Assembly (NCBI GenBank): GCA_965235115.1
Contig: OZ249450.1
Coordinates: 12,834,001-12,898,000 of the forward strand
From: Laetmonice hystrix
Lineage: Eukaryota
Reading direction: 5' to 3'
Length of the DNA: 64,000 nucleotides
Shown here: piece by piece, positions 1 to 64,000 of the stretch
How positions within the stretch are numbered: position 1 is the first letter of the stretch
How the letters are laid out: every line of letters begins with the position of its first letter
Notes under the pieces: generated by a model
Database searches by the model: none
What the model saw: the letters and a program-made list of their open reading frames with translations, nothing else
Told to the model about the DNA's origin: nothing
Translations under genes and position numbers: made by a program

Positions 1-1044
1 TGGAGCCGTTCTGCCCGAAACCTGTGGAGGAACCCTCCCCACCCCCACCACCCCAACCCTCGCGGCGACACCCCCGTCGGCCGCCCAAATCACACCCATC
101 AAACACAGAGAAAACCCACCACACCAGGAGAAAATGAACGCCTCTTGAAACGTCCTCATGGGTGAGGTTTGCGGGTTGTTGTTGTTGTCGTCGTGACGTC
201 ATAAAGCGACAGACGACAGGTCATGGCTGTGATCACTTCCCCTTCATAAAGGCGCTTATGTCCACATAGGCGATTGTCGTTGCGACGTCCATGTGCTTTT
301 GACATCACCCTTTTATTTTACTGTGTTTTGAGATTAAAGGATGGAACCCATATTTCAGTAAAAATTACAGAGTGAAATTCCATCATTAAATAAAAAAAAC
401 GTATTGCCGTCGCAAGGACAATCGCATCAGTGCTGCGATCGTCTGTTCGGGTTCATTAGCGATGGACAACGTTAGGAAGCGAGCACGAGGCAACGTTTTG
501 ACGCCAAACACGTGGCGACAGGACGATGCGGAGAAGACGGACGAGCGATTGACAAAATCAACGACATATCAAAGATACTGAATAATAGCCAGTATCTTGT
601 TGAGTGAGACGCGTTCAATTGAGTCTCTATATCGCTATCTTACTCAACCCTTCTACGTGGTTAGTGTCCTAGAAGAAATGCAACGACTCAAAAGGAAATC
701 GTTGCATGTTCAGAGGAAGGGCTCCTGGTATACAGTACAAATGGCCAGTACAGAGTCACGTATAGAGTCAAGTATTTGTTACAGGAACAATGCCTAGAGA
801 CAGACCCATCCACGTTCACAGGCTCTTATATTGGGCCCGAAGCTTTCGCTTCTACGTCTACAAACATAGTGGATTTATTTTCCGAGCTTTTCTCATCATG
901 GTCCCCACTTCCGGTCAAGTGTTTCACGTTAAACAGAACACAGCAGACAGATATAATGTGATTGAAAAAAGTTTACCAAATTGAAAACTGAAAAGTCAGA
1001 AGTCAGGAGACAGGTGTGTGTGATCTTAGATAGATTTGGATAAC

Positions 1045-1113
1045 GTCTGTATCCTCTGGGGGATAAAGTCTGTATCCTCTGGGGGATAAAGTCTGTATCC
1101 TCTGGGGGACAAA
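1045..1113. repeat. 23-bp tandem repeat, 3 copies
   Basis: GTCTGTATCCTCTGGGGGATAAA at 1045 and 1068; third copy at 1091 ends ...GGGGGACAAA. Confidence 0.9.
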
Positions 1114-2937
1114 GAAAAATGAAAGGGAACTGCGAGTCACACTCAACAGAACGCCCATTAGATGGTCTATTACTTAGTATTTTGCAATCAAGACGCCACC
1201 TTGTGGGTAATGTTGCGCACTTCACACATTGTATTGTATAATATTTTATGGCACGATGCAATTTTTGAAAGTTACATTCACTTATAGATGCTATGCACAC
1301 CAATTGTCACGCACGTGTGGAAATTGGATGAGTCCGCAAATGCATGTTAGCCACAAGCGACTATAATGATCCGTTTTTATAGGATCATTGAGTTTTTTCT
1401 ATACACCAGGCCTTTTTACCGGCCATGCAATAAGCTATAAGCAGTGTTGAGTCATAAGAAATTTACTTGCTAACCCCAATGTAAATATTATAGACTCACT
1501 TATCTACAGGTGTGTACTCAGAATATATTTCTTCTTCTCAACAGATATAAAAAAATGAATATTGCTGTAAGTATAATCACGTTCCTCACTAGAAGATATG
1601 ATTTAAACGCTCATAAAACATGGCTAGTTCCGTCTATCGGCCTACTCGTGCAAAACAATACGGTTTTATAAAAAGATCTGATATTATTTTCCTACTACTG
1701 GTCAAATTGATCATGTTTGACCTTTTAAGGGGCGGACCATTCCAGAGGGCTATGTTTTATATATTCGAAGTTGGTTCAGCTGATCATGCAATACAAGTTT
1801 CTTCTCACCACATATGTAAAAAGTAAAAATGTACAATGAAAAAATTCTTGTTTGGTATTGGAAACGAAAAAATACTTTGCAGAGAAAGAAACCCGGTAGC
1901 GCCCCCGCCCCATGTATCAGATGGTCCGCGCACCTTATAGGTAATATATAAAACCGGAAAATACCAGAGTGGTAGGATGCTGTATGTGAGGGACACTGAT
2001 ATATATATTGTACCTTCACGTTACTGACAGCCACAAAGTGCTATATGCTTGCCAAATTGAGATACATGAATTTATGAATTTATAACGGCACCAGTTCGAC
2101 ATTGGAGGCACAGTTACTGCAATAATATACTGTCTGTGTCACATGTTAACTGAGGAAAGGCTCACTTCCTAACAACATCATAAATATACATTTCTGAATA
2201 TTGGAACTATGGTTTTGGTGTGAAAACTGCTTCTGAACCGCAGCGCAATGGATTTACCAAGGTGTCTTCGTAATTATTGTGTGAAATAAAGCATTCCACT
2301 GAAGAAGGCTCTTCACAAGTGAGAAACATTTCAGTCTTGTAAATAAAATTATATTTTATCGTTACTAAAGGATAGCAAGTAGGGGTCTAATAGCCGATTT
2401 GCTATCATTTATATATCTCTTGGATCTAGACGTGCTGAATCAAAAATACAATCTCAATCGCAATAAATATATGTATTCATATTCACATTTCAGCCATATC
2501 TATGCTTTTTTCTTTCATGCTTTTTTGTATGAGCAGAACTTGGTATCAGTTCATTAGTTCTTTTCAGTTTATTAGAACTTTGGAGGATTTCATCCTTGTT
2601 TGCGTAAGCAAGAAAAGTGTTATGTTGGTATAAAATATATACCATTCTTATGAAATCTTTCTTACCAAAACATACCCAACTTCTTGAATGAAAACAAGAA
2701 GTAAACTTGGAAATGAACATGCTGAACATTTGTAGAAGTCAGTGCATATCAGATGTACATTTTACTTACATTATTGTATCTCCATCAGTTGGTTCATTAA
2801 GTAGGTCCTCCCTGGAATATATTATATTTGTGAATAAATCAAATATATATTGAAATACTGCAAAACATCTCTTCTTATTTTTATTCAAACTGGAATATTT
2901 GCTAGGGCGGGATCCAAGCAATTTATATCAATGACCT

Positions 2938-3120
2938 CAGTGGCGGATCCAGATTTTTTTAGGGGGGAGCTAACCATCGGGCAAAAGCATATTACAAATG
3001 TATTAGGCCAAGGCTAAAAATATATGACAACTATGATCATAATCGGATGATAAAAATAACATTGTCCAGAATTTAGGGGGGCTGGCACCCCCTTAGCCCC
3101 TCCCCCTGGATCCGCCAATG
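2938..3120. mobile_element. Small non-autonomous element (CAGTGGCGGATCC...GGATCCGCCAATG family)
   Basis: Terminal inverted repeats CAGTGGCGGATCCAG / CTGGATCCGCCAATG with G/C-run interior. Related ends recur at 11744-12037, about 18795-18970, 47447-47630, about 55440 and about 55985. No clean TSD at this copy. Confidence 0.65.
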
Positions 3121-3639
3121 AACGTGTTACAGAACACCAAAGTTGTCTCCCCTTCGGTTGCTGCTATCTGTCCCACCCACAAATGTTATTTTATAAATAC
3201 AGCTTTATTGCAACAATGCTGTGGGGCAGCTCGTGCAGGAGGCCAACTTCCAAACCAGCTTGTTCCCTGGTAATATCGATCAGAAACAACGCAGGGTAGT
3301 TCTACAACTCAGCTCTTTCAAGAAGGAGAAGAAGAAAGGAGAAGAGAAAGAAGGGTGAGGAGAAAGAGTAGCTAGCCTTTATTCTTGAACAATATGCAAA
3401 AAACCTTGGCGGAGCGGTCATTGCATTAACAAGTAATTAGACCTGTGCCACGCGTAAATTCTACTAATTCTATAGTTTCGTGCTGAACAGGACGTAAAAC
3501 GCATTTGTAATATCCAATAGGAATTTATGAAGCCAAGGTTACGTTAACACAATGACCTGCTATGAATACATGAATAGCGCCCTCTATATTTTTCTCTTTA
3601 CCTCATCTATACACACCGAACAGGGCGCCGATCACGACC

Positions 3640-6600
3640 TCACTGTCCCAGACAGCTCTCAATACTCTTCTCAAACAGAAGAAGGACGCGCACTCCGCGC
3701 GCCATCTCGCGGACAGCCTCGATTTCAGTCAGACCGAGTCGTCTTTTGTTGCTGACGTCATACGTTCCGTCCTCACTCTCCGTGTGCTCGCCTTGCGTGC
3801 CTGAAATGAGATCTTCTACTAATAAGGATAAAATATTATAAACAGACTGAGACCAGCAACAGCTTATACAGAGTCTACTCGGTTGAATAAACATGACAAA
3901 GATATCGAGAAACCTCTGTTATCATAGCCCATTTAACATAATTAACCTAGATTTAGATCTATAGGCCTACCCAACATCGTCTCTAAAAGATGACCCCAAG
4001 GAATGAATTTTGATCTTCTCAAATTTTTATTGAATGATCGATCAATGAAGTGACAAAATGATATAGAATAAAACTAAAGGCCATGAAGACCGGCACTTTG
4101 TTGCAGAGTAGGAAAGGTCGCCCACCTCTGACGTCGAGTCGGAGTTGAAAACAGATATCCTTAAATAGTGGCAGTGCTGACAGCCGTGGGAGCCGCATGA
4201 GGGCGCTGGCTCTGACGGTGGTACCGACGTTTGACGGACACATGGTGAGATAACCGAGTCGAGGGTGGCGGGAAAATGTCACGTGTTTCTCCAACTCTAA
4301 CACTGCCTGCAAACGATTGACAACCGTGTGTGACACTGATATATCGTGCTGAAAAGGTGTAGATCTATCAACTACATGGGGCGGGGCCAGGATTCTGGTA
4401 TTATAAGGGGAAGGTGCGGGGGCCATGGTCGATTAAACATTTTGAACGGCCTCCGCCCCTGGGTGTCGTCATTTTCTGTACAGCGGCACCACGGGAGTTT
4501 GTCTACATGTCTGGGCCACTGCTCCCGACCTAGCCACCCACCTACCCCACCTCCGCCGCACAGCCCAAACATGACGAAGTCAATCGACGGTGAGCCGAGT
4601 GGGTCTGGTTCTCCGGATTGCCTTCGAAACTGTTCCCGGCTCCCTCGCTTGGTGGCTCTGTGGTCGACCACAGAGCCACCAAGCGAGAGAACCGGGAAAC
4701 AGTTTACACACTGCCCAACACCAACGTCCAACACGGTCGATATGCGGCAGCGCCTGCTGGCGGGAATTTTGAGAACCACGAAAGAAATTCGTCACACGTC
4801 AAAGCACACGTTCAGCCTTCAACACCGCTCGTTTCGAGATTGGCTCATAGGCCATTCCGTCTTTAAGTCTTTAAAGCGTCACTCCTTCTGGAAATGTGGC
4901 TATTAAGCTTTAAGATTTCGGAAGACACGAGGCGAAGCTCAGTCAACCGAGCGTGTCAATCTGGCGGCCATGATTAGTTCCATACAAACCGCCAGACGGC
5001 AGTGATCGGGGTTAGTTCAAAGTTAAATCACCAGGCGGCAAGAGTCTCGCTTTTCTAAACCGGAAATGGCCTCGGAACTTCCAATTTGCATCATTGGTGC
5101 GTTCAAACATAGCCGTTTTGGCCGCCAAGATTAAAATTTTTTCAGGGGAGGCCCTGTGGGAGACCCCCAAAATCCCCCGCTGTCTAAACGGATCGGGCGC
5201 GTCTGAATTTTGGCGCCCGTGGGCTGAATTTGCCCCCTCACACTTTCAAAGACCTTCCTAGGCCTACGCCACTGTATTAATATGTTTAAGGTTGCCCTAA
5301 AAACACCAATTTGAAATTGCCTCGTGTCAAAAACAAAAAAGGCATAACGAATGGTTTGTGAGCTTAATCTTGTGCTTTTCCGTTGAAAGCGAATCATTGT
5401 GGGTCCGCTTAAATTCTTCCATTAGGCCTACAGACCCACAATCTCTGAATCATGCTTTCCTGATTTCCTACTAGCCTACCTAGGCCTATAGGATATCTTT
5501 GTGGAAAGTCTATAATCTGTCGAAACAATGTTATTTTCATTTACTTTGGAAAGATAATACTGTTTTCCCCTGCATTTCCTGAGCAAAACACATCTCTCTG
5601 ACTTTCCCGTTGGCCGTTTGAACCCTTCAGATAGTGAAGAAGGCTCAATAATATGTCAGACGTGGCCGTCCACAATATTAGGTCGAGATAACTTTTATGG
5701 TCTCGAATTCTACAGTAAATGCCTAATATACTGAGATACACTTAGCTAATATTAAAGACTAGGCCTACATGTACAACATATTTGATCACCTTGGCAACGA
5801 CAGCGCAGACGCGATCAAGGTGGCCCCCCTGCTCCAGGCAGAAGACCCGGATGTGGTCCTCCTCGTTGACCCAGACGTGGAGGCCGCACCCCCTGGCGGA
5901 GAATAATCCCCGACCGTTGGGCCAGTCCCGGAACATGCCGGTAGGCTCCAGGAATCTGCAGGCGGGAGTAATTTTTAGAGTACAGCGGTTTTAAATAATA
6001 TCCCCAGGTGCGTAGCTTCGATGGTACTGGAGGCACGTGCCTACACTTTCCCCCCAGAAATGAAAAAATAAAAATGAAAAAAAGAAGAAGAAAAGAGATT
6101 GCGGTTACAGTGGGTATGTAAAATATAATTAAAAATATATTCTAAAAAAATCCTTTTCCTAAACGTTCCTTACTCCGACCGCTGGCGCTTTTATTGAGCC
6201 TCTAAATCATACCCCGGTTGACAGCCATGTGCCAACACAGAATGCCACCAGACCCCCCCCCCCCTCCCTCTCCCCTGCAAAAAGTGCCTACACGTTTATT
6301 TCCGCCAAGCTACGCCCCTGATTCCCAGCACTATAGGCCTAGGCCTATATGACAACACCGTAATGTCCCGACAACACCTTACACGTGACAGGATAATTAA
6401 TTTAACAGCATTTATGCTATTCTACATCCTATACTAACAGGTAATATATACTGCTGTCGGCGAAGCATAAAACCTGAGCCCATATAAATCTAAATTGATT
6501 ACATCGACCCAGCTAGAGTGTGACCAGAATATGTCTTTTGGGATGTTGAAGACTATTGCGGTGGTAAGCGGTAAGGTGACCATCGGCAAGTTACGAGGCC

Positions 6601-9600
6601 TATCATAAGTACCGTATATAATATATTGTATTTTTCCCGTTCATGCAGCGACCTAAACGAACTCAGACTGATTATTAACTGGATAAATTTGATTAAAAGA
6701 TAAGAAAAAACATAGGCCTACAAGACTAATACCCACTGAGTTGATAATGCCGCTCCAGCGATGTTATAATATTCATGTATGCAGTCTATATATAGGTAGA
6801 CTACTGGCCGGAATCAGTGCGTGCAGTTCGACACGCAGCACCATGGCCCACCTTCATTTACGGGCAATTTGAGGCATTTCGTTCTGATTTTCCCGCGGCA
6901 GGTAACCTATCCGTGTCCCCGTGGCGCAATGGATAGCGCGCCGGACTTCTAATCCGGAGGTTGTGGGTTCGAGTCCCATCGGAGACGCTCGCTTTTAATT
7001 TTTTATATACATTCATTATATAGGCGGCCCATGACGCCATCGATTCGTTCATAGACTCGTTCACGCGTCAAAAATTTAATGTCCCCGATCCGCGTCGGAT
7101 AACAGGTCTACGTATAGGAGACTCGGTTATCGTTGAGTACTGAGAGCTAAATGCAGCCTATAGACTATAGATGGGCCTGCTTAAATTTTTAAGATGCTTA
7201 TAACTAAAATATATAGGCCTATTAGGCCTATAAAGTCTCCTTTTTTTTAGCATCAATAGGCCTAATTGACGACAGAAGATAGAAATTCTCGTCACACATA
7301 TAGACCCGAGAGGTGGGTGACGCTCTACCCATATATAGCTTACGGTAAGCCTACGTAGGCCTAGTTTTTCTCAGACTTTTCCTATTAAAGCCCTCATATT
7401 GCACTGAAGGCAAAAGTATGCCCATACCATTAAAATTATAGGCCATATACACTGGCGTATGAACCAAGGAGCCGTGAGGGGGCCATGCGTCCACTTTCAG
7501 GGGCGGGAGTAAAGATATTTTTGTGCCCCCCCACTTTCAGACCCAGAATTTTCAATATCCGCTTAAATTCTTCTAAAATTCCACCTAAATGCTTTGAGAA
7601 ACTTCACCCTTTCTATCTTCAGATGCATTTTTGGGGCCTTCTAAATTCAAAAAGTTTCTGGAGGAGAACCCCCCAGATCCTCCCTGCATGGGTGTCGCCT
7701 CGCCCGGTGCCCCCTTTCGTGCAGGCCATGGCACGTAGCCAGGTCTAATAACATAGGCCTATACCCCCACAGAAGAGCTATAAATTTGGGCACATACTAC
7801 ATTGAATATCAATACAGCACCTGCAGAGCTTTTACCTAGGGTATACTATATATATTTTGGGCCTATACTATAGGCCTAACTAAAATGGCTACCTCATAAA
7901 AACTACGGGTGATGTGTAGGTCTAGGCCTACGGCTAGGCGCTTTACCTATCAGTTTCTGGGAAGAGTAGGTGCTGGTGGAGGAGCCGTTGTTGAGTTTGT
8001 GCTGACATGTCGGTGAGCGGGCGATACGTCCCGGCCAGATCTCCCGGCAGCTCCTTCAGCGCCTCCACCATCCTCGCCTCCACCCGGAGTCGGCTCTGGT
8101 AATAACATAAAGACACCATAATGTATGCAGGTTTACATTTAGGTTCTGTTCACACCGAAACCGATGCTGACGCCGATGTGGTTTTACAACGCATCCGATC
8201 AACCATGTCTGACGCCGTAGGCCTGTAGTGCCCCCTCAACCCCATATAGGTACACCTTATTTGGACTTGACGGTAAATTTAAAATAGGTAAAGACCCACG
8301 TTTTTGCCGCTAGATCTATAGATCGGTTACCTCATTGGTGAGGACAGGGTGAAAGCCGAAGCCGTCCAGGTTACGACCGATCCGTACTCGTGTGGAGAGA
8401 ACGTGGGCACCGTCCGGGTCAAGGTTACCGAGGGTCGGATCGCCGCCTTGTGGACCGAAGTTAACGGCTGGCTGTGTGAATGCGGTGATGTCTGTGGACA
8501 GATGGTGTGCGTCTCTGATGATTGGGTAAAACAAGTCGGAGAACACTGTGTAGGCGTCGGGATCCGTCGCGTACACCCCCACCGCACTGTCCGCGTTTAC
8601 TGCACCTGTATAACAATCACCACCACCGGTATAACAATCACCACCACCGTTATAACAATCACCACCACCGGTATAACAATCACCACCACCGTTATAACAA
8701 TCACCACCACCGTTATAACAATCACCACCACCGTTATAACAATCACCACCACCGTTATAACAATCACCACCACCGTTATAACAATCACCACCACCGTTAT
8801 AACAATCACCACCACCGGTATAACAATCACCACCACCGTTATAACAATCACCACCACCGTTATAACAATCACCACCACCGTTATAACAATCACCACCACC
8901 GTTATAACAATCACCACCACCGTTATAACAATCACCACCACCGTTATAACAATCACCACCACCGGTATAACAATCACCACCACCGTTATAACAATCACCA
9001 CCACCGTTATAACAATCACCACCACCTGTATACAATCACCACCACCATTATAACAATCACCACCACCTGTTATAACAATCACCACCACCTGTATACCAAT
9101 CACCACCACCGTTATAACAATCACCACCACCATTATAACAATCACCACCACCGTTATAACGATCACCACCACCGTTATAACCGGTATAACAATCACCACC
9201 ACCACCACCCCACCGTTATAACATTTTCAACACCATCGGTATAACGTGGACCCAGTCAAATTTCCCGCGCTTGCGTTCGCGCGCTTACCTGCCGCCCCCT
9301 GGTGGCCTCACATGTTACTGTCAGTCACGGATATCATTTTATACATGGCCAAGATGGTTGGCCAACAGTTCACAACTGAGCAGCGTGTCTTTATGATCAA
9401 AACAGGTTGAAGGACGGGCAGGTTGTGATCGAAATGTCATTTATGTTAAGCCTAATGTTAAATTTTACTAATAAATGATAATCGTAATTGCAAATAAAGT
9501 AAAAATCAAAAAGAATAAAGAATAAATAAAGAATAGTTTACATAGTTTCTGAGGTTGCCTGGTTTGGCATGGACATTTTTGGGGGACACCCTGTAGTATA

Positions 9601-12600
9601 CCGAATAACTAATCATACCACCGCAATCATTCAAACTATCAAGGAACTTAAAGTGCATGTAACATATTTACATCATCAGGCGGGGAGATCATGACATTGA
9701 GAGCCGTAAGGAAGGTTTCAGGCATGTGTGATCATTTATTAAAAGAAAAAAATTGTTGGCATTTAATTAACGCTATAGTCTACGGCTACCAGCAGGCTGC
9801 CAAGCTGTCTGATCTGTCAGAGGAACGGATGCGTGACGTCACATGGGCCCAGAGCTCAGTACAATGTACTCTATCAGGGGAAGTCACGGGGGTTGAGTAT
9901 AGGGCAGGGGTCGCGGGATCGAGTGGGTTTTTTTTCAGATTCCTGAATGGAGGAATTTGAAAAGGGGGGGGGGGGAGCAATCTGAAAGCGATTTTTAGAT
10001 TCCTTCCCGGCAATTTGAACACGTGTTCAAGTTCCCCGGGGGTGGGGGCTGAATAAGGGGGAACTTAAAGCGACAGTCTCGTCCTTCAGCATTGTGCGCT
10101 AGGCTGGCCATCCTCGCCTATCGCACAATGCTGAAGGACGAGACTTTCGCTTTAATACGGAGTAAGAATGAAAAACAAAACAAAACGAAACAAAAATTGG
10201 CGCGACAGGAGTCTCATCTCAGCCGATGAACCCCAGGGTAAATAAAAGAAGTTAAAAATAAAATCTGTCAGGCTATGAATCACGCATAAATCTAGGCCAG
10301 ACGTTAACTTTGACCGATGGGAGAGGAACCGAATATATACGGTAGTCACAAAGACTTAGCCGAACACCTTTGTCATTGCATGAAATGTGATGCAAAAACT
10401 TTCAACGTGGCGCAGGATGTTTGATGCAGACTAGAAGGGTGGTACTATGTGACGGGAGATATCCCCACAGAGCAGATCAATAGTAGCAAAACACACGAAT
10501 TAACAACGTGTGTGTGTGTGGGGGGGGGGCACATCTCAGGTGCGGAACCAGGACTGCACGAAAGGGGGCGTCCTCGAGGACAGAAGGTGCGAGCTCACCA
10601 CGTGTGTGTGTATGGGGGAGGGGGAGGGGGGGCTTCCCAGAAAATGTTTGAATTTAGAAGGTCCAAAAACGCGATTTCCTGGCATCTGGAGATAGAAATT
10701 CTGGAGTTTCTCAAACCATTTAGGGGAAGTTGAGGCCTTTAGCACAATTTACACGGATACTGAATATTCTGGTTCTAAAAGGGGGCACATATATTTGCTC
10801 CCCCACCCTGAGAAATGGAGGGGGCGGGAGAGAAAATAGCTCCGTAAGAACTGAGAGATAGAGGTTTACGGGAAATCTTTTATTCCATGGGCTCTTAGTA
10901 GGCCTAATTGGCAAGATGCTTCTTAATGTGTTCCTGTATCTTTGTGATTGATTAGTTTTAATTTATATAGTGATTTTGTATACTTTTAATGCATGTTCTT
11001 AGCGTGTGCTTGTAATTGGTTAGTCCTTTATTGTTAGCCTATTATAATTTTATATTGTACGTCAAATCCAGCCCTTGGTTGCAAATAAACTTTTCCTTTA
11101 ATTTCTTTTAATTTTCCTTTAATTTGGACGCCAATGATACACCAGGGATGTGCATGGTTAATGTAATAAAACAAGCCTCGCGACTGTTTGCGAGGTGTGG
11201 GTGAAGTTACTGATAACCTTTTCCCGGGCACTGAGACCTGTCACCTGCTGGATCTGGATACTTGTCACCGCCGCCCAAACCGTTGACCTGAGCACTGCGG
11301 CCCGTCCCCGCTGTCGGTGGCGCCGCCTGGTGGCAGAATTAACGACCACTACTGTCAGTCGGCGTCTTTAACACGCAAGCGTTCATCCGGGCATCCATGT
11401 CATTTGTGACGTCGTCCGTTTTACAGACGAGACGCGCGGCCGCTCGGTCCGTCGCGTCTTACACAGGATCAGGTCGATTTGGTGATTAGCCATGAAGATT
11501 GCTAATTTTCCACTGGCTGACCGTCACTGGAAACCAATTCCCCAGCAATGCAACGCCTTGTATGGAACCCCGACGATTATCTCGTTGTAATTATTATCGT
11601 CCTTTTGCCCTATAAAATCTCATTTCAGCAAACAAGGCGTGAAATAAACGACTAGGGGCCTACATCATGATCATATAGAAAAGGTCAAGATATATAGGTC
11701 TATCCTTGGTTCCAATTATTGACTCAACCTATAGGTTACAGGTCAGGGGCGAATCTTTGAAAAAGGGGGGGGGGGGGTCCAATATGTTATAATTAGGCCT
11801 ATCACGTAGGGGCCTAATGACATGACGTGAAGTCAGAATCTGGTTCACGCGGGATTTTGGGGGTCCTACCCCAGAAAACATTTGAATCTAGATGCTTCTC
11901 AATCAAAGCATTCAGGCCTAGCTAGCCTATACCAACGACATACTCAGGGGGCCGGGGGTCCCCTGCATCAGACCTATTTCACCGGAATAGCCTAGATTCT
12001 ATATTTTTCTGACCAAAAAGAGGGGGATCCGCCCCTGCAGTTATGTGCTTTTACATAACAATTGACGCCTAATTTGGGACCTCAGACCCACAATGTAGCG
12101 ACAAGAAAGAAAGTATCTATACGGTGAAGAAATTAATTTTGGGGGGTCTGAAACCAACATGAGCACACTAAATTTTAGCGCTTGCAACACGCTGTAATGG
12201 TCTGTCGCACACGTTATGCACTGATAAGATGCTGCTGCTGCCAACTGATGCCTGTGTACCTGTGCGGGAGGTTTTGCTGGCCCTTCTAGGTCACGTTTCT
12301 GGAATAAATTAGGCCAACAATGGAAAAAAAAACGAGGAAAGACTTTATACACCGGAACTGCCACCAGTCAGACGGCATAGGAAAGTGACAGAAAAAAAAA
12401 ATTGGCCAAAAAAACCCTGCCATTTTCAGGCAACTGAAGGAAACGCTTGCAGGGCCACTTTGGATGATACCACCAACGATTCAAGTGCAGGGGGGGGGCT
12501 ATAGTTTTTTCTGCGTGAGCAAACTCCTTTTTTTTGCCCCCTGGCCCAAGCTATCCTATTTTTTCGCGACGACCATTAATCAAATTCTCTTTTCCCAATT

Positions 12601-13669
12601 TCGAGTATACTATATACAAAAATTTTACATATAGAACAAACTATTTTTTTTATGTAGTTTGATGAACAAACTATTCTCTCAAAAAAACCATACCCCCCCC
12701 CCTCCACGTAGCCACCTCGCTAGTTATCGGACCCTGTATTAAAGGGGCATATTATGAGGAAACGTTAAAAATCGGTATTTCATAGAACTTTTGCTGTTTT
12801 CATAAAGAGATCCTTCATTAAAATTGCTTGGTAAACAAAGACAGACTTATCAGTTTCATTTTGCGTGAGAAATCGAAGTTTATTAAGCTCCCTTGCCCGC
12901 TTCTCTGCCGATTTCGTAAAATAATTTTTGGGTGGCATTCTGATGCCGGGCGATCGAGTGCCACTGCTGAATTGTTTACAACTAAGCAAAGCACGTAACT
13001 AAGCACATGCAGAGAGTGCACACACGGGATGTGACACAGTATGCAATTAAACGGGTTGATGGGAGGTTGTCCGCCAAATTATGGCGGGAGATGTGCTATC
13101 GGGAGAAATCTATAGGTTTGGTCGTATAGAACCTACTTGTGCTGCATACGCAGCGAAAACACTTCGGAGGACAAAATGCTGTGGTAGGATTATTTACTTG
13201 GATCCCTAGTACACGGTCATGTTGGATAAGTGCCGGAAATCCTCAAAAACGTGTTTCATAGTGTGCCCCTTTAACAGCAGAATGAACGTTATTCACATGG
13301 TGTCATGATCTGGGCCGGAAAGTGAAAGTGGGTGTGTGTGTGTGGGGGGGGGGGGGCGCACAAACATATCTTTGCACCCACCCACCCTGAAAAGTAGGGG
13401 GCACATGCCGACTGTGCCCCCCTAGGACACCCCTTCTGGACCCGCCCCTGGGGGCCCTTGCCTACGCCAGTGTAGTCTGAGATGATGCCTCTGAATTTCA
13501 CGTTACTATTCTCACCTGAACGAATGCAGTCAGCCAGCGTGCCACCGTACTTGGTCTTCTCGTATTTCACTTTCTCAACTAAAGCCGCCGTCAAATACTT
13601 CTTGACCAAAGAAGAATCCGTCTCTGACGTCACAATTTGTCTCACCAACGTCTCCAGCGTCTCCGACAT
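3640..13669 (-). CDS. Phosphagen (ATP:guanido) kinase, arginine-kinase-like, 361 aa, 6 exons
   Basis: Exons 13669-13516, 8605-8331, 8095-7947, 5955-5790, 4306-4126, 3800-3640. All introns GT-AG, phases consistent, total 1086 nt. Motifs: KTKYGGTLADCIRSGAVNADSAVGVYATD, STRVRIGRNL, TDRFL, WPNGRG, WVNEEDHIR, CPSNVGT, DVRGTQGEHTESE, DVSNKRRLGLTE. Confidence 0.95.
4627..4705. other. Long hairpin with a 44-bp perfect palindrome core
   Basis: CTCGCTTGGTGGCTCTGTGGTC|GACCACAGAGCCACCAAGCGAG (4644-4687) is perfectly self-complementary. Pairing extends imperfectly to AAACTGTTCCCGG / CCGGGAAACAGTTT. Confidence 0.9.
4731..5041. promoter_or_regulatory. Dispersed cassette copy A with four CTCF-like motifs
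   Basis: Shares blocks with 57166-57482 (40-nt block with 1 mismatch; ATGATTAGTTCCA). Motifs: GCAGCGCCTGCTGGCGG 4747-4763 (rev), CTGGCGGCC 4961-4969 (rev, half site), CCGCCAGACGGCAG 4989-5002 (fwd), TCACCAGGCGGCAA 5028-5041 (fwd). The repeat is certain; the CTCF role is inferred. Confidence 0.55.
6915..6987 (+). tRNA. tRNA-Arg (anticodon TCT), intronless, in kinase intron 3 on the opposite strand
   Basis: GTCCCCG TGGCGCAATGGATAGCGC G CCGGA CT TCT AA TCCGG AGGTT GTGGG TTCGAGT CCCAT CGGAGAC G. Cloverleaf, A and B boxes, A20 arginine identity element; one acceptor-stem mismatch (C4:A69). Confidence 0.93.
6993..7004 (+). terminator. Pol III oligo-T terminator of tRNA-Arg
   Basis: TTTT at 6993-6996 and T6 at 6999-7004, directly after the tRNA 3' end. 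Confidence 0.8.
8608..9222. repeat. 21-bp minisatellite (about 28-29 units) abutting the kinase exon-2 acceptor
   Basis: Unit ATAACAATCACCACCACCGTT, variant ...CCGGT. The first 20 units (8606-9025) are nearly perfect; the distal units are degenerate. It explains the GGGDCYN, VITITTT, YNNHHHR and VVVIVIT pseudo-ORFs in the ORF track. Confidence 0.97.
9292..9305 (-). promoter_or_regulatory. CTCF-like motif (full consensus match)
   Basis: Reverse complement reads GGCCACCAGGGGGCGGC, which matches CCRCYAGRKGGCRS at every position. Confidence 0.55.
10065..10155. mobile_element. TTAA-flanked 91-bp foldback mini-element (Kolobok-like termini AG...CT)
   Basis: TTAAAGCGACAGTCTCGTCCTTCAGCATTGTGCG ... 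CGCACAATGCTGAAGGACGAGACTTTCGCTTTAA: 34-bp arms with 1 mismatch, TTAA at both ends. Confidence 0.75.
11320..11333 (-). promoter_or_regulatory. CTCF-like motif
   Basis: Reverse complement CCACCAGGCGGCGC (1 mismatch), in a CpG-rich patch of kinase intron 1. Confidence 0.45.
11744..12037. mobile_element. CAGGGGCG...CGCCCCTG non-autonomous element
   Basis: TIR CAGGGGCGAATC / GATCCGCCCCTG; same family as 2938-3120. Confidence 0.6.
12739..13274. mobile_element. TTAA-flanked non-autonomous DNA transposon (Kolobok-like)
   Basis: TTAAAGGGGCATATTATGAGGAAACG ... CGTGTTTCATAGTGTGCCCCTTTAA: imperfect TIRs, TTAA target duplication. Confidence 0.7.
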
Positions 13670-13782
13670 GATTGTTTTCTTCTCAATGAAAAACCCAAAT
13701 AACGGAACGAAATCCGTCTGTTGTTGGCGGCGGCCGTCAATGAAAACTGCGCGGTAAATCAGCAAGTCTCGTACCGACGTGA

Positions 13783-13796
13783 CAGCCACCTGGCGG
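13783..13796 (-). promoter_or_regulatory. CTCF-like motif upstream of the kinase ATG
   Basis: Reverse complement GGCCGCCAGGTGGCTG (1 mismatch), about 115 bp 5' of the start codon. Confidence 0.45.
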
Positions 13797-14257
13797 CCAA
13801 TGTAAGAACCACCAAGGGCTGCCACTTTTGAGAGTCGGCGGTTTCCGATCACCATATAAAAACGGGCGCACGATTCCACTTATTTCGAAACAAATTTAGC
13901 ATCACTCCCTTATGCTTGAAAAAAAATCTATGGTATTTCGACAGAATATAACAAACCAGATGTAGTATTTCAAACACGTGTGTATGTCACTGATCATGTA
14001 AAATGGGTTGAGGCATATTGGGTTTATGCCTTAACCATCCGGGATAATCCTCATCTGGTCATTTTCACTTGTCCCAATCTGGAACATCCTATGAAAAGTA
14101 CTGGCCTGCAGCAGTGGATTACTGTATAAACACCTTTTTGACAGTCCGTTGGGGCATAATTACCCATAATTTTTCTCCCAAGTTATGCATTTTGTTCTGA
14201 TGAAACTATTATATTAAAATGCTGGACCCAAGCCCTCCTTAAAAACTAAAACTTTTG

Positions 14258-17200
14258 CTATGAATTTTTTGAACCATTGACTGTTGTTTTTTGTTTCTTA
14301 CAATGGCAGGAAAGGGAGTTATCGTCCGTGCTACAATCTACACAGCTGCTGTCCGTTCCTCTGTCATTTCCTTTCCGACCTTTCTCTGATGTCTCCAACA
14401 TGTGGAAATATTTGTCCCGGAAAGTTCCATCTTTATAGTGGTCATGCTCATGCGACGTCACCAAGATATCATCGGACTAAAACGAATGGAAATGCATACA
14501 AAATTATAATAAATGTGGAAGTACACAACAACGTACTGCATTAGAAATATCCAGTTTTACAAATTGTATAACTTGTCTTTTCACAACAACAAGCATAGCA
14601 AATGCTGGTTCTGCTAAAAATGACATGCTTTAATTATTTAATTATTATAAGGGTCTGATAACGAAGATTCACAGCAGTATGCCAACATAAATATAGCATT
14701 TGTCCGTCATGCTTTCGTACTTCATTAAGCATTTGGGTTTGGTTTCTTTACTAATCTGTATAAGTATTTTTGGCCCCTCTTCTCATCAAAGTCGGCTCAC
14801 CCTACTGATGATAGCCTAGATGGAGTCTGACACGACCTGACTGTAGACCAGGGACTTACTGTGCACTCTTTGACCTTCTCCATGGTGATTAGCCGACGCC
14901 CGATCCTGGCTGTCATCGCCTGCTCGCTGTTAGACACCAGCTGCAGACAGGGGTGGATGGGCACGTGGTCCGGCTTGTACCTGTCACATGGCAAAGAATC
15001 GTCACAGAAGGAAAACACAGGTAGACGATTTCCTTCAAAGATGTTAGGATGTTCGAAAGATTTTTTCAGTAAACATTGAAAGGGCTGGACAAGGGTCAGC
15101 TTAACACAGCAATGAACACATTTTTTTTAAATTGTACAAATAAACAGTATTGTATTTATTTCTGCTGCATTTCGCCTTCACAGGGATGTTAAGAATCAGA
15201 AAGTGCAAGACAAACAGGCAGCTTCTTGCTTTTCCAATTTCTTCTCTTTTTTCAGTAAATAAAACTGAAGATTTTTTACACGAAAGTCTATGCATGACCT
15301 CTTCAATGTTCCAAGATTTCAACCACTCACTCCTCTCTGTCCACGGGCAGCCAATAAACCAGACGGCCTCCATGGCGTAAGTACTTAGCCGCAAAGTTGA
15401 GCAGGTCTCGCATCACATCCGATATGTGGTAGGCCACTCGACATGGAATGTGACCCTCCTTCCTGCCAAACGTGAGCCCATATTTACATGACATGAGGCA
15501 GGATACACACACTGTAAACAATAAACTTAGGGAACAGGGAATCCTACTAGTTCAAAGTCTTCGGGGATTTTTTTATAGGGGGGCAGCGGGAATGTAAAAT
15601 TTTTAACAGAAATCTAAATTCGATTATCTTGAGGTAAAGGTCTTGCCTTTACACAGCCTCTACAATCTGAACATGAATAGGAAAACAACAATTCGTCTAT
15701 TCAAATCAAAATTTTTGCCCTGAAATGTTTGACATGATCTTACAGATGGTCAGGGATTTCCATCATTTCTGCCTTTTTTCGACCAACACGTTCTGTAGGT
15801 TCTCTCACACCATATGGAGCTGAAACATGGTCACACAAACTTTTCAATCTCTAAATCAACCAATGTAACATGATAATTATCAGTTACATATAAATTTCTA
15901 TGGCATGCACTTAAGTCTCAAGCCCCTTACTCGGAATTTTAATGAGATACAGCAGGAAATTAGATTTATCAGATAAGATCAAAAATAAGAATGTGGGTAC
16001 ACTGTATGGATCAAAGAAAAACGATAGCTTACGGTCGGTGATAATAGCATCAAATATGTTGAGATGGCGCCACAAGCCATGCTGGGAGGAATCCGCGACC
16101 AAGGCATCAATATACCGATGTTCTAGTCCATACTGACCTAGGCTGGCACAGATATTATCCGTTGCCTGACTTCGCCATTTCTGGTCGTGCCTACTGGCTT
16201 TACCTGGGCATAAAAGGAAATCGATGGATGATACTGCGATGGGAATACATCACCAAGACACATACAATTGCTTCAAGCAAGTCCCAATCTTATAAAATCT
16301 TATAAAAGATTGGTCAATACCTTTAAATAATCATAATGTTCAAGTTTTTATCTTATTCTCCATTTAATGTTATAATAAGTTTTGCTTACCACGTCCCATC
16401 ACAAGTTTGTAATCAATGTCTGTTCCGCAGACATATCCTCCAAAGTGTGCACATGCAACTAAAATACTGCCTGAAAAGAACCAGAAACAACTATATATAC
16501 CGTATATACCCAACAGAATAGATCGCCGCATTTTTTCCCACAGAGACAGACTACAGGATAGTTCGCCCACTCGCCACCAGGGGTCACTAAACACGCGCAC
16601 GGAGTTACTTTTTAAATACATATGAACATATTTGTTAAATTAATTTCATATTCAGGGCTCGAAAAAAATCTACCAACTCTACTTGCCCATCGGGCAAGTA
16701 GTAGCCCAATTTTACTTGCCCGACTTATTTTTCACTTGCCCAAATTCATTTGTAGAACTTTGACTGTCAATATTACGCACCCAAACTGCACCCGAAAAAT
16801 GAGAGCTCATCATGAAAACACTGGAATGCTCAGTGAATATTTTGAAATATCTAACTAAAAGGTGCTTTTATTTGCTTTCTGTGGCTAAAGTATACTGTTG
16901 ATCTCATGATCAATTAAGCCAGCGCCAAATTGACAAGTGCTGCTTGTTGTAAACAACTCGCTCACTCAGTGACAGTGCTCACACGTGGTCCCTAGCCAAT
17001 TGAGGCATAAAAGGTCATTACACACAGCCCCCCTCTGGGCAATTCATGGTATGGCCAGAGATCTTGTTACCTACCGGGCAGGCATATCGGCAAGTTGGAT
17101 TGTATTGCATCTAATTAGGTCCTTGCGTGTAATTTCTACAGATAGTGGAGATTTTATGGATAATAATGGTGTGAACCCCAATTAATCAATGACAATAAGT

Positions 17201-20200
17201 AATTCTGGAAGGAACTGTTACACTCTGGCATCCGCAAAAAACAGCGAGTATTCACCCTAATGTGCCTCTATATCATTAAAGTTGACCCCATTGCCGACTG
17301 ATAAGTCTTGCATGTCTTCTGTATGGGGGTGCTGAAGGGAAATATACTATCCCGTCACAAGGTGGCAGAACCAGCCGGTCTCGGTCGGTTTTGTTAGTTA
17401 CACTCGGTTTCGTGAAAGTCAGAGTCACCCCAAAAGTGGAGGCGTGTGGTCGCCGTAGATCTTAGGCCGAGAACAAGGCCTGGTTGATTTTTTTCTTTGT
17501 CTTTGCTTTACTCGTCCGGTCGGACGACTGGCATTAATATTTACTCGTCCAAAGCAATTTTTTAGTCGTCTCGGACGATCGGACGTGGGTTTTTTCGAGG
17601 ACTGATATTGCTGCAATTTTATCTTGCATAATTATTTTCATACTTTTTTTTTATACTGTATGGTTCATAACACTAAACCCCAGCATCTTACATCCTGCCT
17701 TGACACCTGGCAGAACAAGGGCAGCAAGCCCGCTCACTCAATGAGACACCTAGTGGTTACCGAATGAACTAGACTGGTCACTATGGCCATCTGTGATGGA
17801 TGTGAAAGGGGGGGGGGGGTTTCTGGGGGCAATCAGGCCATGCAAATGGAACATTGATGAGGATATAGCCCTCTAAAGTTTCTTCAAAAAATGTGGATTG
17901 ACATTGGTACTGACCAAATGACAATTTTTACCTCTAGAGGGGATATTATAAAAGTGCTCAGATAATATCACTTACCTGTTCCTACAAAAGGATCAAAGAC
18001 AAAATCGTCGGGTTTTACTTCGGCCATGTTTGCCATTATTAGAGACAGCCCGGCATCCATACTTGTGTTTCCTAAAAATGTAGTCACTTAAATTTACTTT
18101 AAGGCCTGGGAAAGAAAGGTGACAACATTGGACGCTCAAATCGTAATAAGTGATCTACTCTCTCCATAATCCTTTATAAATTGATTCAGACTAGAATTCT
18201 CAATAATAATTGATAAAACAAATATTTTTGACAGACCTTGAACCTAAGAATCTGTCTGATTTTCTGGACATGTTATCAAATCTATACCATGTCAAAAGAT
18301 GAACCTCTGAAATCCTTTGTATACCTCACCTAGATATTTCCTTTTTTGTAGATGGTATTTTTTAATGACACTCCGCTGTCCATCTGCAACCTGAAAAGGG
18401 TCGGCATTGGGGTATGCTTAAACAATGTGCTTCCCAGTATTTAGAATAATATTCCTGGAACAAATCTCTGCTTAACTCCAATTAAAAATCAAAGGGAAGG
18501 GGGCTCATACATAAAAAAAACAACCACTTCTTGGTGGGAGATCATACAGGAACAATTGTTATAACTTCAGGTAGTTTAAATGATGGCTTTCTCTCGGGCA
18601 CAGTATCGAAAGTATACACACCCATCTCCCAAAATAAATACGCTCAGGTTGATCTGGTGAATGGCCAGCTTGACGGCCGTAGTCCTCCAGCAGGTGGAAG
18701 ATTTGTTCTGGAGCTGATGTTGACACATTGCCCCGAAAACCAAATGTCTTCATTTCCATTACATGCTGGATGTACAAAAAGAAAAAATACAATGTCAGTG
18801 GCAGATCCAGTAGGGGGGCTTTGGGGTACATTGCCCGTGATAACTTAAACGCCAGGGAATTTGGTCGAAAATAAAGATACATAGCCCTGACCTTTTCCCT
18901 AACCCTGGCCCTACACGTCCCTAAACATATCGCTATCCTATCCCTGGATCCTCAAATCCTGGATCTACCCCTAAATGCCTATGATCATTACGGCAAGACA
19001 TAGAAAAATATGCTTTTAACTGTGAAACTTGAAACATATTTACAATTATACCTTGTAGATCATTAAAAGCTTTAATTATCATATTATCTCTAACACAGAG
19101 GCTGCCCACTCCAAATCCACATGTTAATTAAACAATGTTAAACACTTACATCAATCTTTTCAAGTTTCTCAGGAAATGACAAATTCTTGTTGAAGGTTTC
19201 CATGCGTATACACATTCTAACATCCTCGTTGACAAATGGTTCCTATTAAAAAAATCAGGTTTGTCACCTCATTAAATTATTCATATAATTAATATTTACC
19301 CAGGACCATTTTACCTATCTCCTATTTCATGCATAAATTAAGATTTTTTTTGTATGGGGGAAATTTTCAAAGCTATATCCCCAAAGTAGATAACAATAGG
19401 TCTGTTACCTTGAGATGTTTTGGTATACATCCTATGTCTTGTTCTAATTCTCCATATGTCTGTCCTTGACCCCAAAGTTCAAACAGTGATCTGAAAGAAT
19501 ACATCATGTCAAACAAGGCCACAATTCACCAGAGGGGCAGTAAAGCCATTTTTAGGACAAGTGTAGTACTTTTTCCAGACTTGAGCACATATTTATCAAA
19601 TTCCTGGGGTGGATTGCACTAACGGTCCTACGGGATAGGACTGAATTTAGGACCAGTCCTACTGAGTGTCATGCCCCCCAAGCACTTCATATCTATCTGA
19701 GTTTCAATAGCCCTTGAGATATAAAAGTTGACGAATTACATTTAAATTATGGATATTGGCCACTGTTGAATGTAGGGCAGTCCTAAATTCAGTCCTAACC
19801 TGTAGGACCGTTAGTGCAACCCGCCCCCGGACTTTTCCCGGCCCGGGAGGCCCTAATATAAAAATTCCGGACTTTTCCCGGTTTTCCGGACCCGTGGGAA
19901 CCAATACCATGCACACTGGCCTTTACTTTGTTATTGGTACAAGCCTACTTTTGAACTTGCCTTCTTTAATGTCTTATCAACTTGGCCTTATTAATTTTTC
20001 ATGGGGAATGGGATTCGTGATTCCACAGAATCATGATATGTAGTTTTTTATATTTCTACGTACTTGCTGAGTATACTTCTGGACAATAATCTCCTGGCGC
20101 ATTCCTCCGAATCCACGTCAATCAGAAGAAAGGGACTCTACAAAAATCACACGCAATAATGTTTGATAAAAGTTTATTGGCAGTATAAACATACATTGGT

Positions 20201-22061
20201 AAATGGATATGGGCATAGAACACATCGTCACCATCCAACCAGCATCTCAATAATTACTGTTGACTTTGTGTTGTTCATTTTATAAGCAGAATATATTCAT
20301 GATAGAAAGAACTTGTGTTTACCATACAGCATCTATTCTCTTTATGTCGGACAATTGGTATAACTATATTGTCTATAATACCCGGTATATGATGAATTTA
20401 CAAACCGTTTACTTACATGTGGACTATAGCTGTTTTCTGGGATGGAAAGTTGTATATCATACATGCGTGCGATGGACTTCAGTTCCTAAAAATAAAAATT
20501 ATTTAAATATTAGTTAGTTAAATTTCTACTTAACTATCCCCCCCCCCCATTCAATCGATTCAAAATTTCAATGCAGCAATGCCGAATGCCAGTCGATATG
20601 GCCCATGGTCGATATGGCCCACTCCCAGTCGATATGGCCCCTGGTCTATATGGTCCACGGTCGATATGTCCCATCCAGTGAGTCTATATGGCCCATCTTT
20701 GATATAACATGAGATTTTGACCAATATCATGCCTATAACTATAAGGGTAAGACCAAAATGTCAACCGTGGTCTGACTCCCCGCCCCATGCACCCCCCCTG
20801 ACTCCCTGGCCCCCTGAGTGACCCATGCATCCCCCCCCGTCCCTGGCCCCCTGACTCCCTGCCCCATGGCCATGCAGGCCACCTGACTCCCCGTCCCTGG
20901 CCCCCTGGGGCCCGTCTTACTAAGAATTTTGTCCCCAGCTGGCGACATCCCCAATCTGGGGACATCCCGGCGACATCCCCCGATGACCGTCTTACTAACA
21001 TGTCGCCGATTGTCGCTTATGCTGATGATAATTCGCCCAGCAGAGAAACTTAAAACATGCTGTTTTAACACCTTCTGTAGTGCGTTTTGCCTTCTTACCT
21101 TTTACAATCTATGTACCTAAAATCATGAGCTCGACTTACGTTGTTTGATTATGATAAACTAACATTCCAAAACACGTTATTTTAGACGTCCGCCATGCCC
21201 GTTGACTGTGTCAGCTAGAATCACTGTCTATTTTGACGTCAGACAATGGTTTGTTTGGACGTCACGTAGCGCTCTCTGTCAAGACAAACGATGTGTTCGT
21301 GGCACTGGGGAGAGCAAGCAAGATCTCTAGTTTACGGTTTGACACATTTTAGCTTTTATTTACTTAGAGATATACCTCTAATTAACGTTTTCTTATCGGG
21401 GATTTGGCGGGGACTACTCAGTAGCAGTCCCCACCAAAATCCCCGATTTGGGGATGTCGCCGGGAGGGACATTCTTAGTAAGACGCCTCAGAGTGGGGAT
21501 GTCCCCAAACTGGGGACAATCCCGGGGATTATCCCCGGGATCTACGTTAGTAAGACGGGCCCCTGACTCCCTGCCCCATGCAGGCCACCTGACTCCCCGT
21601 CCCTGGCCCCATGTTACATGTATCCCTGCCCCATGCAGGCCACTTGACTCTCCGTCCCAGGCCCCCTGACTCCCTATCCCAGGCTCCTCACCACTTACGT
21701 GAGAGTGGGCCATATAGTCTGACTGGCTGGGCCATATCGACCAGAACCGTGGGCCATATCGACTGGTACCCTGGGCCATATCGTCCGGCACCCTGGGCCA
21801 TATCATCTGGGCCATAACGGTCCTGGGCCATATCGACTGGTTACCGCAATGCCAATGCAATGGGCAGGGCACGGGCCTGGATTTATCATGTTTACGAACG
21901 TAATCAACGATTACAAATATGATGATTAAAACCCTAGGTCAAACATATTCCGAATATCCTGGCACCATAAGAAACATACTTACTGGTAATCGGAATTCCA
22001 CATATTCCTGAGCAAGTTGTATGAGATATCGTCTGCAACGTGCCATCGTGGTTGCCGCCAT
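14258..22061 (-). CDS. TRMT11: tRNA (guanine(10)-N2)-methyltransferase homolog, 498 aa, 14 exons
   Basis: Exons 22061-21984, 20485-20417, 20137-20064, 19490-19409, 19242-19150, 18765-18622, 18390-18330, 18071-17976, 16470-16390, 16203-16033, 15819-15744, 15462-15331, 14980-14860, 14476-14258 (1497 nt, phases consistent). Motifs: AQEYVEFRLPE, IYFGRW, GNTSMDAGLS, FDPFVGTGS, GTDID, DAIITDPPYGVRE, GGRLVYWLP, RRLITMEK. Confidence 0.95.
16653..17604. mobile_element. 952-bp non-autonomous hAT-like element in TRMT11 intron 8
   Basis: TIR CAGGGCTCGAAAAAA / TTTTTTCGAGGACTG; subterminal repeats ACTTGCCC (left) and ACTCGTCC/GGACG (right); 5-bp flanking direct repeat ATATT. Confidence 0.7.
19606..19827. 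mobile_element. MITE with about 47-bp TIRs
   Basis: GGGTGGATTGCACTAACGGTCCTACGGGATAGGACTGAATTTAGGAC versus GTCCTAAATTCAGTCCTAACCTGTAGGACCGTTAGTGCAACCCGCCC (about 4 mismatches). Confidence 0.75.
20590..21839. mobile_element. Nested foldback structure in TRMT11 intron 1
   Basis: Outer inverted arrays of GTCGATATGGCCC (20590-20695) versus GGGCCATATCGAC (about 21705-21839). Inner inverted CGTCTTACTAA/CGACATCCCC blocks (about 20912-21000 versus about 21410-21560). Direct CTGACTCCC/GCCCCATGCAGGCC repeats on both sides. Unique core about 21010-21410. Confidence 0.75.
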
Positions 22062-22604
22062 ATTGAAACTGAAAAGTGCGACAAAATATGGAGCAGCCGA
22101 AACGAACCAAAACACACAGAAATTGACATTAAAATATACTAAATCAGACAAGTCTGGTACGCCTTTGTCCATATTATCAATATAATTAACTTTACTTCTT
22201 TTCAATAATCTCATAGTCAGGTTCCTTGCGTCTGCTAAATTAAATTGATTTTGGTATTTCCCTCAACCAGGCTTCCAAGATTCAGGTACAACAACGATAT
22301 TTAAGAAAAACTCAATTACATCCTCATGTGCTTATTAAAAATCCTACCGATCTGTGGGTAAAAATCAGTCATTTAAATAATAATTATGTTTATATTTCTT
22401 TAAAATCTGTTTTAATTAATTAATAAAAAAAATGCTTCAAAAGTAGGGCGGTAACGGGTTGATTATTGATTCACCAGCGAAGTTCCTGAAACATTCTTGT
22501 TTGGCTTGCTTGGAGACGACCCAAGCCCACGCAAACGTTGATCAGCAGTTCAGTTTACGACTCATAGTTTTGCTGACTCACACGCATTTGATCACATCAT
22601 CATA
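22062..22604. promoter_or_regulatory. Head-to-head (bidirectional) promoter of TRMT11 and the C8orf34-like gene
   Basis: The start codons diverge from a 543-bp interval. Confidence 0.7.
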
Positions 22605-25600
22605 ATGGCAGGCTCACAGCGTGTTCAGGAATATTTACAAAAGCACAAAATAGGGAATCTCTTCGAGGTGGGCCTACATTTTACCCTATTATCGCCCAGT
22701 ACCACACCAGTGCTGGCCTCTGTTACACTCTGTTGTGTTACAGTAGTCAGTACTACAGTACATTGGTTTAGACCTTTCTTTAGTTAGACAAATGCCGGCT
22801 GGGCACAGGTTGTGGCAAAGACACATCTTAAGACTAATATGATGTAGGTGCTACCTAGAGGGCGAGCGCCGCGACGGGAGGCCTACACTATATACTAGCC
22901 TATAACAATATACAATGTCAGGACTGGTCACTTAGCAGCACATCGGGATATTGTGGCGTCACAGTGAAGAAACACTCACGCGACTGTTTGTTCACTGTGA
23001 CGTCGGGATATTGTGGCGTTACAGTGAACAAACACTCACGCGACTGTTTGTTCACTGTGACGTCACAAATCAGACACGCTCTGCAAGGGTCACATGACCC
23101 TCCATGGATTTCTCCATGGATTTGCTCCATGGTTTTTCCGGTTCCGGTTTTACGTGACGAAATTTTTTGGTGAGACGGTATGTGTCACCTTGGCTACCGT
23201 TTCACACGTGTTGTCATAGAGCTCGCTTGCGCTCGCTATAAGACTGAGAGTTGTATTCAAATACAGGAGATTCCAAAATTCTGATGTGTAACTGTGACTG
23301 TGTCTGTGCTGTGGTCATGGTGGTGTGTTGTGTGTGTGCTGTGACTGTGTCTGAGTGTAGTAAAGCTGAAATCAGTCGAGTAAAAAATGCAGAACAGCTT
23401 TGGCCTTTAAAGTTTGCCTTTTGGCCTAGGCTAGGGCTAGGGGCGAGGGCTATGGCCTATGCTTAGGATTAAATTTATTTTATAGGAATTATTTTTTGTC
23501 AATTCGCGCATTTAATATGTTAAATGTCACTGACATATAGCGGAGCATGCAGCGTGTAGCCTAGTAATAATACTATATGATGGCTTATCACAGGCCCAGT
23601 CTAGCTAGATTCAGCCTAGCTTGCGAGTTTCTAATTAATTGACATATTTCTACCAATCATAATCGAGAAAATATTAACACCCCGCAAAACAAAATGGCGC
23701 CGATTTGCGGTTTCTGATTTGTACCTTCCGGTTGATGTTGCATGGGTTAGTGGATTTTGACGTCACATTCACCCAGCTTTTTTCTGATGTCACAAATGTG
23801 TGATGCCATAATGTCAGCGCTTCGCGGCGCTGCCTTCTGTGGCACTCGCTGCGCGCTATAAAATACAAAAAGAAAAAGAATTCATTGCCCAGATGACAGA
23901 TGCCAAAGAACTGTTTGTAGGCGAATATTTTGACTCTGGCTATGCTGGCAATAGACCCTGAAACCCATCACAAGTATCACATGTGTGTGAGTTATAATTT
24001 CAGGAGATGATGGCGAAGGTGATCAGTGATATGCCGGATGAGCCCGTCATTTATCTGCTGCAGATGTTGGAGAGGAAGGCGTCCAGACTAGTCAGTAGAT
24101 CATCATGTATTATATGCCTTTACAACTTGTTCATACAACACTGGTCATAGAAAACGTTTTAAAAACTACCCATATGAGATGCATTAACATTCAAATATTA
24201 TTACAGCAATTACCTGTTATGCCCTCCACCGAAACTCTAAGTTGTGGTAGTGCTGTTAATTTCTTGCATGTCAGCGTGGTTGTAGGTAAAATATTACACT
24301 GCCCTTTTTTCACTCTGTGCCATCAATAGACTCCAAGTGCTGTATTTGCTCATTTTGATTCTAACAGTCCCTCATTTAAACTTTCTTTAATTCAAGGTTA
24401 TCACTAACTAAGAGATCATGTTTTTCAGTCTGTTTGTCCTTTCCTTTCATGTATTTTGGTTACTCTAAAATCTTTCCTTTTTAATTTCCTATAACAGGGC
24501 AGTAAGGCACAGTTGAGGAAAAGCATGGGTGATTTAGGTAAGTTTACTGGAGTAACTTGATAACGACCCTCATTTTATAATTGAGATTTGGGTTGGATGC
24601 TAATTTGTAGTATTGGCTTTCTGAGATCTGCAATAATCGGGGAGCTTTACAACATATCACACATGCTTCTAGATTCTGACTATGGTCCAAATTGTATGAA
24701 ATAAATAGATATTAATAGGATAACAGCATTAATGCCTAAACTCATTAATTAATATTTTGGTTTTGATGGTTTTTAATGATCTAGTTCATAAAAATTGATG
24801 GGTATTCCGTGTGATTTACTAATTAACCTGTTTTGCTGGTTTGACAGCAAGTCTACGAAGTGTAAGTCCAGAAAAGGCAGGAACTTGGTCAGGTAAGCCA
24901 TGCCTGCCTAAAGTTAAAAAATTAAAGGTGCTGTATCAATTTGTACATATGAACTGATAATTTCTTTTTATGTTGACCTTGTGTTATTAGAAATATTGTT
25001 TAGCATCAAGAATTTCTTCAAGTACCGGTAATCATAGTTAATGGAGTGAAGTATTTTAGTTGAACATGGTTGAGTGGCATCATATTCTACTGAGACCATT
25101 TGGGGGTAAAATATGACTTTGTGACATCAGAATGGGTGAATGGAGTATCCCGGTAGTAGAGTTGTAATGGAATGTTGAGGTGTTCTCCTGCTTTATAAAA
25201 TAAGAGGGCAATAAACAGGTTGCAGCAAAATTCAAAATACAATTTACATCAGCCAGAATTTCAGGTGCAACTGTATGACTGCTTTATAACTTATTCAAAG
25301 AAATCTGAGGATATTATGTTATTGTCCCCCACCATTTTGGATTCTTTTGAATTGGAAATTCAGTAACCATAAATGTAAATTAAAATCCAGAATCCTGTGT
25401 AATGCAGTCAGACCTCAGTTAGTTGTCTGGCCGATGTTTAGAAAAAAAATCTTGCTCTCCTTTTTGACAGGTGGTGTAGCAGTTGCCAAGGACCGGCCCT
25501 ACACAAAGCCATGGCAGACCAACACTAAACGACAGAAAAACAAAACTGATGGCACATCAAAAAGTAAGGAATTCTACCCAAATGTAACAGACCAACACTA

Positions 25601-28600
25601 GTTAGGAACAGGTATAAGCAATTCCATTCAATACAATTTTTATCAGCCAATTCTTCATAGTAGTGTAACATGATGACTACCAAAAATAGGAGCAGTGTTC
25701 TCGCCAGACTTTTTCGGCGTAGCGGGCCTCTACACTGTGTATTTAGGCTGCTATGCTGTCTTTGAGGCCACTACGCTGTCTCTTGACCAGCGTAGTGGCA
25801 AAAACTTGTCTAAATTCAACAGAACCCGCACGAATACTCTGTAAAATGTCGCTCGTTTACTGTCCAGTTTAGCAAACATTTCTCATACCATCTAGACTGC
25901 AAGATAAGGCTCTAAAATAGCCTAAATTACCAGAGCTTGGGAGGGGGGAGGGCTTTGCCCTTCCTGTACCCCTAACCAGGGCTCTGCCCTTGGTTTGACC
26001 ACTATGCTGTCGAAAATTTCTGGTGAGAATCCTAAAGAGGGACATGAATAAGTTTATTTTTTTAAAGCTCGCACTTCAGTTGAGAGGCCTGAGTGGGACA
26101 ATAAGGTGAAACTAACGGCAGCCAGCTTTGACGACCTGTGGGAAGATGGACCAATGACTGGACAGAAAGGACGAAAGAAGGCAGCATCTCCTACCAGAGC
26201 AAGCACAAAGTCAGCCTGGGCGGACACAATTGATGTGAGCCTTTGTACAGATCATGTCCCTCTGTACTCACATTATTATTATTTATATAAAGAATGTGAT
26301 TATGTCTCTCAGTTAAAACCCGAGTTACCTGCATTAAAAGATTTAACACTTTTTCTCAAATTATGCTAGACACTGATGGAAAGTAAATGAGATTTTGTGA
26401 TGCAAAACAGAAATGTCTTTACCTACATATAATTTTTGTCCTGTCTTCTACAGGATGAAGAATTCCTGTTTGCCAGTCAAGGTTACGAGGGGCCACGGCG
26501 TCCATACACTGAAGATGATGACCCATTGGCTGGGGAATTTACGCTCAGCAAGGAACGTTCCACAAAGAAACCAAAAGGGGGCCCCACCAGGTATGAGGTT
26601 ACGGTTATGATCCACTGCGGACTGGTGGGAAGGGGCAGGCCCGTCAGCTCTAAGCATGCTCTCATAACTCATTAATTTTATTTAATTTTCATGCAGGAAT
26701 GAAGCCAGAATTTTTGGGAGATGGGATCAAAGAGGGTTGAGTCAGGTAACTGAATTAAAAAAACGAGAAAAATTGAAAAATCCAGAAAATGTCCAGTCCC
26801 GATATAGATGAAGTATTTCGAGTCATTTGGAAAACTGTCAGGTCAGCATTTTATCCAGAAATTCTCCATTTTTCAGTACTTCACGGCGCATTCATGGACA
26901 AAAAATGGATGCAGAGAGACGCAAGAAAACGTTGGAGAAACTGATCCTGGCCAAACAGCGACAGACCGACTCAGGGATTGAAGATGACAGAGACTTGGAT
27001 CAGGATGATGCTCTGGTTCTTATGGGTGGGTGTCACAGAACTAAGTTAAAACATGGTGTGGCAAGGTGGTGTAGGGTTCAAACCTCTATTTTAAAATCAG
27101 GGTTTTTCCTGCCAAGAGCCTGATGAGGGGGAGGGACGGTACAGTATAGCACAGTGAACATCCACTGTAACTTTCCCTATTTTCATACATAGAAAATTAA
27201 TGGGTTTTTTTTCAATAAAACTTTTTATCTACGTACTTTGAATAATCTCAAAACAAGTTAACATGTTTTTTTTTGCAGAAGATGCTGAAGACCTGAGGAA
27301 GGAAGGAGTGAGGAGAGTAAGGCAAGACGGGGTCAGGATCCGGCCGGTGGGTTGAGATGACCATACTGATCCTTTAATCTGAAACGACTTGTGGTATAAA
27401 TTTCAATGATACACACTCACTTAACATTATTAATTTTCATGATTGCAGCAAACATCTGCACCAGCAGCCCCAGAGGTACGTGTCAGCATCTGCGCCAGAT
27501 GTGCAAAGGTCATGGCAGGTGGTGAGCCCAGCGAACCCGCAGTTGGTGAGTTCAGTGTTAACATGCTTGTGAAGATCTTTGAAGGTTTTTTTTTCAGTGA
27601 TCTTGGAGGAGTTCATATGTTAGTTTCTTCTGTTTGTTTTCTTTTGAATATTGCTGAAATTCCAGGGATTTCAGTGTTTGCATGTATGCAAAAGGTCAAA
27701 ATGCTGTGCAAAGTATTTGTTTTCCCTGATGTAAATAACAGTTTGACCTACTGCAGGTCAAGGAGTGAGAATCACAGGTAGAAAATGTCAGTACAAATAC
27801 CAAGGTTTACTCGTGAGGGGGCCGTAAATATTGGTGCCTGGTACCTGGTACATGTCATCAATTTCTATTGTGTTGGGCCTGTGCCAGGAACTGGTTACGG
27901 TGAACTACCAGACTACGAGTACGACACCGACAGGGAATTTGATGAAATTCGGCCACAGTCAGGTAAGGCCAAGGAAAAAAATTTCTAGGATTCCGGTTCT
28001 CAAGAGTTACAGACTTATTCATTCTAAATTCTGTCTTTATTTTTTCCTTTTTAGAGACTGAAAACTTGTTCTTTTTATTTTTGGGTCCTGAGCAAATCTG
28101 AAAATATAAAGCTCAAGATTGGATAATTTGTCACATTGACCGGAATCCTGAAATATTTTTAATATGGCCTAAGGTACTGTAATTCTTGAAATTTTGTGGA
28201 AAAAAACTTTTTACAAAGAAATTTTAAGAAGTGACTTCTTCAAGTTCTTGCAATGTAGCTAGATTGTAGTGTTAGATTTTTGTTTCACCTACGGCAGACC
28301 TAACATAAATCAAGAATTACAGTACATGAAAAGTTCTGCTTTGTAGGTTAGGTACCCTGCTTACTGTAGATGCTACATCCGGTGTGTGTATAGCTGTGGT
28401 AATGTTATTATCTGCTGTTTGGCCTACTGAAAACTGTCTCAGACTGAAAACTGCATTCATTATTTTTGAAATGTGCTCATTTGAGGAAACCTGTAGTGTA
28501 TCTTACCAATATTGTGATAAAATAACATACCAGTAACTGCAAGATGGAATGATTGTTTTTTTAGTTTAGTTGTTAACTTTGCAAACTGAAAAGGCGAAGT

Positions 28601-31600
28601 GTTTATTGTTTATCCACCTCAGTACTGCTGGTCTATCTCTTCTGTTCTAAATATAGAAGTGTTTTATGTACTTTAATGCATGCTTCTTGAATTTGTCGTT
28701 AACCTCAAAACTTGGGTTTGGGCTTATGATTTCTGCCCGTTGGTAACAGAGTTCCACTTGACTTGTCCCTCATAACTCGACATAAGGACCTCTGACACAA
28801 ATTGCCAAAAAAAACCAAAAAGTTGAAAAACATCTGTGTCAGAATTGTCATCTGATTTTTGGTCCCGAGCCATTACGAGTAACAAAATGGACAACAGTAT
28901 TTGCACATTTATGATGGAAACACAAATATTTGTATATGGAAATATGGGAAATTGTATTATACCATGAGTTGTGGTTAATTTTAGCTCTCCGTGCGAGCCC
29001 AGGGGTGACTGACGAAGATGACGAATTTGAGAGTGTATCACAAGTAACTGGCCCAGTGAGTTCATTGCTACAATTTGCTAAGATTTATTCATCAATAGTA
29101 TTCTGTAACAGAGTAAAAGAATAAAAGATGTAAACATAGTGAACATTATTACTTTAAGTTATAGAGAGAACTTTTCTTTTCATGATGGTTTCAATTGAGG
29201 AAGTAACCGAATAAATCACCATGATTTTTTTTGTATATTTTTCATTATTCGATGACTTATTTCTTTTCACCTTCAGAGGCATCCAGTGTGGCAAAATGAG
29301 GATTCTGATGGTAAATTATATACTGATATCAATACATGTGTGTCACAAATTCGAGAAAACAATAACATTATTATGCTATTACCAGCTTATCGAGATCTTT
29401 ATTATCACACTAATCCAGACCAGTCAGCGATAAAGGTATCTAAAATAATCTATGCCTGAAAGTTATAACCAATAACCAATTTTGTAGATATCAGGAGAGT
29501 TGTAATTTCCTAAGAGTACCGTTAGTAAATGGCTGGTTGTTTTCATGTGTTTGTTCATCAGACGAAGCCCAGAGAGCCAGGAAGGGGGCCCACATGTTCA
29601 GTTCCAGTGGCGTACCCACCAGAGGCCGACCCATGTACAGGTGAGCAGTTCACACCAAACTCTGCCGTCAGTCGTGCAGTGCAATACTCCTGATAATCCT
29701 GATAAAAGTATAACAGAGCATTAAAAGTTGTTTTTATTGTTAAGATTTTTAATCTTTACTGGCAATTCTGAAATCTCATTAATGGGCCTGAATGATGAAA
29801 CAACTGGTACTTCAGGAATCTACGATATAAATGAAAGAGAAACCTGAAAAAAATACTAAATATTGCTATTTAAATCTATGTAAAATTGGTAGCCCAGAGC
29901 ATGAGAAGGAGGCCGCAAGAAGCAAGAACCCATTACGTGCCACAATTGATGTGTATCGTAGCGTGGACACGGATGCCTCTGAGCGCACACTGAAGGGGCA
30001 CAGTGCCTTCAATAAAACATGGACGCCAGGAGTCGGCCACAGCACTGACGACTCCACTGTAAGTATACCATCAGGTATTAGGTAGAATAGACCAGCTTCA
30101 GCATCCAGCTGCTATAGAGAATGCGATTATGTTTCCTTTTTAGAAATTAAGTTGGGCCATTTTTAAGCATTACAATTGCTATTAAGCTGTTGTGGTATTA
30201 TTTATATTGTTAGCATTAAGGAATACTATGAGAATACAGTAATTGTCCTGAAAACCAATACCAATGGCCCAAGTCCATCTATAGATAGGTAGGTTGCTGT
30301 GGTGGAGAGGTCGCATGCCGCCATCTTGGTGAAAAAAGTCATGAAGTTATATACCAGGAATTATGGTAATCATTAATTAATTGCAAATATTATAAGTATG
30401 GTCTGTCAAATTCAATATAAAAACAATTTTTTCTATAATCCACTCTTTTAGTTACAGAAAGATCCTGAAGAGAAGGAATCGGTTACGGTAGATTAGGCTA
30501 ACTAATGTTAATTTTGCTCCATTCACGATCCCAAGAATTTGTCGGAAAGCATGGGTGTTAAATCAGTGTGAATTTACCGTCATTGTTCAAAACAGTGATG
30601 CTTTTCAGCCCTCACACAATCACAGCCCCTGGTCTTTGAAGGAGTAAGGAACAGAATTTTTTATTCTAGTTTTTGGTCAAGCAGACTTTGTCATGAAAGA
30701 GCTGAATGGAATCATTATTTGTAACCAGGTAATATATTTACCACATGGAAAAAACCAACACCTCTGGCCCGTCCCCGAGGTAGTGATACATACAGATGCA
30801 AAAAAAAAAAAAAAAAAAGAGAGAAAGAGAGAGAGACAAGAGAGTAACAGAAATCAAGTTTAAAAAACATTGGCACTAACTTCCCATGTAAATGTGTCTT
30901 CACAATGCTATCCTGGTGCAGCCATACTTGGGTCACAGGTATAGCACACCATATCTGTATCATGTAAGTACACATCTACACTCCCGTACCGTGTTGTGGA
31001 ATGTAAGAAATTGTTTAGTATTGTCAGTAATTATACAACACATTCTGCATTTTTCTCCATGTTTCATATTCCCAACTTTCCTGGTCCATATACCGGTAGT
31101 AATTTTATGTCATTACTGTTCATAATTATGTTGTATACACATGTGTTTTCTTTCACTGTTTTGAAAACTTTCAACAGTGAAAAAATGAACAAATTGAAAT
31201 TGTTTATTTCTACTGACATAGAATTTTGTAGAAAGACTGCTTTGAAAATGAAATTTGCAAAGCTGGTTGCTTTCCCAAACAAGTTGTTTTACATGTACTT
31301 GTTCAGTCCGTTTCTGTTGTTTTCACGGTTTCCTATATGGTTGCTATGGTAATGTCATAGAATTATTCTGCACATATATATCAATTTTTTTCCAAACTGT
31401 TTCTTGGGGCAAAAAATGTAATGCCCAAATCACATACATGTCAAAAGTGTATGTTTCTTCATAAACTGATTGTATACGGTATATCAGTAGAAGTGCTATA
31501 ATCTCAGCTTTTTGCTATTTATCAAAAGCAAACTAACAGTCTGTCAATGTCATGTATAGCCTACCATCAGTATGAAACCTGTAGTTTGGTGTAGGTACTG

Positions 31601-33984
31601 AAGGTTGCATGTCCTAGCTGACCCGTGTTTTGTTGGCCATTGTTTGCCCCCAGCAGGCTGCCCCGCCGCCCACCAAGGAGGTCACATTCCAGGCCCACGA
31701 ACCATCCGTTGTAGAGGTTGGGGCGGAAAGTGAGGTTGCTGAGGGTTCCACAATCCCCCAACAGGTGGCGCTTCATTAACAGCTTCTTAATCCTTTATTA
31801 ATTATTCATTTCTTTTTCTTCTTTTTGCTTGAATCATTCTTGCTTCATGGCAGTGCTTGACCTACTTCACCCAAAATAATTTTGATCATTTGTGCACGTT
31901 GTTCAGATTACGTTTTTCAGTTTTCAAATTCATGTTTCATCGGTTTTTTGTTTCTCAGCAAGACTCATAACACATGACTTGGAAAGCACAACTGACATCC
32001 AGGCTTGGAACCCTTGCTCCTTTGTTGCCTTTTCTACTGTAGGCCTACCACTGGCAGCTACAGCTTCACCTATTGCCAACTGAATAACTTTAATGTTTTG
32101 TTTTTTTTACTGTGGCATATTACAACATTTTGTGTGTTATCTTAGTAAAAGTTGTTACTGCATTTTTGATGAAGAAGCAAACTTCTGACTGTAGCGGAGA
32201 ATCCTCCTAATTTTGGATTACCATTTACATTTAAAATGAAAAAATTAATTATAACTGACTTCTCTCCAATTATTAGCCTGAACCTGAAGTCATACCGGTA
32301 ATCTTAATCAATATTGTATACACTACTCACCGATACATACTTATAGTATAGAAAAACTTCAGAAGACATCACCATCTTGTGACACAAGGACACTTTTCTG
32401 ACAACACTTAGAACCTTGAGCTTAGCCAACTTCGGAATCAATGTAACTTGCAAAAACAATTAAACAACTTCCCTCCCATTATTAGCCTGAACCTGAAGTG
32501 GTACCTGTATTCTTAAATCAATATATTGTAAACACCACTCACCAAGTAGCGGAGAGAAGATCACCATTCTGTGACACAAGGATAATTTTCTGGCAATATA
32601 TACAAGTTAAAGCTAAACTCTATTGAATTTGGTTTCCACGTCAGACTGCAGCGATGGCCCAATGTCACGTACCCGTTCTAAAAATTGAACGACCTGGGAG
32701 CCCCCTAGTCGCTCGCTCTGGTGTGGCCTGTGCTTCCTCGGGGAACGGAGCGTTCAATTTTTAGAATGGGTACGTGACATTTGGCCATCGCTGCAGTCAG
32801 ACGGAATTCAATAGAGTTTACCTTTAAATAACAATCTTTAAGTTAACTCAACTTTAGAAACACCTTCTTTACTGTTACATTTAACGTGTAAAACCATTTA
32901 CTGACTTTTGTCCAATTATTAGCCTGAACCTGAAGTTATACCGGTAATCTCAATATTTCGAACACTGTATGCCGCGTGTAAGAGAAAACACCACCATCTG
33001 GACAGTTTACTAATGACACTTACTAGTTAACTAACAACCATACTCACCTACAACTATTATCCCTAGTAGAGTTAGAGCATTAGGCTGAGGCAATCCCTCT
33101 GGTATCAAAATGCAGAACTTTAGAAAATTTCATATAATTTGCATGCATTGCATTTGCAGATCCTTTCCTATGCCATATCTCAGCTTATAAAATAGAAATT
33201 GTAATGCTACGAGAGATAAGTTGTTTGTAGGCATGGTCAGTTTGAGGTTTCACTGTCTGCATGACGTCACGTCAATAAAACCCTGACCCGGTCTATAGCC
33301 GGTCTGGGGTGTTCAGTCACTGAGGCATGATGCTTAATGTTTGCTTGATTGTGCCTTGTCGCCGTCAAGGATGAAGACGAAGGTGCAGTCAGTCTAAGAG
33401 GAGCGGGCTGGACGGTCCCGCAAACTGACTATGACTCCGACGCCAGCAGCCTGCCTGGTGGCAGAGGTGAGTCACATGACCGTGCCCTCCACCAATCAGA
33501 TGTGATGTAATATAAGAAATATGGCCTTTATGTTCTTGTTTTACAAAGTGAAGAATGTAGTCTCTGTAAATGCTTACATTTTTTCTATGCTTAAGAACAT
33601 TAGTTCACATTGTAGTAAGCTTGGCTTTCCTAGAGCAAGTATTCCTCTACATTAAATGGCTTATGCTACTGCTAGCAGGTACTGCTTGATTCCCTGGACC
33701 AACTTGTGACGACATAACTGGCGTTTTTTGATGGACCCTTTCACCGACTCGCTCAAAATCCAAAATGAATCTTTACCATGTCGTTGACTTTTTTTCCAGT
33801 ACTGGGAAAAGTACGAGGAAAAACGAAATACTACCAAGGTAAGAACAGTGGATGTTTTATTATGTTAGTAAAATTTCAATTATGATTTACAAAATTCCTG
33901 AATTATAAGTGATTTATAGATGCTTGAAAAGAAATCAGATGACCAAGGTGTGGCAACTGGTTCATAATTTCAGGAGAGTTCTAG
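22605..33984 (+). CDS. C8orf34: C8orf34/VEST1-like protein with N-terminal Dpy-30/RIIa-type dimerization-docking domain, about 554 aa, about 20 exons
   Basis: Exons 22605-22667, 24004-24090, 24498-24537, 24848-24892, 25471-25563, 26068-26234, 26454-26590, 26877-27025, 27279-27346, 27449-27545, 27888-27962, 28985-29055, 29277-29310, 29562-29640, 29893-30058, 30452-30487, 31654-31764, 33370-33466, 33800-33838, 33974-33984; phases close without stops. Family-like motifs: RVQEYLQKHKIGNLFEEMMAKVISDMPDEPVIYL, YTKPWQ, YEGPRRPYTEDDDPLAGE, DLRKEGV, VSICARCAK, TDEDDEFESVSQVTGP. The 3' exons are less certain. Confidence 0.8.
22835..23238 (+). mobile_element. Helitron-like non-autonomous element, copy 1 (intron 1 of the C8orf34-like gene)
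   Basis: Reverse-complement match to 38667-38964 plus 39716-39797. Internal 60-bp tandem duplication (22944 and 23004) of a palindromic unit; GC-rich GAGCTCGCTTGCGCTCGCTA end. The superfamily assignment is inferred. Confidence 0.7.
25693..26033. mobile_element. Degenerate CAG-terminated MITE
   Basis: CAGTGTTCTCGCCAGA versus TCTGGTGAGAATCCT, with internal repeated CTACGCTGTC/CTATGCTGTC motifs. Confidence 0.45.
32255..33030. repeat. Degenerate triplication of an about 210-bp unit in a C8orf34-like intron
   Basis: The block CC(A/C)ATTATTAGCCTGAACCTGAAGT recurs at about 32266, 32475 and 32912, each followed by similar downstream sequence (CACCAT...GACA). Confidence 0.7.
32607..32827. mobile_element. 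TTAA-flanked MITE with about 85-bp imperfect TIRs (Kolobok-like)
   Basis: TTAAAGCTAAACTCTATTGAATT...GACTGCAGCGATGGCC...ATGTCACGTACCC...CTAAAAATTGAACG and its inverse, ending GAGTTTACCTTTAA. Confidence 0.8.
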
Positions 33985-34792
33985 CAGCTGTTTGGATGAC
34001 AGCGACACCTACCTGATCTGAAGTCAACTAGTGTCAACGCAATGTGTGAGCGAGTAAGAAGATTCTCTGAGACCTAATTCTGAAGGAGCCTTACTCAACC
34101 ACATACCGGTATATGAATAATATATGATGATGTGATATAACCAAATCATAAAGCAACTTATTTAAATCAGATGGAATTTATTTACCATTTTTATAGTTGT
34201 CATAACTTATATACAGACATAAATGAATTAAAATTGGGTGATGCTAAAGTTCTTCAATCAAGGCCTTTTAGTTTGTGGTCTGAAACTGAGAAAGACTGCA
34301 ACATTTTCATGCCATGTCACTTTACTGCAATACAATTGTAAAAGTTTCCGCATGGTGTAAGGATCCATCAACCTGTCCAGTATGAGCTGGTACGAAAATG
34401 ATCCGTTGCCAGATTGTGTATAGTTGTAGGATATATTTTCTGTGTTATTCAGCGATCCGTCCATACATTCTAAGTGTAGAGTACATGTACCACTAAACGA
34501 ATTGGACTCAGTGTTAATGGGTATGCCTTACTGGGACGTCAAAAATTCAGCCTTGGACATCATATGAATCCTAAACGACTCCTTACAATATTACAGTACG
34601 AGTTGTAAAATGACGGCTGCATAAAGATAATAAAACGATTTTCTTGAACATAACTTTTCTTTTTATTGTCATCATTTACAAATATTTGCCTTAACTATAA
34701 ATGCTGATGGAGGATGGAAAAACGCTAATGGGGAATGGGAACGTTTATAAAATTTCAGGTGAATAAATGGAAATATGTGTTAAAACATACGG

Positions 34793-37700
34793 TCACCTGA
34801 ACAGGTGACTGTCGGGGTCAGCCTGGACAATGACAAACTCTTCTCGCATGGTGGTGTTGTTATCATCCCAGCAGCTGCGGCCACACGTGTACACTAACAC
34901 TGTACCAAACTCCACACTTGGATCTGAAGGGACAAAACACGACTATCAGAAGGGAAACCGAACATTTATATATAATTAAAAAAATGTATTACAGAACCAC
35001 TGTATTTAAGGTCATGTGTGGCACCTATCAAATCTCACACCATATCTCGCCATAGTAAGATATATCCAACCCAAACCCATTATGCCAATATAATGCATTT
35101 AAATACAAAGAACAAGTATTTTTGATTTAAAAAATGTAAAAAAGTCACTGTGGTTACCAGGGTTGGAGCTAGCTCAGGAGACCTTTTAGCCAAATTTTAG
35201 CCAAATGTGATTTTGATTCGCCAAATTCCATCACTGTTAGCCAATAAATATGAAGGGTAAAATGAAAACAGGTAAGATCTGCCACGCCGTCACATTAGCT
35301 ACCGGTACTGGCTAGAGCATGCTTGTTACGCAGGCCAGGCGCGTAGCCCGGGGGGGGGGGGGGGGGGGGGTTCAAGGCCGATTGACTGAGGAAAGAAGAG
35401 GGTCTAGGTACTTTAGGAAAGTCTGGGACAAAGATCAGGGCAAGAACTGTCATGTTGCTGTTAGTCGCCCGACAGAGTCGAGTACCACTTGGCTGTTCGC
35501 CAAATTTTTCGCCAAGTGATAAACGCAGTCGCCAGATTGTGCTGTCAGTCGCCATTGGCGATTTGGCGAGCGGGTCGCGCGAACCCTGGGTTACTTTTTT
35601 GTTATATGCCTAGGTTTATGGGAAATAATGCCTTTGCAAAGCCTTGGGTTTACCCTGGTGGCCCCCAGATTAGTGTAAGGTGCACTCAAATTAACAGTAA
35701 CGTGCATTTTCTACAGACATAATATATGGATATTTTTCCCTTTTTAAAAACAGAAACACTTGTTCTTTCTATCAAAATAGATAATATTGATATGTAATGG
35801 GTTTGACTTATTGTACATGCGACAGTGTGGATGTCAACATATATGTGACAAGTGTCATTGGTCAATAACTTTGAGTTGAAATCTTTCTTTTCTTTTTGAG
35901 TTACCTGGAATATTTGGAATTTTCAGTACGCCAACCAGTGAGGGCATCAGTTGTAGTTCGAACACGCGTATTGCGCCACAGTGGGTGCAAGGAGGTGTTA
36001 TTGTTTTTGGCGGTGTGGTCAGGTAGAGTGGTTTACCTCCATACTCGTACCTGGAAATGATGATCCACTGATAGATTTTATTGATGGCAGTTTTACAATG
36101 ATAGATGTTTCATGCAGGCAGTAAAAATATGGACATGAAGTCTACTTGTATGACCGATCCATTATTACATTGAACCACCATACTTGGACTTGTTCAGAAG
36201 GATACAATAGTACCGGTAGTTAGCCAAACCACAGAACATTGGGAGATTTTATCTTGGTAACTTGGAAAAGGAACACCACAACTGACCTTGACTTTACTTC
36301 CTTTTCTTATATAAATTTAATTTTATGTTTTATATTCATTACTTCTTGAGTACAAGGCCAGCTCCTACTTATTGAAGTTGAGTGTATTTCCAAAAGTTTA
36401 ACTCTGTTGTGAATACTTGCCTCAGGATTTGCTGTGGACAACTTGAGATGCGTTTTGTAAACCTCGAGAACGTCTGATCCCCGTGTCGTGCTTGTGATTT
36501 CTCATAACCTTCAGTTCCCCCACTTCCTTTACCTTTACCTGGGCCTTTGAGTGAACTGTAATGAAATTGCCACACTCGCTATTTATACTTCTTAGATGTT
36601 CAAACTATTTTCACATGAATGTGAAAAACGTTTGTTACTTCAGATTTAAGAAGATGACTTCCCTTAGATGAAGTCATCTTTAAAGAAATCTTGATGAAAT
36701 GCAATAATGGAATAATTCAGTGTTTCTAACATGTTACTAACTCCATATATATTTTCAAATGAGCTCGGCCATTTTTGCCTTACGCTGACCACATTGATCC
36801 TTACCTGGTATGAGTAGTGAGCAAAGCCTCCAGGTTTAATCCTTCTTGACGAGAGTAATCGGCCAGAAGATGGCGTTCGTGTTGGAGATCTTGGTGAGCT
36901 GAGTCAGCCGGTTCATCAAACACATTGATGTAATACGACACAAGTTCTTCAACTATAAACAAAAAATGGATTACAATAAAATTACGATACAAGGGAACAT
37001 TATCTAGAAACAATTGCTCTGCGAAGATACCTGATAAAATCAATTAAAATAATTTCACACATGTCAAGGAATACCTCATAAAAAATATGAACTGATTTAA
37101 CTACCCGTAATGGACAATGTTTCTGGTTGATCAGTCCCTGCTTGTTGTTGACCAGGGAGACGTAAGACAGTTTCCATGAGTTGATACGATGGTGTTTCTG
37201 CAACCACCTCTGCGATACACTCAGCATCTGCTGCACAGCTGCTGTCATCAGCAGATCCTGATCCGCTCTGTTCCATTTCTGTCGCCTCCTCACTTGATCC
37301 AAGATCCTCGTTCAAAGTGTACCCTTTTATAGAATCATGTGTTTTCATTTCAGAGTTTCCGTTCTTGCTAATTGTTAATTTGTCGGTAACCATGGAGATA
37401 AGATCACTGTCCTCATCACCGTCTCCACCCCAACTGTCTGCATCATCGCACCAATCTGCTGCCCGAGAACCGTTTCCAGACGACTTGTCTCTGCTCTCGC
37501 CCCAATCACTAAATGCACTGTCGTCGTAAGATCCTCCCCTCGTGTCAGAGTGGTGGTTCTGGTCCAACATCTGAGCTCTCAGAACTTGCCAGCTGTAACA
37601 ATCATCCCCAGTATATGGCATAACGATTTCTCACCTATGTTATACTTCAATGAATTCTTTTATACAATTGTTTGTGATGCATTGTTTTTAAGAGAAGTCT

Positions 37701-38605
37701 TTAAGAAAATGATAACCTTAATTTACGACAGTGAAAGTACATTTTTTATATATGACTTTGTTGGGCTACATGTTCATTACTGTAATGGTAAGGAAATGTC
37801 CATCAGTAAATTTTTTTTTTCATTAATATGTTGGCATTGTTACTTGAGTGTTTGTAAACTTTAGAGAACTGAATTGTAATTTAGTCCCAACTTGCGAATA
37901 TCAAACAAAGTCAGTGCTACCGGAATGTTATATACTGGCTTTGTTCACATTCCAACATTTCAAATTCTATTTTTTTTAAATTCAGATATGCTGTGGCCAA
38001 TGCCAATGGAAAGCATATACCATAGTGTCCAAGATTTTTCTTACTTCAATACTACTTGTACCTATACCATGCATTTTCAATGATCCTCATCATATGTCAT
38101 GCTTACCTCTCTGCTCTATTCCAACATGACTTATGGCAACAAGCAAATATATATAAGGTCCTGTAGTATGAAGATTCTCCCAGAGGAGAGTAGACTTGGG
38201 TGATTAGGCTCAGTGACTGCCCACAGAGTCCACATGTCGGCTGACGAGGGAGCACACCAATCATCCAATCCTGGAAGCCACCAAATAAAAACATATTAGT
38301 AGTGTACAAGGCTGCTTGTCTTTTGAGTCGAATAAGACTGAATAGCCCATCAGTTTTCAATACAACATCTGTTACACTTTATTGCAGTTTCAGTTCTTCA
38401 AACAACAGTTAAGAAATTGTATTACTAATCAATTCTTGTAAAAAAAACAAAACATTTTAATTACTCCATATGATACTAGTTGATAAAATACATGTACTTA
38501 TGTACTAATTTAGCATACAGCTTTTCCTCCTATTTTGTTGGTGCTCCAGTCTGTGGCAGTGCCAGGGTCAACTTGTTCATCACAAAGTCCAAGAAGAACA
38601 GACAT
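34793..38605 (-). CDS. PDCD2L: Programmed cell death 2-like protein (uS5 chaperone family), 432 aa, 7 coding exons
   Basis: Exons 38605-38519, 38270-38107, 37592-37105, 36952-36805, 36555-36421, 36050-35905, 34923-34793 (1299 nt). Motifs: VLLGLCDE..WSTNKIGGKAD, CGLCGQSLSLITQVYSPL, YRTLYIFAC, DWCDDADSWG, YEKSQARHGD, CPQQILRY, CTHCGAIRVFELQLMP, VEFGTVLVYTC. Confidence 0.93.
35158..35588. mobile_element. hAT-like MITE with 6-bp TSD in PDCD2L intron 6
   Basis: CAGGGTT...GAACCCTG flanked on both sides by GGTTAC; subterminal (T)CGCCAA/TAGCCAA repeats. Confidence 0.7.
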
Positions 38606-38666
38606 ACCGGTATTGTATTCTGAAAATAAAAAGAGGATAAGAAAACATAAAAATTACTTATTATAA

Positions 38667-39797
38667 TAGCGAGCGCAAGCGAGCCGCGCAGCGGCTCGCG
38701 AAGCGAGCTCTATGACAACACGTGTGAAAGGGTTGCCAAGGTGACACATACCGTCTCACAAAAAAATTTCGTCACGTAAAACCGGAACCGGAAAAACCAT
38801 GGAGCAAATCCATGGAGAAATCCATGGAGGGTCATGTGACCCTTTCAGAGCGTGTGTGATTTGTGACGTCACAGTGAACAAACAGTCACGTGAGTGTTTG
38901 TTCACTGTGACGCCACAATATCCTGACGTCCGTGCTGCTAAGTAACCAGTCCTGACATTGTATTTAGGGAATAACCCATGATGTTTCGCGCCCAAGGTGC
39001 CGTTATCGCTGTCTAACCTAGCGCTCGGGCTCCGCCCTCGCGCTAGGTTAGACAGCGATAACGGCACCTTGGGCGCGAAACATCATGGGTTATTCCCGTT
39101 ATACCACGTTTTTCCAGCAGTTTTTTTAAGTAAACAGAAGAATCCATAGTAATGGTCACGTTTGACATCTAAACATAATTTCCTACAACCTCAAGCTACC
39201 TACGCTGGCGGCCATTCCCAATCCTTGTCACCGTAATATAAAACAAGAGTTCTAAATGGTCAGATTTGATGGCTGTTCTAAGAAAACTCCGCACCCCTCC
39301 CATACTATCATTTGACCTTCCCTCTGGAATCACTGCTTATGGGGTGGATGAACTTTACCTGGAACAGCCTCACGCTCTTTTCTAATGTAACGGCTACTCT
39401 GATTGGTCCGACAGATAATAACGAACACATTCCGTCATTACGCTTCGCCAGTGATGATCGACTGTAAATATGACAATCGGCGTATTATCTGCACGTTTCT
39501 AGCACAGTTAGGTGATATAGTAAATAGTTTTAGTGGATTTCTTTGATATTATACAGACTGCATGAGGATATGTCTTTGCTTACGTCGAGTAATCGGTGAA
39601 AGAAAAGTTGAGTCGAAGCCTCGCTTCCAACAGCTCTAGCAGTGCGGTTATCCAGTTCTAAGGTAACGCTAATCGAGGTGATAACTCACGCTAACGACGC
39701 CCAGCGTGGTATAAATATTGTTATACAGTGTGTACTTATAATATTGTAGGCCTCCCGTCGCTGCGCTCGCCCTCTAGGTAGCACCTACATCATATTA
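38667..39797 (-). mobile_element. Helitron-like element copy 2, interrupted by an about 750-bp insertion
   Basis: Inverted copy of 22835-23238, split at about 38965-39715. Confidence 0.7.
38965..39715 (-). mobile_element. Helentron-associated (HINE/DINE-like) non-autonomous element with a terminal 58-bp perfect hairpin
   Basis: Subterminal inverted 10-mers TTATACCACG (39099-39108) and CGTGGTATAA (39705-39714). Perfect inverted arms 38967-39024 and 39040-39097 lie next to one subterminal repeat; A/T-rich insertion flanks. Confidence 0.6.
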
Positions 39798-40354
39798 TTA
39801 CTAAAGTGGTAGGTCTACTATTATAAGTACACGACCAGGACCTCATAGCATTGGAATACTACTGAGGAAAAGTATACAATACACAAATGGAGGCGAGCAG
39901 CACAGTACATAGTCATAGGAAGGTGCAGATTGCGCTACCGATCCATGCTAACCCTGTGGTCAGTGACAGTGTGGACCACTGCCACTGGCACTGGCTGCGC
40001 CAGACCCCAGACTCGTGCCCCTTTTTCACATGATAACCTGTCCAATTATTAGTCGAAAAAAGTATCTGCGGGTTAAACTACGTCAGAGCTCACAGCTCCG
40101 ATTTGATACGGGACATATCATATCGCAGTTGGCAAGAAAAAGAATATTTACCAATGTACAGAGGGAGTTTTCACTTGACCCAACACCATGTGTTGTGTAG
40201 TACGTCATCACTCTTTGAGCATGTTAAAGGATACTCTAGTGTCCGAGTGAATCGATAGAGGCGCCACGAGCGTTCATGAAAAAAGAAGATGAACGCACGA
40301 CACCCGATTATAAGCAGTCGTATTTATAGATGACAAGGTGGATTTTCTGACACA

Positions 40355-40540
40355 CTTACGTAAGATTAAATTTGTTTAACCCCAAAAGAATAGGGCCTCG
40401 ATGAGATAGCCATGAAATGATTCACGCGGGACGGCGCCAAGCGCCCTCTGTCGAAGAAGGCGATTTTTATGTGTTTTACCTTTTTCACAGTGGCGTCGGG
40501 TTGAGGAGGCACTGGTTGTGGTGTAGTGTAGGGAAGGTAG
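40355..40540. promoter_or_regulatory. Putative bidirectional promoter and non-coding first exons of PDCD2L (-) and the CUB-LDLa gene (+)
   Basis: CpG-rich patch with a minus-strand donor GTAAGT near 40359 and a plus-strand donor AAG/GTAGG near 40536. Both downstream coding starts are preceded by splice acceptors (38620, 41130). Confidence 0.45.
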
Positions 40541-41172
40541 GCCACTGATAACACAATGGTATTGCTTATATTGATGGTTAATTCTTGACAATAAGTATGT
40601 ACCCTGTATAATCCTTAACTCAGGTGGAGCTGACAGAATCCTCGGCTTGGGTGTGCAGCCCAAAGCCAAAGAGAACCGGGCAAAAACAAGGGTCTGTTTT
40701 TACGGTAACGTTACCGTAAATTGCGCAATCCATTTCCATATGATATTGGGATGGTTGTCGCGCTCGGTCATAATAATATTATTCGTAAGAAATTATTAAT
40801 AGCTAATGTTTAGATTAGATACCGTATTTCCTAACCTGAGACTACTTTAAGTTAATGAGATACCGGTAGCTAGATGAATGAAGGAAGAGCTGGACAAAGA
40901 AGGAGGGAAAGCAGGACTTTTGTCCATCATTACTCATTAGCTACCTCTCAGTCTCAGGCATGCAGCATGAGCCATGTGGACCATGCATGTTTCTTCGATA
41001 TGTTGTCAAGTGCTGTACATTTACATCTCTCCCCATGTCACTTGTAGAGGAGATGTTTGTAATCATCTCTTTCCATTCTTCTTATATTTAATTGTGTCAG
41101 GTAGGAAATAATGTGTTTCATCTGTTTTTAGGGCGCAGAGTTTGGTGATGTGAAGATTTGCTGAAGAACATT

Positions 41173-44098
41173 ATGGCTGGGCCAGCACAGTTTGGGGCCA
41201 GGCCATTCATAATATTGTGGCTACCAATACTCTTGGTATCAAGTAAGTTTCTTCCTATTCTTCTTTATGTTTTAATAAGACTAAGGTCAAGTTTTAGGGT
41301 CAAGACTATTGCTAGGTATCCGTGGTCTAAAACTCGCAGCTGACTACTCAAACTCCCATGACCTAGCTTTCATAAATATCCATGAATGCAATGAAAGTCA
41401 GAGATAGGAAAACTTTGGCCTTTGGGATCACTAAAATTTATGCATTGTATAGCATGATTTTGTGCAGAGAAAAGCAGAATGTGCAGCCCACAGCAGGATT
41501 TGTCTATTTATCATAAAAAAAACCCTACTTCTCATTGAAATAGTATCCAGTTAAATACAGACATGTTTTTTACTTCAGAATTGGCTGGGGGACTCACTCA
41601 CCATTTTCTTGATGGAAAACAAGATTATTGCAATGCTGAAGGTGTGAGAAGGATGGTGACAGATTCATTACGTGTTGATCTATCACGGAACCCCTTGATG
41701 TTCAAACAGAAGGACTTTGTCAGATGTACATTAACTCTACAGGCTCCAAAGGGATTCCATCTCATTTTGTCCTGGAGCAATTTCTATATAAGCCAAAAGA
41801 ATTGGTAAGAGAGAAGTTAATGTTCTATAATTTCATTCAAACTCAAAGCAGTATGGAACATGAGCTAACCTTTTCTGTACACGTACACATTGTGACGCAG
41901 TTCTACAAACTTCAAGTTTAAAAAAACCTTTTTTATTATCACTAACAGTAATATTATATGGTAGCTTTATTTAAACCTTATTTTCAGCCAATCGTGTGGT
42001 TATGTAAGGATCTTTGAGAAAAAGCCTCTGGCAGGTTGGTCCGAGAAGTTGTCGGGAATGTGGACCAATGGAGATATTGTGTCGAGTGGGCGCACCCTCC
42101 GTATTTATTACCAAGGCTGGCCTTATTACGATACTATGTCAATGACGGTCACTGCATATAGAGGTGAGCTGTACCATACTTTAGATACCTTAATGATAAA
42201 TGATAATTGAGAATCATAAAAACACTAAAACAGCGATAGAAAGGAAAGGTAGATCTATTCACTTCACAGTCTTTTTGTAAAAATAAGAAAAATAATTTCA
42301 CCCTCTTCATGATACAAAACAACAAAAGCCATTGTGTCTGATTTGTGTCTGTTCTAGACCCATCAAGTGAAGGAACTTGTCAAGAAGATGAATATCTTTG
42401 TCATGGAAAGATGAAGATGTGCATTCCGTTTACTTTGGTGTGCAATGGAGAGAATAACTGTGGTGTTGACAACATCAATGATGAAACCAATGTCTTATGT
42501 CGTAATGAGCAAAGTGAGTCATCCTCCATACAGTAGTAAAAATCTGATTGTTATGGCCATTCTTTACACTCTTCTACCCTGAACATTCTATGACCTGAAC
42601 TGATCTTGCACTGGATGGGGACGTTACGCATCGACTTTCATTTTCTTTGGTACAGATTTGCCTAATTTGAAAAATTATTTTTCCTTCCAATCAGATACCA
42701 TAGAGCCAACCATATGCAGGACGATACCTGTAGGTCTGATAGGTGCTCTGGGTGGTATCCTTATCACAGGCTCCTTCCTAGCAGTCCTTGCAATCACACT
42801 CTGTGTTTTACGCAAAAGAAGGTGAGTTTAAAAGTAATTTATACAAAGAATGATTATTTTGCTATTTTAGTTGTGGTATTTATGAATTATGAATTTCTAT
42901 TCTTAGACATACTGTTACCAGTACTCATTGAGGTAAAGATTGACTTGTCTAGATTTTTTTCACTTATAAATTTGACACCAGCAAATTACCAGCACACGTA
43001 ATTTATAGGCATTGCCAAACTCGTAACATTGAATTGTACAAGGAACAAAAGAATTGCAGAATTCTGTATGGGTCCTGTACCTATTATATACCGGTAAGCC
43101 TCTCAGTGTGTATTACCATTAGGGGCAGAACGTTCGATGTACCGTAGAATTGGTGCATTGTCGATTCAGGGGGCACGATATGAATCGTGATACACAGGCC
43201 TATCATTTTGAAGAAATTGATCAAAATACAGATGTCCGATTAATGATTGTGGTACATGTTTGAGCTCAGGGTTGGGGGCTCATGGGCTACCCTCCTGAAT
43301 TGAGTTTGAGTTCATGTTATTCTTTTTGATAGGGACAGATATAGAGAAGTTATAACATGTTTTTAAAAGACAAAAATGAACAAATGATACTTTCTTTACA
43401 ATGTGTTATAACCTCGTATCGTGACTTCTGTATCACAATATGTATCATATTGCAAGAAAATGTATCGGTTCACCCCTAATTTGTATATCGTTTGATTCTC
43501 CAAAACTCTCAAAGAGAAAGGTCATGCTTTCCTTTGGAGAATCAAAATATGCAGTAATGTTAATATGATGCTTTCCTTCTGTCACATCGCCCCAAACAGG
43601 CAACGTGAGGCAGCTGCGACAGCCCAGAGTGCGTGGGCCAACCCGCAACCCCCAGCCAGTAAGGCAGTCCCAAATGAATACCTCCCCCTCCCTATGCCAC
43701 TGTCGCAAGCGCGTGACCAACAAACGCAGTCCGAGTCGGAACTACTGGTGCCACCCAGTGTTCAGCCTCTTGACACTGGGCAGCCTCCTGTGACTGGCAT
43801 CCGCATTGCGAATTACGACGGAGGGGGTCGCCACCGCCATTTTGTTGACCCCGCGCGAAGTCAGCAACTTCTGACACAGTCTCACAACCGTCAGGTGCTG
43901 CCTGTTCCATTAGAGTCAACTGGGCCTGTGCCGCCAGCCAGACCCGACATAGAATATTCCGAAGGGCCCCTCTATGTCAATATTCCAGGAGGGTCCAGTC
44001 AGGCAAGCAGGGAACATTTTGTGGGTACATCAAGTGAGGAACAGCACTACGTTAATGTACCTCAGAGTGCAGGACAGCATTATGTGAATATTCCATAG
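41173..44098 (+). CDS. Single-pass CUB-like + LDL-receptor class A domain membrane protein, 417 aa, 6 coding exons
   Basis: Exons 41173-41242 (signal peptide), 41579-41804 and 41988-42163 (CUB-like), 42358-42513 (LDLa: CQEDEYLCHGKMKMCIPFTLVCNGENNCGVDNINDETNVLC), 42695-42821 (TM: GLIGALGGILITGSFLAVLAITLCVL-RKRR), 43600-44098 (Pro-rich tail). Total 1254 nt, phases consistent. Confidence 0.88.
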
Positions 44099-46094
44099 GA
44101 TGATTGGAACTTGGACAATATGGTCCAAGATCTGAACAAGGTTGTGAACTCCCGAGAATAATGTAGCATATTGTGCTGTTCAAAGTTGTGAATGGTGTAT
44201 ATCAAGGTGAAGTGAAGCACAGTGCCACCTACTGTGTCGAAAAGTAGCATGAAGTAGTGCTTGAATGTGTTTCAGAATTTTAAAATGAGAAAGTTCAATT
44301 TGCAGACAAGTTGAATGAGACTTGTGTGATTTGACTGAGGTTGTCTTGCGTGAACCTCAGGTATATTCATAACGACCTACACATCTGTTATAACATCACA
44401 CATTCCCTTATCAACTTCATGGTGTTAACAAATAAGGGACAGGAAGTCCCTCTAAGACTAAGGCTTCTAACTTATAGATGTTCATTAATTTCGTTCGAGC
44501 TCATATGTATGCCTCCTTTTATTATTATTTTTTTTAAATTTGATTTTACTCTGTTATATCAAGCAAGTGGGAAACTGTTCAAATGTGTTTGTTGAATCAG
44601 CAATACAAACACAATACGTGATTTGCTTTTTGTGCATGTTAGAAATATTTATCAAATAGGGAACTTCAACAGTCTACTGACTTCTACGTTGTTCGAAGGT
44701 GTCGCTTTGAAAAGAGTTTTAAGAGGCATGTAACTCCAGTACGGTGAGTGATTTCATTGTTTTTGTTTGTGCGGGTAGCACAGGACTGAAAATTATGTCA
44801 TAATTAATATGGTTGGTGCAAAAGCTTTAAAAATGTGCTTGTGTTAAGAGAATAATTGGTAATATCATGAACTCAAGATACTGATAGTTTGTTAAGGACA
44901 CCTATTTATTTCTGTCGTTGGATCTGCCTCGCTAAATGTGCGTTGTGTTTGCAAACCTTCAGCATGAGATGCTGAGAGAGAAGAGAATCGGAGGATATAA
45001 GTTACTTGAGGTGGGTTGTAGAGCAGAGTTTATGCATGAAACCTTTTATTAACATTTCATGTTTCATTGAAAACTGTCCTCCAGAAGCTGCTCTACATGG
45101 TTTGGACCATGATTTGTTATTGGCTGGGGGCCTCGTATGATACACACAGGGTTATTAATATAAAAATAATTGGCCAATTATGATGCTACAAATGTTATAT
45201 TGGCTTTAACTGAAGTTGTCTCTAATCATGAAAATCAAATCTTTAGTCATGTACCGGTAATAACATTGGCGTACCAAAGGGAGATGACCTTTTTGGTATG
45301 CTTTGATTGCAGTTTGATTTGTTATTGTTGACAGTTATATTGTCTTTTTGAATAAACGTTTATTTTTTCTAAAATTAGTTTTTGATTTAGATAATATTAT
45401 CATCATGGTCGTTCCTGTTTTAAACACCATGATATGTGATGCTGAAAAAAACGTAGTGCTTTTCAGCCCTCTCCGAAATAATAAAAAGTTTAAACTTATA
45501 AAGGTGCAGTATGATCATAGAGTTGTTTTCTTAGAATCATTCTTTAGTTACTCTTATGCATGTTATACATGTAATGGATTATCGTATGTAAATCGTTAAA
45601 TTTCGTTGACTGTCTATGCTTTATTGGTACATTGTACTAGGTGGATGAACGACTGACTTGAATATACATGTTTTTTGATGTCTCGTAAAAGTGGGACAGA
45701 CAAACACTCGTACATAGAAATATGAAACATTTATTTCGTTCTAATAATACCCAATCATTCCTTTGTTATGTATGTCTGATCGAGAATGGGCCTATTAAAT
45801 AGGGGACCAGAGAAATAGTACGCCCTGTGCAGTTTACCACTGTTTTTGTTCAATACGAATGGAAGTACATGCGCATATCTGTATTATTAGAATTAAACCA
45901 GCACCCTCTTGTATAACACAGTCATTTAAACATCAATTTTCTAACATCTGGCATACGTACTATATAGGGCATCAAAAGGTATGAATACTTCATATATTTT
46001 CCCAGCATAAGTTAGAACTATATAAGTTAAACGGGTAATGATAGCGGTTACACACATAACGAAGTAGACAATATTTCCTCGAGGCGGTGTCTAT

Positions 46095-49000
46095 TCAGTG
46101 GGGCGGTCGATGAATGGGGAAGAACCCCGTATCTCCGAGACCCTCCAGGAACTCTAGAACCTTCTGAGGCATCAACCTGGAAACGGAATCAGCAATCTAG
46201 ATTCCTATATTCTAACTGTAGGTAGAACTCTGCACATGCTGCGGAACAGAAGCATGGGATAGACAGCGAAGCTTGAGGAAATCTAGTCAATTCCTTTGCC
46301 TTTTTTCATCAATGTCGATCTGCTAGTGCATGGTAATGCTCTGGTCTACACAGAATCTTTTGGTAGCGCCTACCAGATCATTATGCGCTCTCTTAAAGGG
46401 ATGATTAGCTGAAGGTGTGATCTTTAAAAGCCTAAGCAATTTAGGCGATTAGAAACGATTCACAATATAATAGGTCTTGGCCATCTGGATACAGTTACTT
46501 ACATCTTAATGTAGCTGATGCAGCTTGCCCACCGTGGGATATAGATGGTGAAATTGTCACGGAGAATTCCGTCTACAATGACGTCAGCAGTTTCGTCCAC
46601 GGTCAGTGGTTTAATGAACCTGATCCAAAACAAAAGCACCAATTACGTGTACAGCAATATACAAACGCTGGGTAAAAAAAATCCACATCTGTTCACTTCA
46701 ATAATGAATTTAGATTTGATTTCCGTCCGTTCGTAGACAGCGATTTCTCAGAAGTGTCTGGGCCAAATTGTATGGAACTTTACAATGATGAGGGACGGTC
46801 AGAGGAGGATGAACGTAAAAAATAAATATATTTTTGATATCATTCAACTGAGACAAAACGATCCCGATTTGTTTCAAGTAACCTTGATTGACCTTGAAAG
46901 CAAAGGTCAGTCAAGGTCATGCATATTTTCAATGGCCTGTATATCGAAAAGAGTTGAAGATAACGACAGTATCTTGCATGAAATATTACATAATATGATC
47001 GGGGACAGACTTAAGGATGACACAGGTCACATATGCTTGGTGGCCATCTTGGATATCAACTCATTAGCAATAACTCAAGACAAAGTGTCTGGATTTCTGG
47101 ATATTAACATTTGTCACCAGCTATTCCCTTTTACATGAGTGACCTTGTGAGCTCCATCAAGGCTAGAGACATTTTCGACGATTTATGGAGAAAACACTTA
47201 AACTTTTAAAGATAACCACTTATTACAAATGATGGATGAAGACATATGAGGGTTATCAAAGATGTTCTCACAAAGTACAAAGTATAGACCGACAGATACG
47301 TGTAATTAGACCCTATTAGTACCTATAGGCCTGTGTGACTCCCACGGGGTCTTTTGACAGTCATTTGAGTAGGCCTATATTAATTCAAGAAAAAGAGATA
47401 AATGCTTAATAAAGACTTTAGGCCCCTAGTCCGAATTTCATTTTACCAGTGGGGGATCCAGGGGGCCTAGGGGTTCCGGGCCCCCTTAGATTTTCCTTTT
47501 TTTTTGTTGGATGAAGATGCATTAGTACAGTCAAAAAAATATTAAGTGGGCCCCCCTTATCAAAATCCTGATGGTCTCCCTTGCCAAAATCCGGGTGCCC
47601 CCCTTTATCAAAATCCTGGATCCCCCACTGTTTTACGTTTAAATTTTTGGGTTTGCCCATCAGGTAAACTTACGGTGATCTAACTTGCACTCTGTCACTA
47701 ACTTTCTCCAGGAGGTTCGACTCCACAAGGTAGGGCATGACGATGGAGACCCTGATCATTTTGTTATATCCGTTTCGACAGAGCTCAAAATGTAAAGACT
47801 CTGTAAACCCAACGGATCCGAACTTTGAAGCGCTAAAACAGAACCACGAATTAGGAGAGCATAGGGAATATGTGAAAGCCCAGACATATTTCCGATTTCC
47901 AATAATTGATTGATTTATTAGATTAGTTCAATGCTTGATTGATTGATTGAATACCAGTAGTCAGCCAGCATTGGTGCGCCACTGATCCCGGCCATGGACG
48001 ATATGGTCACAATATGACCGGACTGCTGGGAAATCATATCTGGAAGGAACTCACGAACCGTCTGAAATCATGAAACATGGCGAAAGGTTATTCAAAGCAT
48101 GCTTATTTACTGGAGCACTGGCATTTTCATGTTCCCTAAAAAGATTAGTACATGGATTCCTTTTAACAATATACATGTACACATTGGTATATTTCAGTTG
48201 TTTAGTGCATTTTAGGGTTCAGAATCAGTGGATAGCCATAGACCTAGTTTAATAGGCCTTTACATTAGTCTTTGGGACTTCTCATTCATGTTTTGATTTG
48301 ACTCTTTCCCTTTTATATCTATATAGGACCGTGATTCTTAAAGGGGGAGTTTATCCCTTCCAGAAGACCGTGATTCTTAAAGGGGTGGGGGTGGGGGGGG
48401 GGGGGGGAGTATCCTACCCAGAAGTGAGCCAGGGTATTCACGCCTATGGTTCGACGTATTTCTTCTTCCGACAAGTCGAGTAGTTCCCTACATGGCATGA
48501 CCCCAGCGTTGTTGATAAGTATATCGACATTCCCACCGACGTCACTGCGCGAGAGCTGTGCCTTTCGGATAACGTCTGCGTTATTGCTGACGTCACACTG
48601 CTGCGCATGCGCCTCAATGCCCTGGTCTTTTAGCATCCGAGCAGTTTCATCGTTTGCAGCCTTCGGGAGACAGCGATACCTTTTCATTACAAGACATTTG
48701 GAAAAGTAGTACATTCAAGAACATTTGTATGAATCCTAGAGTAGGCCTACAAAGTCAAAGCCAGATTGACAGTTAGAATGGGTCTATATCTGCAAGTAAT
48801 TTTTGATCACTTTTTACCAGTGAAATTGGGGTAGACAGGGTTTCCTGGAGCATGTCATCTTTTGGGTGGGAGTTGAAGGTCTTGGCCGGTGGTGGTGGTG
48901 GTGGTGGTGGTGGTGGTGGTAGTGTGTGTGTGTGTTGGGGGGGGGGGGGGGGGGCTAGGGTTAGGAGGCGTAGGGTGACGAAATGGGCCTGCCGAAAACC

Positions 49001-52000
49001 CTGGTAGAGGCTTACTCGAAAATACCTTGGGGTGATTCGAGCGCTATTAGCGTCGAGATACATGACAAGAAAGGCCTGTGTAGCGAGGCAGTGAGTGAAC
49101 CGTCATATCCAACCGAGCCAGGTAGTAGTGCATTATTGAAATATGCTCTTTTGGTGTCGAACGTGCAAATTTCCTGGTCAAGGGAAACGTTTGAAGTGGA
49201 AAAAACGATCAGCTAATTTGGCAGTTGTTTATGCAACAGGATCTCTAGGTTTGACTTTCGAATTAAAACCAAATAGAGACATTGAGCTACTTGTATCATG
49301 AACATGGTACTATCGCAGTATTGCCAGTCCACTGGCTTTGGCAAGAGCACAACATTTCAGTTGATACCATGGCTGATGCAGACCACCAAATACCGCAAGC
49401 ACTGCCCACGTGATGATATATATTCTCGGCTCAATGTACCCATAATGCAGTGCCCAAAATGGCTGAAGTCACCCGCGGTTACTTTCAAGAAGAAACGACC
49501 GAGGGATTCCCGATTGGTATTATACCAGACCTTTCACTTTCAAAAAGCAATGATTCCCCATCGAGGATACATTGATTGTGAACACGGTTGATGTAGGCGG
49601 CCTTGTGGTTATATGCGAAGTGCTTTAATCATTGCTTCAAACTATCCAAAGTCCTCGGGGATGGACGGTAACGACCGAGATACGGCCGTGATCTTGAGTG
49701 GCCTTTAGCTCTAGAGAGGGGTCATGTGAACATCCAACTAACCACTTAACTTTTGACAAAAAGATAAATGATAAAAACACCAATTACGCACTGAGGATCG
49801 GTCAGGGCCAATCTAGAAGTAGAGCCTATATTCAATGTAAAGCTGAAATTCACAGTGTCGTTGGGTGGTGTCAAGTATTTGCAGATATATTGCATCCAGG
49901 GCTCCGTCCCTCCAAATCAAAATTCTAATTTCTAAGGAAATTGCAAGTGAGCTTTCAAAATCATATAAATAAAAAGAAGACTGCATAGACTGACCCCCTT
50001 TCCGGAAAGCCATGAGTTAATTACCCACATTGACGTTACAATGAAATGGGGCCCATTCTACGGTAACTGACGGGGAACTGCGTACTTCAGCTGTTGAATG
50101 AGATTGGACGAAAGACATCCACCAGTTAAAAGGTCATATTGACTTATTGTAAGGTTGGTGAACCCAGACAAAGTCTGGTTGCAATAGAGAGACTAACGTC
50201 AGTACGTGTGCGTTGGGGGTGATACTGGTGTCCAACCTCTTAAATAGAACATAGAACATAGCTCCGAGCGATTCCTATAAAGCAGGTGGGCGAGGGGGGG
50301 GGGATAAAACTGTAGGTAGCGAATTGGTAATGAGGTTCAAGTAGAATTTTCTGAGTACTTCTTGACGCTCACAGTGAAGGCCGATAAGGTTATCTGGTAT
50401 TACGATGTATAGTACTAGATACCCACACCTTGCTATAGATAACGCAATCTTACCTGGGCGTTCTGGCTGATTCTCTCCGGGTTTCATCAATGATAGGTGT
50501 ATGTAAACGTTTATCTTTATCGATGGTGCTGCAGAGTCTGCACTTCACACATACTAATGACACCGAGAAATTGAGGAAAAGGGGACGTTTTACAGGAATT
50601 TGAAAATGTTCTTTCGGAGGTATATAGGGAACTGATGTAGGGATTATGGTTAGGGGCTAAGGCTTAGGGATAGGAATTTTGCTTGGGTGCTTGAATTTTT
50701 CTACAAATTCCATGGGGATCTTGGTCATCTTACTAGGCCTATATAGGGGATATACAAAGGATTTTCTGCCCCGTTTGCACTTTAAAGCTACGATGGACGT
50801 CCAATGATATGTTCTCAGATTCTGGTTTCATGGTGTCGAATATAATAGTACTGCTCCCCACGTATAGTGGTATGATCTCACATTTCGAGACTATCAGGGT
50901 GTCGACTACTGTCCTCGTACTGGATGACCGTACCATGAGTCGAGTTCACCAGGATTGGATCTAGGATTTTGGAAGGGGTGAGCATGTGAAGGTGGTCTTT
51001 TCGCACCATCACACTCTTTTCTTCTTTTTTTCACCCATTTTATCGATCAAAAAAGGGGGGTTACCGCCATGCCCCCCATGGATCCGCACCATTCAGCGCA
51101 GTGTCAGGGGGTTGAGAAGATATAGGAGAGACTCTCACCCTCTGAGGGACTGAGGTAGGGTAGTGACAGTTATGTATTGTCATGGCTCGGCGTTGTGTCA
51201 TACAGTTCGACATTGTCTATTTTGCCCCTTCGCCCCATTCTTTGTTAGGCCAAAAAAAAAGTTTCGTTTCTTGTCCTTTTATATAAAAAAAATTGGTACG
51301 GTGACGCGGTTTTTTTTCATCTTTCTTTTTTTTTTTTGGATGCAACTAGACAACGGCCGATTCTTCGAATGCAATTGCTGTTGGGTACATCTTGAAGAAA
51401 AGACTAATGCAATGATGTTCAATGTTTTAGAATGTGTAAAACTCACATAAAATCAACAAGACTAACAGAACAACGCCAACGCCAAAGAACCGTTGCAACG
51501 TTCTGTCACAGCGCTACACTGCCCACCATTATGAAGCAGTCGGATTTAAAAAAAAAAGACTTGACGCGGGGGTTTTTAGGTGACGCGCGCGGGGACAAGA
51601 AACGAATCTATTTTTTTGTGCCTTACCTCCGCCAACGAAGTTGGAAGGGGGTTATGTTTTCAGCTCGGTCTGTCAGGCATAGGCACGGATCGGGGAGGGG
51701 GCACAGGGGGCATGTGCCCTACTTCAGTTACCAGAGCATTTTTATACCCAAAAAATCCTGGATCCGTGTCTGGTATGTTTCAGGTCTGATTGGTCTCGTT
51801 CCACGGTATACAGTCGATTAGATTTTGGGGAAGATGCGTATGTTTTCCTGGATTCAGGATCATTTGCCATTTCTTTAAAATGGCCCAAATGGAGGACTAC
51901 TGCTCCGGTCGTTTTCAGCTCTGCTGGACCTGATCGAACTGGCTGGAGTATCTCGTGACACTGCTAGATATAGGAACCCGCAGGTCGGTTTGTGAGGACG

Positions 52001-52449
52001 GGATTAACCCCGGATCAGGTTCTTATCGCTGGCCTGGAATGTTCTAGGCCGTTGTAACCGGGGGCTGGAGCTATAGCCCCTCCATTCTTTTTATAAAGAA
52101 ATTCACAGCTTTCCCCAATCAGCTCCTCCTTGGTATAATAAGCTATTAATTGGATCTACCCCCTGGCGGGGGGGGGGGGGGGGGGGTACTGACCGGGGCC
52201 GGGGGACAGACTGACTGGCTACCAGTTTTCGCTCACCTTATCAATGTCCCAGAGAACGAGCCGGGCCCCCAGACCGCCCAACCTCCGCGCCAGTTGGCGA
52301 CCGATCCCGGATCCTGCTCCCGTCACTAGGACCACTCTCCCCCGTACGTCCTTACGTGGCCGGCGGCGGACCACCAACCTGTAGATGGCCTCGGCGTACA
52401 GCACAAGGAGACGGTAACCGATGGCTAGGACATCCAGTAAACCCGACAT
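46095..52449 (-). CDS. Short-chain dehydrogenase/reductase, SDR16C (epidermal retinol dehydrogenase/RDH10/HSD17B11-like), 306 aa, 6 exons
   Basis: Exons 52449-52237, 48660-48418, 48061-47955, 47832-47674, 46619-46503, 46176-46095 (921 nt). N-terminal hydrophobic anchor, [35 protein letters not shown], catalytic YCASK. Confidence 0.92.
47447..47630. mobile_element. CAGTGGGGGATCC...GGATCCCCCACTG MITE with 6-bp TSD
   Basis: Perfect 13-bp TIR, TTTTAC on both flanks, internal repeats of CCCC..CAAAATCC. Confidence 0.75.
49245..50545 (+). pseudogene. Decayed RecQ-type (SF2) helicase, probably transposon-derived (Academ-like), in SDR intron 1
   Basis: Collinear relics across frameshifts and stops: [34 protein letters not shown] (Walker A, 49331-49348), GLVVICEV (DEAH-like, about 49600-49625), VSTCALG (motif V, about 50198), QVGEGGD (motif VI-like, 50283), CCRVC (Zn module, 50527-50541). 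Confidence 0.6.
51248..51622 (+). mobile_element. PIF/Harbinger-like MITE, copy 1
   Basis: TIR GGCCAAAAAAAAAGTTTCGTTTCTTGTCC / GGACAAGAAACGAATCTATTTTTTTTGTGCC; TTA target duplication. Confidence 0.8.
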
Positions 52450-53275
52450 GATGAGGGTCAGTCGGAGGGTGGAGGAGGGAACCTTCATATACCAAACCCG
52501 AGAGGATAAGGTGCATGGTGCACTGAGAGAGGATGGGGGGGGGGGGGGCTGAACCCGTCACGTGGGGTGGGATCCATGGCCGGCAAGATTAGATAATAGG
52601 CCTCAACTTTGTTTGGAGTCGACCAAGGTGAACGCCAACTGTATTCTCTACAGTGCGACTGGCATGATACGGTAATCGCGAGAAGATAAAAATATTAGAT
52701 AGATATGTATTTTCTGCGGTGGGTTAGGCCTAGTCTTAACACTTACGTGGCAGGAACCAAGTCGGGGGTTTATTCATAAAAATCTAAAGTCGTCGGTACA
52801 CTACAGGTACAGGGCGAGTAAAAAAAACAACTATACCCTCAATAATATGCTGATGAATCAGATAGCTTATTTGGCAAAATCAGAACACAGTAATTGGTAC
52901 AGAAAAAGTTACTATTGTGCTTCAATTTGGTGGTTGATCCACTCGGATGTGACCAATAATATCAAAATAATGGCTATTTAAAAAAAAAGGCCTACCACTT
53001 GAACTAAGCTATAGGGAGACTAGGCCTATAGGGAGACTCAATCCAAACAAGCACGTGAGTTAGGCCTATAGTCTTTCTGTACCAATTAGGCCTACTATAT
53101 ATTACCCTTATCTTACCAATATCTGATTCATCAGCCTAATTTTGAGTGTATGGTTTTTTTACTCGCCCTGTAGGCCTATAAAAATATCCCACCACAATAC
53201 TGCTTTCCTTGTCGGTAGATTAAAGTCGCCATTGTTTGTGAAGGAAAGGAACTCGAGAATTCCTTGACCTTGCTT

Positions 53276-54124
53276 CATTAATACTGGACATGATCACTAG
53301 TAGCCAGTTTATCGGGCTCCTTCTTCACGTCTTGTATAATGTGCCTCATTAATACTGGGCATGATCAATAGTAGCCAGTTTATCGGGCTCCTTCTTCACG
53401 TCTTGTGTAATGTGCCTCATTAATACTGGACATGATCACTAGTAGCCAGTTTATCGGGCTCCTTCTTTACGTCTTGTATAATGTGCCTCATTAATACTGG
53501 ACATGATCACTAGTGGCCAGTTTATCGGGCTCCTTCTTCACGTCTTGTATAATGTGCCTCATTAATACTGGACATGATCACTAGTGGCCAGTTTATCGGG
53601 CTCCTTCTTCACGTCTTGTATAATGTGCCTCATTAATACTGGGCATGATCAATAGTAGCCAGTTTATCGGGCTCCTTCTTCACGTCTTGTGTAATGTGCC
53701 TCATTAATACTGGACATGATCACTAGTAGCCAGTTTATCGGGCTCCTTCTTTACGTCTTGTATAATGTGCCTCATTAATACTGGACATGATCACTAGTGG
53801 CCAGTTTATCGGGCTCCTTCTTCACGTCTTGTATAATGTGCCTCATTAATACTGGACATGATCACTAGTGGCCAGTTTATCGGGCTCCTTCTTTACGTCT
53901 TGTATAATGTGCCTCATTAATACTGGACATGATCACTAGTGGCCAGTTTATCGGGCTCCTTCTTCACGTCTTGTGTAATGTGCCTAATTAATACTGGACA
54001 TGATCAATAGTAGCCAGTTTATCGGGCTCCTTCTTCACGTCTTGTGTAATGTGCCTCATTAATACTGGACATGATCAATAGTAGCCAGTTTATCGGGCTA
54101 TACTTCTTCACGTCTTGTGTAATG
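53276..54124. repeat. 71-bp minisatellite, 12 copies, upstream of the SDR gene
   Basis: Unit CATTAATACTGGACATGATCACTAGTAGCCAGTTTATCGGGCTCCTTCTTCACGTCTTGTATAATGTGCCT; copy 1 at 53276 and copy 12 at 54057 (11 x 71). Confidence 0.97.
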
Positions 54125-54694
54125 GATTCACCCCGAAATTCGAGCCCGGATGGGAGCGAGCGATTATCATGTCGCGCGCGCATCTGGTGGAAATTACTAC
54201 AATCTCTTAAACTATTTCTATACTTTTGACGGAAATCGGGTATAATTATAAAGACCACCCATAATTTGAGATCCGCTGATATTAACAACCCGTCATTCTT
54301 CAGATACCAATCATGACAATTCCATCGGCGATTTTAATTGCAGAAATATTTCATTTATTTATTCACTCAATATACAATAGCACGTTCTCCTGTAACGGCT
54401 GCCTTTATTAATTCTATGCACGAACTCTATCTTTACTCTATGTTCGAGCTGTACAACTCATTTTCCCGTCAGTAGTAATACGCGTTCATTTATAGTTAGC
54501 AACACGCCCTCCCCCTCTGTCCAGTTTGGTTTAGAGGACATTAAATTTACTAGCGGAACTTCTGAATTTACCACGCTGACCCCCCGGGGCGGAACCAGGT
54601 GCTCTGTAGGGGGGGGGGGGGGTGCGCGCACCATCAAAGATATAGACCTGTACTTGTGAGGTCTCCAAAGTATAGGACTGTGCATCGGTGCTTA

Positions 54695-55088
54695 GGCCAA
54701 AAAAAAAAATAGATTCGTTTCTTGTCCCCGCGCGCGTCACCTAAAAACCCCCGCGTCAAGTCTTTTTTTTTTTTCAAATCCGACTGCTTCATATGGTGGG
54801 CAGTGTAGCGCTGTGACAGAACGTTGCAACGGTTCTTTGGCGTTGGCGTTTTTCTGTTAGTCTTGTTGACTTTAGGTGAGTTTTACACGTTCTAAAACAT
54901 TGAACATCATTGTATTGGTCTTTTCTTCAAGATTTATGTACCCAACAGCAATTGCATTCGAAGAATCGGCCGTTGTCTAGTTGCATCCAAAAAAAAAAAG
55001 AAAGACCAAAAAAAAAAAAAAAACCGCGTCACCGCACCATTTTTTTTATATGAAAGGACAAGAAACGAAACTTTTTTTTTTTTTGGCC
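54695..55088 (-). mobile_element. PIF/Harbinger-like MITE, copy 2 (inverted relative to copy 1)
   Basis: Near-identical reverse complement of 51248-51622; GGCC termini, TTA on both flanks. Confidence 0.8.
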
Positions 55089-55497
55089 TTATCACTATTT
55101 TACGACTACTTAATAGGCCTACATAGGCCTATAGGTTCCAAGTTCCAAGATTTAAAATGCGGGTCATGCGAGCGCCGAAGGCGCGAAGCCCCGAGTGGGG
55201 AATCTGGGGGCCCTCACCCAAACAAATATGAAAATTAAAGTGCCAAATACGCGTTTTTTTCTGGCATCTCAGACCAAATTCCAAGGTCTTACAGTTAGCA
55301 GAAAAAAGTTTTTTTTCATTAGCAATTCGTTAAAAAGTCAGTCTGCAAAAAGGGACCCAGTGCCCCCCCCCCCCCGGTGATCCGCGGCTGCCCCCTTTGC
55401 AAATTCTCCCCCTAACCGTCCTTACCAAAATCCTAGATCCGCCCCTGTAATTCTGTAAGATATGCAAAATGAGCATAGTATTTCCAGACGCTTTCAT

Positions 55498-58400
55498 TCA
55501 CAGTTTACTCCCAAGGTTGTACAGATGGAACAAGTTGACACAGAACGACACAAGGTTGGCCACCGACGACAGGCCATGCCAATAGAGGAAGTTCTTGCGG
55601 GTTTTCGCGTAAGTTTCGTTCTTCTGAAGTTCCGGGTAGGTTTTGTAACCGACCTCGTTCCCGACCCCGGCCTCCTTCTCGATACTGTACATGCGGTCCA
55701 TGTTTCTTAGGTTGCCTGGGACCAGAATGAACCGGTTTATGACGATCACGACAATAGCTGCTCCCATGACTGCCACCTAAAAATTAAGGGAAACAATTAT
55801 ATGGCATGGACAGAGAAATAGCTTTGCTGATTTCTAAAAGTATACTCTGGGAATGGCGTTTAGATTTTAAACAGAATCCTATACACATTTTTGTCCCCAC
55901 TTTTTTAACACATCATTGGTCTAAACATGTCAAGAACACTAGTTTGAGTCTAGTCTTGAACTGTCTGGAAGTAAATCATGATACACAGAGGCGGATCTAG
56001 GGGGGGGGGGGGGCAGGGGCCCGCCCCCCCCTAAATTTTGGACAAGTATACAAAATGTAGTATAACTTAGGCCCAAATGAACCCAGCCACCCCATTCGAG
56101 CAGTAAAGTAAGGTCTAAGAGTAAACCTGGAGATTTATGAAGATTGAAATTTGTATAAAACATAAAAGGGTCCTATATATTATGCGTAAAAGGTCCATTT
56201 TAAGAGATCAAGCAGCCCCCCCCCCTCAAAAAAAAGAAGAAGAAAAGTCTGTGTATCGGCGTGGTAAGGAAACTTTCGTGAGGTTGTACCAACCTGAATC
56301 CATTCCTCAGTGGTAAAATGGTCAAACATATGTAAGTAGGTCATGAGCTGTATGACTGATGTGATCAGACCGAGGGTGAAGTAACGAGGGAAGAGTTTCG
56401 ATTGGACGGCACCAAAGTCATGACGTCGTAACGTCCTGATCATCGTCACACCTAAAAAATAATAAATTATAAATAAAAGATAAATCAATACCATCTCTAG
56501 AGAGGCGCATATATGGAGCATTGTACCTCGGCCTAAGCAGTGGGAAGGGGTAGAATTTTGATAGGGGCCTATATATGTAGGGTAGGCCCCTTAGCCTATT
56601 CAGGATCCTTAGACTGAGATTAGCCTATCCTGGATAAGATAGGTGTAGCCCCATAGGTAAATATAGATTGATAGATAAATCAACCTTTTATTATAATAGG
56701 CCTATGTATATGCCTAGAGGATTATGCCATTTTTTCAATATAGACCTAGACCTAGCAGATTTCTTAGCCTCCACCCGTCTGAAAATTAGGCCTGGGCCTA
56801 ATCTTGGCCTGGAGACACCCCCTATCGTGGATCAGGAAAGTGGAAAACCTTTTGGTGGATAATCAGCCCATTTTCAGGAGGCCCCATAATTTCTTTTTCA
56901 GGAACGCTAGCTGGCGACGTGTTTTTGAACATTTCTCACAACTCTTTCAATGAAATTCCTTTCTTTTTGTGTGTGCACGAAACATAGAAAATAGGCAAGA
57001 GTTGGTGCCCCCCTATTATGTCCTTGTCCAATCAGAGGATAGGCCTACATGCAGGCATAGGCCTACAGCCTAATTATACCACGGCCTTTTGGAAACCTAG
57101 CTCTCGGCCTCTTGCCGAGGCCGTCGACTAACGAGGTGCTCTGCGGTGTGCGCCAACAACGTGCCACACGGTCAATATGCGGCAGCGCCTGCTGGCGGGA
57201 ATTTTTGGAAACACGAAATAAATGACACTTTCTGCGACGTATACAGGCATATGTTTAAACGCGAATCATTCGGGATGATTTGACGATCCACTTATAATCT
57301 TTAAAGAGAACTGAATTTTAATGGTCAATTCAGTCAGTGACGTAACGTGTTATTCCTGCTTCCGCCATGAATGTCTGACGGCCGACAGCAGCGCCACTGG
57401 TGGCCTGGAATGATTAGTTCCACATAAACCGCTAGATGGCAGTCAGAAGTTTTAGTTTACTGTTAAAACGATAGATGGCAGCACAGGACCTTCCGTCCAA
57501 CAGTTTCAAAGGTGGCCGCTTGGGGTCCTGGGGGTCAGATCTTAGATCTAGGCCTATTTCATGCTCAGCCGACAATCAAGATCCAAGATAGGCATTTACG
57601 ACAAGCTAGGTTTTTAGCCCCCCCCCCCAGCAAATTTGCTGGATAAATCTAGGGCCTATGCTCCAGAAATTGAGCTGGAAAGGACGTTAAAACTGGCATT
57701 CTTCCTAAAACATAGTAGTATAGGCTATAGCCATTAAGTTAGGCCCATTAAGTTAGTTAGGCCTATAGGCCTAATAGACATTTCCTCCCTGCGCGGCACT
57801 AATTCCTGAACTTTTAGGATTATAGCAGATATAGGCCCTACCTATAGGTCTGTATTTTGTTATTTTATAAAATATAATAGTCATACCTGCAATGAAACTA
57901 ACCCAGAACTGGGTTCCAAAGTGAGTCGCGAACGCCCCGAGGTGAATCACCTTGTGTAGGGTGATTAAGTTGACATGTCCAACACTTGGGTAGAAAGAGT
58001 AACTCAGGGCGATTACAGCGACACCTACCGCCAGATGTATCGGCCACATGACCCTGAAACATGACAAGGAGGTGGTATTGATTTCTGATCAGCGAGGGAC
58101 GGTCAAGGTTAGAGCAGGTGTAGGCTACAGCAGGTAGCAGGGTACTATGACATCGGCGAAACAGTTGGGGGGGGGGGGCAGGTCCATTCATGGTATAGGG
58201 CCGACTGGGGTGCATGGATCAACAATTTTGGGAGAGGAAATTCAGAAATTAAATAATGCCAAATGGGGTAGGCTACTGCGGGTGTCTATAGCCTAGGCCT
58301 ATATTTTCCGATATTTTCTTCCGGCCTTTATCTCCACCAATCTCCACCAAATGTCTGAATTAATTTTCAAGTATGGGTCTAAAATGCATGCCTGCAACAA

Positions 58401-59073
58401 AACATCTGGCATATATATCAGACCCTGGGGAGGGGGGCTAGGGGGACATAACTCCACCGCCCAATATTTTGAGTGGTGCCTAATAATTCAGAAAATATGA
58501 AACTCAGATTCTGTTTGTCTAGCCACATCAATAATGCAATCGAAATTACGGGCCCGATTACATATATGTGACTCATCATGACACAGCTGAAATATTCCAT
58601 GATTTATAAATTATAATTTAAGTTGTGCGGACGTGTACCAGATCATGTCAGCCAGATCTGTGTGCGACATGTAGGCCTACTGCACGTACTTCACGTCCAA
58701 AATAACTGGTTTTCTTCCGCGTTCAACAAAACATACAGGCGGATATCCTTGGATTAATTAGTTTTCAGTATCAATTAGGGCGTCTCGCGGGGTCGAGTTG
58801 CATCGAGTAGATCTATATATATAGAAAACGAATGGGGGGGGGGGGCGAATGATGTTCACTGTTGCACGGCGAATATTATCCGGTGCCCAGCGACCCCCCC
58901 CCCCCCCACCCGGTTCTGGCGCCTGATACATGTACGTGACGCTGAACGGCGCCAGTGATGACAACCCGCGAGATAGTGGCATAGCGTCGGGTCGTGCTCG
59001 AATCCCGACTGTCGTCTGCTTACCGTAACTGTGCGGCGTACGAACGCGTAGTTACAGCCGAGGTGTCCGCCAT
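55498..59073 (-). CDS. TMEM205: Transmembrane protein 205 (DUF4149), 217 aa, 4 exons
   Basis: Exons 59073-59024, 58053-57887, 56451-56294, 55776-55498 (654 nt). Motifs: VIHLGAFATHFGTQFWVSFIAG, RHDFGAVQSKLFPRYF, IEKEAGVGNEV, FLYWHGLSSVANL. Exon 1 is inferred from phase and start context. Confidence 0.9.
57166..57482. promoter_or_regulatory. Dispersed cassette copy B with four CTCF-like motifs (TMEM205 intron 2)
   Basis: GCAGCGCCTGCTGGCGG 57182-57198 (rev), GCGCCACTGGTGGCC 57391-57405 (rev, imperfect), CCGCTAGATGGCAG 57429-57442 (fwd, full consensus), ACGATAGATGGCAG 57468-57481 (fwd). Confidence 0.55.
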
Positions 59074-60954
59074 GGTCGATTCACACGGTGTCAGTGGATC
59101 TAGACGTTTAGCATCAGACCTGTAGGCCACCTGTAAACTATGATCTCAGTGAGATCACTGTCTTCACACACAGACTCACACAGGGATCCCAACTGTGTCC
59201 TTGTGAACGATGCGTTGACCTAGAAATATGGCACACCGCCTAGCGGCAGGTCATGGAGGCAGTTTCAGGAAGAAATGTGAGGTCTGGCACGTGCTTACAG
59301 AGATAGTTAATAAAAGAAGTTTAAAATACATTATGGTAACGTTCCTAAAACGTTCATCAACCTTTTTGTTATTCTAGCGTAATTGGGGTAGGTGGGGGTG
59401 GGAGATATGGGGTGGGGGGGTGGGGGGGGTGGGGGGGGGGTGGGCTTTGGGGACTTGAGCCCCTCCACTGACTCCAGGGTTATCATTTGGCAGTATGTGT
59501 ACGGCGTAATAGGTTTTATGCATACATCAAGCCCCCCCCCCGTTGCAAAATACTAAATCCGCCCCTGTGCCTAGATCTACATGTAAGCGCTCGGCCTATA
59601 TCAAGACCCGAATATAGAAGGCTATTTGCTGGTATAGGGGGTCCCATGATCTAGGGCATGAATTAGGACTTCCCTGGCTCAGACCACCAGTCGCTTAGTT
59701 TTTAGTATGCCTCGATCTGCATTTTGTCCTTAAAAGAAAAGGCCATCGCCAGTCTGTACAGGCCAGGCACACAGGCCGTAATATTCTAAGCAAGTTAAAA
59801 AATATTTGAACACAATTGGTGCTCAAATAGTTAAGATATAAGCAATTTAGTGCCGGAGGCTTCTTAGAACCTGCTCAGCTGGTGAAGGCCGCCATTACCG
59901 TCTGCTCCTTGGGCTAATATCAAACTGCTGACATGTTGACGGAGCTCATGGCCCCTGAGGCCCGGCCCCACTGACGACCGTGGGCAATGGCAGTGTCAGC
60001 ATAGTCAGCACAGACCTGCTGCGTTGTGACTGTGACTGTGACTGTGGGACTGACCCCCGTCGATTTGCCACCCGCCTCGGCTGCCTTTAGCCTAGTACAT
60101 GTATAGCCTAGCCCCGGCATGCAATAGATTAGCCCTGGAATGTCACTTCCGGCCAGCCCAATAGCAACAAATGGCTGCGCTGCTGAAGCCAGTGATTTTG
60201 ACACGGTTGTCATGTTCAACACATGACTTCTTGGAATAGGGGGACATTTATTTCCAACCACTACTCTAAAAGGTGATTGCAGCTGTCCAAATGTGATTTT
60301 TGACTGGACTTCTCCTTTAAGGGCCTTTTTGACGGAAAGGTCTCCCTCTCCCCAGCCATGCAGTTCACCCATTGGTTCTTCTAGGAGAATCTTGGGCTAT
60401 TACTTTAAAGCAATCACCGAGTAGGCCTATCTCTCATTTCAATGACTGCAAAATACAGACATGGGTTGTTCCTTAGACTACATAAATCAATCAAATGTAT
60501 ATCCACAGAAATGGAGACATGTAATGAAATTCCACATTCCAGTTGTGTACTGGTGGACACGTAAAGAGCGGGTACTGGCTAATTGTGATCACATCCTGAC
60601 CACGTACATGTAGTTGCTGAATCAGTCTGAGGGTCTAAAATAATACCACTACATGCAATTATATTGATAACACATGATCCCACGCTTTATAGAAAATGCC
60701 ACTATTGATGTTGTGCAATATAATGTTCACGGCGTGGGTCGGGAGCAGAAAAACATTTAGTATCAGTCCATTGTTTGTAAGTTCACCTGCTGCTGGCTCC
60801 CTTAGGGTTTCATACTGTTACACGATAGATGTGATTAAATAAAGGTAATAAAGGTACACATATATGGTACCCAAGTTAAAATCCATCTGCGTTACAGTTG
60901 GACCTGGCATAGGCCTACCAGTCTAACATTTCCAGCAACTATAAACACACACAC

Positions 60955-61068
60955 CCCTCTCACTCTCTCTCTCTCACTCTTACTCTGTCCAACGAGAACT
61001 CGTTGCTCTGTCTCTGTCTCTATCACTCTCCCTCTCTATCTCTCTCCCTATATATCTCTCTCTCGCTC
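60955..61068. repeat. Degenerate (CT)n microsatellite
   Basis: CT/CA dinucleotide-rich run. Confidence 0.75.
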
Positions 61069-63122
61069 TAATGTGTGTACTGTTTGTGTACCCAGTAATG
61101 GGTGTCACTCCTGTATGTACATGTCATATATTTTTGATGTTCCTTTTATAAGGGCGATTTCCATGCAATATTGCTGCATCAGACGTATATATTTAGACCT
61201 ATATATGCTATTAGACACAATAGGATCATACCCGCGTATCACCAGATTGCTATACAGATAACCTTGCGATGGATATTACTTGTCGGCGACATAATAATAC
61301 AATAATGTTGCCCACAACACGCTGGTTTAGTTAGATTACCCGCATTAAAAATGGAGAGACACACTCCAAGTTTTATGAAAGCTTGTCCAATCTGGGCTTC
61401 TGAAAGGACGAATGATTTGGTAATGCATTGCCAGATCTATTACCATTTTAGTGAGTTACCTGCCAACCGTTCCGATTTAATCGGAATCGTTCCGATTTTT
61501 GTGTTTCCAGATAGCAAAACAATAGGAACATTCTGATTTTCGAACCATCAGAATGGCCTCAGAATGCACCATGTGGGATCTAAAATATGAAATTTTCCAG
61601 GGGAAGCCCCACCCCCTGGACCACCCCTACGGGAGGGGACACCTCTCCCGTACCCTCCCCGCACTGGCCGGTGGCCATGGCGTGCTTCGCGCACCACATT
61701 GGTTTCACTGACTTTCAGTTTCCACATGGAGCAACGCTACGATGTTTTTCCTAGATAGAACCCTGCATAGCCTACTCATTTTTAATTCATTTTAACACCA
61801 TGGTTTATCTCAGGGAAACCCCGAGCTATTTCATGATCGATCACTAAATGTATATTACACACAACGGCTGGAGAAATGGGCAACATAAGATAAGTAATTA
61901 ATAAAGTAATTAATGATGCCCTTACCCCTGGCACACTCTGAGCGTATCCACACAACATATATGTTTGGATGTTACCGGCGTTAGCGGGTTGACATGTTCT
62001 AATCATTGTCAACCTCCCCATTATAGATCTCAGGGCTGTCTGGCCTGGGTAAAGTGTACCTGTATATTCTCTCTGGACCGTCAATTGCATCGAGGCAGCC
62101 GAAGCTAAATCTCACCCAAAAAAAAATTGTATTGAAAACATTCATTGGAGGAGACCCCCGCCACATGAACGAATCGCATCTTCGGCACTCGCCTCGGCCA
62201 AATTCCCTTCAAATTTACGGCCTCTGTATATTCTAGATGAACAGTTTGGGACAGGGTATGAGTAGGGAAACTTCACGCCAGCCACTTGAGGAAGAGAAAC
62301 ATACCAAAACCTGCGAAATGTAATTCGCCGACATTTTCTGGATATCCACCTCGTTGTCTCCAAAAGAAATACTCAATAGAGTAGTGACAGCAAGAAGTTG
62401 TGTAAAGGTGTCGCTTGCCGAAGGGGCATTTTTTATCGCATCCTAGTTGCTCTTCTTTTGCCTTTACTCGTCACTGATTACTAATTGCTGACGTCACGCG
62501 TCGAATCTTACCTAACGATCGTCACCGCTACTTGATCGAGTTTCCCACCTTTCAGTATTGTTGTTTACGCGATCTCTGTATAACGCGGCATTCACAACGA
62601 CAAAATTGGCAGGATCTACTTAACCACTTCATAAAGTGGTCCTAGTTTATTGACGCAACCAAATATGCCCCTATGTGATAGGTGTTGTATCTAGGGAGGC
62701 CAGTGTCCCAGGTATAGAAGCGGGTCAGTATGATCAGTCATCTGTCCAATACAGTTGTACATGTACTTCATGGTCCACTGGGAGAGGCGAGCCACAGCCC
62801 CGTGTAGGCGGAGCAACTCCGGCTCGTCTCTAGCTCGACAATGCCGGAGGTTAAGGTTAATCACAGTAAATCGTTATTATTGTTAACCAAGGATGCAATA
62901 CGGAACTACCGGTGGGTCATTTTCAATACTTACATTATGTAAAAAATGTGGCAGGCGGCCAGGATTGGATACGTTGATTATGAGGTCAACGAATTTGGCA
63001 AAAGAATGCAATATGTTCTTCTTTGCAAAGTCATTCTGAAGCGTCACTCCTTGTTTTTAACCTGTAAAGTGTTTTAACATGTGTAAACTATATGGTGTAT
63101 CGTAGTTCACGGTTCACTGTGT

Positions 63123-63207
63123 CTGCTACTGCTGTTGTTGTTTTTGTTTGTTGTTGTTGCTGCTGCTGTTGTTTGTTGTGGTGGTTGTTGTTGCTGCTGT
63201 TGCTGCA
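63123..63207. repeat. Mixed (GTT/GCT)n trinucleotide microsatellite
   Basis: Source of the poly-Q, poly-C and poly-V pseudo-ORFs at 63107-63363. Confidence 0.8.
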
Positions 63208-64000
63208 TCATGTACCCATCCCCGGCGACCTTCGGTTTATTCTCACCCTGTAGATGGGTGTTTCGCGCAAAAACTAGTTTTTCCCTGGCATGTAGCAAGA
63301 TTATCTGGATTCCCGTGTGACGTCTTTAACATTAAATATACGTCAGATATTGTGACAAGGTAATGGTATCTGGACCTTGACGAGGTCACGTTTAGAGTCA
63401 TGTAGGCCTATATATAGGTGTACCCATTCCCAACGCCTAGCGTGTCCGAACGTCTTCAGCGTCTTTGGTCGACATTACGTAAATGGCAGCAAGCACCGGT
63501 CTCAAGTGACAAAACAGGTAAGTGATCTTTGCTGGCTACATCAAAGAACAAGGTTGTACTGATACAAAGAAATGATGGACACACAAAGACATCAAACATC
63601 GAGGGTGCAAACCCTGGGCATGTGATTTCAGCTGTAGCGACAATGACCATGTAAACTATATCCATTAATATTAGGTGCTTGGTAAGAATTTCTTTTCACT
63701 ATGTGATATAGGGCGTAGACTCATGTTTAAAGTACGTTTTGACTTTAGACCGGTATGTATACTGTAGGCCTACTTGCGTCCATATACAGGGATTCGGATC
63801 TGATGCATTGGTTTATAACATGTAGAAGTTTACAGGTGGCTGGAATGCTACCATATGTAGTTCTGTGGTTCTTTATTTGAACTAAGATTTGCCTAAATAT
63901 CTCGTTTATGACTGGAGGTCGTAACTAACCCCTTTCGAGGCTCAAAATTAAAACAGGGTGTTGTAAATACTCAGGGGCTGAACCTACTAACTTCGGGGAA

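What the first reader, a model, noticed from the sequence alone, without database searches (positions are those of the whole stretch)
4731..57482. Two diverged copies of a divergent-orientation CTCF-motif cassette bracket about 52 kb of the gene cluster
Seen: 4731-5041 and 57166-57482 share short conserved blocks, while their spacers have diverged heavily. The conserved parts are largely CTCF-like motifs with conserved spacing (motif 1 to 3: 242 versus 247 bp; motif 3 to 4: 39 bp in both). Order in both copies is reverse, reverse, forward, forward relative to CCRCYAGRKGGCRS. Motif 3 of copy B is a full match; the others have 1-3 mismatches and motif 2 is only a half site. Known: in vertebrates, divergent CTCF clusters mark domain boundaries, convergent pairs anchor cohesin loops, and transposons spread CTCF sites. 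Inference: a repeat-borne boundary cassette under motif-level selection in a spiralian. The forward sites of copy A and the reverse sites of copy B would form a convergent loop.
Basis: partly seen in the sequence, partly recalled or inferred. Interest (0 to 1): 0.75.

Follow-up and report, generated by a model that had tools for sequence, protein, structure and literature searches.

The report
Repeat-borne CTCF-site cassette, two copies
Two 320-base stretches 52 kb apart in an annelid genome share short repeat modules that each carry a complete vertebrate-style CTCF binding site; the pairing is real, but nothing shows that they fence off a gene cluster or anchor a loop.

Summary
4719-5041 and 57154-57481 share two blocks (89% and 73% identical) in the same order, with spacing that differs by 5 bp. 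Their spacers and flanks are no more alike than shuffled sequence.

The motifs are credible CTCF sites. The core consensus is about 25-fold over-represented in the window. Many sites, including independent single-copy ones, carry a TRGTTCY element 7-8 bp upstream of the core, as in the vertebrate two-part CTCF site.

Laying public contigs of the same animal on copy A changes the reading. The spacer is single-copy, but both blocks belong to dispersed short repeat families: hundreds of contigs for block 1, tens for block 2. Other loci join block 1 to block 2 with only 15 or 31 bp between them. Within the blocks, non-motif letters are conserved almost as well as motif letters. The likeness is therefore block-wise, as in repeat modules, not motif-wise.

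Copy A sits in an intron of a phosphagen kinase gene. Copy B lies about 0.65-0.95 kb upstream of a DUF4149 gene. The genes between them are unrelated, and at least eight other good CTCF-type sites of both orientations lie between. The boundary and loop reading is not supported.

The scan had already met CTCF-type motif clusters on other pieces of this genome.

The parts
4719..4788 (-). Block 1, copy A. Reverse two-part CTCF-type site: core 4750-4763, 8-bp gap 4764-4771, upstream element GGTTCT at 4772-4777 (read on the minus strand). The stretch shared with most other genomic copies is about 4732-4778.
   Evidence: D10; multi-copy; loose ends at 4731/4732 and 4775/4778
4789..4960 (.). Spacer of copy A. 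Single-copy in the animal's contigs and not alignable with the spacer of copy B. Holds a CCAAT-type GATTGG at about 4841.
   Evidence: (only the native contig in bins 4810-4959)
4961..4969 (-). Motif 2, copy A: reverse half-site (GGCCGCCAG on the minus strand).
4970..5041 (+). Block 2, copy A: tandem pair of a ~39-bp unit. Each unit is a forward two-part site: AGTTCC 4976-4981 + 7 bp + core 4989-5002; AGTTCA 5014-5019 + 8 bp + core 5028-5041.
   Evidence: (D11); (4970-5002 is multi-copy; 26 contigs read T at 4997)
57154..57223 (-). Block 1, copy B. Reverse site with core 57185-57198, identical to copy A; the upstream element is degraded to GTTTCC.
57391..57405 (-). Motif 2, copy B: reverse near-site (GCCACCAGTGGCGC, one base short of the consensus spacing).
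57410..57481 (+). Block 2, copy B: AGTTCC 57416-57421 + 7 bp + core 57429-57442 (full match); AGTTTA 57454-57459 + 8 bp + core 57468-57481.
   Evidence: D4
4510..4599 (.). Another multi-copy short module directly left of copy A, absent at copy B.
4633..4698 (.). Perfect-stem palindrome (33-nt arms, no loop). It is itself a multi-copy dispersed module; other copies carry 25-30 nt in the centre.
   Evidence: (I18)
5050..5109 (.). Moderately repeated module right of copy A, holding CCGGAAAT and ATTTGCAT words.
13783..13796 (-). Independent two-part CTCF-type site (GGTTCT + 8 bp + core), about 115 nt upstream of the phosphagen kinase ATG.
16574..16587 (+). Independent two-part site (AGTTCG + 8 bp + core).
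17743..17756 (-). Independent two-part site (AGTTCA + 8 bp + core).
31758..31771 (+). Independent two-part site (GGTTCC + 8 bp + core).

Best explanation
A and B are two copies of a small dispersed cassette assembled from short repeat modules, each of which is a complete two-part CTCF binding site: an upstream TRGTTCY element, a 7-8-bp gap and the core. Block 1 carries one reverse site and belongs to a family with hundreds of contigs. Block 2 carries a reverse half-site and two tandem forward sites and belongs to a family of tens. The cassette, or its modules, spread by copying; the mechanism is not identified, as no terminal inverted repeats or target-site duplications were seen. The DNA between the modules differs from copy to copy. 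Inferred, not shown: the worm's CTCF binds these sites and they act locally. B would lie in the probable promoter region of a DUF4149 gene and A would be an intronic CTCF cluster in the phosphagen kinase gene, as CTCF motifs do in the annelid Dimorphilus. They would not form a dedicated pair of loop anchors around 52 kb.
For: Blocks are alike; spacers and flanks are not. Contigs of the same animal laid on 4450-5349: only the native contig covers 4810-4959. About 970 contigs per run pile on 4510-4599, 4630-4689, 4720-4779 and 4960-5019. Dozens run on into unlike sequence at 4731/4732 and 4775/4778. Four to six contigs join block 1 to block 2, two of them with only 15 or 31 nt between. Within the blocks, non-motif letters are 76% identical against 89% for fixed motif letters, as expected for copied modules. 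CTCF reading: the core is 11 vs 0.43 expected. RGTTC sits exactly 8 bp upstream in 4 of 24 independent core hits (p = 1e-6), and every RGTTC found within 40 nt upstream of a core hit sits at a gap of 7, 8 or 10 nt. Nine two-part sites are found vs 1.1 in shuffles. This matches the vertebrate upstream motif CTGCAGTTCC and the ~7-8 bp spanned by ZF8 (PMC12885311; PMC10484683). At core position 9 of motif 3, 26 family contigs carry the consensus T, as in B. Substitutions between A and B in motifs 3 and 4 fall mostly on degenerate positions. Context: A lies between Pfam-supported kinase exons and B lies 5' of the DUF4149 ATG. CpG o/e is about 1.05 at both against a median of 0.66. In Dimorphilus, CTCF motifs are mostly at promoters and show no orientation rule (PMC7854359).
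Against: No binding, accessibility or contact data exist for this animal, and no RNA run was found. The copying mechanism is unknown: there are no TIRs, no tRNA-like head and no Rfam match, and the ends are too fuzzy to score target-site duplications. Summed contig depth is not a copy number (the tool's own warning). Near-consensus 33-bp two-part sites could align at 80% by convergence, so the block 2 family may be smaller than it looks. Two cassettes within 52 kb, with spacers of nearly equal length (181 vs 186 bp) but unrelated sequence, are not explained by random dispersal.
Confidence: 0.55

Rival explanations
1. An ancient duplicated boundary cassette is kept by selection on its CTCF motifs. 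Its divergent sites insulate, and the forward sites of A loop to the reverse site of B, enclosing a 52-kb regulatory domain.
For: The sites are credible two-part CTCF sites. A and B are the only multi-site divergent clusters in the window. Two cassettes 52 kb apart are unlikely if a small family were spread at random. Spacing is kept within 5 bp. Substitutions in motifs 3 and 4 favour degenerate positions.
Against: The blocks are multi-copy modules and are conserved block-wise. A lies inside a gene's intron, so the 'domain' would cut the phosphagen kinase gene. The genes between are unrelated. Sites at 5886(-), 9292(-), 11320, 13783(-), 16574(+), 17743(-), 31758(+) and 52156(-) lie between and would compete. 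No orientation rule is known in Dimorphilus or echinoderms (PMC7854359, PMC13317027). Earlier follow-ups on this genome found orientation patterns compatible with chance (s1-334686, s1-353747; not re-tested here).
Confidence: 0.08
2. The blocks are the cis-acting ends of a non-autonomous transposon family: conserved ends, unrelated interiors, similar lengths, local hopping. The CTCF-like words are its transposase or other mobilisation sites, with no CTCF function.
For: Conserved ends with variable interiors and compact variants with 15-31 bp interiors. Block-wise conservation. Motifs in opposite orientation at the two ends. Two copies close together, as after local transposition. The region around A is a patchwork of other short multi-copy modules, including a foldback palindrome.
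Against: No terminal inverted repeat between the ends beyond the motif itself (score 8-9, equal to shuffles). No target-site duplication is evident. Block 1 is far commoner than block 2. The same two-part motif, with the same 8-bp gap, occurs at independent single-copy sites with unrelated flanks, one of them 115 nt upstream of a gene's ATG. That fits a host factor's site, and the site matches vertebrate CTCF's two-part site.
Confidence: 0.12
3. An old local duplication of one regulatory element. All of each ~70-bp block is under purifying selection because CTCF and neighbouring factors bind there, the spacer has drifted to randomness, and no mobility is involved. The 'families' seen in the contigs are convergent near-consensus sites.
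For: Same order, orientation and nearly the same spacing. Proximity of the two copies. The family-conserved stretch of block 2 (4970-5002) coincides with the U + gap + core footprint. The blocks hold extra factor-like words: ATATCGACC and GGGAATTTT.
Against: Block 1 piles up hundreds of contigs at 80% or more over 44-47 nt. That stretch includes the 8-bp gap and 18 nt 3' of the core, which CTCF recognition would not fix. The 30-mer identical between A and B spans such letters. Other loci link the blocks with 15 or 31 bp. A spacer drifted to randomness would hardly keep its length within 5 bp.
Confidence: 0.15
4. Chance resemblance of two GC-rich stretches.
For: None beyond the short length of the blocks.
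Against: z = 13.4 and 9.8 against shuffles. nhmmer E = 1e-13 and 1e-7. The 22-mer is found twice against 0.00 expected.
Confidence: 0.01

Closest known systems
Repeat-borne CTCF sites of mammals (SINE B2 and related expansions)
   Same: Complete CTCF sites are carried on short dispersed repeats and thereby multiplied across the genome. The site is the best-kept part of the copies.
   Different: No Pol III head, tail or any SINE or TE hallmark was found here. The modules are only about 45-75 bp as detectable. The host is an annelid, and binding is untested.
Vertebrate two-part CTCF site (core bound by ZF3-7, upstream motif by ZF9-11, ZF8 bridging about 7-8 bp)
   Same: The core fits CCRCYAGRKGGCRS. 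The upstream TRGTTCY equals the 3' half of CTGCAGTTCC. It sits on the same side with the same 7-8-bp gap, both in the cassette sites and in independent sites.
   Different: The upstream motif is reported as absent from Drosophila CTCF peaks and was suggested to be vertebrate-restricted (PMC12885311). Here it is seen in a protostome, but only as sequence statistics in one 64-kb window.
Divergent CTCF clusters at vertebrate TAD boundaries and convergent loop anchors
   Same: Each cassette has reverse sites on the left and forward sites on the right, about 240 bp apart.
   Different: There is no contact map. One cassette is intronic and many competing sites lie between the two. Orientation rules have not been found in Dimorphilus, echinoderms or flies.
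CTCF motifs in open chromatin of the annelid Dimorphilus gyrociliatus (PMC7854359)
   Same: An annelid in which the CTCF motif is abundant and often promoter-proximal. Here 13783(-) lies about 115 nt upstream of a start codon and B lies upstream of the DUF4149 gene.
   Different: Dimorphilus sites are mostly single. Here they form multi-site cassettes carried by repeats.
MITE-like non-autonomous DNA transposons
   Same: Conserved ends, unrelated interiors of similar size, compact variants, clustering.
   Different: Terminal inverted repeats were tested and not found. Target-site duplications are not evident. The two ends differ greatly in abundance.

Membership tests
Two-part CTCF binding site | Match to the core consensus CCRCYAGRKGGCRS | tested here: met
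   B3 0, A3 1, A1/B1 2, B4 2 and A4 3 mismatches. Motif 2 is a half-site only. Window-wide there are 11 hits with at most 1 mismatch against 0.43 expected.
Two-part CTCF binding site | Upstream motif (…AGTTCC) on the 5' side, separated by the ~7-8 bp that ZF8 bridges | tested here: met
   RGTTCY lies at a 7-8-bp gap in A1, A3, A4, B3 and B4 and in four independent sites. p = 1e-6; 9 sites vs 1.1 in shuffles. Reference values come from PMC12885311 and PMC10484683.
Two-part CTCF binding site | Occupied by CTCF in vivo or in vitro | not testable with these tools
   No ChIP, CUT&Tag, ATAC or EMSA data. No RNA or chromatin runs were found.
Two-part CTCF binding site | The genome encodes CTCF with ZF3-7 and ZF9-11 contact residues | not tested
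   CTCF is not in this window. Earlier notes s1-334686 and s1-353747 say the genome encodes CTCF; this was not checked here.
CTCF/cohesin loop anchors or TAD boundary | Convergent orientation of the two anchors | tested here: inconclusive
   The geometry is met (A forward 4989/5028, B reverse 57185). It follows automatically because each cassette holds both orientations.
CTCF/cohesin loop anchors or TAD boundary | The anchors delimit a coherent regulatory unit without stronger intervening sites | tested here: not met
   A is inside a kinase intron. At least eight other sites with 0-2 mismatches, four of them two-part, lie between. The genes are unrelated.
CTCF/cohesin loop anchors or TAD boundary | Insulation or a focal contact in Hi-C/Micro-C | not testable with these tools
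   No contact data available.
Dispersed repeat / transposable element | Many copies at unrelated loci | tested here: met
   about 970 contigs per run lie on the modules. Dozens continue into unlike flanks. The spacer is covered by the native contig only.
Dispersed repeat / transposable element | Terminal inverted repeats (DNA transposon or MITE) | tested here: not met
   block 1 vs the reverse complement of block 2 scores 8-9, equal to the shuffle mean; no flanking inverted repeat specific to the cassette.
Dispersed repeat / transposable element | Target-site duplications at defined ends | tested here: inconclusive
   None was seen by inspection, but the ends of the unit are not defined.
SINE | Pol III head (tRNA, 5S or 7SL-like) and a tail | tested here: not met
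   ARAGORN and Rfam find nothing at A or B. No A-rich or simple-repeat tail.
Segmental duplication | Homology continues into the flanks and the interior | tested here: not met
   flanks z = -1.8 and 0.0, spacer z = 1.4.

The most novel reading that the evidence does not exclude
This annelid uses the full vertebrate-type CTCF recognition mode: core plus the ZF9-11 upstream motif across an 8-bp ZF8 bridge. It multiplies such high-affinity sites on short repeat modules. Divergent multi-site cassettes such as A and B would then be real insulators or loop anchors, so both two-part recognition and orientation-dependent CTCF architecture would predate vertebrates. The first half alone, a two-part motif in a protostome, is fairly likely (about 0.5) on the window statistics. 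The full claim is not excluded but has no direct support.
Probability: 0.07. Interest if true: 0.8.

Novelty: new member of a known kind. Interest (0 to 1): 0.4.

Why it matters
Whether CTCF's architectural role, and the site grammar behind it, is a vertebrate invention or a bilaterian inheritance is an open question (PMC13317027, PMC10658181). This locus does not answer it. It does show that an annelid genome carries many complete two-part CTCF-type sites with the same upstream element and the same 7-8-bp gap as in vertebrates. A recent paper suggested this feature may be restricted to vertebrates (PMC12885311). It also shows that such sites are multiplied on short repeat modules, as in mammals. 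That gives a concrete, cheap test set for CTCF CUT&Tag, ATAC footprinting and Micro-C in a spiralian. For the window itself the result is sobering: the '52-kb bracket' is a coincidence of two repeat-borne site clusters, or a local duplication, not a demonstrated domain.

Tried and rejected
- Terminal inverted repeats between block 1 and block 2, within and across copies: none beyond the motif.
- Extended homology of spacers and flanks: none.
- Further copies of any module in the window by nhmmer: none.
- Structured RNA or small-RNA gene reading: Rfam at gathering and at E up to 1 finds nothing at A or B. The only matches are chance hairpin hits on the neighbouring palindrome.
- tRNA-derived SINE head: none. 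The only tRNA is tRNA-Arg at 6915-6988.
- Motif-wise against block-wise conservation between A and B: only marginal (p = 0.05-0.14). I therefore do not claim motif-level selection from this pair.
- TAGGCCTA words flanking B looked like possible inverted ends. They are ubiquitous in the window (40 hits), so this was rejected.
- Metagenome scan for the block 1 23-mer: 0 hits.
- Protein word search with the DUF4149 exon, meant to fetch orthologous loci: no hit.
- RNA evidence: no RNA run holds the region.
- A shared GGTCGATATG word between block 1 and the subterminal repeats of the element at 20.6-21.8 kb: judged too short to link them.


Full report
**Observation**

- Block 1 is 4719-4788 vs 57154-57223. 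It is 62/70 identical and includes an identical 30-mer.
- Block 2 is 4970-5040 vs 57410-57480. It is 52/71 identical.
- The blocks lie in the same order and orientation. Their offsets are 52435 and 52440, so the internal spacing differs by 5 bp.
- Against shuffles the blocks score z = 13.4 and 9.8. The 181/186-bp spacers (z = 1.4) and the 200-bp flanks (z = -1.8 and 0.0) are no more alike than chance.
- nhmmer finds no further copy of either block in the window.
- The motif layout is as stated: reverse site, reverse half-site, forward, forward. Core starts are 4750(-), 4989(+), 5028(+) in A and 57185(-), 57429(+), 57468(+) in B.
- The constant 39 bp between motifs 3 and 4 arises because block 2 is a tandem pair of one ~39-bp unit.

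**Are the motifs CTCF sites?**

Writing all hits in motif orientation showed an unexpected regularity: a hexamer RGTTCY, usually preceded by T, lies 7-8 nt upstream of the core.
- It is present in five of the six full cassette sites (A1, A3, A4, B3, B4); in B1 it is degraded to GTTTCC.
- It is also present in four independent sites with unrelated flanks: 13783(-), 16574(+), 17743(-) and 31758(+).
- Among 24 core hits outside the cassettes, 4 carry RGTTC at exactly 8 nt (p = 1e-6).
- Every RGTTC found within 40 nt upstream of a core hit lies at a gap of 7, 8 or 10 nt; none lies at any other offset.
- Nine two-part sites are found against 1.1 in shuffles, with a maximum of 3.

This matches vertebrate CTCF.
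- An upstream motif 'resembling CAGCTGTTCC / CTGCAGTTCC' is read by ZF9-11 and typically sits across a 5-bp linker plus a TGG-like triplet (PMC12885311).
- ZF8 spans about 7-8 bp of minor groove (PMC10484683).
- The same paper reports no such motif in Drosophila CTCF peaks and suggests that it may be vertebrate-restricted.

So the motifs here are best read as real CTCF sites of the high-affinity, two-part kind. That the genome encodes CTCF comes from earlier notes of this scan and was not checked here.

**What the blocks are**

Three public runs of one sample hold this locus, as Logan contigs. Their contigs were laid on 4450-5349 at 80% likeness.
- Bins 4810-4959, the spacer, are covered by the native contig only.
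- About 970 contigs per run pile onto five short stretches: 4510-4599, the palindrome at 4630-4689, block 1 (4720-4779), block 2 (4960-5019) and 5050-5109.
- Summed word depth is 600-1000 times the single-copy value on block 1 and about 20 times on block 2. The tool warns that this is not a copy number, so I use it only as 'hundreds' against 'tens'.
- Dozens of contigs run on into unlike sequence at 4731/4732 and at 4775/4778.
- The stretch of block 1 shared genome-wide is therefore the upstream element, the gap, the core and 18 nt 3' of the core. For block 2 it is 4970-5002, which is the upstream element, gap and core of motif 3.
- At 4997, core position 9, 26 contigs read T. T is the consensus letter and is also the letter in B.
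- Four to six contigs carry block 1 followed by block 2. Two of them have only 15 or 31 nt in between.
- Another contig has block 1 followed by the palindrome, the reverse of the order in the window.

The two 'diverged copies' are thus built from modules that are repeated elsewhere, and the interior between the modules varies from locus to locus.

**Motif-wise or block-wise conservation?**

I classified the aligned block positions and counted identities between A and B:

| Position class | Identical |
|---|---|
| Fixed motif letters | 32/36 |
| Degenerate motif letters | 16/24 |
| Non-motif letters of the blocks | 69/91 |

The contrast is marginal (Fisher p = 0.05-0.14). In motifs 3 and 4, seven of the nine substitutions fall on degenerate positions (R, Y, K or S) and the highest-information letters are kept, which is suggestive. 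But the blocks are conserved as blocks. Together with the unrelated spacers, this fits copied modules better than one old duplicate shaped only by selection on motif letters.

**Copying mechanism**

No mechanism could be identified.
- There is no inverted-repeat relation between the two ends beyond the motif itself.
- No target-site duplication is obvious.
- There is no tRNA-like head and no Rfam match.
- TAGGCCTA words around B looked like possible inverted ends, but that octamer is ubiquitous in the window.
- One contig subfamily continues coherently to the right of 4778, with 0.63-0.68 agreement. At least some block 1 copies are therefore parts of longer repeats.

**Context**

Pfam places exons of a minus-strand phosphagen kinase at 13289-13879, 5742-5936 (profile 45-98), 4019-4426 (profile 93-157) and 3640-3894.
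- Copy A therefore lies in an intron of about 1.4 kb.
- Copy B lies about 0.65-0.95 kb upstream of the ATG of a minus-strand DUF4149 exon (56180-56521).
This is not a cluster of related genes.
- Between A and B lie good CTCF-type sites at 5886(-), 9292(-), 11320/11323, 13783(-), 16574(+), 17743(-), 31758(+) and 52156(-).
- CpG o/e is about 1.05 at both cassettes against a window median of 0.66. This is mild support for unmethylated, possibly bound DNA.

**Comparison with what is known**

[quoted passage not shown] It lies mostly at promoters, is mostly single, and shows no directional arrangement (PMC7854359).
- Echinoderm TAD boundaries are enriched for CTCF motifs without any orientation pattern (PMC13317027).
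- A review found only one spiralian study, on a squid, that implicates loop extrusion (PMC10658181).
- Earlier follow-ups of this scan found CTCF-type motif clusters common on other pieces of this genome and found no orientation grammar (s1-334686, s1-334725, s1-353747).

My window-level counts agree on abundance. I did not re-test orientation statistics beyond this window.

**Verdict**

The claims of motif-level selection since an A-B duplication, of a boundary around a gene cluster, and of a convergent 52-kb loop are not supported. Two things remain unexplained: why two cassettes lie so close together, and why their unrelated spacers have nearly the same length.

The by-product most worth following up is the vertebrate-like upstream motif and 8-bp gap at CTCF-type sites in a protostome.

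Noticed in passing
window-wide; clusters at 5259-7930, 52725-53178, 55114-58679: The palindromic octamer TAGGCCTA occurs 40 times against 0.78 expected from dinucleotide shuffles. Its flanks are unrelated, so it is a free-standing over-represented word, not part of one repeat.
   Followed up: partly
13783-13796(-), 16574-16587(+), 17743-17756(-), 31758-31771(+): Independent CTCF-type cores each carry RGTTCY exactly 8 nt upstream, a vertebrate-like two-part CTCF site in an annelid. The literature at hand reports the upstream motif as absent in insects and possibly vertebrate-restricted.
   Followed up: yes
4633-4698: Perfect-stem palindrome (33-nt arms, no loop) that is itself a multi-copy dispersed module. 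Other genomic copies have 25-30 nt inserted at the centre. Foldback or MITE-like.
   Followed up: partly
20581-21840: An element of about 1.26 kb with inverted arrays of subterminal GTCGATATGGCCCA repeats at both ends, and proline-rich low-complexity repeats inside. Likely a non-autonomous DNA transposon.
   Followed up: no
22999-23228 and 38701-38930: 230-nt inverted repeats, 97% complementary, 15.5 kb apart. They may be the ends of a large element. ORFs inside have no Pfam match.
   Followed up: no
51252-51617 and 54703-55080; 53129-54209: Inverted ends of about 370 nt (81-100% complementary in pieces) of a 3.8-kb element that contains a 71-bp tandem array of about 15 units.
   Followed up: no
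8498-9274: A 21-bp minisatellite (about 37 units) next to or within a phosphagen kinase exon. It reads GGGDCYN in the gene's frame.
   Followed up: no
6915-6988: tRNA-Arg (TCT) gene on the plus strand inside an intron of the minus-strand phosphagen kinase gene.
   Followed up: no

What the first reader, a model, noticed from the sequence alone, without database searches (positions are those of the whole stretch)
43600..44098. CUB-LDLa receptor with a LAT-like tail: three C-terminal YVN(I/V)P motifs plus a PxxPxR motif
Seen: the tail ends ...PVPPARPDIEYSEGPLYVNIP...QHYVNVP...QHYVNIP-stop, with further tyrosines (NEYLP, ANYDG). Known: pY-x-N (pYVNV) is the canonical Grb2-family SH2 ligand, found as a cluster of three distal YxN sites in LAT. 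PxxPxR is a class II SH3 ligand. Characterised CUB-LDLa proteins (Neto, LEV-10, Culd) act mainly as auxiliary or trafficking subunits. Inference: a kinase-less receptor or adaptor that could nucleate multivalent Grb2-SOS signalling assemblies in an invertebrate.
Basis: partly seen in the sequence, partly recalled or inferred. Interest (0 to 1): 0.7.

Follow-up and report, generated by a model that had tools for sequence, protein, structure and literature searches.

The report
CUB-LDLa membrane protein, triple YVN tail
This is a real, expressed, single-copy invertebrate gene for a small membrane protein (CUB and LDLa domains outside, disordered tail inside) whose tail ends in three near-identical tyrosine motifs of the kind that recruit the Ras-pathway adaptor Grb2, but that function is so far only inferred from sequence.

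Summary
Window 43600-44098 is the coding part of the last exon of a gene with six coding exons. It encodes a 417-residue type I membrane protein: signal peptide, one divergent CUB, one LDLa, one TM helix and a 165-residue tail. A spliced cDNA contig joins every exon exactly as read from the sequence, including the TM exon to the tail exon.

The tail carries YVNIP, YVNVP and YVNIP-stop, plus PVPPAR. About 0.0003 such motifs are expected by composition. The copies differ mainly at synonymous codon positions, so the peptide motif is being maintained.

The only relative found among 1.84 billion representative proteins is an 81-residue fragment. It keeps PVPPPR and two of the three sites (YINV, YVNV). 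The middle site has lost both Y and N (FVDVP).

The conserved core Y-[VI]-N-[VI] is the Grb2 SH2 footprint, and YVNVP is identical to human LAT Y171. The genome encodes a Grb2/Drk orthologue.

My best reading (about 0.45) is a kinase-less phosphotyrosine docking receptor. The same motifs also fit YxxΦ sorting signals (about 0.3), which would match the endosomal roles of CULD and Loaf. Nothing here shows phosphorylation or binding. The gene has no paralogue and appears lineage-restricted. Earlier scan notes only repeat this same stretch.

The parts
40505..40534 (+). 3' end of a non-coding 5' UTR exon; the transcription start lies at or upstream of 40505
   Evidence: The 30 letters that precede 41130 in the cDNA contig (table 7) match the window only here.
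41130..41242 (+). Exon 1: 5' UTR, ATG at 41173 and signal peptide (aa 1-23 plus one base)
   Evidence: Joint 41242->41579 with GT..AG. An in-frame stop at 41146-48 lies upstream of the ATG. A hydrophobic h-region is present.
41579..41804 (+). Exon 2: N-terminal half of the divergent CUB domain
   Evidence: Joints. ESM Atlas features point to CUB clusters at 0.93-0.94. Part of the home-made CUB profile match.
41988..42163 (+). Exon 3: C-terminal half of the CUB domain
   Evidence: Joints. The CUB profile match spans aa 70-140 at E 2.5e-5 and beats 2000 of 2000 shuffles.
42358..42513 (+). Exon 4: LDL-receptor class A module with six Cys; several calcium-binding Asp positions are replaced by Asn
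   Evidence: Pfam PF00057, E 2.4e-6, 28.1 bits against a cut-off of 24.1. Joints.
42695..42821 (+). Exon 5: stalk, transmembrane helix (about aa 221-246) and basic stop-transfer RKRR; Cys246 sits at the cytosolic end of the helix
   Evidence: Hydropathy maximum of 2.46 at aa 230-248. Joint 42821->43600.
43600..44098 (+). Exon 6, coding part: 165-residue cytoplasmic tail rich in Pro, Gln and Ser, predicted disordered; stop at 44096-98
   Evidence: Single-sequence AlphaFold2 gives mean pLDDT 47 and almost no secondary structure.
43679..43690 (+). Y279 YLPL: membrane-proximal YxxΦ candidate
   Evidence: Motif scan.
43925..43942 (+). PVPPAR (aa 361-366): class II PxxPxR candidate SH3 ligand, 11 residues upstream of the first YVN site
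   Evidence: Conserved as PVPPPR inside the best-conserved block of the relative P0001.
43973..43987 (+). Site 1: Y377 YVNIP
   Evidence: Conserved as YINVS in P0001.
44048..44062 (+). Site 2: Y402 YVNVP, the same pentapeptide as human LAT Y171
   Evidence: LAT sequence in PMC6624021. Replaced by FVDVP in P0001.
44081..44095 (+). Site 3: Y413 YVNIP, the C-terminus of the protein
   Evidence: Conserved as YVNVA in P0001.
44099..45417 (+). 3' UTR, about 1.3 kb; the end is approximate and AATAAA lies at 45351-56
   Evidence: The cDNA contig covers 43598-45200 and has 217 further letters beyond. Sequence.

Best explanation
The gene encodes a kinase-less, receptor-type transmembrane docking protein.

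Shown here: it is a single-copy, transcribed gene with six coding exons. The protein has a signal peptide, one divergent CUB, one LDLa, one TM helix and a disordered 165-residue tail. The distal 57 residues of the tail hold a class II SH3 ligand (PVPPAR) followed by three Y-V-N-[IV] sites.

Inferred mechanism:
1. Ligand binding or clustering through the CUB-LDLa ectodomain, or association with a partner receptor, brings a cytoplasmic tyrosine kinase to the tail. A Src-family kinase docking its SH3 on PVPPAR is one possibility.
2. Y377, Y402 and Y413 are phosphorylated.
3. Each pY-V-N-[IV] site binds the SH2 domain of the animal's Grb2/Drk orthologue, whose SH3 domains bring SOS and so activate Ras-MAPK.
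4. With up to three sites per tail the assembly could be multivalent, as in LAT.
5. When unphosphorylated, the same YxxΦ-type motifs may bind AP-2. That would give a CTLA-4-like switch between internalisation and signalling.
For: - The gene model and the TM-to-tail splice are confirmed by a cDNA contig. The gene is single-copy.
- The motif cluster is far beyond chance: 3e-4 expected, and no shuffle in 1e5 had two or more. It is kept at the peptide level while synonymous sites differ, with four synonymous differences in seven codons between sites 2 and 3.
- In the only relative (P0001; library E 1e-7, pairwise E 1e-16), identity is concentrated in PLxSTGPVPPxRxDI and in sites 1 and 3. Y, [VI], N and [VI] are kept, while Pro at +4 and the flanks change. 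The spacer has an 8-residue gap.
- All five Tyr-bearing copies in the two species have Asn at +2. At the one lost site, Y and N changed together (FVDVP).
- The conserved core equals the Grb2 SH2 footprint pY-[EVQK]-N-[VIL], with Asn essential at +2 (PMC3694890).
- YVNVP is identical to LAT Y171. Other listed Grb2 ligands also have Pro at +4, namely LAX1 yENVPA and GSTP1 yVNLPI.
- The genome encodes a Grb2/Drk orthologue with N-SH3 exons and an SH2 carrying KYFLWVVKF.
- The tail is predicted disordered, as docking tails are.
- Vertebrate CUB-bearing scaffold receptors DCBLD1/2 use multi-site Tyr phosphorylation by Fyn and Abl to recruit an SH2 adaptor (PMC6029619).
Against: - There is no experimental or phosphoproteomic evidence, and short linear motifs often give false positives.
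- Every YVN[IV] site is also a YxxΦ sorting motif. The characterised single-CUB, single-LDLa proteins CULD and Loaf act in endosomal trafficking.
- Conservation rests on one 81-residue fragment of unknown organism. Its upstream exons could not be read, and it keeps only two of the three sites.
- The residues upstream of the tyrosines are not strongly acidic, so kinase preference is unclear.
- The complex prediction gave no answer and counts neither way.
Confidence: 0.45

Rival explanations
1. The tyrosine motifs are YxxΦ sorting signals read by clathrin-adaptor mu subunits (AP-2, AP-1 or AP-3). On this reading the protein is an endocytic or endosomal trafficking or auxiliary subunit for some cargo, like CULD, Loaf or Neto, with no SH2 signalling role.
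For: YVNI, YVNV, YVNI and YLPL (Y279) all fit Y-x-x-[LIMFV]. [quoted passage not shown] Loaf has the same architecture at 378 aa and is proposed to control trafficking of surface molecules (PMC8205486). The +3 hydrophobic residue is kept in every copy, including the Tyr-less FVDVP of the relative.
Against: YxxΦ recognition places no requirement on +2, yet Asn at +2 is invariant in all five Tyr-bearing copies across the two species. It changes only where Tyr is lost. Three tandem copies far from the membrane, next to a conserved PxxPxR, are more typical of docking tails than of sorting signals. The two functions are also not mutually exclusive.
Confidence: 0.3
2. Sites 2 and 3 together form an ITAM-like module (ExxY-x-x-V-x7-Y-x-x-I). 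When doubly phosphorylated it would recruit a tandem-SH2 Syk/Shark-type kinase, as in Draper or vertebrate immunoreceptors.
For: Y402VNV-x7-Y413VNI fits a relaxed Yxx[LIV]-x6-8-Yxx[LIV] pattern, with Glu at -3 and -4 of the first Tyr.
Against: The first half-site has Val where the canonical ITAM has Leu or Ile. In the relative the first Tyr is Phe (FVDVP), so the pair is not conserved. The ITAM reading does not explain site 1 or the invariant Asn.
Confidence: 0.07
3. The motifs serve an unknown, lineage-specific partner or have little function. The repeat would then reflect an internal duplication of a short tail segment kept for reasons unrelated to phosphotyrosine signalling or sorting.
For: The tail has no detectable relatives beyond one fragment in 1.84e9 representatives. 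No Pfam family matches, no paralogue exists, and no named orthologue could be assigned.
Against: Synonymous divergence with amino-acid conservation between the copies, and conservation of two sites in a relative only about 45% identical, argue for selection on the motif. The exact match to a very well-characterised ligand class makes an unrelated function less economical.
Confidence: 0.15

Closest known systems
Drosophila CULD (CG17352) and Loaf (CG6024): single-CUB, single-LDLa type I membrane proteins of the Neto-related CUB/LDLa family
   Same: The domain order is the same: signal peptide, one CUB, one LDLa, one TM and a cytoplasmic tail. The size is similar (Loaf 378 aa, this protein 417 aa). 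None has an enzymatic domain.
   Different: Orthology could not be tested because the spliced protein has no reference for the search tools. The tail is about 165 residues, against about 87 in Loaf, and carries three YVN[IV] sites plus PxxPxR. The papers read here describe no such docking cluster for CULD or Loaf, whose reported roles are endosomal trafficking and axon targeting.
LAT and other transmembrane adaptor proteins of vertebrate lymphocytes (LAT, NTAL/LAT2, LAX1)
   Same: All are kinase-less membrane proteins with a disordered tail carrying a distal cluster of three pY-x-N Grb2-family sites. Site 2 (YVNVP) is identical to LAT Y171. A Cys sits at the cytosolic end of the TM helix, where LAT is palmitoylated (the LAT fact is from my own knowledge).
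   Different: There is no sequence homology: the library-wide search found nothing. LAT has almost no ectodomain, whereas this protein has about 200 extracellular residues with CUB and LDLa. It has no PLC-gamma-type site. The likeness is convergent, not membership.
DCBLD1/DCBLD2 (ESDN) and CDCP1: CUB-containing scaffold receptors
   Same: All are type I proteins with CUB ectodomains and no kinase domain. The DCBLD tail is phosphorylated at multiple sites by Fyn and Abl and recruits an SH2 adaptor, CRKL (PMC6029619).
   Different: The DCBLD motifs are YxxP, for Crk-family SH2. Here Pro is at +4 and there is no YxxP. The ectodomain composition differs (CUB-LCCL-discoidin against CUB-LDLa). No homology was detected.
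Neto1/2, SOL-2 and LEV-10: CUB-LDLa auxiliary subunits of ionotropic receptors
   Same: CUB plus LDLa plus TM plus a long cytoplasmic tail.
   Different: Those proteins have two or more CUB domains, and this one has a single CUB. Whether this protein acts as a channel auxiliary subunit was not tested.

Membership tests
CUB/LDLa-domain transmembrane proteins (Neto/CULD/Loaf class) | LDL-receptor class A module | tested here: met
   Pfam PF00057, 28.1 bits against a cut-off of 24.1, E 2.4e-6, on exon 4. Six Cys are present.
CUB/LDLa-domain transmembrane proteins (Neto/CULD/Loaf class) | CUB domain N-terminal to the LDLa | tested here: met
   Pfam misses the two half-domain exons, and the whole-genome PF00431 scan does not list this locus. 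A profile built from 18 CUB exons of the same genome matches aa 70-140 of the spliced protein at E 2.5e-5 and beats 2000 of 2000 shuffles. ESM Atlas features of exon 2 place it at 0.93-0.94 to CUB clusters, with 59 of 100 hits in that set. The domain is divergent, and the usual second disulfide position is not kept.
CUB/LDLa-domain transmembrane proteins (Neto/CULD/Loaf class) | Signal peptide and single TM helix (type I topology) | tested here: met
   An N-terminal hydrophobic stretch follows the first ATG. There is a single hydropathy peak at aa 221-246, followed by RKRR.
CUB/LDLa-domain transmembrane proteins (Neto/CULD/Loaf class) | Orthology to a named member (Loaf, CULD, Neto, LDLRAD2) | not testable with these tools
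   The spliced 417-aa protein has no reference. Searches with single exons were blank.
LAT-type transmembrane adaptors | Cluster of three or more pY-x-N Grb2-family sites in a disordered tail | tested here: met
   Y377, Y402 and Y413 are all Y-V-N-[IV]. The tail has pLDDT 47. Whether the sites are phosphorylated was not tested.
LAT-type transmembrane adaptors | Minimal ectodomain and sequence homology to LAT, NTAL or LAX | tested here: not met
   The ectodomain has about 200 residues with CUB and LDLa. No homologue of the tail other than P0001 was found in 1.84e9 representatives.
Grb2-family SH2 ligands (functional class) | pY-[EVQK]-N-[VIL] core with Asn at +2 | tested here: met
   Three of three sites fit, and two are conserved in the relative.
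Grb2-family SH2 ligands (functional class) | Tyrosine actually phosphorylated and bound by Grb2/Drk SH2 | not testable with these tools
   The complex prediction of the split SH2 with the unphosphorylated tail gave 'no answer'. No proteomic data are available.
DCBLD-type CUB scaffold receptors | Multiple YxxP motifs for Crk/CrkL SH2 | tested here: not met
   The tail has no YxxP. Pro is at +4.
ITAM-bearing receptors | Yxx[LI]-x6-8-Yxx[LI], conserved as a pair | tested here: not met
   Only the relaxed form with Val is present. The first Tyr is Phe in the relative.
YxxΦ-sorted membrane proteins | Y-x-x-bulky hydrophobic in the cytosolic tail | tested here: inconclusive
   Four matches. The pattern is too loose to discriminate, and binding to mu subunits was not tested.

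The most novel reading that the evidence does not exclude
A spiralian (probably annelid) analogue of LAT that arose by convergence. A CUB-LDLa ectodomain senses an extracellular ligand or partner receptor. The kinase-less tail then uses one SH3 ligand and three pYVN sites to nucleate multivalent Grb2/Drk-SOS assemblies at the membrane. This would be a receptor-type adaptor class not described in invertebrates, with the same motifs doubling as AP-2 signals when unphosphorylated.
Probability: 0.15. Interest if true: 0.75.

Novelty: new variant of a known kind. Interest (0 to 1): 0.4.

Why it matters
Transmembrane adaptors that gather Grb2-SOS through clustered pYxN sites are known mainly from vertebrate lymphocytes. 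Characterised CUB-LDLa membrane proteins are trafficking or auxiliary subunits. If this tail really docks Grb2/Drk, it would link the CUB-LDLa receptor class to Ras-MAPK signalling. It would also give an invertebrate, convergently evolved case for testing ideas about valency-driven signalling assemblies. If the motifs are instead sorting signals, the gene is an ordinary, lineage-restricted member of the CULD/Loaf class. Either way the gene model is now solid, and the hypothesis can be tested with a few peptides and point mutants.

Tried and rejected
- **Half-domain searches.** Pfam and PDB sequence searches with single CUB half-domain exons found nothing useful.
- **Homologue searches.** The search for homologous proteins was run three times, with the tail, with a tail+P0001 profile and with exon 2. 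It found nothing except P0001 itself. Its length window excludes full-length proteins of about 400 aa.
- **Representative library.** The search of 1.84e9 representatives with the tail gave one true relative (P0001) and one spurious bacterial repeat protein.
- **DNA around P0001.** It could not be fetched because the sample file is too large. Whether P0001 sits behind CUB, LDLa and TM exons is therefore unknown.
- **Metagenome scan.** The scan with the conserved tail peptides found nothing.
- **ESM Atlas with the tail.** No usable hit.
- **Other genes with paired YVN[IV]P.** I searched the whole genome for other in-frame pairs of the motif. The only in-frame hits were two minisatellites. One is at C5:5509757-5511177, with mixed 41/42-nt units and no open reading frame on the motif strand. 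The other is at C2:3870327-3870817, with 42-nt units open in several frames on both strands. Neither looks coding. I rejected the idea of a gene family sharing this motif.
- **Complex prediction.** I ran the animal's Grb2/Drk SH2, given as its two exon halves, with the last 54 tail residues. The tool's verdict was 'no answer'. This is not evidence either way: the domain was split, the peptide was unphosphorylated and the chains were disordered.
- Folding or fold-searching the whole ectodomain, and searching with the full spliced protein, were not done. The spliced sequence has no reference and long sequences must not be typed.
- **Upstream minus-strand neighbour.** I guessed it to be PDCD2-like, but Pfam gave no hit.
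Full report
**Observation**

The stretch 43600-44098 is open in one frame and ends at TAG 44096-98. NEYLP (Y279) and ANYDG (Y324) come first, then PVPPAR followed by DIEYSEGPLYVNIP, then QHYVNVP, then QHYVNIP and the stop. The three motifs lie at 43973-87, 44048-62 and 44081-95, and PVPPAR lies at 43925-42.

**Gene model**

Reading the upstream sequence gave a model of six coding exons with consistent intron phases:
- Exon 1, 41130-41242. The ATG is at 41173, with an in-frame stop at 41146-48 upstream of it.
- Exon 2, 41579-41804.
- Exon 3, 41988-42163.
- Exon 4, 42358-42513.
- Exon 5, 42695-42821.
- Exon 6, from 43600.

Laying public runs on 40800-45200 showed that three runs of the same sample are genomic, with contigs running through the introns. 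Run X4 holds one 2,642-nt contig that skips exactly these five introns, all GT..AG. That contig carries 30 further 5' letters, which map to 40505-40534 as a non-coding leader exon. It also has about 1.3 kb of 3' UTR.

Each exon occurs only once in the 627-Mb assembly, so the spliced form is cDNA and not a processed copy. The refutation condition 'last exon not spliced to the TM exon' is therefore excluded.

**The protein**

The protein has 417 residues, arranged as follows:
- A hydrophobic signal peptide.
- A divergent CUB domain, encoded by exons 2 and 3.
- An LDLa module in exon 4. It scores 28.1 bits in Pfam against a cut-off of 24.1, with E 2.4e-6.
- A single TM helix at about aa 221-246, ending in Cys246 and followed by RKRR.
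- A 165-residue tail rich in Pro, Gln and Ser.

Pfam does not see the CUB in either exon alone. A whole-genome CUB scan does not list this locus among its 149 matches. I therefore built a profile from 18 CUB exons of the same genome and searched the spliced ectodomain with it. It aligns over the CUB core (aa 70-140) at E 2.5e-5 for a single sequence and scores above all 2000 shuffles. Independently, language-model features of exon 2 land on CUB clusters at 0.93-0.94.

The tail has no Pfam family. A single-sequence AlphaFold2 model predicts it to be disordered, with mean pLDDT 47.

**Chance and selection**

Given the tail's composition, 3e-4 matches to YVN[IV]P are expected. None of 100,000 shuffles had two or more.

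Sites 2 and 3 share QHYVN[VI]P but are encoded differently: CAG CAC TAC GTT AAT GTA CCT against CAG CAT TAT GTG AAT ATT CCA. That is four synonymous differences and one V/I replacement. The repeat is therefore old and is kept at the peptide level.

Among the allelic differences seen in the runs, five coding changes are synonymous. Two are replacements, P269H and A289P, both in the membrane-proximal tail. None falls in the motif cluster, but the numbers are too small to be significant.

**Relatives**

- A full HMMER pass over 1.84 billion representative proteins with the tail found one true relative, P0001 (E 1e-7). P0001 is an 81-residue ORF fragment on a 678-kb contig of ENA analysis ERZ26222911.
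- Pairwise, P0001 is 45% identical to the tail over 64 residues (E 1e-16).
- The alignment shows islands of identity:
  - PLxSTGPVPPxRxDI, so PVPPAR corresponds to PVPPPR.
  - Site 1, YVNIP against YINVS.
  - Site 3, YVNIP against YVNVA.
- The spacer between the islands is diverged and has an 8-residue gap.
- Site 2 is FVDVP in the relative, with Tyr and Asn both gone. Y371 is Ser.
- The conserved core is therefore Y-[VI]-N-[VI], and Pro at +4 is not conserved.
- I could not retrieve the relative's DNA. No further relatives turned up, and there is no paralogue in this genome.
- Earlier notes of this scan call the genome annelid-like. I did not test that.

**Mechanism**

The conserved four-residue core is the footprint of Grb2-family SH2 domains. 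Their consensus is pY-[E/V/Q/K]-N-[V/I/L], with Asn at +2 essential (PMC3694890). Site 2 is the same pentapeptide as human LAT Y171 (DYVNVPES), one of the three LAT tyrosines that Grb2 recognises (PMC6624021). Other listed Grb2 ligands also have Pro at +4.

The genome encodes a Grb2/Drk orthologue. Its N-SH3 exons and an SH2 that keeps the KYFLWVVKF segment, including the specificity Trp, lie on contig C1 near 32.636 Mb.

PVPPAR fits class II PxxPxR and sits 11 residues before site 1. In that position it could recruit an SH3-bearing kinase or adaptor.

My preferred model is therefore a kinase-less docking receptor whose phosphorylated tail recruits Grb2/Drk-SOS. Everything beyond the sequence match is inference.

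**Rivals**

- **Sorting signals (confidence 0.3).** All three sites and Y279 (YLPL) fit YxxΦ sorting signals. The two characterised proteins with this exact architecture act in endocytic or endosomal trafficking: CULD (PMC4732287) and Loaf (PMC8205486). What favours SH2 docking over pure sorting is the invariance of Asn at +2 in all five Tyr-bearing copies, and its loss only where Tyr is lost. That rests on two species. A dual use is possible, with AP-2 binding when unphosphorylated and SH2 binding when phosphorylated.
- **ITAM-like module (confidence 0.07).** Sites 2 and 3 also fit a relaxed ITAM spacing, but the pair is not conserved.
- **Unknown or no function (confidence 0.15).** This cannot be excluded.

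**Comparison with known systems**

By architecture the protein belongs to the CUB/LDLa transmembrane class, closest to CULD and Loaf. Orthology could not be tested.

By tail logic it works like LAT-type adaptors and like the CUB-bearing scaffold receptors DCBLD1/2 (PMC6029619). It is not a member of either. It shows no homology to them, it has a large ectodomain, and it has no YxxP motifs.

I rate it a new variant of a known kind. It is a solid gene with a striking, partly conserved motif cluster, but its function is unproven.

**Limits**

The spliced protein has no reference, so it could not be given to the homology, folding or fold-search tools. The complex prediction returned no answer and is not used as evidence.

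Noticed in passing
G000:C5:5509757-5511177 (L078:4742-6209): A minisatellite of about 35 units of 41/42 nt. In one minus-strand frame its unit would read YVNIPPPVHEQPIQ. The mixed unit length breaks the frame, and no ORF of 60 aa or more is listed on that strand, so it is probably non-coding. It was found only because it matches the YVNIP pattern.
   Followed up: partly
G000:C2:3870327-3870817 (L062:1479-2054): A 42-nt minisatellite that is open in several frames on both strands. One frame reads ...SCYVNVPYTVFTLI... repeatedly. It looks like a satellite rather than a gene.
   Followed up: partly
G000:C3:44786399-44786716: A 19-nt satellite (TACGTGAATGTTCCTGCAG) with many copies. Its period is not a multiple of three.
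   Followed up: no
window 37097-38360, minus strand: Two long minus-strand ORFs lie upstream of the CUB-LDLa gene. One has a CGLCG...QVYSPL...IFACC segment and the other is acidic and Ser-rich. Together they look like exons of a neighbouring gene transcribed divergently. From memory they resemble PDCD2-like proteins, but Pfam gave no hit.
   Followed up: partly
window 43299-43445 (intron 5): A short stretch of intron 5 has 3- to 8-fold higher contig depth in all runs, with many loose ends. This indicates a dispersed repeat or transposon fragment inside the intron.
   Followed up: no
G000:C1:32635256-32638399 (L053), minus strand: This is the Grb2/Drk orthologue of the animal. The N-SH3 exons and both SH2 exons can be read, and the SH2 C-terminal half is very close to human GRB2.
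   Followed up: partly
G000:C21:12600677-12633501: A dense run of several dozen CUB half-domain exons within about 33 kb. It is likely one giant multi-CUB gene, of cubilin or CSMD type, or a tandem array.
   Followed up: no
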